Below, piece by piece: positions 1-26,572 of a stretch of 26,572 nucleotides of DNA (positions are counted from its first letter, which is position 1; every line of letters starts with the position of its first letter). The notes beneath the pieces were generated by a model. That model was not told where the DNA came from and searched no databases. It saw only the letters and a program-made list of their open reading frames with translations. The stretch spans positions 1 through 26,572 of the forward strand of contig CAVQGX010000024.1 in NCBI GenBank assembly GCA_963712115.1. Reading direction: 5' to 3'. This DNA comes from an uncultured delta proteobacterium. Its GTDB lineage: Bacteria > Desulfobacterota > Syntrophobacteria > BM002. A program made the translations under genes and the position numbers.

Positions 1-48
1 TCGTGGTACTATGTGATTGTCAAAACCTTTAAAATTCAAAAAACTTGC

Positions 49-120
49 TGTGAGATGTGAGATACCATCAACAAGGCTTTTCTCATCCCACATCTCAAAT
101 CCCACATCCCATATCACATT
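49..120. repeat. Heptamer-periodic imperfect inverted repeat downstream of tetR
   Basis: TGTGAGA x2 at 49-62 faces complementary-type units TCCCACA/TCTCAAA/TCCCACA/TCCCATA at 86-113. Confidence 0.55.
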
Positions 121-128
121 CAAGAATC

Positions 129-720
129 TTACCAATCTGACAACAATCCCATAAAACCTTTAGCAAGTTCGTCAATGGATCGCTCTGGGGCCTGCAAAAG
201 ACCCTGAACGGCAATACCTTGCACTGCGCCTATTAGAGCCGTTGCAGCCGCGCGCGAGTCAGTTATCTTCGGATGGTTCTGCAGCACGCGAGAAAAAGCC
301 TCGATGAAGTCCTGGTAAACCTCTTTTAGCCGCTTTTCCATGGGATGCTCTGCTGCCGGCAAATTCTGTAGCCAGGGCTGCCAGACAAATTGTCGCCTCT
401 GGTTGTCGGCGAAAATGCTCGCACATTATATCCACAACCCCCTGGGCCACCGCCAAAGAGCCTTTTTCTGCCCGGTTGAGGTGGTCTGAATATATCTCTA
501 TGCCCCGGGCCAACCAGTCCACCACCGCCTCCAACAAAGCTTCTTTGGATGGAAAGTGATGGAACACAGCACCTGAGGTCAGATTGATCGCCTGGGCTAT
601 GTCGGTGATCGTGGTCTTGTGGTAGCCTTGGCGGGCGAATAGTTCCGTTGCGGCCATGAGGATCTTTTTGTGGGTTGCTCGTGCTTGGGCTTCTTTCTTA
701 TTATAACGTTTTGCCGGCAT
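129..720 (-). pseudogene. TetR/AcrR-family regulator, split by a 1-nt frameshift near 351 (pseudogene or sequencing error)
   Basis: TetR HTH (ILMAATELFARQGYHKTTITDIAQAINLTSGAVFHHFPSKEALL) from ATG 720. The frame turns to junk after EFAGS, while ORF 129..362 holds a TetR-like helical C-terminus (EHPMEKRLKEVY...AAATALIGAVQG). Removing one base at ~351 joins them into ~196 aa. Confidence 0.8.
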
Positions 721-1037
721 GATCAATGCATAGCACCTAGTATGTAATATGTCTACTAAAAAAATAAGCCCGAAAGTTGAAACCCTCTTTGCCGTCTTCG
801 AGACCACTTCACTAATGGTCACATTCGCCAGTCTCTACTTTAATACACTATCGGACTTTTTTGACGGCAACCAAGATCTTGTGCTGTAGACTTCGTAGGC
901 AATACTTAACCTTGAGGTATGAGAATATACACTCTACTGCCGACACAGTGAGAGTTGCACTAAGTAATTATGTTATTAAATGCACTTCCGCGCTCCCTTT
1001 CACTAATCAGTGCAAGCCAAAATAGTGCTTTTTCTTA

Positions 1038-1066
1038 TTGACCCAGTTGCTTACTCCGTATATCGT
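1038..1066 (+). promoter_or_regulatory. Putative sigma70 promoter for the gene at 1272
   Basis: TTGACC-N17-TATCGT in the divergent intergenic region. Confidence 0.4.
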
Positions 1067-1271
1067 GACTTCAGCTCACACACGTTTCCAATCCTTAACT
1101 CACTATTTTTGGTATCATGAATTACCCTTGAGAGACGGCCGTTTGGTCTCGCCGTTCGATGAGAGTTGCCTTGGGAGTCCTTGAGCCCATCCTGTAAAGT
1201 TTGCTAGAGTTTTTGCGAACGAAGTAGGCTGCTGAAGGCATAGACCAGAAAGATTTGATGAAAGGGAAAAA

Positions 1272-1703
1272 ATGGAAAATAAGAAGCAAAAGGACAAGTA
1301 TAAGCTTCGAATTAGCAGGAGAGAAATCTTCTATGTCGATGACGAGCCTGAACACATCCTGTCGACGGTTGAAATGGTGGGGGAGCCCATTCACTACGAG
1401 CCGGGTATCGCTGGAGAATTCATCTCCCGCCGGAGTATCACGTTCCACGATCAGATAAGGGGCTCAGGTCCTATGCAAGGTTATGTTATGGCCAACTTCA
1501 AAAATGGTTCCGTGTTCAGCCGTTTTGAGGGCGAGCGTGACGGTGCTACGAAAACTAGCACGGGAATTTGGAAAGCTTACCGGGGCACAGGGAAAGTAGC
1601 TGGGATCGAAGGCGAAGGAACGTTCACGGTTACCGCGGGGGAACGACAAGGCGAGTACATTCTCGCAATCGAGGGCAGGTGGTCTTGGTGGGCACCGGTA
1701 TAG
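1272..1703 (+). CDS. Hypothetical protein, probable small beta-barrel (allene-oxide-cyclase/DUF3224-like)
   Basis: 143-aa ORF with a purine-rich RBS, beta-strand-like pattern and GTGKVAGIEGEGTF resembling the GTGxxxGxxG motif of AOC/dirigent-like barrels. Confidence 0.7.
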   Translation: MENKKQKDKYKLRISRREIFYVDDEPEHILSTVEMVGEPIHYEPGIAGEFISRRSITFHDQIRGSGPMQGYVMANFKNGSVFSRFEGERDGATKTSTGIWKAYRGTGKVAGIEGEGTFTVTAGERQGEYILAIEGRWSWWAPV

Positions 1704-1714
1704 CTAACCTGCTG

Positions 1715-1737
1715 GAGGCAACGATGATCGTCGCCTC
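1715..1737 (-). terminator. Hairpin between convergent genes, possible end of the hdr transcript
   Basis: Minus strand GAGGCGACGATCATCGTTGCCTC is self-complementary with one G-U pair; no clear U-tract. Confidence 0.3.
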
Positions 1738-1786
1738 ACCTGCGGTCTTCGGTCGAATGGCTGTGGATACTAATATATTGGCAAAA

Positions 1787-2656
1787 CTAATTTCCGAGCT
1801 TGGCACGCAAGGAGCCAATGATAGCCATATTAAGGTCCAGTTTGATATCTTTTTCCGGCAGCCCAAAAGCCATACCAATGAGCTGGGGTAGGTAGAGAAC
1901 CGAAATTCTCAAGTCTTCAACTTTGGCCTGTGACACCTGTTTCTGATAGCTGTCCAGGTTCATTTGGCACATTGGACACACTGTAGCAATACAGTCGGCA
2001 CCTTTTGCCGCCTTCAACAGTTCACCTGTTAGTTCAAGGGCGATTTCTTTCTTAGTCGTCATCAACCCGGCACCGCAGCATTTGGCACCCATGGTCCAAG
2101 GATGCACTTTTGCGCCAAGGGCCTCGATTAACGGCTCCATACAGCGAGGCTGTTCGGGGTCGTCATAGCCCCCGTAAGGACGCAAGGCCTGACAACCGTA
2201 ATATGGAGCGATGCGCAGGCCTGACAGTTCGCGGTTTACCTTAGCCTTGATCATTTCTGCACCAATATCGGTGGCAATTACATCCAGCAAATGGCGAGAT
2301 CTGATGCCTCCCTGGTAGCTAAGGCCTTCCACATTTAAAGCCTCATTGATCTTGTCAAGCAGCCCCTCCTCCCGTTTTATGTGTTCATCCACCTTTCTCA
2401 GATTCAGATAGCAGGCACTGCAAGGGATTACGAAATCGCAGCCCATATCCGTCTGTTGGGCCAAGGCCAGGTTGCGGGCGGGCAGCACCAACGAGAGCAG
2501 TTCACTGATTGTCTCTGCTGCGCTGGCACCGCAGCAGGTCCAGTCCTCTAGTTCTATCAATTCTATTCCCAGTGCTTGCATGACCGCTTGGGTAGAGATG
2601 TTATATTCGAGCGCTGTCCCCTCCAAAGAACATCCGGAGTAATAGAAGTACTTCAT
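1787..2656 (-). CDS. hdrB: Heterodisulfide reductase subunit B (two CCG domains)
   Basis: YYSGCSL...WTCCGA...PCSACY and YYGCQ...KCCGAG...VCPMCQ; overlaps the hdrC stop by 4 nt. Confidence 0.93.
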   Translation of the reverse strand: MKYFYYSGCSLEGTALEYNISTQAVMQALGIELIELEDWTCCGASAAETISELLSLVLPARNLALAQQTDMGCDFVIPCSACYLNLRKVDEHIKREEGLLDKINEALNVEGLSYQGGIRSRHLLDVIATDIGAEMIKAKVNRELSGLRIAPYYGCQALRPYGGYDDPEQPRCMEPLIEALGAKVHPWTMGAKCCGAGLMTTKKEIALELTGELLKAAKGADCIATVCPMCQMNLDSYQKQVSQAKVEDLRISVLYLPQLIGMAFGLPEKDIKLDLNMAIIGSLRAKLGN

Positions 2657-3219
2657 GAACTTGCCTCCAGTTCTTTTACTTTGCGAAAGATGGCGTCCAA
2701 CCTCCCTGGCCCAAAGAATTTCGGCATTTCAGGGGAGACTTTTCCTTTCATCATAAGCCTCATACCCAAAGGGGTGAAACTTAAGGGGAGCATGGGACTC
2801 TTCATGGTTATAAAGTACCTGGCCATAAGCTCCATCTCCCTCACCCGCCCATAGCGTCTAACCGTGTCAAGAAAGGTCTGATAGAAACGTGCTCCCTTTT
2901 TTTCTGCTAGCCCCTTGGCTACAGCCAATTGCTTCAAACCATGAATGGTCTCTGTCAAAGGCAGGCCCCGTGGACAGCGCAAGGTGCAGTAATAGCAGCT
3001 TGAACAAAGGGAAAAGGTCCTGCTGTTAAAGATTTCATCCACCAAACCAAGTTGGACCATTCGCCACATTTGCCTAGGGGTGAAATCCATGGCATAAGCG
3101 CTACCGCAGGATCCGGTGCAGGTGCCGCACTGCATACAGGGACGCATATTCTCCCTAATAGAGTTCATCGGGTCCACAGCAGTGTGTTCCTCGGCTAGTT
3201 CTAGTTTCTCTTCGCTCAT
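2653..3219 (-). CDS. hdrC: Heterodisulfide reductase subunit C (2x[4Fe-4S])
   Basis: CMQCGTCTGSC and CSSCYYCTLRCP motifs; start placed at ATG 3219 (MSEEK) behind AAGGAG. Confidence 0.9.
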   Translation of the reverse strand: MSEEKLELAEEHTAVDPMNSIRENMRPCMQCGTCTGSCGSAYAMDFTPRQMWRMVQLGLVDEIFNSRTFSLCSSCYYCTLRCPRGLPLTETIHGLKQLAVAKGLAEKKGARFYQTFLDTVRRYGRVREMELMARYFITMKSPMLPLSFTPLGMRLMMKGKVSPEMPKFFGPGRLDAIFRKVKELEASS

Positions 3220-3266
3220 GGGATACTTTCTCCTTCGTTCCGACTCACCGCCTTTCGAGCGGCTCA

Positions 3267-3347
3267 GATGCCGGATACTTGATACTGGATACCTCAAACT
3301 GCCTTTTTCCTTTATCTAGCATCGAGCATCTGGTATCGAGTATCGAT
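3267..3347. repeat. Heptamer-periodic inverted repeat between hdrA-REC and hdrC
   Basis: GATGCCG GATACTT GATACTG GATACCT (3267-3294) faces TAGCATC GAGCATC TGGTATC GAGTATC (3317-3344). Confidence 0.7.
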
Positions 3348-6300
3348 TTAAAAAATCTCTTCCAATGCTGCATCAATCACAGAGAAGATCTGTTGATCCC
3401 GGAAGCCACGCAGCACCGAGGCGCTGTTGGGACAAACGGCCGCACAGGAACCACAACCCTGGCAGGCGAGCTCGTCCACCAAGACCTTCTCCTCATCCTC
3501 GTCTCGCCATCTGGCACCGTAAGGACAGGCAGTAATGCATTTCTCACAGAGAGAACAGAGGCTGTGACGCACCTCTGCTACGGTACTACCCGCCATTAAT
3601 CTCTCACTGCCAAGTATCCTCAAAGCGCGCTGCGCAGCTGCCTCGCTCATAGCGATGGTCTCGGTGATGGAACGAGGTGAATGGGCTATGCCGCATGTGA
3701 AGACCCCCTCTTTGATAAAGTCCACCGGCCGCCACTTGGATTCCGCCTCCTGAAAGAAGCCGTCCTCGTCGGTCTCAACCCCGAATATCTGCGCCAGTTT
3801 CTCTTGACCATTTGGAACGATGCCTGTACTGAGCACTAAAAGGTCGGACTCTAGCACCACCTCGCGACCGAGGATCCGATCTCTAACTCCCACCGACACG
3901 CTACCATTTTCCACTTCCACCCGGGGCTTGTCGTTTACCTCGTATTGGATGAAGATTACTCCGGCTTGGCGTGCTCGAGTGTAGTAGGCCTCCAAAAAGC
4001 CATAAGCCATGATATCCCGGTAGAGGATGTAAACGTCGATCTCTGGATTCTGTTCTTTCAAATAGAGTGCGCTTTTCAAAGCTGAAGCGCAACAGATTCT
4101 GCTGCAGTAATTACGGGGTTCCTCTCGGGAGTCCACACATTGGATAAAGGTCACCACATTCAGGTCTGCAGGATTAAGCGACTCAAATTGGAGTTTTTCC
4201 TCTAGTTGATGCTGGGTGACGATGGCTTCACTCTGCCCGTACGCATAGGACTCGGTTGCGGCTTCCCTTCCGCCTGTGGCCAGAATTGTCACTCCATGTT
4301 CCAAGGCCTCACCAACGCCATCTTCCTTTTCAATGGTAGTGCGAAATCGGCCGACCCTTCCATGGGAATGCAGCACTTGCGCCTTCAGGTAGACCTGAAT
4401 GTTTGGATGTTTTTTTACATTGGCAATCGTTTGCATAATAAGTTCCTGGGGTGAATTCCCCTCAAGAGTCCGATACAATTCGAGGAGATTGCCCCCCAGA
4501 GTCTCTGCCTTCTCTACGACGAACACTTCAAAGCCGTGGTCGGCAATGGCCAGTGCAGCGCTCATGCCACCGATGCCGCCACCCACTACCAAAGCCTTCT
4601 GCATCACTGGAATTGCTTTAGGTGACGAAGGGTCCATGCCTTTCAGCTTGCCGACCCCCATGGAAAGAGTTGTCCGTATTTCCCGGCTCACCTGCTCGGG
4701 GTTAGCTTCCCGACCCGGTAAAGCTGGTGTGCTTATATCGACCACCTCCATTAGTGCAGAACTCAGTCCTGCTTTTTCGCCCAGCTCTCGCAGCTTTCTC
4801 GTATAAACGTAAGGCAGGCAGGCTCCAACTAAAAGGCGATTTGCCGAACTGCCTTCAAGTGCTTCCTCCAGCTGACTCCAGCCTTCCCGGGTGCAGACCC
4901 GCTCAATCCATTGCACTTTGCCAACCGAGTCCAAGTCCGAAACTGCTTTTTCGATCTCTTTTAGTTTTGCTACTTGGGCCAGGCTGTCGCCACAGCTGCA
5001 CAGTGCTATCATGACCTTTGGTACCTCGCGGGAAACGTCGCGATACAAGGGTTGCGGCTTGGCCGCCTCTGCCAGGCTACCCCCCTTGGAATGGATAAGG
5101 CCGGACGCCCTCAATGAGGCGGAGCTTGCCTGAATCACTGATTCAGAGATATCCCGAAGCCCAGAGAATGATCCCCCTACCAGCACGCCCTCCTGGCTGG
5201 TGAGGCTTAACGAAAAAGGCTGCAACTGGCAAAAACCCCATGAATTGAGTTCAACTCCGGTCATTTCAGCCAGCGCTTCACTACCTGCCGGCGGCCTCTG
5301 GCCGGCGGCAAGCACCACCAAGTCAAAAATCTCCTCATGGGCCATACCGTCTATGTCCGTATAGTCGATTCTGGGATCGCCACCGAGACCAGCCTGCTCA
5401 ACCGAGTGGACTCTACTCCTCTGAAACCTGACACCATATTCCTTTTCGGCTCTATCCTTATAACGCTGGAAGTTCTTACCGTAGGTTCTCATGTCCATAT
5501 AGAATATGGCCGTCTCTACCTGACCGTTGCTGCGTTCCTTTGCCAGTAGAGCTTCTTTAATTGAAAACATGCAACAGATGGAAGAACAGTAGTCAGCGTT
5601 AGTTTGTATATCCCGGGAGCCGACACACTGGAGCCAGGCCACTTTGCGGATCTCTTTGCCGTCGCTGGGCCGTAACAGTTTCCCCTGATTGGGCCCGGTA
5701 CCACTGACAATCCTCTCATACTCTACACTTGTAACTACGTTGGGAATCTCACCGTAGCCATAGGTATTGAACCCTGTTGTACCTGGATCGAAGGATCCAA
5801 AGCCGGCCGCCAGAATTACCGCCCCCACTTCCAGTTCACGTTCGTCGGCGCGCTCTAGGTTTTCGTAGAGCTTTACCACCAGAGGGACAAGAGTCTCGGG
5901 GTCGAAGGGCTTCATCAGGTACTCCAAGGCTCCAATTTTCATTGCCTCAACAGCGGTCTCCACCGTGGCGTAGGCGGTCATCATCACCACGGCGAGGTCC
6001 GGGCGCATTTCCTTAGCTCGTTTCAACACTTCTACCCCATCCATATCGGGCATCTTGATATCTAAAAGCATCAAGTGGTAGTTTTGCTTTGCGAGTTTTT
6101 CCAGAGCGTCGGGTCCCGATTCGGCTGCATCCACCTGAAAGCCATCTTCAGTCAACCAATCCTTGAGGGAATCGCGCACTATGAGTTCATCGTCCACTAC
6201 CAAGATACGGAACTGCTTGCGAGCCTCCCAGCGGAAATCGATGGCCCCAGTGGGACAAATCTTTTCACACTCGCCGCACAAAGTGCAGGAGTCCAGGTCG

Positions 6301-6779
6301 ACCACGTAGTTATTAGGAATGTTGTGCGGCACCGGCAGATAGACCGCCTTTCTCTTGGTCAACCCGGCATTGAACTGGTCAGGCACCTCCACTGGACAGA
6401 CGCGGGAGCATTCGCCGCAACCGATGCAGCGTTCTGGATCCACCATAGTAGGCTTCTGTCGTAGGGTGACCAGGTATTTCCCTGGCTCACCCTCCATGGT
6501 TACCAATTCAGTGGAAAGCATGATCTCGATGTTCTCGTGGAATAACCCCTTACGTAAACAGTACTGCGAGGAGGAGTCGCGTTCCACCAGAGGAAGCATC
6601 TTGCACATGCCACAGTGGTCGCTGGGAAACTGGTAGTCCAGTTGTGTGAGGGTGCCGCCCAGGTTCGGTGCCCGGTCGATTAATTTCACGTGATAGCCTA
6701 CCTCCGCCAAATCCAAAGCGGAGCGGATACCGCTGATTCCGGCACCCACAACCAAGGCTGACCCGATTTTTTTTCTCAT
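3348..6779 (-). CDS. hdrA: HdrA-like flavoprotein with two FAD domains and an inserted response-regulator receiver domain
   Basis: FAD motifs VVGAGISG and VVGGGIGG; HdrA cluster motifs CVGSR...YCSSICC and CVDSR...YCSRICC; ferredoxin motifs CIGCGECSRVCP, CTLCGECEKICP, CSLCEKCITACP, CQGCGSCAAVCP; REC at ~5862-6212. Start at ATG 6779 behind GAGG. Confidence 0.92.
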   Translation of the reverse strand: MRKKIGSALVVGAGISGIRSALDLAEVGYHVKLIDRAPNLGGTLTQLDYQFPSDHCGMCKMLPLVERDSSSQYCLRKGLFHENIEIMLSTELVTMEGEPGKYLVTLRQKPTMVDPERCIGCGECSRVCPVEVPDQFNAGLTKRKAVYLPVPHNIPNNYVVDLDSCTLCGECEKICPTGAIDFRWEARKQFRILVVDDELIVRDSLKDWLTEDGFQVDAAESGPDALEKLAKQNYHLMLLDIKMPDMDGVEVLKRAKEMRPDLAVVMMTAYATVETAVEAMKIGALEYLMKPFDPETLVPLVVKLYENLERADERELEVGAVILAAGFGSFDPGTTGFNTYGYGEIPNVVTSVEYERIVSGTGPNQGKLLRPSDGKEIRKVAWLQCVGSRDIQTNADYCSSICCMFSIKEALLAKERSNGQVETAIFYMDMRTYGKNFQRYKDRAEKEYGVRFQRSRVHSVEQAGLGGDPRIDYTDIDGMAHEEIFDLVVLAAGQRPPAGSEALAEMTGVELNSWGFCQLQPFSLSLTSQEGVLVGGSFSGLRDISESVIQASSASLRASGLIHSKGGSLAEAAKPQPLYRDVSREVPKVMIALCSCGDSLAQVAKLKEIEKAVSDLDSVGKVQWIERVCTREGWSQLEEALEGSSANRLLVGACLPYVYTRKLRELGEKAGLSSALMEVVDISTPALPGREANPEQVSREIRTTLSMGVGKLKGMDPSSPKAIPVMQKALVVGGGIGGMSAALAIADHGFEVFVVEKAETLGGNLLELYRTLEGNSPQELIMQTIANVKKHPNIQVYLKAQVLHSHGRVGRFRTTIEKEDGVGEALEHGVTILATGGREAATESYAYGQSEAIVTQHQLEEKLQFESLNPADLNVVTFIQCVDSREEPRNYCSRICCASALKSALYLKEQNPEIDVYILYRDIMAYGFLEAYYTRARQAGVIFIQYEVNDKPRVEVENGSVSVGVRDRILGREVVLESDLLVLSTGIVPNGQEKLAQIFGVETDEDGFFQEAESKWRPVDFIKEGVFTCGIAHSPRSITETIAMSEAAAQRALRILGSERLMAGSTVAEVRHSLCSLCEKCITACPYGARWRDEDEEKVLVDELACQGCGSCAAVCPNSASVLRGFRDQQIFSVIDAALEEIF

Positions 6780-6856
6780 GATCAGAAACCTCACTAAGTT
6801 TGCCCTGTTGATTTAGATAGATTGACAATAAGTCCGGTCGTCAACCTTTCGCGCCT

Positions 6857-6960
6857 GTCCGTTGGTTGTAATGAGTGGTCAACTGTTTTCCACTTTATTC
6901 GTTGCCCGCTGCCGGTTGCTCCATGCTTTTATTCCTGCAACGGACGACTGACCACGGACA
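6857..6960. repeat. Heptamer-periodic inverted repeat between the fdhB-like gene and hdrA-REC
   Basis: TTCGTTG CCCGCTG CCGGTTG (6898-6918) faces CAACGGA CGACTGA CCACGGA (6938-6958); a further GTCCGTTG lies at 6857. Confidence 0.55.
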
Positions 6961-6968
6961 TACAATGT

Positions 6969-8114
6969 TTAGTGCGATTTAGCCACAACCTCCTGGAATT
7001 CATCTTCCCGGAATATTGACAGTGGTGGTTCGTCATCCAGGCTGCGTCCGGCTTCATAATCAAAGGCCTTCTGCGTGTAGTGCGCCATGGTTCGAAAAAT
7101 CTCCATTACCGGTATATTATTGGGACAGGCATTGGAACACTGGCCGCAGCCGATACAAGCCGTGCTCATGTGAGCTATGCGGGTTAAATGAAAGAAGACC
7201 GTGTCTGTGGGCATCTTTAGGATGCCCTTGCGTTTTGCCCATCTCAGATATTGCGAAGGTTCGTGGTCGAAGACATCGGTGAGAAAAACGCACTCTTTGC
7301 AATAGCAAACAGGGCAAGCCACCCGGCAATTGTAACAATTGACACAGTTACCGAGATAACTCACAAGCTTCTCCACGTCTGATGTGGCCTCACTGGTCTC
7401 GGCAAACATCTGGTCACGATATGCCAGCCGTTCTGCCAGCAGTTTTTCGATCTCTTTCCGCCGTTTCTCCGGCTCACTGGTAGAAGATAGTCCCAGGTTG
7501 TCCAATAAATCCTCTCCTTTAGGTGTATTGGCCTTCGCCAGCAGATGATCTTTGAAGTCTACACCCACTAAGCCAATGAGCACATCTGCGTTTTCCGGTA
7601 TGGGATACTCACAGGCCTTGCATGCAGGAGAAACTTCAAAGCCATCGCAAGCCGTTCCCTTGCCTTCTTGGATATTGCGGTAAAACCTTAAGGTGGCCTC
7701 CATGCCATTATCACCGGCAAAACCAGGATATTGGACATTGCTGTATGCGCCCAGACAATCCACCCCGATAAGGACGACGTCGTCGACTCTGCCTTGCTTC
7801 AATTTCACCAGCTCAATGAAGGCCCGGATCTCGCAGGGGCGGAGCACCACTGCCACCTTCCCCCCTAGAGGCTTTCTGGTAAGCTTTGAAACCACTTTGG
7901 CTACGTTAAGGGGAAAGACGGGTGCTAGTGGATCGGCAGCATCCAGCTTGTCCGGGTCCGTGACTAAAGTGGGCATTACTGCGTTTTTCGTGGGCAGGTG
8001 TTGGGCCACCATGAGGCTGTTGATTTCTCCGTCGCGAAGCATTGTCTTGAAAAATTCTTGTAGAGAACTGACCAGATTCTGATCCTTTATTGGTATCTTT
8101 ACTGTGGTTGCCAT
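6969..8114 (-). CDS. FdhB/FrhB-like protein (F420 dehydrogenase beta-subunit family) with C-terminal 2x[4Fe-4S]
   Basis: VVLRPCEIRAFIELVK...LIGVDCLG and PACKACEYP as in methanogen FdhB; CVNCYNCRVACPVCYCKEC and CIGCGQCSNACP. Confidence 0.8.
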   Translation of the reverse strand: MATTVKIPIKDQNLVSSLQEFFKTMLRDGEINSLMVAQHLPTKNAVMPTLVTDPDKLDAADPLAPVFPLNVAKVVSKLTRKPLGGKVAVVLRPCEIRAFIELVKLKQGRVDDVVLIGVDCLGAYSNVQYPGFAGDNGMEATLRFYRNIQEGKGTACDGFEVSPACKACEYPIPENADVLIGLVGVDFKDHLLAKANTPKGEDLLDNLGLSSTSEPEKRRKEIEKLLAERLAYRDQMFAETSEATSDVEKLVSYLGNCVNCYNCRVACPVCYCKECVFLTDVFDHEPSQYLRWAKRKGILKMPTDTVFFHLTRIAHMSTACIGCGQCSNACPNNIPVMEIFRTMAHYTQKAFDYEAGRSLDDEPPLSIFREDEFQEVVAKSH

Positions 8115-8153
8115 CGATTCCCTCCAGATTATCTACTTGGGGCACAGAGATCT

Positions 8154-8576
8154 TTAAATGACCATCTGCTTCCGCACTTCATTGGGGCCTAACCCCTTGA
8201 CCTCAACCACCAACTCTTTCATGGTGTTGGCAAAGTCAATTCCCTCACTAGCTCCAATCCAGGTGAGCTTAAGTCTCCGCTGGTCAAAGCCGAAACGTGG
8301 TAGAATTTCTTTTAGCAATTTGACCCGCCGGCGAGCCTTGAGGTTGCCGTTGATGTAGTGGCAGTCGCCGGGATGGCAGCCACTGATAAGCACTGCATCT
8401 GCCCCTTCCAACAAGGCCTTGATTACATACTTGGGATCCACCATCCCGGTGCACATCATTCTGATCATCCGCACGTTGGGAGGCTGGGTTAACCTTGAGG
8501 TCCCTGCCAAATCCGCAGCGGTGTAGGTGCACCAGTTGCAAACGAAAGCGATTATTGTCGGCTCGAAGTCTGACAT
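8154..8576 (-). CDS. mvhD: MvhD/FlpD [2Fe-2S] adaptor subunit
   Basis: FVCNWCTY, MMCTGMVDP, GCHPGDCHY and WIGASEG motifs; GGAGG RBS. Confidence 0.95.
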   Translation of the reverse strand: MSDFEPTIIAFVCNWCTYTAADLAGTSRLTQPPNVRMIRMMCTGMVDPKYVIKALLEGADAVLISGCHPGDCHYINGNLKARRRVKLLKEILPRFGFDQRRLKLTWIGASEGIDFANTMKELVVEVKGLGPNEVRKQMVI

Positions 8577-8702
8577 GGTTTTCCTCCACCAAGAAGTGTC
8601 TGAGATGAACTAAAGTAAGCAAAAATGTATATAATTGGGTGAATAACCTTACCTAACTTTATCTTGTATTCCGAGTTCTCCCTTCGCAGATTCGCATTTC
8701 AC

Positions 8703-11700
8703 CTAGCCAACTAAGTCGTCCAGGATTCCCTCGATCTCGGCGAAGATCTGCCTGCCGGTAAAATGGTTTATCCGTGCCGCCCCGCTGGGGCAGTGGCCGG
8801 CGCAACTCCCACAGCCCTTACATACTGCCTCGTTGATCACCGAAACGTTTCTGCGAGGATCGAACTCGATGGCCGAATAGGGACAGAGATCGATGCAGGC
8901 CTGACAACCGGCACACAAATCAGGATCAATCCAGGAGATGATGGAAGGAATTTCTACCTTCCCCCTGGTAGCCAGAGCCAGCGCTTGACCCGCAGCCCCA
9001 GCCGCATGGGAAACGGCGTCCGGAATGTCTTTGGGCCCCTGACAGGTCCCTGCAAGGAAAACCCCGTCAGTGGCGGTGGTGACCGGACCCAATTTGGGGT
9101 GCTCTTCCAGGAAGAACCCATCTCCTCCCTGGTTGATTCCAAACACCCGAGCCACCTCGGCCGCATCTTTGGTGGGCTCCATGGCCGTACAAAGAACTAC
9201 CATGTCCACTGGCACTCGTAGCTTTTTACCTATCAAGGTGTCTTCACTGACGATTATAAGTTTGCCCTTCTCCTCAGATCCTATGGCCTGGTCGGTGATC
9301 TCGGCAGGTTTTCCTCTTATGAAGGTAATCCCCTCTTCTTGCAGCCTACGGTAAAATTCCTCGTAACCTTTGCCGAAACAGCGCATGTCGATGTAGAAAT
9401 TGTAGACTTGCGTGTCATGCCCAGCCTTTTCCTTGATGAGATGGCCGTATTTGAGGGCATACATGCAGCAGACCCGCGAGCAGTATTCGTGGTAATTCAC
9501 ATCACGACTTCCCACGCAGTGGATGATGCCAACGCTGGCCGGCGACTTGCCATTCTTCATTACTATTTTGCCACCCGTGGGTCCCACAGCATTGTTCAGC
9601 CGCTCAAACTCCAGGCCGGTGTAGACCTCTGCGAACCGTCCATAACCGTACTGCTTGATTGGAGTGGGGTCTAGAGTCTGGAAGCCGGTAGCCATAATTA
9701 TGCTGCCCACCTTGACCTCAACTTCCTCCTCCACCATATTATGCTCGACAGCATTTCTCTCACAGGCTCGGACACATTCCATACACTCGCAACAGATACC
9801 GCAATTGATGCAGCGATTCGCCTCTCTTCTTGCCTCTTCTTCCTCGAACCCCAGGGCCACCTCGTCAAAATGAGATCTGCTCTCCTGGGGATCTCTGTGG
9901 GGCAGGTTGGCTCTTGCCTCCACCAGAAAATCTTCAGGGACTTCCCTCCATTCCTGCCCCGGTGGTTCCCTGGCTTCGACCTCCTCGGCATAAAGGGCTA
10001 GATCCTCCCCATTGATGTAGCGATGGATGGCTTCCACTGCTTTATGGCCAGAGGCCACAGCCTCAATAACCGTTGCCGGTCCACTCACAGAATCACCAGC
10101 ACTAAACACACCAGGGATGGCCGTCTGCATGGTGTGGGGATCTACCACCAAGGTGTTGCGCCTGGTGATCTCGAGGTCGCCCTCATTCACTGCCCAGTCC
10201 ACATCAGGCTGCTGGCCTATTGCTGGGATGACCGCATCGCACTCAATGACGAATTCAGAGCCCTCTACCGGGACCGGCCTCCGTCTACCGCTTTCATCTG
10301 GAGGTCCCAGTTCAGTGCGAATACACTCAAAGCCGCTTACCTTGCCGTTGGTGCCCACAATGCCGAGAGGAGCGGTAAGGTAATGGATCTCAACCCCTTC
10401 GGACAAGGCCCCCTCGATCTCTTCCGGATATGCCGGCATCTCTTCTCGGCTTCGTCGATAGACGATGCTCACTTGCTCACACCCCAAGCGTACTGCTGCC
10501 CGAGCAGCATCAATAGCAACATTACCACCACCGATAACTACTATCCTTTTGCCCGGCCTTGCACGGTCGCCCAGGTTGACTTCCCTGAGAAAATCAACCG
10601 CATCAATTACACCCTCGAAATCCTCCTCACCACTAATGCCCATTTTCAAGCTCCGGTGGGCGCCAATACCGAGGAAAACAGCCTTGTAACCTTCCGTCCT
10701 CAAATCTTCCAAAGTGAAATCAAATCCAAGTCTTTTGCCGGTCTGCGTTTCAATTCCCAGCCGCAATATGTTATTGATTTCCCGGTCTAGGATTTCTGGA
10801 GGAAGCCGGTAATCCGGTATACCCACGCGAAGCATGCCACCCAGCACTGGCAGGGCCTCAAAGATGGTAATCTGGTATCCCTTCAGTCGGAGATAGTAGG
10901 CCACTGCGAGCCCGGCTGGCCCGGATCCTACCACCGCAACCTTTTCAGGCCGCTCCTCGATCTCGGGCTTTGGTAGCTCTTCCAGATCCACCTGATCAGC
11001 TGCAAATCGTTTTAGATCCCTGATGGCCACCGCTTCATCCACTTCTGCCCGGCGACATTGAAATTCACATGGGTGGGGACATACTCGCCCCAACACCCCT
11101 GGCAAGGGTAGCCGTTCCATGATCAGCTGAATAGCTTCCTTGTATTTTCCTTGGCCAATAAGCTGGACATAACCCTGAACATTAATCGCTGCCGGGCAGG
11201 TAATGGTGCAAGGCGCCCGATCCTTTTTCTCAATGCAATAAGTAATGGGCACTGCCTGAGGGAAAAAGCGGAAAATAGCCTTGCGTTCACTTAGATGCTC
11301 ATCGAACTCACTGGGCACCGAAACCGGACACACTTCAGTGCATTGGCCGCAGCCCGTACATTGGTCCTCTCGGACATAGCGAGCTTTCCGCTTGATCTTG
11401 ACAGTGTAGTTGCCCACATAGCCATTCACCTCCGCCACTTCGCTGTAGGAAAAGAGGTGGATGTTGGGCTCCTGGGCCACAGCTACCGTTTTGGGCGTAG
11501 AAATACAGGCGGCGCAGTCCAGCGTGGGAAAGGTCTTGTCAAACTTCATCATGTGACCACCAATGGAGGGATTCCTCTCCACCAGGTAGACTTGGTGGCC
11601 TGATTTGGCGATGTCCAGCGCTGACTGGATTCCGGCAATGCCTGCACCAACCACCATTACATCAGGGTGGACACCCACCTCCCGGGTGGCCAGTCTCTGA

Positions 11701-12089
11701 TGTTGACTCACTCGGCTCACCGCCGCCGCCACTAGAGTTTTCGCCTTGCTGGTGGCCTCAGCCTTATCTTCGATTACCCAAGAACAGTGTTCACGAATAC
11801 AAGCCATCTGAAAAAGATAAGGGTTTATATCTGCTCGCTGGCAGGCTCCCTGGAAGGTCTTTTCATGGAGTCTGGGAGAGCAAGAGGCCACCACCACGCG
11901 GTTCAGACCCTGTTCATGAATGTCCTTTTGGATCATCTCTTGGCCAGGATCTGAACACATGAACTTGTAGTCCCGGGCAACCACAACATCTCTCAACCCC
12001 TTGGCAAACTCCGCCACCTCCTCGGGGTCAACCTTGCCAGCAATGTTGGTTCCACAATGACAAATGAACACGCCAATTTTCGCTGTCAT
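8703..12089 (-). CDS. hdrA: HdrA with inserted GltD/NfnB-like FAD/NAD(P)H module (HdrL-type)
   Basis: HdrA N-terminus GVFICHCGTNIA, CSPRLHE, REHCSWV, GAGIAG, DKTFPTLDC, CVGSR...YCSRVCCMYALK. The insert has CTITCP...CPHPCEFQC, GSGPAG, GGGNVAIDAAR and VYRRS. Confidence 0.93.
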   Translation of the reverse strand: MTAKIGVFICHCGTNIAGKVDPEEVAEFAKGLRDVVVARDYKFMCSDPGQEMIQKDIHEQGLNRVVVASCSPRLHEKTFQGACQRADINPYLFQMACIREHCSWVIEDKAEATSKAKTLVAAAVSRVSQHQRLATREVGVHPDVMVVGAGIAGIQSALDIAKSGHQVYLVERNPSIGGHMMKFDKTFPTLDCAACISTPKTVAVAQEPNIHLFSYSEVAEVNGYVGNYTVKIKRKARYVREDQCTGCGQCTEVCPVSVPSEFDEHLSERKAIFRFFPQAVPITYCIEKKDRAPCTITCPAAINVQGYVQLIGQGKYKEAIQLIMERLPLPGVLGRVCPHPCEFQCRRAEVDEAVAIRDLKRFAADQVDLEELPKPEIEERPEKVAVVGSGPAGLAVAYYLRLKGYQITIFEALPVLGGMLRVGIPDYRLPPEILDREINNILRLGIETQTGKRLGFDFTLEDLRTEGYKAVFLGIGAHRSLKMGISGEEDFEGVIDAVDFLREVNLGDRARPGKRIVVIGGGNVAIDAARAAVRLGCEQVSIVYRRSREEMPAYPEEIEGALSEGVEIHYLTAPLGIVGTNGKVSGFECIRTELGPPDESGRRRPVPVEGSEFVIECDAVIPAIGQQPDVDWAVNEGDLEITRRNTLVVDPHTMQTAIPGVFSAGDSVSGPATVIEAVASGHKAVEAIHRYINGEDLALYAEEVEAREPPGQEWREVPEDFLVEARANLPHRDPQESRSHFDEVALGFEEEEARREANRCINCGICCECMECVRACERNAVEHNMVEEEVEVKVGSIIMATGFQTLDPTPIKQYGYGRFAEVYTGLEFERLNNAVGPTGGKIVMKNGKSPASVGIIHCVGSRDVNYHEYCSRVCCMYALKYGHLIKEKAGHDTQVYNFYIDMRCFGKGYEEFYRRLQEEGITFIRGKPAEITDQAIGSEEKGKLIIVSEDTLIGKKLRVPVDMVVLCTAMEPTKDAAEVARVFGINQGGDGFFLEEHPKLGPVTTATDGVFLAGTCQGPKDIPDAVSHAAGAAGQALALATRGKVEIPSIISWIDPDLCAGCQACIDLCPYSAIEFDPRRNVSVINEAVCKGCGSCAGHCPSGAARINHFTGRQIFAEIEGILDDLVG

Positions 12090-12131
12090 GGTCTAACCTC
12101 ACTTGAAACAAGTTGATTCGACTAATCGCTC

Positions 12132-12530
12132 CTAACAGCCGACACACTTTTCAAGAATCTGGAGGAGCTCCTCGGTCTCTGGAGGCTTCTCTATATATGC
12201 GGTCGGCTCTGGAACCTTTTGTCCCCTATAGGTATTCAGTACTTGTTGGGAATGGAAAAAGGTCTTTTTGGCTATGGCCGACAGCATAATCACCGGAATA
12301 TCCTTGAGCTCCTCGTCAGTTTTTAGTTCTCGATACATTTGAATCCCGCCCTCTCGGGGCATCATCACATCTAGGATGATTGCCGCCGGCTTTTTCTCCC
12401 TGGCTTTCAGAATGCCCTCTTCTCCGTTGACGGCGATAATCGGTTTATAGCCACTGGTCTCCAGCAGAGTGGTGATGAAGGTGCGCATGTCCAGCTCATC
12501 ATCCACCACCAAGATCCTCTTTTTCTTCAT
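12132..12530 (-). CDS. Single-domain response regulator
   Basis: ILVVDDE, IILDVMMP, IMLSA, YIEKP; no output domain. Confidence 0.92.
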   Translation of the reverse strand: MKKKRILVVDDELDMRTFITTLLETSGYKPIIAVNGEEGILKAREKKPAAIILDVMMPREGGIQMYRELKTDEELKDIPVIMLSAIAKKTFFHSQQVLNTYRGQKVPEPTAYIEKPPETEELLQILEKCVGC

Positions 12531-12644
12531 GATATTCTCCTTCTAACTGGAATCATTTCTTTCTTATTTAATAGCTTGGCCTTGTGACCGTACTCTGCTA
12601 ATCAGCATCACCTGCCAACCTGACCAAGACTGTTCTCTGCCGAC

Positions 12645-13127
12645 TCATCCGGGGAGCTTGAAGGCATGCTCTGGGTTGCGGATGGCCATTACGTGGCAGT
12701 GCGCCCGCCTTGCTACATTCTCAACCGTGCTGCCAAAGGTCTGCTTATCCAACTCAGAGCTGCCGGAAGCACCCATAACAATGAAATCCACCTTGTGCTC
12801 TCTGGCGTAACGAACAATCTCCACAAAGGGAACCCCGACTCGAACTGCGAAGACAGCCTGATTGCACTTTTCCAGCCTGCTTCCATATTTGGACTTAAGG
12901 TCTTCCGCTGCTTGATTCATAAGCTCATCGTCTGCTACCTGTTCCTCCTTATTCGGGTCGACATACTCGTCCACCACGTGCCGCATGTACTTGTATCCCG
13001 AGTGCAGCACATGAAGCAGATGAAGCTTAGCGTTATATCGCTGGCAGAAGTCTACGGCATGATGGAATGCCATCTCCGCCTCCTCAGAAAAATCACTGCA
13101 ATACAGAATGTTCTTATAATCAATCAT
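12645..13127 (-). CDS. Universal stress protein (UspA family)
   Basis: KNILYCSDFSE; IVMGASG...FGSTVENVARRAHCHV nucleotide-binding-type motif. Confidence 0.92.
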   Translation of the reverse strand: MIDYKNILYCSDFSEEAEMAFHHAVDFCQRYNAKLHLLHVLHSGYKYMRHVVDEYVDPNKEEQVADDELMNQAAEDLKSKYGSRLEKCNQAVFAVRVGVPFVEIVRYAREHKVDFIVMGASGSSELDKQTFGSTVENVARRAHCHVMAIRNPEHAFKLPG

Positions 13128-14752
13128 GACTTCCTCCTGTCTGCTTGGGCCACGACCGAGTGCGATTCTTGCTTCTCATTTTCCCCTCCCTCATATTCAT
13201 AAAGGTCTTCCTTATCCTTGCTGGGTCCCGAGGGCAGCAATAGACGAAATAGTGAGCCCCTGCCAGGCTCAGATTCAACCTCTATGCGCCCTTGATGTTC
13301 ACGGGTAATTTTCTGGACGTTCATCAAGCCCAAACCGGTTCCATCGGCTCCCTTGGTGCTGAAGAAATTGGTGAAGATCTTTTCCTTATTGTTCTCCTCA
13401 ATTCCGCAACCGTTATCTTCCACCTCGAAACAGACTGCCCAGTCCGGGTGGCGGCGAGTGCGCACCCTAACCTGCCCCTGTTCATGGCCGCAGATTTCTG
13501 GCCAGCAGGCGTCAATGGCATTATTGATCAGGTTGACCAAACATTGATGAATACCGCTCACATCCATTGCTACCGGTTCCAACCCCTCTGTGGCTTCCAA
13601 GGTCAGATTAACCTTGAACTCCTCTGCCCGCGTTTTCAAGAGCTCCACAACCTCTGCAGCCACCTTATTGGCTTCTGCCAAGCGGTATTCAGGTTTCCGT
13701 TCCTTGGCGTAGGTGAGCAGGTCCATGGCCAGGCTGGAGATCTTGCCAACATTGCGCTGGACCATGTCCCAGCCATTCTGGAGATAGTCCTGGTTTGATA
13801 GCTCGAAGCCCTTATTGACCACAAACATCCCGCCTTTCAGACCACCCACTATATTTTTTATGGCATGGGCAATAGTCGTCGAGGTCTGGCCGATGGCAGC
13901 CAGCCGCTCTGATTGCACCAGCCGCTTTTCCAAACGACGAATTTCGCGCAAGTCTTGAAAGAAGGTGACACAGCCCACCTTTTGGCCTTCTTGTCGTAGG
14001 ATTGTGTGAGTTAACCGAATTGGAATTCTTTTTCCTTCCCGAGACCGGATGGTTGTATCCAGATGACTACTACCCTCCTCACTTGTGGGGTCTCCCTCTT
14101 CTCTCTCCCGGCTGAGCCAACGATCAACTATCTCCTTGTCATAGAGGTCTTCTAAGGTGAGCCGACCCACCACCTCATCCTCCCCATACCCAGTCAGCCG
14201 CTGGGCGCTGTCGTTGAAAATAACAACCTTTCTCTCTTCATCTCCAGCCACAATGCCATCCAAGGAATTGTCGATGAGGTTGGCTTGAAAGTCGCTGATT
14301 CGCTGGATTTCAGCAGTAGCCTCCTGGACCTTTAGTTCTAGGTTCTCCGTGTAATCACGAAGCTGCCTCTTCAGAGAGATTTTTTCCTCGGCCCGTTTTA
14401 GAGAAATGAACAGGGCCTCGTCATGGATCGGCTTGGTAATAAAATCAGACGCCTCCAACTGTAGGGCGCTGATGGCCAGTTCCATCTCGCCGTGGCCGGT
14501 GATGATTATCACTTCGGAATCGGTCTTCATTTCCTTTATGCGCCGAAGCACTCCAATACCGTCCATCCCCGGCATCTTGATATCAGTAAGAACAAGCGGT
14601 GGTTGCTCCCGTTCGAAAATTTCCAACCCCTGCTCGCCGCTCTCGGCAGTCCAAACCACATAGCCGGCATCCTTAAGGGCAATCGACATGACCTTTCTGA
14701 TGCCCTCTTCGTCGTCGATAAGGAGGACGCGCTTTAAATTGGCTTCAGCCAC
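13124..14752 (-). CDS. Hybrid cytoplasmic histidine kinase (REC-PAS-HisKA-HATPase)
   Basis: REC LLIDDE...LTDIKMP...ITGH...TKP; H-box AHAIKN; N-box NLINNAIDA; DNGCG, FFSTK, GTGLGL. Start reassigned to GTG 14752 behind GGAGG, overlapping the upstream stop. Confidence 0.9.
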   Translation of the reverse strand: MAEANLKRVLLIDDEEGIRKVMSIALKDAGYVVWTAESGEQGLEIFEREQPPLVLTDIKMPGMDGIGVLRRIKEMKTDSEVIIITGHGEMELAISALQLEASDFITKPIHDEALFISLKRAEEKISLKRQLRDYTENLELKVQEATAEIQRISDFQANLIDNSLDGIVAGDEERKVVIFNDSAQRLTGYGEDEVVGRLTLEDLYDKEIVDRWLSREREEGDPTSEEGSSHLDTTIRSREGKRIPIRLTHTILRQEGQKVGCVTFFQDLREIRRLEKRLVQSERLAAIGQTSTTIAHAIKNIVGGLKGGMFVVNKGFELSNQDYLQNGWDMVQRNVGKISSLAMDLLTYAKERKPEYRLAEANKVAAEVVELLKTRAEEFKVNLTLEATEGLEPVAMDVSGIHQCLVNLINNAIDACWPEICGHEQGQVRVRTRRHPDWAVCFEVEDNGCGIEENNKEKIFTNFFSTKGADGTGLGLMNVQKITREHQGRIEVESEPGRGSLFRLLLPSGPSKDKEDLYEYEGGENEKQESHSVVAQADRRKS

Positions 14753-17078
14753 CGACCACCTCCATCGGCTCCCGGGTTTCCTTTGCCGCCGCTGGAAAAC
14801 TGATGATAAATGTGGTCCCTCGACCCTCAACACTTTGCACTTCTATGATGCCGTCATAGTCCCGTACTATGCCAAAGCTTATTGAGAGGCCTAGCCCGGT
14901 TCCCTTCCCCACCGGTTTGGTGGTAAAGAAAGGTTCAAATATCTTCTCCTTCACTGCTTCGCTCATGCCAGGTCCGGTATCGGTTACGTTCACCACCACC
15001 TGGTCGCCTGCAGTTTTTGAGGAGATCCTCAGTACTTTTTCAACATCCTGTCCTGCTCGCTCCTCCTTCTCATCCATAGCGTCACGGGCGTTCATGATGA
15101 GGTTGAGAAACACTTGCTCCAACCGGTTCCGATCACCTTTGATGGATGGCAACTCTTTGTCCAAGTCCAACTCTACCTTGATGCCATGCAACTCCAACTG
15201 CCGGCCCAGAACCGTGAAAGTCCCGGAAATACAATCATTGAGTTGCACATTTACTTTGCGAATATCTGTTTTCCGGCCAAATTGGCGCAGGTGATTTATG
15301 ATGAGGGAGGCACGGTCCACCTGACTGTCCATTTCGTCTGCTAACTCCCGAAGAATATTAGGAGACACTGGCTCGTTTCGATCTATCTTCTTGGTGAGAA
15401 AACTGGCGGAGGTCTTTATCACTGAAAGGGGCTGATTTAACTCATGAGCAACACCGGCCGACATCTCGCCCAAGGTGGCCATTTTGCTTGCCTGAATTAG
15501 TTGCTCTTCGGTCTTAACCCGCTCGGTCACATCAGAGGTGGTAACAATCACGGTATCCTGGCCAATGTCTTTAAGGCTGGAGTAACGTATGTTCACCATT
15601 ATAGATTCAGCTTTTTTAGTGTGCTGTCTCACCTTGTAGACTGCCCCTTCTCTCTCCCACGGAACTTTCCCGAGGCGATCCCATTCTTGGGGTTCAGCTA
15701 GCTCCAGAAAGCTCTTCCCGAGGATTTCGTTTCTTTCGAAACCATAGGAATTTAGGGCTCGTTCGTTTGCGTCCTTAATCTCCAAAGTTTCCGGGTTTAG
15801 AACAAAAATGGGGTTGGGATCACTGTTAAACAGGGTCCGGTACTTTTCTTCAGATCTCTTCAGCTCCTGTTCCAGCAGACGCACCTGGGTGATATCGGTT
15901 GCCATCTCCATGGCAGCCACTACACTACCCTCCTCGTCAAAAATGGGGGAGGTAAAAGCAAGAACATAGGCGAGGGTGCCATCTTTGCGTAGCACAACCT
16001 CCTCGCTGTAATGGGGCTGGCCATCCTGGAAGGTCCTTTCAACTGGGCAGACGGGGCATTTCTCTTCCCTGCCCTTGTAAGCCCGGTAACAGTATTCCCC
16101 TTGGCAGTCGCCAAAGCGCTCCTCGAAGACTCTGTTTACCTGGGTGATGCGAAAGTCCCGGTTCTGGACGCTGATCTGACAGGGAACCTCTGTAAAGAGG
16201 GTCTGGTATTCCTCCTTGCTTTTCTGGTAGGCGTAGGCCTGGTCTCTGATGTTTTTCCGCATCTCGTCGAAGGAATGGGAGAGATCGCCGATCTCATCTT
16301 GAGTAATGGCCTTCACCTCCTGCTCGTAGTCACCTCTGGCGAGTTGCTTGGTAGCTGAAACCAGACGGCGAATGGGTCGGTTAACGAAATAGACGATGCA
16401 GCCGGCCACAATAGCGGTGACCCCCAGAAAGATGAGGCTGGCAAAAAAGATGATCTTTTGCTTGGTGGCAAGGATTTCTTGATCCAGAGGTTCCAAAGAA
16501 AGACCAATATCCAGAACGCCAAGGACTGTCTTTTCCTTTGGGTGGTAGTGACATGTTGCCTGCCAGCAACTGGTCTCATTATATATGGGATTGATCATCC
16601 CCAGGACTCGATTTCCTGCCGAGCTTCGATAGATTCGGGTGCGGTCGCTCATGCTCAGCCGTTCCAGGGGCTGGTCCCGCCGGTGGCAAACATAACACGC
16701 CTCTGCCTGTAGATCTACATTAGTACCGATATCCTCTTTTGTATTGGCAAACATGATCTCGCCGGTCTTGTTGAATACCCGGATCTTCTCCACCCCCGGC
16801 TGGGCGCCGATGGCCTCAATAATCTTGTGCAAACTCTCCCGCTGGTTCTTGAGCATGCTGTAGTGGGTGCCGCGCTTCACCGTGTCGCTAAACTGGCTGA
16901 CACTCATGACCATTCGCTCAAACGCCTGTTTTTCCTGGAGCGATACCAGATAAAAAGTGAGGGCAAGCACCGCAACCAGGAAAATCAGACCCACCGCCAG
17001 ACCTAATTTAAAACTGAGGCTTCGTCTCAACCTTCTAAGAAGGTGTAGACCTGAGTTCTCTTTGGCTGACTCACTCAT
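14745..17078 (-). CDS. Membrane sensor histidine kinase (2 TM, extracytoplasmic CxxCH domain, HAMP, 2 PAS, HisKA, HATPase)
   Basis: Two hydrophobic segments flank CYVCH and CWQATCH; HAMP PIRRLV...DEIGDL; H-box AHELNQPL; NLIMNARDA, DTGPG, FEPFFTTK, GTGLGL. ATG 17078 behind GGAG is preferred. Confidence 0.92.
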   Translation of the reverse strand: MSESAKENSGLHLLRRLRRSLSFKLGLAVGLIFLVAVLALTFYLVSLQEKQAFERMVMSVSQFSDTVKRGTHYSMLKNQRESLHKIIEAIGAQPGVEKIRVFNKTGEIMFANTKEDIGTNVDLQAEACYVCHRRDQPLERLSMSDRTRIYRSSAGNRVLGMINPIYNETSCWQATCHYHPKEKTVLGVLDIGLSLEPLDQEILATKQKIIFFASLIFLGVTAIVAGCIVYFVNRPIRRLVSATKQLARGDYEQEVKAITQDEIGDLSHSFDEMRKNIRDQAYAYQKSKEEYQTLFTEVPCQISVQNRDFRITQVNRVFEERFGDCQGEYCYRAYKGREEKCPVCPVERTFQDGQPHYSEEVVLRKDGTLAYVLAFTSPIFDEEGSVVAAMEMATDITQVRLLEQELKRSEEKYRTLFNSDPNPIFVLNPETLEIKDANERALNSYGFERNEILGKSFLELAEPQEWDRLGKVPWEREGAVYKVRQHTKKAESIMVNIRYSSLKDIGQDTVIVTTSDVTERVKTEEQLIQASKMATLGEMSAGVAHELNQPLSVIKTSASFLTKKIDRNEPVSPNILRELADEMDSQVDRASLIINHLRQFGRKTDIRKVNVQLNDCISGTFTVLGRQLELHGIKVELDLDKELPSIKGDRNRLEQVFLNLIMNARDAMDEKEERAGQDVEKVLRISSKTAGDQVVVNVTDTGPGMSEAVKEKIFEPFFTTKPVGKGTGLGLSISFGIVRDYDGIIEVQSVEGRGTTFIISFPAAAKETREPMEVVGG

Positions 17079-17114
17079 CCGAAACACTCCAATGGGTTTG
17101 TGTCTAGATCATTA

Positions 17115-17130
17115 TGCTAGGGTCATGCCA
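17115..17130 (-). promoter_or_regulatory. sigma54 (-24/-12) promoter of the kinase-hdr operon
   Basis: Minus strand TGGCATGACCCTAGCA = GG-N10-GC, 37 bp upstream of the kinase ATG and next to a sigma54 activator gene. Confidence 0.75.
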
Positions 17131-17161
17131 CCGTAGATTAAAAAGGTAAAAATTCATTTAA

Positions 17162-17174
17162 TTTCAATTGTTTA
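17162..17174 (+). promoter_or_regulatory. Putative IHF site
   Basis: TTTCAATTGTTTA is one mismatch from WATCAANNNNTTR, in an AT-rich stretch between promoter and putative enhancer. Confidence 0.45.
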
Positions 17175-17215
17175 CTGTAAATAATGTTGAGAAAAATGGC
17201 AGGGTGGGTGGCGCG

Positions 17216-17337
17216 TTGTTGCTTCAGTTGTGCAACAATATTTGGAGGGTTTTCCTATAAATATTCGTAATATATTGGTTTTTTACATGGATGGCCAATC
17301 TGCAACATGTTGCAACGTTAGTTGCAAAATATGCAAC
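17216..17337. promoter_or_regulatory. Putative upstream activator sequences (GTTGC...GCAAC palindromes)
   Basis: TTGTTGC-N9-GCAACAA (17216-17238), TGCAACATGTTGCA (17301-17314), GTTGC-N7-GCAAC (17321-17337). Confidence 0.6.
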
Positions 17338-17346
17338 CTAGGGAAA

Positions 17347-19092
17347 TCATGGCGAGATGTTATATTTTTTCATTTTTCGCCATAAGGTGGTACGCTCCAT
17401 GCCTAGGGCCTGGGCAGCCCTTTGTCGATGCCAGCGATGTTCTTTCAATGCTTCTATTATCCGTTCCCTCTCCCACTGATGCTGTGCTGTAGCAACATCA
17501 GTCCTGGAGATGAGTCCTTCCACCAGATGACTACTGGGCGTCTGCAGATAGATGGGTAGGTGTCTGCGCTCGATTACCTCACCTTGACAGAGCACACAGG
17601 CGTGTTCAATGATATTTTCTAGCTCACGTATGTTGCCAGGGTAGCCATAGTTGAGCAGAATGTCCATGGCGTCTTCCGCGATCTTGGTTACCGAAGCTCC
17701 TTTGGTGACGTTGTACTGCTTAACAAAATTGTTGATTAGCAGAGGTATATCTGCCCGCCGCTCTCTCAGAGGCGGCAGTTCCAGACGCATCACATTGAGA
17801 CGGTAGAAAAGATCTTCACGGAATCTTTTCTCCCTAACCAGATCTTCAAGTATCTGATTGGTGGCAGCGATGATCCGCACGTCCACTCGACAGAGTTTTC
17901 TCCCACCCAAGGAATAGAATTCTTTGTCTTCTAACACTCGCAAGAGTTTGGCCTGAAGGGATAGGGGCATGTCACCTATCTCGTCAAGAAAGATGCTACC
18001 CCCGTCAGCTTCTTGGAAACGGCCCGGTTTGTCCCGGTCTGCCCCAGTGAAAGCTCCTTTGACATAGCCAAACATCTCTGATTCCAGTAAATTGTCTGGC
18101 AAGGCCGCACAGTTGACCTTAACAAAAGGTTTATCTTTTCGCCGTGAAGCATTATGGATGATCTTGGCCAGTAGATCCTTGCCTGTACCAGTTGGCCCTT
18201 CGACTAGAACGGTGGCTTCGCTTTCTGCAACCACTGGGAGAATCTCAAAGATCTGTTGCATCACTCCATCTTTGCCGATCATGTCGGCGAATGTGTATTT
18301 ATTACTTATGGCACGGTTTAGCTGCTGGATTAGGGAGAGATCCTGGAAGGTCTCCAGCCCGCCGATAATTTCTCCCGCTTCGTTCCGCAGGGCCATGAAG
18401 TTCGCACGGATGGGCAGTTTGCGGCCGTCTTTGGTAAATAATCTCCGGTGGAGATTTGCCAGGGTCTTACCGCTCACGATTGATTCCTCCAGACTGCAGG
18501 TCTCTCCAGGGAGATTGCAGCCTGTTAGCTTGGCGTGATGCTTGCCTAGAATCTCTTGACGCTCGTAGCCTGTAATAGTCTCGGCCATTGAATTGAACGA
18601 AGTTATGTGACCACCCCGGTTTACCGTAAATACCCCAATGTCCAAATTGTCCAGGATGAGTTTAAGCCTATGCTCGTCATAGCGAATCCGGTCTAACAGT
18701 TCACTGTAAACAGAAAGGTCCTGAAATATCTCGATGCAACCTGTCACTCTGCCGTCACCGGTGAACAGGGGAGAGACAAGCTTAGTAATGTGGCGTTTAT
18801 TGCCATTTTCATCGTAGATCTCCATATCAAATGCCAGCGGCTTGCCACCAGTCTTTACCGCCTCGCTGTACATACACTGGCCATGGCACAGGTCGCTGAA
18901 AAAAATCTCGTAACACTTCTTGCCTATGACCTCATTTTCCTTTAGACCGGTGAGGCGTTGCACAGCTTCGTTGAACGAGGTGATTCTCCGTTCTATATCA
19001 ACGGTGAAAACACCAATACCCAGATTTTCCAAAAGCTGGCTGAATTGCCCGTGCAAAATACTGGTCTCGGACGGTAGAGCTTTTCCAGGCAT
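17347..19092 (-). CDS. sigma54-dependent transcriptional activator (PAS-PAS-AAA+-Fis HTH), OrpR-like
   Basis: GPTGTGKD Walker A, ESEMFGYVKGAFTGA, FLDEIGD, FREDLFYRLNV, PGNIRELEN, C-terminal HTH; no REC domain. Confidence 0.95.
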   Translation of the reverse strand: MPGKALPSETSILHGQFSQLLENLGIGVFTVDIERRITSFNEAVQRLTGLKENEVIGKKCYEIFFSDLCHGQCMYSEAVKTGGKPLAFDMEIYDENGNKRHITKLVSPLFTGDGRVTGCIEIFQDLSVYSELLDRIRYDEHRLKLILDNLDIGVFTVNRGGHITSFNSMAETITGYERQEILGKHHAKLTGCNLPGETCSLEESIVSGKTLANLHRRLFTKDGRKLPIRANFMALRNEAGEIIGGLETFQDLSLIQQLNRAISNKYTFADMIGKDGVMQQIFEILPVVAESEATVLVEGPTGTGKDLLAKIIHNASRRKDKPFVKVNCAALPDNLLESEMFGYVKGAFTGADRDKPGRFQEADGGSIFLDEIGDMPLSLQAKLLRVLEDKEFYSLGGRKLCRVDVRIIAATNQILEDLVREKRFREDLFYRLNVMRLELPPLRERRADIPLLINNFVKQYNVTKGASVTKIAEDAMDILLNYGYPGNIRELENIIEHACVLCQGEVIERRHLPIYLQTPSSHLVEGLISRTDVATAQHQWERERIIEALKEHRWHRQRAAQALGMERTTLWRKMKKYNISP

Positions 19093-19179
19093 GCTATCGA
19101 TTCCTTTTTTGCTTGCAGTTGCTCACCAGCTACAGAGCTAGAGAGCATTGCAAAAAATATCTCTGCACTCCGGGATGAA

Positions 19180-19199
19180 TGTTGCAACCCCTTGCAACA
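19180..19199. promoter_or_regulatory. Palindrome of the same motif family upstream of the activator gene (possible autoregulation)
   Basis: TGTTGCAACCCCTTGCAACA = TGTTGCAA-N4-TTGCAACA. Confidence 0.5.
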
Positions 19200-19246
19200 A
19201 ATAATACCACACTAGTCTCCGAAAGCGAAAACGAGAAGGCGACGTA

Positions 19247-19318
19247 ATTGCAGATTGTTGATTGTAGATCGCAACTTCTTCTGTTGCCTACTTGTGTAAA
19301 TCTAAAATCTCAAATATC
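19247..19318. repeat. Degenerate heptamer-periodic inverted repeat
   Basis: ATTGCAG ATTGTTG ATTGTAG ATCGCAA faces AAATCTA AAATCTC AAATATC. Confidence 0.45.
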
Positions 19319-19424
19319 ATTTTGTGTCTTTGTGTTCTTCGTGGTTTCCCTAACTCGTTGCTGAACTGATCAAAATTGCTTTTGGCTAACAGCTCATACA
19401 GACGGCATTCCCATCGGAAAATCT

Positions 19425-19453
19425 TTGCACTTTGACCAATTGTGGTATAGACT
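19425..19453 (+). promoter_or_regulatory. Putative sigma70 promoter for the MBL-fold gene
   Basis: TTGCAC-N17-TAGACT. Confidence 0.35.
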
Positions 19454-19668
19454 GCAGGTAGTTAACTTGGAAATTCGTAACGAATGTTACTAGGAACCAA
19501 GATGGTTCAGTAACTAGTGAGATTCTCGCTCCTGGCAGAACTGCACCATCATGAATAAGTGAGCACTTGAATGGTGGAAACCTGGAACCCGCTCGGATAT
19601 CCCTTTTGACCTTGCAAGCAAGAATGCATAGGGGTTACTTCCAAAATCTTCATTGAAGGAGGCTCACC

Positions 19669-20583
19669 ATGGCGCTGCCCGAAAAAGTTAGTGTCACCGC
19701 GGTTATCGACAATTATCTAGACGTTTTTGAACCCTCCACCCCCTTAGTTGAACGTGCTGTGCCCGGAAAACTTAAAGGCTTTCTCTTGGCCGGTCATGGC
19801 CTTGCATTCCTGGTTGACATCAGCCAGGGAGAAAGCAAGTTCTCCCTGCTCATGGATACCGGCAACGCCTTTGAACCGCTCAAACATAACATGGAGGCCT
19901 TGGGGAGAACTCCCACCGAGGTCGATGCCCTTTTTCTGAGTCACGGCCACCCGGACCATTATGGCGGGCTTCTTGGTTTTCTTGGCTGGCGCGCGGAGCC
20001 CCTCCCCATCTACTGCCATCCAGATGTATTCTGGCCAAAATATCTCATGACGCCCCGGGGTAAGGTGGGTCCGTGGAAACTGGAACGTGAGAAAATTGAG
20101 GCAACCGGCGCTGAGTTGACCTGCGCCACAGAGGTTAAGCAACTGCGAGAAGGTGTTTTTCTCACCGGCGAGATTCCACGCCGTACAAGCTTTGAGGGCC
20201 CCATGCCTGGTGCCAAAATTATTAAGGACGGACAGGATATGGACGATCCTCTGGTGGACGAGCAGGCTCTTGTGGTAAACCTGGGAGAAAAGGGGCTGGT
20301 AGTGATTTCAGGTTGTTCCCATCCGGGAATCGTAAACACCATCCAATATGCCCAGGAGATTACCGAAAACCCCCGCATATATGCGGTCATCGGTGGCCTC
20401 CACCTTGCCCAAGTGAGTGACAAGGTCGTCAGCCAGACCATTGACGGTATCAAGAATTCTGGAGCTCAACTAACACTCACCGGCCATTGCACCGGCTTCC
20501 GGCCCAACACCCGTTTAAGTCAGGAACTGGGCAGTACCTTTGCAGTCAGCTGTGTCGGATCGACAGCCACCTTAGCGGCCTAG
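19669..20583 (+). CDS. MBL-fold metallo-hydrolase (family often annotated as dihydropterin/methanopterin-synthesis-related; true substrate unknown)
   Basis: HGLA, MDTG, SHGHPDHYGG (HxHxDH), DEQAL, GCSHPG, GGLHL, GHCTG; strong AAGGAGG RBS. Confidence 0.9.
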   Translation: MALPEKVSVTAVIDNYLDVFEPSTPLVERAVPGKLKGFLLAGHGLAFLVDISQGESKFSLLMDTGNAFEPLKHNMEALGRTPTEVDALFLSHGHPDHYGGLLGFLGWRAEPLPIYCHPDVFWPKYLMTPRGKVGPWKLEREKIEATGAELTCATEVKQLREGVFLTGEIPRRTSFEGPMPGAKIIKDGQDMDDPLVDEQALVVNLGEKGLVVISGCSHPGIVNTIQYAQEITENPRIYAVIGGLHLAQVSDKVVSQTIDGIKNSGAQLTLTGHCTGFRPNTRLSQELGSTFAVSCVGSTATLAA

Positions 20584-20597
20584 CTGCACTTCGGCAG

Positions 20598-20835
20598 GTC
20601 AGTACGCTTCGCTGTCATTGAGGCTGCGCCTGTCAATTGGCCTTACGGCCGTCATTTATGGTCACTAGTTCAATAAACTAGGCTGTCATTGATAGTTAAC
20701 TGTCATTGTCGCATTTAAACAACTTAATGACGGCCGTCAGGCCTATTGACGGCGAAGCCAAATGACCATAAGTGACGGCCGTAAGGCCAATTGACAGGCG
20801 CAGCGTAGTGACGGCCACGAAAGTGGCCAAATGAC
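20598..20835. repeat. REP/BIME- or MITE-like element with a 42-bp inverted repeat and mini-hairpin units
   Basis: 20623-20664 and 20763-20804 are reverse complements with 1 mismatch; repeated TGAC/GTCA motifs are separated by short palindromes. Confidence 0.8.
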
Positions 20836-20859
20836 TAAATCAAATTTGAGAATTGTCAA

Positions 20860-21969
20860 ATGATGGATTCAGGCCTGCCCTCCATTGACACACCCGCTTT
20901 ATTAATCGACCTGGATATTGTCTGGCGCAATCTTAAAAGGATGCAGAAAAAAGCCGACGAATACAGGGTATCTCTCCGCCCTCACATAAAAACTCATAAG
21001 ATACCCGAACTTGCGCGTCTTCAGATGGGCTTGGGTGCAGTTGGGGTTACCGTAGCCAAGGTTTCAGAAGCAGAAGTCATGGCTGAGGCGGGCATCGAGG
21101 ACATTTTCATCGCCAACCAAGTTGTGAGCGAAAAAAAGCTGAATCGCCTCGCAAATCTCTCAAAAAAAGTAAACATCTCGGTCGGATTGGACAGCACCCC
21201 GGCAGCGGAGAACCTCTCAGCTATATTCGCCGCTTCCGGGCTCACCATTGAATATCTCATAGAGATTAACAGCGGTCTCAATCGATGCGGCGTTTTGCCT
21301 GGAAGGGATGCGGTCGAGCTCTATGAGGCTATAAATGGTCTTCCCTCCCTTCGGTTCAAGGGAATCTTCACTCACGCAGGGCAGGTATATGGTGCTGGAT
21401 CGCTTGCCGAAGTCATGGAGCTGAGTCGCCACGAAAGCAAAATAATGGTTGGGACCGCACGAGCACTTGAACAGGCCGGAAGTTTAGCTGAAATTGTCTC
21501 TGTGGGGTCTACGCCAACCATGAAGGTCTGGCAAGGGCATAAAGGTGTCAACGAGATCCGGCCGGGCAACTACATTTTTCATGATGCCATACAGATATCC
21601 CTTGGAGTGGCAACTGTGGAAGAGTGCGCTTTGTCCATTGTGGCCACCGTGATTAGCCGACCTGTTAGAGAAAGGGCTGTTATAGATGGAGGAAGCAAGG
21701 CTTTTAGTTCGGATAGGGGCGCACACGGTAAAGAAATGGCATCCGGCTTTGGCATAGTGTTAGGTAAGAAGGCTACATTGGAAAGGCTTTCCGAAGAGCA
21801 CGGTATTATGAGCCTTGACCCAGATGAAGATCTAGAGATCGGCGACAGAGTTCGACTAATTCCCAACCATGCTTGTGCAGTAGTCAATCTCTTCGATCGA
21901 GCCTATGGAATCAGGAACGGTGAGGTCGTGGAGGAATTTCAGATAGCGGCTCGAGGAAAGATGCTGTAG
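20860..21969 (+). CDS. PLP-dependent alanine-racemase-fold enzyme, D-serine dehydratase/D-threonine aldolase family
   Basis: DTPALLID, RPHIKTHK (PLP lysine), AKVSEAE, GSTPT, EIRPGNY, SEEHG, IPNHAC. Confidence 0.9.
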   Translation: MMDSGLPSIDTPALLIDLDIVWRNLKRMQKKADEYRVSLRPHIKTHKIPELARLQMGLGAVGVTVAKVSEAEVMAEAGIEDIFIANQVVSEKKLNRLANLSKKVNISVGLDSTPAAENLSAIFAASGLTIEYLIEINSGLNRCGVLPGRDAVELYEAINGLPSLRFKGIFTHAGQVYGAGSLAEVMELSRHESKIMVGTARALEQAGSLAEIVSVGSTPTMKVWQGHKGVNEIRPGNYIFHDAIQISLGVATVEECALSIVATVISRPVRERAVIDGGSKAFSSDRGAHGKEMASGFGIVLGKKATLERLSEEHGIMSLDPDEDLEIGDRVRLIPNHACAVVNLFDRAYGIRNGEVVEEFQIAARGKML

Positions 21970-22067
21970 AGTTTAGCTTGACTTCCTGCACGTAACCGTT
22001 GATCCCCCGCACTCAATTACTGAACCCAGAATTTCACCAAGGTTGAATGAAAGCCATCAAAATGTGC

Positions 22068-22096
22068 TTGCCAGAGCGGAAGGAATGAACTAGTTT
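22068..22096 (+). promoter_or_regulatory. Putative sigma70 promoter for the permease gene
   Basis: TTGCCA-N17-TAGTTT. Confidence 0.3.
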
Positions 22097-22288
22097 AGAT
22101 ACTTCTCAAAGACCCCCCAAAGACCGTTTCCAGGCAATTCCCTAAGAGTGATGACTAGCAGATTAATAATAGGAGGGGTGTGATTTCATCCATTGTTCTC
22201 CAGTGAGGCAGATATTTTATCAACCAACAATTAATGCAGCGTTTAGTGCGACCAGGTTCCAAAGGGTTCGCTTATTGAGTGGCAAGAA

Positions 22289-24322
22289 GTGGCGGAGCAG
22301 TTAGCTTTTAAGCGTAACGTTGGCTTATTCATGGCGGTGATGATTGGCATTGGCGCCATGATGGGCCCTGGTATCTTCGCCCTACCAGGCGAACTCGCCC
22401 ACATGGTTGGCCCCCTTGGCATCTTTGCTTACCTCACCATGGGGATTCTGACCGTCTTTACCGCACTCACATACAGCGAACTCGGAGCTGCCATACCACT
22501 AGCCGGCGGCGGATACTCTTTCGCCAGTCGCATCCTTCCCAGGCCGGTGTCATTTCTTACCGGGTGGTTCTTCTGGATCGGCAACACCCTCGCCTGTGCC
22601 ATGTATGCCCTTATTTTTGCTCTAACCATCCGAGCCTATTTTTGGCCTTCGGCAAATATTAGCCTGCTGGTTCTTGTCACCACGGTGGTCTTCGCCAGTG
22701 TAAACTTCTGGGGAATGTCCGAGGCACTCAAACTTATCACCATTATGAACCTGGTGGAACTGGTGATTCTGGTGGCGGTCGCCTCACTCGGACTCTTTGA
22801 GCTGGAACCGCAGAACCTGACACCTCTAGCTCCAATGGGATATGCTCCTTTTGTGCCTGGAATGGCCCTCATCTACATCTCATACGTTGGCTTCGACCTT
22901 ATTACGGTGGCTGCCGAGGAAATCGTCGCACCCGGAAAGACTATACCGCGCGCTATCCTTATTACCCTTGGCGTTGGCATTGTCATATACGGTTTCGTCA
23001 TTTTTGCTATGATGGGTACAGTTCATCACACGGAGCTAGCTACAAGCCATGTCCCCTTTATCTTTACCGCCGACCGATTGTTTGGTGGTTGGGGCCGTTG
23101 GGCTGGGATCGTGGCCACCATAATGGCGAGCCTTTCTGCTTTCAGTGTGACTTTGGGCGCCAGCGCCCGAATTCTTTACGCCCTTGGTCGGGACGGCCAC
23201 TTTCCCCGGTTTTTTGCCACACTGCACCGACGATTTCGCACCCCTCACATAGCACTACTGACCTGTGCAGCCGTTGTAATCGTTTTCGGTTCGTCGGGGA
23301 TCGTGAAGCTAGTTGCCTCGATGAGTGACTTCGGGTACCTCATGGGACAGGGGATAGTAAACCTGTGCGCCATAGCTCTGCGCAAAAAAATGCCCAATTT
23401 GAGACGACCTTTCAAAGTAGTGCTTTTCCCCTTGGTTCCCATTCTCGGCGTGCTCACCTGCTGGTTTTTTGTTCCAGCCTTAGAGCTCAGGAGCTTCGTT
23501 TTGGGTGGTATACTGACTGTTGCAGGGGCCGGACTATATCTAATCCGCCCAGCGAACAGGGCTTATCTCGGCGAATTACCCAGGGCAGCTGCCCATAGGA
23601 TCAGAACATGGATGCTATTGAGAAGGAGAAAGAGAATGCGTGTTCTTATCATTGATGGCGGACGTCAGGGCCAAAACATCGCAAAAAGGCTCATGGCCAG
23701 AGACGAATATTGGCTGCTGTTTCGTTCCTCCGAGCATCAAATAACCTTCATTGAGGAGGACGAGACCCGCTGTAAAGAGCTGGAGCAGCTATTCAATGCG
23801 CCAATCTACCAAGGAGACGGCAGCAAGAAAGAAATCATCGAACAGGTGGGGGTAGACAACATAGACGTAGCTATCGCCGCCTCAGAAAATGACGGCCGCA
23901 ACGTGATTGTGGCCCTTCAAGCCAAGAGACTCGGCGTTCCGCAGGTTATAGGCATTGTCCAGGATCCTGACTACTTGCCCCTCCTGCAGGAAAACGGCGT
24001 GGTAGGAATCAGTGCACCCTGGGCAACAGCGGCAATGGTGGAGAACTACCTCGACAGACCCGGTGTGGCCGAACTCTTTGAGATATCGGGCGGTGTGGCC
24101 AGCCTCGTGGGTATGGTGGTGCCAGAGAAGGCCAAAGTTGCCGGCCAGTTCATCCGGGACATAGACGTTCCTAGAGACTGCGTGGTGGCAGCAGTGGTCC
24201 GAGGGAAAGATTTCGTTGTGCCGCGGGGGGATACCAAGATCGAGGTGGGCGATCATGTGGTTTTTGTTGGGCCCACTTCAGCAATAAAGAAGGCACAGGA
24301 TATGTTTAGGTTGAAAGACTGA
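22289..24322 (+). CDS. APC-family amino acid permease fused to a C-terminal TrkA (RCK_N + RCK_C) module
   Basis: About 12 hydrophobic segments with GAMMGPGIF, YSELGAAIPLAGGGY, YVGFD, AEEI, GRDGHFP, RRPFK; then RVLIIDGGRQG...GDGS (RCK_N) and VVRG...VPRGDTKIEVGDHV (RCK_C). Confidence 0.92.
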   Translation: MAEQLAFKRNVGLFMAVMIGIGAMMGPGIFALPGELAHMVGPLGIFAYLTMGILTVFTALTYSELGAAIPLAGGGYSFASRILPRPVSFLTGWFFWIGNTLACAMYALIFALTIRAYFWPSANISLLVLVTTVVFASVNFWGMSEALKLITIMNLVELVILVAVASLGLFELEPQNLTPLAPMGYAPFVPGMALIYISYVGFDLITVAAEEIVAPGKTIPRAILITLGVGIVIYGFVIFAMMGTVHHTELATSHVPFIFTADRLFGGWGRWAGIVATIMASLSAFSVTLGASARILYALGRDGHFPRFFATLHRRFRTPHIALLTCAAVVIVFGSSGIVKLVASMSDFGYLMGQGIVNLCAIALRKKMPNLRRPFKVVLFPLVPILGVLTCWFFVPALELRSFVLGGILTVAGAGLYLIRPANRAYLGELPRAAAHRIRTWMLLRRRKRMRVLIIDGGRQGQNIAKRLMARDEYWLLFRSSEHQITFIEEDETRCKELEQLFNAPIYQGDGSKKEIIEQVGVDNIDVAIAASENDGRNVIVALQAKRLGVPQVIGIVQDPDYLPLLQENGVVGISAPWATAAMVENYLDRPGVAELFEISGGVASLVGMVVPEKAKVAGQFIRDIDVPRDCVVAAVVRGKDFVVPRGDTKIEVGDHVVFVGPTSAIKKAQDMFRLKD

Positions 24323-24340
24323 CCTGCTCAATCCTTATTA

Positions 24341-25363
24341 TCACATCTCGACACAATTATCGAATTGCCGGATGACAAACTCAGCCAAATTGGCATGATC
24401 GCCTTTTGTAAAATGCGCTTTTAAATTTGCCGAGGGAATCTCTGCTCGGGCCTTGGCTCGATGTCCGCCGGCGCTGCCGAATCTTCCAAAGGCTTTGATG
24501 GCAGAATTCCCAGCGTCATTCCGCAGACCATCATTACGAATAACCACTACTAAGGTATTTTGACAAATCCCTGAAACTATAACCCAGGCAACCTCATGGC
24601 ATTTCATGAAAAAGTCTGCAACAAGTACCAAAGCATCCGGTGAGGGAACTTTCCCGAGATGGCTGAACATTTTCCCCTTTATAACTCGCCTGTTTTCCAG
24701 GGCCTCCTGGAAATATTGGAGGTCGTTTATCCCCATGTCGCATATCTCAATTCTATGCAAAAGGTGCATGTTCGAGTATGGGAACAGAAAGCGAAAGGCC
24801 TTAACATCCTCTTCAACGGCCCCTAACTCAAAATTACTAGTATCAACCTTGATCGCATAGACTAGTGCAGTGGCTAGTCTTTCTGATGGTCGTATTTTGG
24901 CCGAGCGCAGGTATTGGGTCATGATTGTGGCTGTGGCCCCATAATTCGGTCTTATGTCAACAAAGGCAGCCTTCACCGGCATTATTTTGGGGTGATGGTC
25001 AATAACTGCGTCGTATTTAAAGTCGTTGAATGCCTCGTGGTGGTAGGGCTGCCCGTCAACTAGAAGGATTTTGGAGAAACGGTCCGGATTTATCTCTTGC
25101 AGTTTCACCAGGGGGATTCTGAGGAGTTTTACCATACTGAGGTTATCGCTCCGTATTATTTTATTGAAATGGCCTAGAGTTACCGACGTGACCTGCTGCC
25201 TTAGAAGCCGTTTGAGTGCCATGGCCGAGGCCATTGAGTCGGGATCTGCGTCTATGGTAATCAAAACCTTATCTTGGTGGGCGAAAACCTGAAACAGCCT
25301 CTCAAGTTTTTCTTTGGTGGATCTGACTCGGGCGACTTTTGTGGGGGGGTTGACTGGACGCAT
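24341..25363 (-). CDS. DHH/DHHA1-family phosphoesterase (NrnA/c-di-AMP phosphodiesterase-like)
   Basis: ADPDSMASA, LLVD, VIDHH, VDT and AGGH motifs; GAGG RBS. Confidence 0.9.
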   Translation of the reverse strand: MRPVNPPTKVARVRSTKEKLERLFQVFAHQDKVLITIDADPDSMASAMALKRLLRQQVTSVTLGHFNKIIRSDNLSMVKLLRIPLVKLQEINPDRFSKILLVDGQPYHHEAFNDFKYDAVIDHHPKIMPVKAAFVDIRPNYGATATIMTQYLRSAKIRPSERLATALVYAIKVDTSNFELGAVEEDVKAFRFLFPYSNMHLLHRIEICDMGINDLQYFQEALENRRVIKGKMFSHLGKVPSPDALVLVADFFMKCHEVAWVIVSGICQNTLVVVIRNDGLRNDAGNSAIKAFGRFGSAGGHRAKARAEIPSANLKAHFTKGDHANLAEFVIRQFDNCVEM

Positions 25364-25606
25364 GGTGTTACCTCACTAGGGAAAATCGCCGATAGCAACT
25401 ATGGCATAATAACACGCTTGAGCCTAATCGGCCTAATCGACCCAAAAATTCATAACAGTTTACAGAGAAAACGTATATTATTAGAATAATTCTTGACTTG
25501 TCCTGATCGTGGATTCCCCCCGCGATTCCTCTCGGCACCGCGGATGCTTTTACAACAACCGCTTAGTCAACAGCCCATCTTCTTGAATTGAGCTGTGAGT
25601 GTAAAC

Positions 25607-26533
25607 ATGAGCAGAAAAAACGATACCAGCGAGAGAGCTTGGAGCTCTGACAAGGACCTCGCCGGAATGGTTGTCCGTGTGGCCGTGGCAGCCCAGGCTA
25701 ATGCCATAATCTGCGCCACCGAGACCGGAAAGTTCGCTAAGCATCTGCACGCATTTTCAGAGCAGGTCAAACTAATTGCCGCCACCACAAACAGAGAAAC
25801 ATACGATGACCTGGTTCAGGGTGGTCTGGAAGCCATACGGCTGCCGCTTCGTGCCATCGACAAGTATAGCCAGGTTCGCCATATTGTCTCAGTGGCGCTC
25901 AAAGCCAAAACCGTTTCCATTGGAGATTTCGTCGTCTGTGCAATAGGCCGCGAAGTTTACCACGATGAAGGGACCCTTATAGTCCTGACCGATGTGGAAT
26001 CGAGCATCGAATACCTCGCAGTATCCGACCTCCTCAAGCTCACCGACGGCATCCGGCCAACAGTACTGGAGGTTGCCGTAGAGATAGCCTGCAAAATAGG
26101 TCGGGCGGCTCGGCGCGGCACCCGTCTTGGGGCCATCTTCATGCTAGGTGACTCCATCAAGGTCCTTGAGGGTTCCAAACAGCTTATCCCCAACCCTTTC
26201 CAGGGCCACGATGATGCTAACCGTAGGCTTACAAACCCCGACATCCAAAGCGCCCTCGTCGAGCTGGCCAAGCTCGATGGCGCCTTTGTTGTCCGCGGCG
26301 ACGGGTTCATCCAAACAGCGGGGACTTTCTTGGCTACTACCGACGCAGAGATCAAATTGCCTTCCGGCCTTGGAGCTCGACACTATGCGGCTGCTGCCGT
26401 AACCATGCGCACCGATGCTACAGCGGTTGTGGTCTCAGCAACCGATGGTAATGTCCGAGCCTTCTCCAACGGAACCATGGTCCTACAAATCGATCCCGAC
26501 GTACCCCATGGCCCCATCGCTAAAGAGACATGA
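25607..26533 (+). CDS. dacZ: Diadenylate cyclase, DacZ/CdaZ-like (N-terminal pyruvate-kinase-C-like domain + DisA_N/DAC domain)
   Basis: GAIFMLGD, NPFQGH, ELAKLDGAFVV (DGA), GLGARHYAAA (RHR-type motif), VVVSATDG; ATG 25607 preferred over GTG 25595. Confidence 0.85.
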   Translation: MSRKNDTSERAWSSDKDLAGMVVRVAVAAQANAIICATETGKFAKHLHAFSEQVKLIAATTNRETYDDLVQGGLEAIRLPLRAIDKYSQVRHIVSVALKAKTVSIGDFVVCAIGREVYHDEGTLIVLTDVESSIEYLAVSDLLKLTDGIRPTVLEVAVEIACKIGRAARRGTRLGAIFMLGDSIKVLEGSKQLIPNPFQGHDDANRRLTNPDIQSALVELAKLDGAFVVRGDGFIQTAGTFLATTDAEIKLPSGLGARHYAAAAVTMRTDATAVVVSATDGNVRAFSNGTMVLQIDPDVPHGPIAKET

Positions 26534-26572
26534 GCCTGTTTTGTCACTCCCAGAATATTCTATCTCATTCAC

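Follow-up and report, generated by a model that had tools for sequence, protein, structure and literature searches.

The analyzed window, a stretch of 26,572 nt of DNA from a sulfate-reducer-type bacterium, carries a run of ten co-directional genes on its minus strand. According to the ORF list and to Pfam and NCBIfam scans, they encode HK1, REC-PAS-HK2, USP, RR, HdrL, MvhD, an FrhB/FdhB-like protein, HdrA::REC, HdrC, and HdrB (Table 1; all positions refer to the whole window). This verified the single run from HK1 to hdrB described in the earlier note, including the overlaps between the genes for HK1, HK2, and USP (8 and 4 nt). Receivers had been claimed solely for HK2, the stand-alone RR, and HdrA, and indeed none of the other window ORFs scanned with Pfam contained one; among the matches listed in a whole-genome search, only these three receivers fall on this contig. 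Chance is not an issue for the domain calls because the domain scores far exceed the curated cut-offs. The earlier observation, that is, the gene run and its three receivers, was confirmed, and the interpretation built on it was partly supported.

Table 1. Positions of genes, domains, and putative control elements in the window
Feature	Position	Strand	Basis or remark
HdrB-like protein, two CCG domains	1787-2656	minus	Pfam CCG, 2 stretches; 4-nt overlap with hdrC
HdrC-like protein	2653-3297	minus	NCBIfam, Pfam
Tandem (fused-dimer) HdrA::REC	3348-6794	minus	Pfam, NCBIfam, structure alignment
Receiver domain inside HdrA, aa 197-303	5886-6206	minus	Pfam Response_reg 108.3 bits
FrhB/FdhB-like iron-sulfur protein	6969-8114	minus	Pfam FrhB_FdhB_C and Fer4 families
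MvhD-type [2Fe-2S] adaptor	8154-8576	minus	Pfam FlpD 173.5 bits
HdrL	8703-12089	minus	NCBIfam
Single-domain RR, receiver only	12132-12530	minus	Pfam; D-D-D-S-K signature intact
Universal stress protein (USP)	12645-13127	minus	Pfam Usp 98.4 bits; 4-nt overlap with HK2
HK2, REC-PAS-kinase	13124-14833	minus	Pfam, DHp alignment, trees, start region
HK1, membrane sensor kinase	14745-17087	minus	Pfam: TM, sensor, HAMP, 2 PAS, HisKA, HATPase_c
Sigma54-type -24/-12 element TGGCAT-N5-TAGCA	17115-17130	minus	about 40 nt upstream of probable HK1 ATG (17075)
(G)TTGCA(AC) repeat cluster, candidate activator binding sites	17217-17336	minus	read from sequence
Sigma54 enhancer-binding protein, PAS-PAS-AAA+-HTH_8, no receiver	17347-19092	minus	Pfam

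The Hdr genes and the receiver inside HdrA

The presence of hdrL with an NAD(P)H module, mvhD, the fdhB-like gene, hdrA, hdrC, and hdrB in one run identifies the enzyme block as an HdrABC/HdrL cluster. The gene order from hdrL to hdrB was identical in every related locus wherever the contig permits, and with the same proviso the FrhB/FdhB-like gene was kept in all of them. HdrL is an HdrA-type flavoprotein in which a GltD-like NAD(P)H module follows the inserted ferredoxin domain as a further insertion (NCBIfam models: HdrA2 at aa 4–296, GltD-type at aa ~285–797, and HdrA at aa 766–1124). HdrC probably starts at Met27 (3219) and would then comprise 188 aa, the same as in its nearest relatives (L020, L030). 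HdrB scored 181.8 bits with TIGR03288, which is below the cut-off of that model.

The HdrA::REC gene probably starts with the ATG at 6779 and would encode 1143 aa. The protein stayed below the cut-offs of the CoB-CoM HdrA equivalogs (NF040770, 704.5 vs 1100; NF041778, 545.6 vs 1400; NF041891, 531.4 vs 1300), and by its sequence it is HdrA-like and not the methanogen enzyme. Residues 12–187, 315–464, 592–823, and 962–1144 of the query aligned to 9sfi_A and 8rvu_a, covering the flavin domain, the inserted ferredoxin domain, and the N-terminal and C-terminal domains. The thioredoxin-reductase-like flavin domain, the inserted two-cluster ferredoxin domain, the N-terminal domain, and the C-terminal ferredoxin domain are thus shared with HdrA of methanogen HdrABC-MvhAGD and related HdrA proteins (PDB 9sfi, 8rvu, 5odc, 7bkb). 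In contrast to the methanogen type, however, two HdrA-like units are fused, and unit 1 carries the receiver and lacks the N-terminal domain and the C-terminal ferredoxin domain.

The match of the HdrA receiver to Response_reg (PF00072; cut-off 30.2 bits) covers model positions 1–107 of 111, and all catalytic residues are present, namely the acidic pair D201 and D202, the acceptor D245, T273, and K295. The receiver has been cleanly inserted where the inserted ferredoxin domain of HdrA ends: receiver-less paralogues from the same genome align without gaps on both sides of it, and the insertion point lies between residues ~310 and ~313 of the solved HdrA 9sfi_A. Among the matches listed, all 120 homologues carry PF00072. 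The junction between HdrA and the receiver was found in 10 of 400 other sampled genomes of the phylum, which represent at least seven families. The best NCBIfam match of the receiver was AtoC (1.6e-29), its nearest solved structures are NtrC1-type receivers (1zy2, 4l4u, 1ny5), and in a quick receiver tree, the HdrA receivers were sister to the receivers of sigma54 activators. The receivers of NtrC, AtoC, and NtrC1 resemble it in these respects, but the output of the HdrA receiver is not an AAA+ ATPase, and the sigma54 activator beside the operon has PAS domains in place of a receiver. The flavoprotein subunit of a redox enzyme may contain a built-in phosphorylation switch, with signaling acting on the enzyme itself.

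The D-D-D-T-K signature was intact in 33 of the 37 members of the HdrA receiver family; the four catalytically decayed receivers all belong to Desulfovibrionia-type members. As these four retain the domain despite its decay, the receiver fold alone has some use. It would fit a role of the HdrA receiver as a structural or dimerization module, or as a phosphate sink, with the kinases acting via RR, USP, or transcription. NtrC1-type receiver domains, to which the nearest solved structures belong, act through dimer changes, and kinase pairs together with small RRs also occur in receiver-less Hdr clusters. Nevertheless, we regard this explanation as quite unlikely. The signature is strictly retained in all 33 members that keep kinases, so that the HdrA receiver is intact in every locus with kinases, and in the other four the catalytic residues were lost jointly with the kinases (HK1, c1, or c2 in 0/4 of these loci or lineages). 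Conservation as an acceptor is weaker in the RR, whose acceptor Asp is missing in 6 of the 16 loci that still keep the kinases or HdrA::REC.

Signaling genes and sigma54 control

HK1 probably starts with the ATG at 17075. Its sensor is a conserved extracytoplasmic domain with a CxxCH and a Cx4CH motif, and both Cys/His motifs were kept in an alignment of 21 sequences; this Cys/His-rich outer domain appears to be heme-c-like. HK1 belongs to a clade with an SH-aLRT value of 99 in the kinase tree. As a marker of the system, the sensor domain was rejected: it is present in 118 of 401 genomes of the phylum and, among the 10 other HdrA::REC genomes, in 6.

The probable start of HK2 is the GTG at 14752, which is preceded by GGAGG and overlaps the HK1 stop by 8 nt, so that the ribosome-binding site of HK2 lies within the HK1 gene. 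The domain order of HK2 in Pfam is REC (aa 36–142), PAS, H-box, and HATPase_c. The DHp alignment and the trees revealed a mixed type, with a c2 kinase core and a c1 receiver. The earlier note had assumed a relay step from the receiver of HK2 to its histidine. A multi-step His-Asp-His-Asp phosphorelay would demand an Hpt domain or protein, or a hybrid kinase whose receiver is C-terminal. The receiver of HK2 is N-terminal, however, and none of 11 proteins matched an Hpt family in Pfam; the scheme would therefore be that of a kinase cascade and not of an Asp-to-His phosphorelay. The small RR falls into a clade with an SH-aLRT value of 98 in the receiver tree, and it is not a member of the DVU0259 family (NF045717; 80.8 bits vs a cut-off of 160).

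The protein encoded next to the run has an AAA+ domain with a GAFTGA motif, read in the sequence, and an HTH domain, as is characteristic of sigma54 enhancer-binding proteins (Sigma54_activat, PF00158, 233.4 bits; HTH_8, 55.1 bits; two PAS_9 matches). It had been described as a REC-less activator, which is correct in that Response_reg gave no match in the Pfam scan. The view that the module lacks a DNA-binding regulator had to be abandoned because both the PAS-sigma54 activator and the -24/-12 promoter belong to its conserved components. An orthologue of the activator accompanies hdrA::REC in 11 of the 26 informative loci, and 12 of the 15 related loci have similar -24/-12 sites ahead of their RR gene, compared with 0.63 expected by chance. 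Across the window, the sigma54 pattern matched 130 times versus 126.5 times in shuffles, which is not above chance; what speaks for the site at 17115–17130 is thus its location, together with the sites in relatives. The repeat cluster, which includes the palindrome TGCAAC-N4-GTTGCA at 17311–17326, may provide binding sites for the activator. The gap between USP and RR contains no canonical sigma54 site, the nearest one having a GG-N8-GC spacing, and scans for sigma70 promoters and terminators did not exceed shuffles. Metatranscriptome (Logan) contigs from relatives with 95–99% identity bridge RR–hdrL and HK2–USP. These RNA contigs stem from relatives only and may contain DNA, so neither a single transcript nor its starts and ends can be deduced from them, and uncovered stretches are uninformative.

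Kinase partners of the HdrA receiver

The earlier note had suggested examining whether genomes with hdrA::REC keep both kinases, and to a large extent they do. Among the 26 hdrA::REC loci with enough flanking sequence, which are relatives and not independent samples, 23 contain an HK1-type kinase and 25 contain any kinase. HK1 together with the c2 REC-kinase was found in 18 of them, a number that rises to 22 when four genome matches just outside the fetched loci are included. As a control, 45 receiver-less Hdr loci were inspected: the HK1-type kinase core was absent from all of them, any kinase was present in 16, and a REC-kinase was present in 10. Kinases near hdr genes thus need not act on HdrA, because clusters without the receiver also sometimes carry kinase pairs.

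The proposed cascade from HK1 via HK2 to HdrA is favored by this co-occurrence, while the trees of kinases and receivers instead suggest a third type of kinase, c1 (quick trees; SH-aLRT 91–95 for the clades concerned). The neighbor kinases of the sigma54 activators with the sister receivers group with c1: all seven kinases located beside these activators and beside a USP-REC-USP protein fall into the c1 clade, a single clade of 17 rows, and not with HK1 or c2. It is conceivable, though unlikely, that the HdrA receiver obtains its phosphate from a c1-type REC-PAS kinase, encoded in this genome on another contig (G000:C22:29131-30558). HK1 and HK2 would then mainly act on the small RR or on one another. 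With the kinase of HdrA encoded elsewhere and HK1/HK2 devoted to other targets, the operon in the window would therefore not be self-contained. The c1 cores fall into one clade (SH-aLRT 95) together with the kinases adjoining receivers of the HdrA type or of the sister type, orthologues with 53–61% identity exist in 4 of 5 nearly complete HdrA::REC genomes, and the orthologue in the present genome is 57% identical. However, c1 accompanies hdrA::REC much less regularly (9 of the 26 informative loci) than HK1 or c2 do (23 and 18). Genome G206, which is 99% complete, has HK1, c2, and an HdrA::REC with an intact receiver; a c1 kinase was not matched in it at E<=1e-90. Moreover, kinship of kinase cores is no proof of shared specificity, and in the receiver of the C22 kinase, the first ~32 positions of the model are missing.

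In general, receivers are able to use acetyl phosphate for autophosphorylation. A small-molecule donor of this kind might mainly charge the HdrA receiver, which would then report the acetyl-CoA or energy state, while the kinases would chiefly be phosphatases or have other targets. The hosts are of acetate- and propionate-oxidizing types, which would suit such a role, but it would be left unexplained why the linkage with HK1 and c2 is tight and why kinases and catalytic residues were lost together, and we consider this explanation highly improbable.

We give about even chances to the view that the locus is a sigma54-dependent HdrABC/HdrL-type operon in which HdrA itself is a response regulator and a dedicated HK1/HK2 cassette gates electron flow. 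We infer each of the phosphotransfer steps and the effect on the enzyme as follows. The HdrABC/HdrL-type complex would be NAD(P)H-linked and carry out flavin-based electron bifurcation or confurcation. HK1 would phosphorylate the N-terminal receiver of HK2 and thereby set the kinase activity of HK2, and Asp245 of HdrA would be phosphorylated by HK2, or by HK1 directly. The intact NtrC-type receiver sits at the point where the low-potential arm, which is the inserted ferredoxin domain, leads back into the flavin domain, and phosphorylation of the receiver could shift the position or the pairing of this arm, so that electron flow would be gated. The small RR would be an accessory branch, and transcription would be under the separate control of the PAS-sigma54 activator. 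More tentatively, and on balance doubtfully, His-Asp signaling might act directly on the electron-bifurcating enzyme: the cascade might start from a heme-like periplasmic redox sensor, phosphorylate the receiver at the root of the low-potential ferredoxin arm, and so open, close, or re-route the low-potential branch of HdrA within seconds, independently of sigma54 transcription control.

Comparison with known systems and significance

CheB, PleD/WspR, RpfG, and similar proteins combine a receiver and an enzyme in one protein and have dedicated kinases as partners. Their receiver lies at one end of the protein, and their enzymatic output either synthesizes or degrades a signal molecule or modifies a receptor. 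The proposed system shares the receiver-enzyme fusion and the dedicated kinases with them, but its receiver lies within a redox flavoprotein that belongs to energy metabolism.

The same gene set as in the window (HdrL, MvhD, FdhB-like FeS protein, HdrA, HdrC, and HdrB) is described for Sfum_0819-0824 of Syntrophobacter fumaroxidans in passages of PMC5947623, and for locus VIII (hdrL/hdrA4) of Desulfobacterium autotrophicum HRM2 in the legend to Fig. 4 of PMC2702500. Both papers regard it purely as an enzyme. Neither those passages nor that legend mention a receiver or kinases. Orthology rests on gene order and annotation because the comparison was made without the Sfum or HRM2 sequences; the annotation of Sfum_0821 reads "receiver modulated". 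The enzyme block is already known as HdrABC/HdrL. No discussion of the HdrA receiver was found in the literature searched, a search that did not extend to the review of Appel et al. 2021. For BamE, a fused HdrA dimer of the class II benzoyl-CoA reductase of Geobacter metallireducens, and for HdrA, the inserted ferredoxin domain is described as the low-potential output in the preprint 10.64898/2026.04.10.717634. Like HdrA::REC, BamE unites two thioredoxin-reductase-like units and a single inserted ferredoxin domain in one chain, a likeness judged from that description and not from sequence; unlike here, the description reports no receiver.

The energy economy of sulfate reducers and syntrophs is determined by electron-bifurcating Hdr-type complexes, and the question concerned is how their direction and activity are controlled. 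A receiver that is part of the bifurcating subunit and has been retained in several families along with kinases of its own provides a concrete path to post-translational control that can be tested, and the protein already appears in proteomes of a cultured organism, Syntrophobacter fumaroxidans. If the proposal is true, a central redox enzyme would join the list of response-regulator outputs.

The ten-gene run and its control

The window is an entire contig of 26.6 kb (C24 of this genome, G000). On its minus strand, ten consecutive ORFs were present in the ORF list and were named with Pfam and NCBIfam models (table); both the co-directional run and the domain names of the earlier note were recovered. 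The most likely start of HK2 is the GTG at 14752, which has GGAGG in front of it, and therefore HK2 overlaps the HK1 stop codon by 8 nt. Overlaps of 4 nt were found for HK2/USP and hdrC/hdrB. In the Pfam scan, the upstream sigma54 activator (the PAS activator) had the architecture PAS-PAS-AAA-HTH_8 and, as noted earlier, no receiver, and no further receivers were found in the remaining window ORFs scanned. The TetR-family gene downstream of hdrB is found at the corresponding position in L020 and L030, the two closest relatives. At the other side of the window, the adjoining DHH phosphoesterase and PK_C-like/DAC genes may be a pair for c-di-AMP turnover.

The likely HK1 start is preceded, at a distance of about 40 nt, by a -24/-12 element (TGGCAT-N5-TAGCA). 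TTGCA repeats are clustered a further 90-220 nt upstream, and the cluster contains a perfect palindrome. The sigma54 pattern was not enriched across the window, and therefore the element is weak on its own. Of the 15 related loci with the RR before hdrL, 12 have a sigma54-type site (GG and GC kept, no more than 2 mismatches) in the 400 nt that precede the RR ORF; the overall rate in these loci predicts about 0.63. These sites and the recurrence of the PAS activator make sigma54 dependence the best reading of the operon. The earlier claim of a system without a DNA-binding regulator thus holds for the phospho-pathway, but not for the operon. The RR-hdrL junction (11285-12624) and the HK2-USP junction (13083-13781) are spanned by metatranscriptome contigs of relatives with 95-99% identity, which is compatible with co-transcription and no proof of it.

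Features of the hdrA::REC contig and of related loci (in order of the gene run, then others)
Feature	Position (strand)	Length	Domains and remarks
HK1, membrane sensor kinase	C24 (-)	780 aa	HAMP, PAS domains, HisKA, HATPase_c
HK1 outer domain	window 16383-17000 (-)		aa 30-235
HK2, REC-PAS-kinase	C24 (-)	569 aa	Response_reg aa 36-142, PAS, HATPase_c
USP, universal stress protein	C24 (-)		between HK2 and RR
RR, single-domain response regulator	C24 (-)	132 aa	receiver only
HdrL	C24 (-)	1128 aa	HdrA models aa 4-296 and 766-1124; GltD-type NAD(P)H models aa ~285-797
MvhD	C24 (-)		between HdrL and FrhB_FdhB_C/Fer4 protein
FrhB_FdhB_C/Fer4 protein	C24 (-)		between MvhD and HdrA-like protein
HdrA-like protein (HdrA::REC)	window 3348-6794 (-)	1148 aa	Response_reg aa 197-303, 108.3 bits
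HdrA::REC, first piece	aa 12-187		HdrA 145-310; flavin domain start and inserted two-cluster ferredoxin domain
HdrA::REC, second piece	aa 315-464		HdrA 313-459; remainder of flavin domain
HdrA::REC, third piece	aa 592-823		HdrA 4-236
HdrA::REC, fourth piece	aa 962-1144		HdrA 465-650
HdrC	C24 (-)		between HdrA::REC and HdrB
HdrB	C24 (-)		two CCG domains
TetR-family regulator	window 259-822 (-)
Permease fusion	window 22289-24322 (+)	677 aa	amino-acid permease, TrkA-N and TrkA-C (RCK)
DHH-family phosphoesterase (-) and adjoining gene	window 24341-26533		adjoining gene: PK_C-like domain fused to DAC (c-di-AMP cyclase) domain
c1-type orphan kinase	G000:C22:29131-30558 (L113 8123-9595, -)		REC-PAS-HisKA
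Second two-kinase cassette	G000:C18:28059-31480 (L114 6059-9480)	641 and 499 aa	HK1-like kinase, then REC-PAS kinase
USP-REC-USP protein	L042 14884-16203 (-)	439 aa

The receiver in HdrA and its distribution

Alignment of HdrA::REC with the solved HdrA chains 9sfi_A and 8rvu_a yielded four pieces, and therefore the protein consists of two HdrA-like units fused to each other. Its receiver (residues 196-308) is placed exactly where the inserted ferredoxin domain rejoins the flavin domain. Among the receiver-less HdrA paralogues of the same genome, a 1012-aa frame on contig C26 matches residues 8-193 and then 319-1147 without a DNA gap, which shows that the receiver is a clean insertion. HdrL carries its GltD-like module at the equivalent site. 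According to a 2026 preprint (10.64898/2026.04.10.717634), BamE of class II benzoyl-CoA reductase is a fused HdrA dimer whose inserted ferredoxin domain serves as the low-potential output and is "analogous to HdrA's Fd domain"; BamE would share the fused HdrA pair and the inserted ferredoxin domain with HdrA::REC.

The enzyme block itself has already been published. By gene order and annotation, the same block is found at locus VIII of D. autotrophicum HRM2 (PMC2702500) and at Sfum_0819-0824 of S. fumaroxidans, where HdrABC/HdrL was reported to be abundant with sulfate (PMC5947623). In the paper sections covered by literature searches, including PMC10553843, no text on the HdrA receiver or the kinases was found, and two key reviews were outside the search. 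The receiver-bearing system appears to be experimentally uncharacterised.

Among the matches listed, all 120 homologues (64-99% identity, 1056-1163 aa) contained PF00072. The 321-aa junction was matched whole in one stretch by 14 of the 150 representatives listed from a library clustered at 50% identity, the others being fragments, receiver-only or receiver-less proteins. Three proteins of about 1100-1200 aa (P0133, P0141, P0161) matched the junction in several pieces and have the receiver elsewhere (around residues 305-433 or 467-582), possibly as separate fusions of a receiver to Hdr. Among 400 other genomes sampled evenly across the phylum, 10 contained the junction (E<=1e-50), and these 10 represent at least 7 families. 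The named records are MAGs of Syntrophobacterales, Desulfobacteraceae, Desulfosarcinaceae, Desulfococcaceae and others, and divergent copies occur in Desulfovibrionia-type MAGs. The D-D-D-T-K signature was intact in 33 of 37 HdrA receivers. The exceptions (L029, L058, L059, L060) have lost the acidic pair and more.

Kinase genes beside hdrA::REC

Genes were mapped in 38 non-redundant loci by phmmer with the window's own domains as queries; L021, L025 and L026 were left out as they duplicate the contigs of L033, L034 and L047. The loci are relatives, and the counts are not independent events. The block hdrL-mvhD-frhB-like-hdrA::REC-hdrC-hdrB recurs wherever the contig allows, most commonly as [PAS activator]-RR-hdrL-...-hdrB-HK1-(REC-kinase). 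The window departs from this layout by having its kinases, USP and RR upstream of the enzyme block. In five loci (L035, L037, L040, L043, L052), hdrC/hdrB are missing after hdrA::REC and are replaced by a 607-774-aa protein with two HdrC-like ferredoxin regions upstream of hdrL, and therefore the disulfide-reductase module differs.

Of 34 intact-receiver loci, including the window, 26 were informative (at least 4 kb downstream or at least 5 kb upstream). These contained an HK1-type kinase in 23 cases, a REC-kinase of the c2 type (the type of the HK2 core) in 18, one of the c1 type in 9, any kinase in 25, a small RR in 16 and the PAS activator in 11. HK1 accompanied c2 in 18/18 loci. The earlier note had proposed checking whether genomes with hdrA::REC keep both kinases; the pair was present in these 18 of 26 loci, and in 22 when HK1 and/or c2 matches just beyond the ends of four loci (G294, G344, G206, G390) were added. 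The four loci without the pair comprise one whose flank stops within an HK1-like ORF (L028), one with the HK1 type only (L039), one with a c2-type receiver at the locus end (L041) and one with another kinase and a USP-REC-USP protein (L042).

The HK1, c1 and c2 types were absent from all four decayed-receiver loci, which contained a divergent HK-REC and REC-activator pair in three cases and tandem USP genes in all four. The control, 45 receiver-less Hdr loci of the same scan, contained some kinase in 16 cases, a REC-kinase in 10 and an HK1-type core in none.

Two-kinase cassettes were also observed elsewhere. Clusters with a receiver-less giant HdrL (about 1480-1500 aa) and MvhD in other Desulfobacterota (L075, L090, L092; also L068, L069, L091) carry their own kinase of ~660-770 aa and REC-kinase of ~500 aa, often with a 126-aa RR, and are a second Hdr cluster type with such a cassette. 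The cassette on contig C18 directly follows three Mrp/Nuo-type antiporter subunit genes, with two further PAS kinases on the opposite strand.

Phosphotransfer wiring and the input signal

A quick tree yielded three receiver classes. The HdrA receivers form one clade, which includes the USP-REC-USP copy of L042 and one REC-kinase receiver (L061) and is sister to the receivers of sigma54 activators. The HdrA receiver of L042 has its closest relative in the USP-REC-USP receiver of that locus, and the USP-REC-USP gene adjoins a PAS-rich kinase with a c1-type core. REC-kinase receivers form the second class, with c1 nested within c2 and the HK2 receiver inside the c1 sub-clade (SH-aLRT 99), and the small RRs the third (SH-aLRT 98). 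The kinase cores fell into three clades, HK1 (SH-aLRT 99), c2 (98, including HK2) and c1.

The evidence on the proposed cascade HK1 -> REC(HK2) -> His(HK2) -> HdrA-REC is mixed. In its favor, HK1 and c2 are nearly always present, and the 99% complete genome G206 contains both and no c1 match at E<=1e-90. Furthermore, 6 of 16 loci (L028, L041, L044, L049, L057, L059) have an RR upstream of hdrL with Asn, Ala or Glu at the position of the acceptor Asp. The usual RR phosphorylation is thus impossible in these lineages, which leaves the second kinase with HdrA as its sole conserved acceptor in the locus. In contrast, the seven kinases that neighbour a receiver of the HdrA type or its sister type all group with c1 and none with HK1 or c2. 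A c1 orthologue with 57% identity is also present in this genome, on contig C22. Its receiver is missing ~32 model positions at the start, and its gene is flanked by a MauE/DoxX gene and a gene for a GNAT acetyltransferase and adjoins an RND efflux operon. In addition, the HK2 receiver is N-terminal and no Hpt domain was found in the Pfam scan of the operon proteins, and therefore HK1 acting on this receiver would regulate the HK2 autokinase and not pass a phosphoryl group to the HK2 His. Taken together, the observation of the earlier note was confirmed and its interpretation partly supported, with the self-containment and the exact wiring of the kinase-to-enzyme operon as possibilities.

The extracytoplasmic sensor domain of HK1 matched no Pfam family. 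Its CxxCH and Cx4CH-x-H motifs were kept in 21/21 aligned homologues, which include Anaeromyxobacter kinases, and 118 of 401 genomes of the phylum contain this common domain family. The motifs fit a covalent heme c or a metal site, which suggests that the outer domain may be a periplasmic redox sensor. As a whole, the system belongs with two known kinds, response regulators that have enzyme outputs and HdrABC/HdrL complexes, and a dedicated kinase-to-enzyme link is likely.

Follow-up and report, generated by a model that had tools for sequence, protein, structure and literature searches.

A receiver domain embedded in an HdrA-type flavoprotein of an uncultured Desulfobacterota bacterium: a candidate phosphorylation switch in the low-potential arm

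Gene organization of the locus

The window, i.e. the whole stretch of 26,572 nucleotides analysed here, originates from an uncultured delta proteobacterium and carries on its minus strand an operon of the order hdrL-mvhD-fdhB-like-hdrA-hdrC-hdrB. HdrL (8703-12089), an HdrA with an inserted GltD-type NAD(P)H module (type III), is followed by an MvhD-like protein of the FlpD family (8154-8576), an FrhB/FdhB-like iron-sulfur protein (6969-8114), a fused-dimer type II HdrA of 1143 aa with an embedded receiver domain (3351-6779, stop codon 3348-3350), an HdrC-like iron-sulfur subunit (2653-3297) and an HdrB-like subunit with two CCG domains (1787-2656). This order agrees with the published HdrABC/HdrL-type cluster of sulfate reducers (PMC5947623). 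Twelve of 22 related loci that bear the receiver show it too, with hdrL being present or reached. The bacterium itself carries dsrA and dsrC. Neighbours known from class II benzoyl-CoA reductases (bamB, bamC, bamD, bamG, bamH, bamI) are absent beside the gene, where Hdr-type neighbours are found instead. At loci L009-L011 and L130, hdrCB is missing downstream of the gene, and the partner set therefore varies.

Also on the minus strand, genes for signal transduction accompany the operon. These comprise the single-domain response regulator REC1 (12132-12530), a universal stress protein within this signalling block (12645-13127), a REC-PAS-HATPase hybrid kinase (13124-14833) and a membrane histidine kinase (14745-17087) with two transmembrane segments, a periplasmic CxxCH domain, HAMP, PAS, HisKA and HATPase, which is a candidate phospho-donor; a sigma-54 activator with PAS inputs, itself devoid of a receiver domain, is encoded at 17347-19092. 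The window locus encodes one kinase and one hybrid kinase alongside a single-domain receiver, but no receiver with a DNA-binding domain. Elsewhere, a kinase-type gene was found in 16 of the 28 receiver-bearing loci examined, six of the 12 loci lacking one being shorter than 13 kb. A kinase linkage peculiar to operons with the receiver had to be rejected, since all five receiver-less sister operons of the same gene order (L110-L113, L117) are likewise linked to a kinase and two REC1-type single-domain receivers. The sensor family of the kinase occurs in 176 of 401 genomes sampled across the phylum, so that its presence or absence is uninformative. The histidine kinases accompanying the operon are the probable phospho-donors of the embedded receiver; they may, on the other hand, serve the free receivers only.

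Architecture of the host flavoprotein

The host gene is a single open frame (3348-6794, minus strand) with the whole fusion inside, and the ATG at 6779, yielding 1143 aa, corresponds to the Met at which homologues start as well. Alignment to solved HdrA chains divides the protein into module 1 (aa 1-580) and module 2 (aa 581-1143), with residues 7-182 and 310-459 mapping onto chain positions 145-459, and residues 587-818 and 957-1139 onto chain positions 4-236 and 465-650. Type II HdrA proteins are characterized by two thioredoxin reductase (TrxR) domains per protein (PMC12054007). Judged from its sequence, the host is such a fused-dimer (type II, BamE-like) HdrA with two TrxR-like modules in a single chain, in which module 1 carries the inserted ferredoxin domain and module 2 the N- and C-terminal ferredoxin-type domains. 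The earlier note had simply called it HdrA; the HdrA-type assignment holds, but the protein is no simple HdrA, being a fused-dimer type II form in an HdrL-type operon. In agreement, its scores against the NCBIfam equivalog models stay below the cut-offs (704.8 bits versus 1100 for HdrA2; 545.4 versus 1400 for HdrA, in four stretches), which marks it by sequence as HdrA-like and not as a methanogen-type HdrA. Receiver-less tandem paralogues in the same genome share only about 40% identity with it.

Along the chain, module 1 starts with the first part of a TrxR-like FAD domain (aa 1-105, 6465-6779; GAGISG at aa 12-17, Cys56/Cys59), followed by the inserted ferredoxin domain (aa 106-188, 6216-6464; C118/121/124/128 and C165/168/171/175), the receiver insert including its two linkers (aa 189-313, 5841-6215) and the remainder of the FAD domain (aa 314-580, 5040-5840), which contains Glu355, Lys408 and the cluster ligands C385/C398/C402/C403. 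Module 2 consists of an HdrA N-terminal-type domain (aa 581-725, 4605-5039; Cys594/596/629/654), a second FAD domain without inserted ferredoxin (aa 726-1065, 3585-4604; GGGIGG at aa 733-738) and a C-terminal ferredoxin domain with two 4-Cys motifs (aa 1066-1143, 3351-3584), all encoded on the minus strand. The sequence signature of HdrA-type bifurcating flavoproteins is complete, comprising GxGxxG for FAD binding, a Glu/Lys pair next to the flavin and the cysteines that ligate the clusters. Glu355, Lys408, Cys56 and Cys59 of module 1 do not vary among the 100 aligned sequences, 98-100 of which retain the cluster cysteines, while Lys902 of module 2 persists in just 79. According to the alignment with solved HdrA and PMC12054007, Glu355/Lys408 correspond to Glu356/Lys409, the bifurcation residues of HdrA (PMC12054007). 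By these residues, module 1 retains the bifurcation hallmarks along with its inserted ferredoxin domain, the predicted low-potential exit.

The embedded receiver domain

The Response_reg family (PF00072) matches aa 192-298 of the host over model positions 1-107 of 111 with 108.3 bits (cut-off 30.2; E 3.1e-31), far above chance level. In module 1, the receiver is preceded by the inserted ferredoxin domain and followed by the next strand of the FAD domain. In the alignment to 5odc_A, residues 91-185 correspond to chain positions 219-313 and residues 315-460 to positions 318-460; therefore, about 125 residues take the place of about four in HdrA. Both results bear out the proposal of an in-frame receiver of about 117 aa inside an HdrA-type flavoprotein. 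Its initially proposed span, 5862-6212, corresponds to aa 190-306; the whole insert with linkers is placed at aa 189-313 (5841-6215). The insert follows the second cluster motif (CTLCGEC, aa 165-171) and is not placed between the two cluster motifs, and it precedes the strand ELEVGAV (aa 315-321). Of the further motifs listed in the earlier note, VVDDE lies at aa 194-198, LLDIKMP at aa 238-244, MMTAY at aa 266-270 and KP within LMKPF (aa 288-292); the codon of Asp240 (6062-6060 on the minus strand) reads GAT. Hence, all canonical receiver residues are found, namely Asp196/Asp197, the predicted phospho-acceptor Asp240, Thr268 and Lys290, plus Tyr287. Solved chains of NtrC1, Spo0F and CheY match the domain at E values of 1e-16 to 1e-23, the nearest ones being NtrC1-type. 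The inserted-ferredoxin region also accommodates GltD or additional ferredoxin inserts in proteins related to that of the window.

As the window belongs to a metagenome-type genome of 70 contigs with 6% contamination, the fusion could in principle be an assembly or gene-calling artefact. This reading is refuted, and its residual probability is negligible. The frame is continuous, and the GC content remains flat through the insert (0.52-0.55) without any step in composition. PF00072 is present in all 120 best listed homologues from varied sources (JGI, ENA, NCBI, Logan); in databases, these homologues are named 'response regulator', 'FAD-dependent oxidoreductase' or 'heterodisulfide reductase subunit A'. 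Furthermore, 64 of 122 genomes from the class of the window contain the junction, three of these being single-contig genomes outside the window's genus, and a contig of an independent run spans the C-terminal boundary of the receiver.

Conservation and evolutionary history of the receiver

Among 121 close sequences, Asp197, Thr268 and Tyr287 are retained in all, Asp240 in 120 (with one gap) and Lys290 in 120. The DD/D/T/K set is likewise kept by 12 of 13 complete representatives of 50%-identity clusters, which are 43-56% identical overall, and the alignment shows it intact in six of six further genomes, three of which are single-contig. The conservation of Asp, Thr and Lys expected for a working receiver is thus seen in nearly all relatives. 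Only in the lineage of P0123 does a degenerate receiver occupy the same place, with the catalytic residues lost; its branch in the receiver tree measures 3.4-4.0 versus end branches of 0.07-0.47 in the others, meaning that this copy evolves roughly ten times faster. Intact residues alongside a fast degenerate copy form the pattern expected if selection maintains the chemistry. Within the receiver, beta1 (0.90), alpha4 (0.85) and alpha1 (0.75) show the highest conservation scores. The linkers are variable in sequence (about 0.4) and differ in length only in two representatives from one sublineage, and the insert site is constant over 43-99% sequence identity.

The embedded receivers are of single origin. 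Fifteen of the 16 form one clade in the receiver tree (support 96), and the receiver-bearing proteins all fall into one clade of the host tree, with support of 100 and 95 in two trees. As the receiver-less P0124 and P0125 are nested within this clade, the receiver has been lost in two lineages, besides being decayed in one. The P0125 cluster has 20 members, and 9 of the 15 listed ones are full-length (1014 aa). Such nested members suggest that the receiver is dispensable for catalysis; the two losses and one decay indicate that a switch, if present, is not essential. Strict monophyly of the receiver-bearing proteins did not hold in an AU test (p 0.013), a weak result as the group was named after the tree had been seen. 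Derivation of the embedded receiver from the operon's free receiver by fusion was also discarded: free receivers are 36-40% identical to REC1 but only about 27-34% to the embedded one, and both kinds stand apart in the receiver tree.

Relation to known systems

The closest described architecture is that of BamE from the class II benzoyl-CoA reductase of Geobacter metallireducens, known by its published description, which in the part available likewise presents a fused HdrA dimer with two thioredoxin-reductase-like modules per chain. The same part assigns to the N-terminal module the bifurcating FAD with its Lys, a flavin-near Cys pair and an inserted ferredoxin domain leading to the low-potential output (10.64898/2026.04.10.717634). 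Lys408 and Cys56/Cys59 of the window protein match Lys280 and Cys59-Cys62 of BamE TrxR1, as far as this description goes. In contrast to the window protein, no receiver is mentioned for BamE in the available part (10.64898/2026.04.10.717634), and the partners differ, being BamBCDFGHI for BamE but HdrL, MvhD, the FdhB-like protein and HdrCB here. Type III HdrA (HdrL) carries a foreign domain at the inserted-ferredoxin region as well, which has been proposed to block ferredoxin access and to re-purpose the exit (PMC12054007). While the type III insert is a redox domain, the insert of the window protein is a signalling domain located after the second cluster motif. The main text of that survey of 1,152 archaeal HdrA sequences contains neither 'response regulator' nor 'receiver' (PMC12054007).

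With respect to the complex, Syntrophobacter fumaroxidans Sfum_0819-0824 and locus VIII of Desulfobacterium autotrophicum display the same gene set and order as the window. The former comprises hdrABC, an FdhB-like iron-sulfur gene, mvhD and hdrL; its proteins were detected only with sulfate, and electron confurcation towards DsrC has been proposed (PMC5947623). For the latter, regulator and kinase genes are drawn close by (PMC2702500). A receiver in HdrA is unmentioned for both clusters, the terms 'receiver' and 'response regulator' occurring 0 times in PMC5947623.

Enzymes governed by a receiver are not a new idea. In response regulators with enzymatic output, such as REC-thioredoxin reductase or CheB, an example of relief of occlusion, the receiver is an N-terminal appendage, whereas here it is inserted internally into a multi-cofactor bifurcating flavoprotein, the output of which would be an electron path. 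Fusions of receivers to metabolic enzymes have been described before (PMC5847659). The apparently new part is the insertion of a signalling domain into an HdrA-type bifurcating flavoprotein, for which no description was found in the literature searched, though supplements (Fig. S3 of PMC2702500, Table S3 of PMC5847659) may show the domain. The term 'undescribed', applied to the system beforehand, is in keeping with the literature searched, but the protein is common in databases and belongs to a familiar kind of fusion.

The inserted ferredoxin domain had moreover been described in the earlier note as mobile and gating electron exit. Its role as low-potential exit is backed by the available part of the report on the methanogen super-assembly (PMC13518236), and in BamE the distance between E3 and the inserted-ferredoxin cluster E5 shifts from 23 to 12 Angstrom across two states, according to the accessible part of that study (10.64898/2026.04.10.717634). 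The mobile parts of the methanogen super-assembly lie elsewhere, however, namely in the N-terminal domain and the MvhD arm, as stated in the available text (PMC13518236).

A candidate phosphorylation switch and its alternatives

From the architecture, conservation, single origin and operon context given above, we infer that phosphorylation acts as a switch in the low-potential arm of the bifurcating enzyme; we regard this as the best reading and would give it an even chance. The gene would encode the bifurcating flavoprotein of an HdrL-MvhD-FdhB-like-HdrA-HdrCB complex in a sulfate-reducing or syntrophic Desulfobacterota lineage, in which one ancient insertion would have brought an NtrC-type receiver into the short linker between ferredoxin arm and FAD domain. 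The receiver would act as phospho-acceptor through Asp240 together with Asp196/Asp197, Thr268 and Lys290, the phosphate probably being supplied by the histidine kinases of the operon. Phosphorylation would then alter the alpha4-beta5-alpha5 face of the receiver, and the altered face could move the ferredoxin arm or expose it, or affect the pairing of complexes. As an outcome, the coupling between the low-potential (ferredoxin) branch and those of NAD(H) and disulfide (DsrC-type) might be toggled without new transcription. A more detailed version, in which the membrane kinase senses the periplasmic redox or electron-donor state through a heme c in its periplasmic domain and phosphorylated Asp240 couples or uncouples ferredoxin from NADH/DsrC within seconds, making up a two-component switch wired into the low-potential exit, is doubtful. 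No biochemical report of a phosphorylated Hdr-type enzyme was found in the literature searched.

Alternatively, the receiver could be a genuine phospho-acceptor without catalytic effect, serving as phosphate sink or docking point, with the Hdr complex as a mere scaffold in a branched network. Several receivers per kinase are typical of branched or sink-type networks, and the locus indeed offers several (REC1, that of the hybrid kinase and that of HdrA) per one or two kinases. The network functions in the absence of the insert, since receiver-less sister operons come with these kinase and free-receiver genes too, and the enzyme was kept when the receiver was lost twice. A sink would, however, need neither a fixed internal site in an enzyme, maintained as one site across 43-99% identity, nor linkers of near-constant length, and alpha4, a part of the face that commonly provides the output, is conserved best among the helices; we thus consider a sink unlikely. 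A structural role as dimerisation or partner-binding module, with the Asp chemistry a relic as in pseudo-receivers, appears very unlikely. NtrC-type receivers form dimers and the closest solved receivers are NtrC1-type, while the degenerate receiver of P0123, retained in place, suggests that the fold alone may have some use; yet the five catalytic residues persist in 12 of 13 distant representatives and nearly all of the 121 close ones, and the roughly tenfold faster evolution of the degenerate copy is what selection on the chemistry would predict.

Signalling in the reverse direction, where the redox state of clusters or flavin sets receiver phosphorylation or dephosphorylation and the enzyme reports ferredoxin/NADH pools to the network, is highly improbable. 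The receiver does adjoin the inserted ferredoxin domain, solved relatives shift conformation with redox state according to the available parts of two reports (PMC13518236, 10.64898/2026.04.10.717634), and a multi-step relay would be possible given that the neighbouring hybrid kinase has its own receiver and PAS domain. Against this, no precedent was found in the literature, and neither a DNA-binding nor any other downstream relay output is encoded in the window. Moreover, receivers serve as inputs in known architectures.

For anaerobes that live close to the thermodynamic limit, flavin-based electron bifurcation determines the energy economy. To our knowledge, known control over whether such enzymes bifurcate, confurcate or idle is transcriptional or thermodynamic. 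If the more detailed, kinase-driven version of the switch proves true, it would represent the first signal-controlled, post-translational gate on electron bifurcation or confurcation, and one that is common in two families of sulfate reducers and syntrophs of the Syntrophobacteria type. A conserved receiver in the exit arm provides a testable handle (one aspartate, one enzyme, adjacent candidate kinases), and lineages with the receiver lost or decayed are natural controls. The carrier complex is of the type that, in a model syntroph under sulfate reduction, was reported to be the most abundant putative confurcating system (PMC5947623); with the junction present in about half of the sampled class genomes, any effect would bear on syntrophy and sulfate reduction in sediments.

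Transcription signals and RNA-library matches

An Rfam search of the window gave zero matches, and scans for sigma-70 promoters and terminators remained at chance level. Contigs from two RNA libraries cover positions 5850-6136 within the receiver at 90-99% likeness, most pieces reaching at least 95%; this cover is no proof of transcription, no listed piece spans the whole stretch, and the gaps in it (X4, X22, X20) carry no meaning. The sigma-54 promoter scan returned 15 matches versus 16.2 expected, which is not significant. One sigma-54-type site among these 15 is well placed.

The receiver domain and its host protein

The receiver-bearing gene (window 3351-6779 (-)) lies in a single open frame at 3348-6794 (-), which encodes 1143 residues when read from the ATG at 6779. 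Within this frame, aa 192-298 score as a Pfam Response_reg domain (108.3 bits, cut-off 30.2; E 3.1e-31) and cover model positions 1-107 of 111; elsewhere in the protein four 4Fe-4S motifs and two FAD/NAD Rossmann starts are detected. The top NCBIfam matches of the receiver are NtrC/AtoC/ZraR-type regulators, and no shift in GC content is seen over the insert. All motifs quoted in the earlier note were recovered in translation, including the predicted phospho-acceptor Asp240 at codon 6060-6062, and its reading of an intact receiver within HdrA is borne out by the Pfam score, the single frame and the position inside an HdrA-like module.

Alignment to solved HdrA chains revealed two such modules on one chain. 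Module 1 (aa 1-580), which lacks the N- and C-terminal domains, carries the inserted ferredoxin domain within a thioredoxin-reductase-like FAD domain. In module 2 (aa 581-1143), the second FAD domain has no inserted ferredoxin and lies between the N-terminal domain and a C-terminal ferredoxin domain. The same fused layout is given in the accessible text on the "type II" fused HdrA of an archaeal survey (PMC12054007) and on BamE, a "fused HdrA dimer" (preprint 10.64898/2026.04.10.717634). NCBIfam HdrA models match four stretches of the protein, all under their cut-offs. Hence, the host assigned earlier as HdrA is an HdrA-type flavoprotein, but with its two fused modules and sub-threshold scores not a simple HdrA.

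Residues 91-185 align with 219-313 of the solved HdrA chain 5odc_A and residues 315-460 with 318-460. As 5odc_A residues 313 and 318 flank the query gap 185-315, the receiver and its linkers (aa 189-313) stand in place of some four linker residues. Across 100 aligned relatives, module 1 shows no variation at Cys56, Cys59, Glu355 or Lys408, while 79 retain Lys902 of module 2. According to the accessible parts of PMC12054007 and preprint 10.64898/2026.04.10.717634, a Cys pair, Glu and Lys at these sites mark the bifurcating flavin site; the receiver thus belongs to the bifurcating module and follows immediately on the domain that donates the low-potential electron.

Distribution and novelty of the fusion

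A search with aa 100-420 gave PF00072 in all of the best 120 proteins listed, which are 71-99% identical, mostly about 1140 aa long and derived from JGI, ENA, NCBI and Logan assemblies. Twelve named genome records contain the junction, which is complete or extends up to residue 177 of 181 in 11 and runs through residue 126 only in locus L018; all 12 are MAGs labelled Deltaproteobacteria, Syntrophobacteria, Syntrophobacterales, Syntrophobacteraceae, Desulfobacteraceae or Desulfobacterium sp. In an even phylum sample, 10 of 400 other genomes carry the whole junction in a frame of at least 1150 aa, and the other 25 genomes with a match do so to a receiver alone. Within the class of the window, 64 of 122 genomes (including that of the window, G000) match the junction at E <=1e-45, although genomes of one class are non-independent samples. 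These matches fall into families f1 (18/21) and f4 (45/81), with 0/19 in the four remaining families; among the places listed, those in G405, G435, G489 and G490 are partial. Single-contig carriers include G492, G504 and G506, outside the window's genus, and three genomes within it, and the C-terminal receiver boundary is bridged by a 981-base contig from an independent run. An artefact is therefore discarded, and the fusion is almost certainly genuine and conserved.

No description of an HdrA-receiver fusion was found in the literature searched (subscription papers and supplements being outside its scope), and the main text of two large surveys (PMC6085437, PMC12054007) does not mention a receiver. 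In the accessible text of PMC5847659, fusions of receivers to metabolic enzymes, thioredoxin reductase among them, are recognised as a class, which makes receiver-HdrA a variant within a known kind. Some database sources name these proteins 'response regulator'. The earlier label of a candidate undescribed system is thus apt as far as discussion and testing in the searched literature are concerned, but not for a protein that is widespread, already named in databases and preceded by other receiver-enzyme fusions. Receiver-HdrA is widespread, yet neither discussed nor tested in the searchable literature.

Conservation of the receiver

Among 121 close sequences, Asp197, Thr268 and Tyr287 are retained in all, and Asp240 (one gap) and Lys290 in 120 each. 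More distant relatives were sought among all 1.8 billion cluster representatives (50% identity), and 15 of the best 150 matches hold the receiver. The acidic pair, acceptor Asp, Thr and Lys are kept in 12 of 13 complete receiver-bearing representatives (43-56% identical overall), as are the catalytic residues in 6/6 further class-survey loci. The exception, representative P0123, has DP, Gly and His at three of the catalytic sites. In a receiver-only tree, built like the others by a quick or FastTree search, 15 of 16 embedded receivers group together in a single clade (support 96, end branches 0.07-0.47), which argues for a single origin, while the P0123 branch measures 3.4-4.0. Residue retention together with this long branch is the pattern expected under selection on phospho-chemistry, and the embedded domain is, on sequence grounds, quite probably a phosphorylatable receiver under selection. 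P0123 carries its receiver at the same site (aa ~185-308), but this receiver has lost the second acidic residue, Thr and Lys and evolves about 10 times faster, so that the lineage offers a pseudo-receiver control provided by nature.

By structural element, conservation is highest in beta1 (0.90), alpha4 (0.85) and alpha1 (0.75), compared to 0.51 in alpha5 and about 0.4 in both sequence-variable linkers. Linker length varies in only two representatives, both of one sublineage.

Gain, loss and insertion sites

With receiver columns removed, all receiver-bearing proteins fall into one clade in quick or FastTree searches (FastTree, 71 rows, support 100; IQ-TREE quick, 32 rows, support 95). This clade also includes the receiver-less representatives P0124 and P0125, and strict monophyly of the receiver-bearing rows is rejected by the AU test (p 0.013, for a group defined after viewing the tree). 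The P0125 cluster has 20 members; 9 of the 15 listed reach the full length of 1014 aa, and the receiver-less form is thus genuine. In the simplest history, the receiver was gained once, lost cleanly twice and decayed once.

The tandem HdrA paralogues of G000, about 40% identical to receiver-HdrA, comprise two without insert (1012 and 1019 aa) and two with a GltD insert (1489 and 1498 aa). Seven other long relatives were scanned, five of which have a GltD-type insert, one extra ferredoxin motifs and one no added domain. The inserted-ferredoxin region is a domain-insertion hot spot, in which the receiver is the sole signalling domain seen among these paralogues and relatives. The GltD-type NAD(P)H module lies between both cluster motifs of the inserted ferredoxin domain (HdrL, window 8703-12089 (-); G000 contigs C20:40840-45306 and C11:3897-8390), whereas the receiver enters after the second motif, giving two entry points in one small domain. 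Two G000 tandem paralogues (C25:13682-16738 (-), C11:3897-8390 (-)) contain an in-frame TGA aligned with the second Cys of the invariant flavin-adjacent pair, which probably encodes selenocysteine. Selenocysteine has been described for methanogen HdrA.

Operon context and signalling genes

The locus reads, all on the minus strand, sigma-54 activator (PAS inputs, no receiver), membrane histidine kinase, REC-PAS-HATPase hybrid kinase, Usp, the free single-domain receiver REC1 (12132-12530 (-)), HdrL, MvhD, FdhB-like protein, receiver-HdrA, HdrC, HdrB and TetR-family regulator; none of the receivers encoded there has a DNA-binding domain. Related loci repeat the core hdr order, which is identical, in the accessible text, to the S. 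fumaroxidans HdrABC/HdrL cluster, detected only with sulfate (PMC5947623), and to D. autotrophicum locus VIII (PMC2702500). G000 also has dsrA and dsrC. In loci L009, L010, L011 and L130, the receiver-HdrA gene is followed directly by a TetR-family gene or the kinase instead of hdrC/hdrB; their high-potential partner may be different or encoded elsewhere.

A kinase-type gene occurs within the fetched stretch of 16 of 28 receiver-bearing loci, and six of the 12 without are loci shorter than 13 kb. The block of kinase, hybrid kinase, Usp and REC1 (12132-17087 (-)) stands upstream of the operon in the window, L014 and L009 and downstream in L130 and L132, moving as a unit with the hdr operon. Receiver-less sister operons with the same gene order (L110-L113, 46-49% identity; L117, 43%) all have two REC1-type genes, a kinase and a sigma-54 activator (5/5), so two-component linkage is a trait of the operon type and predates the insertion; among more distant tandem-HdrA loci, 4/15 have a kinase-type gene nearby. 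Kinase linkage, an assignment from gene neighbourhood only, is no proof that the embedded receiver is the kinase's target. The free REC1-type receivers, about 27-34% identical to the embedded receiver, are discarded as its source.

In L110-L113 (genomes G024, G195, G065 and G101; ~6200-7100 or 12300-13200 per locus), two adjacent REC1-type receivers with a long beta4-beta5 insert precede the kinase and sigma-54 activator, and may act on the Hdr complex as free subunits. In the histidine kinase (14745-17087 (-)), two membrane segments flank a periplasmic domain of about 160 aa with a CxxCH heme-c motif, kept in 4/4 orthologues with captured N-terminus, three of which also have Cx4CH. In Pfam, the domain resembles the Mcp40H-20 sensor weakly and below threshold (E 3.9e-5), and the first cytoplasmic PAS region contains a Cys-rich stretch. 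These features suggest a periplasmic redox or ligand sensor.

Proposed mode of action

Where the low-potential ferredoxin arm hinges on the bifurcating FAD domain, there is a conserved, apparently competent receiver, and the operon type is accompanied by kinases and by receivers lacking a DNA-binding output. Phosphorylation of Asp240 would change the alpha4-beta5-alpha5 face, which could act via fixed-length linkers or direct contacts. The ferredoxin arm might thereby be moved or masked, or the pairing of complexes altered. In its accessible text, PMC12054007 proposes masking by the GltD insert in type III HdrA. For BamE, the corresponding part of preprint 10.64898/2026.04.10.717634 gives a distance to the inserted ferredoxin clusters of 23 Angstrom in one state and 12 Angstrom in another, which makes a gate at this hinge physically reasonable. 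That phosphorylation controls electron flow or assembly is a tentative proposal, with chances at or just short of even.

Other features of the window

A sigma-54-like -24/-12 element (GG and GC at the right spacing) is found at 17115-17130 (-), in the interval that separates the sigma-54 activator gene from the start of the kinase; over the whole window, this pattern occurs 15 times against 16.2 expected and is not above chance. Unrelated to receiver-HdrA, an amino-acid permease fused to TrkA-N/TrkA-C domains is encoded at 22289-24322 (+), and a protein combining pyruvate-kinase C-terminal-type and DisA-type diadenylate cyclase domains at 25595-26533 (+).
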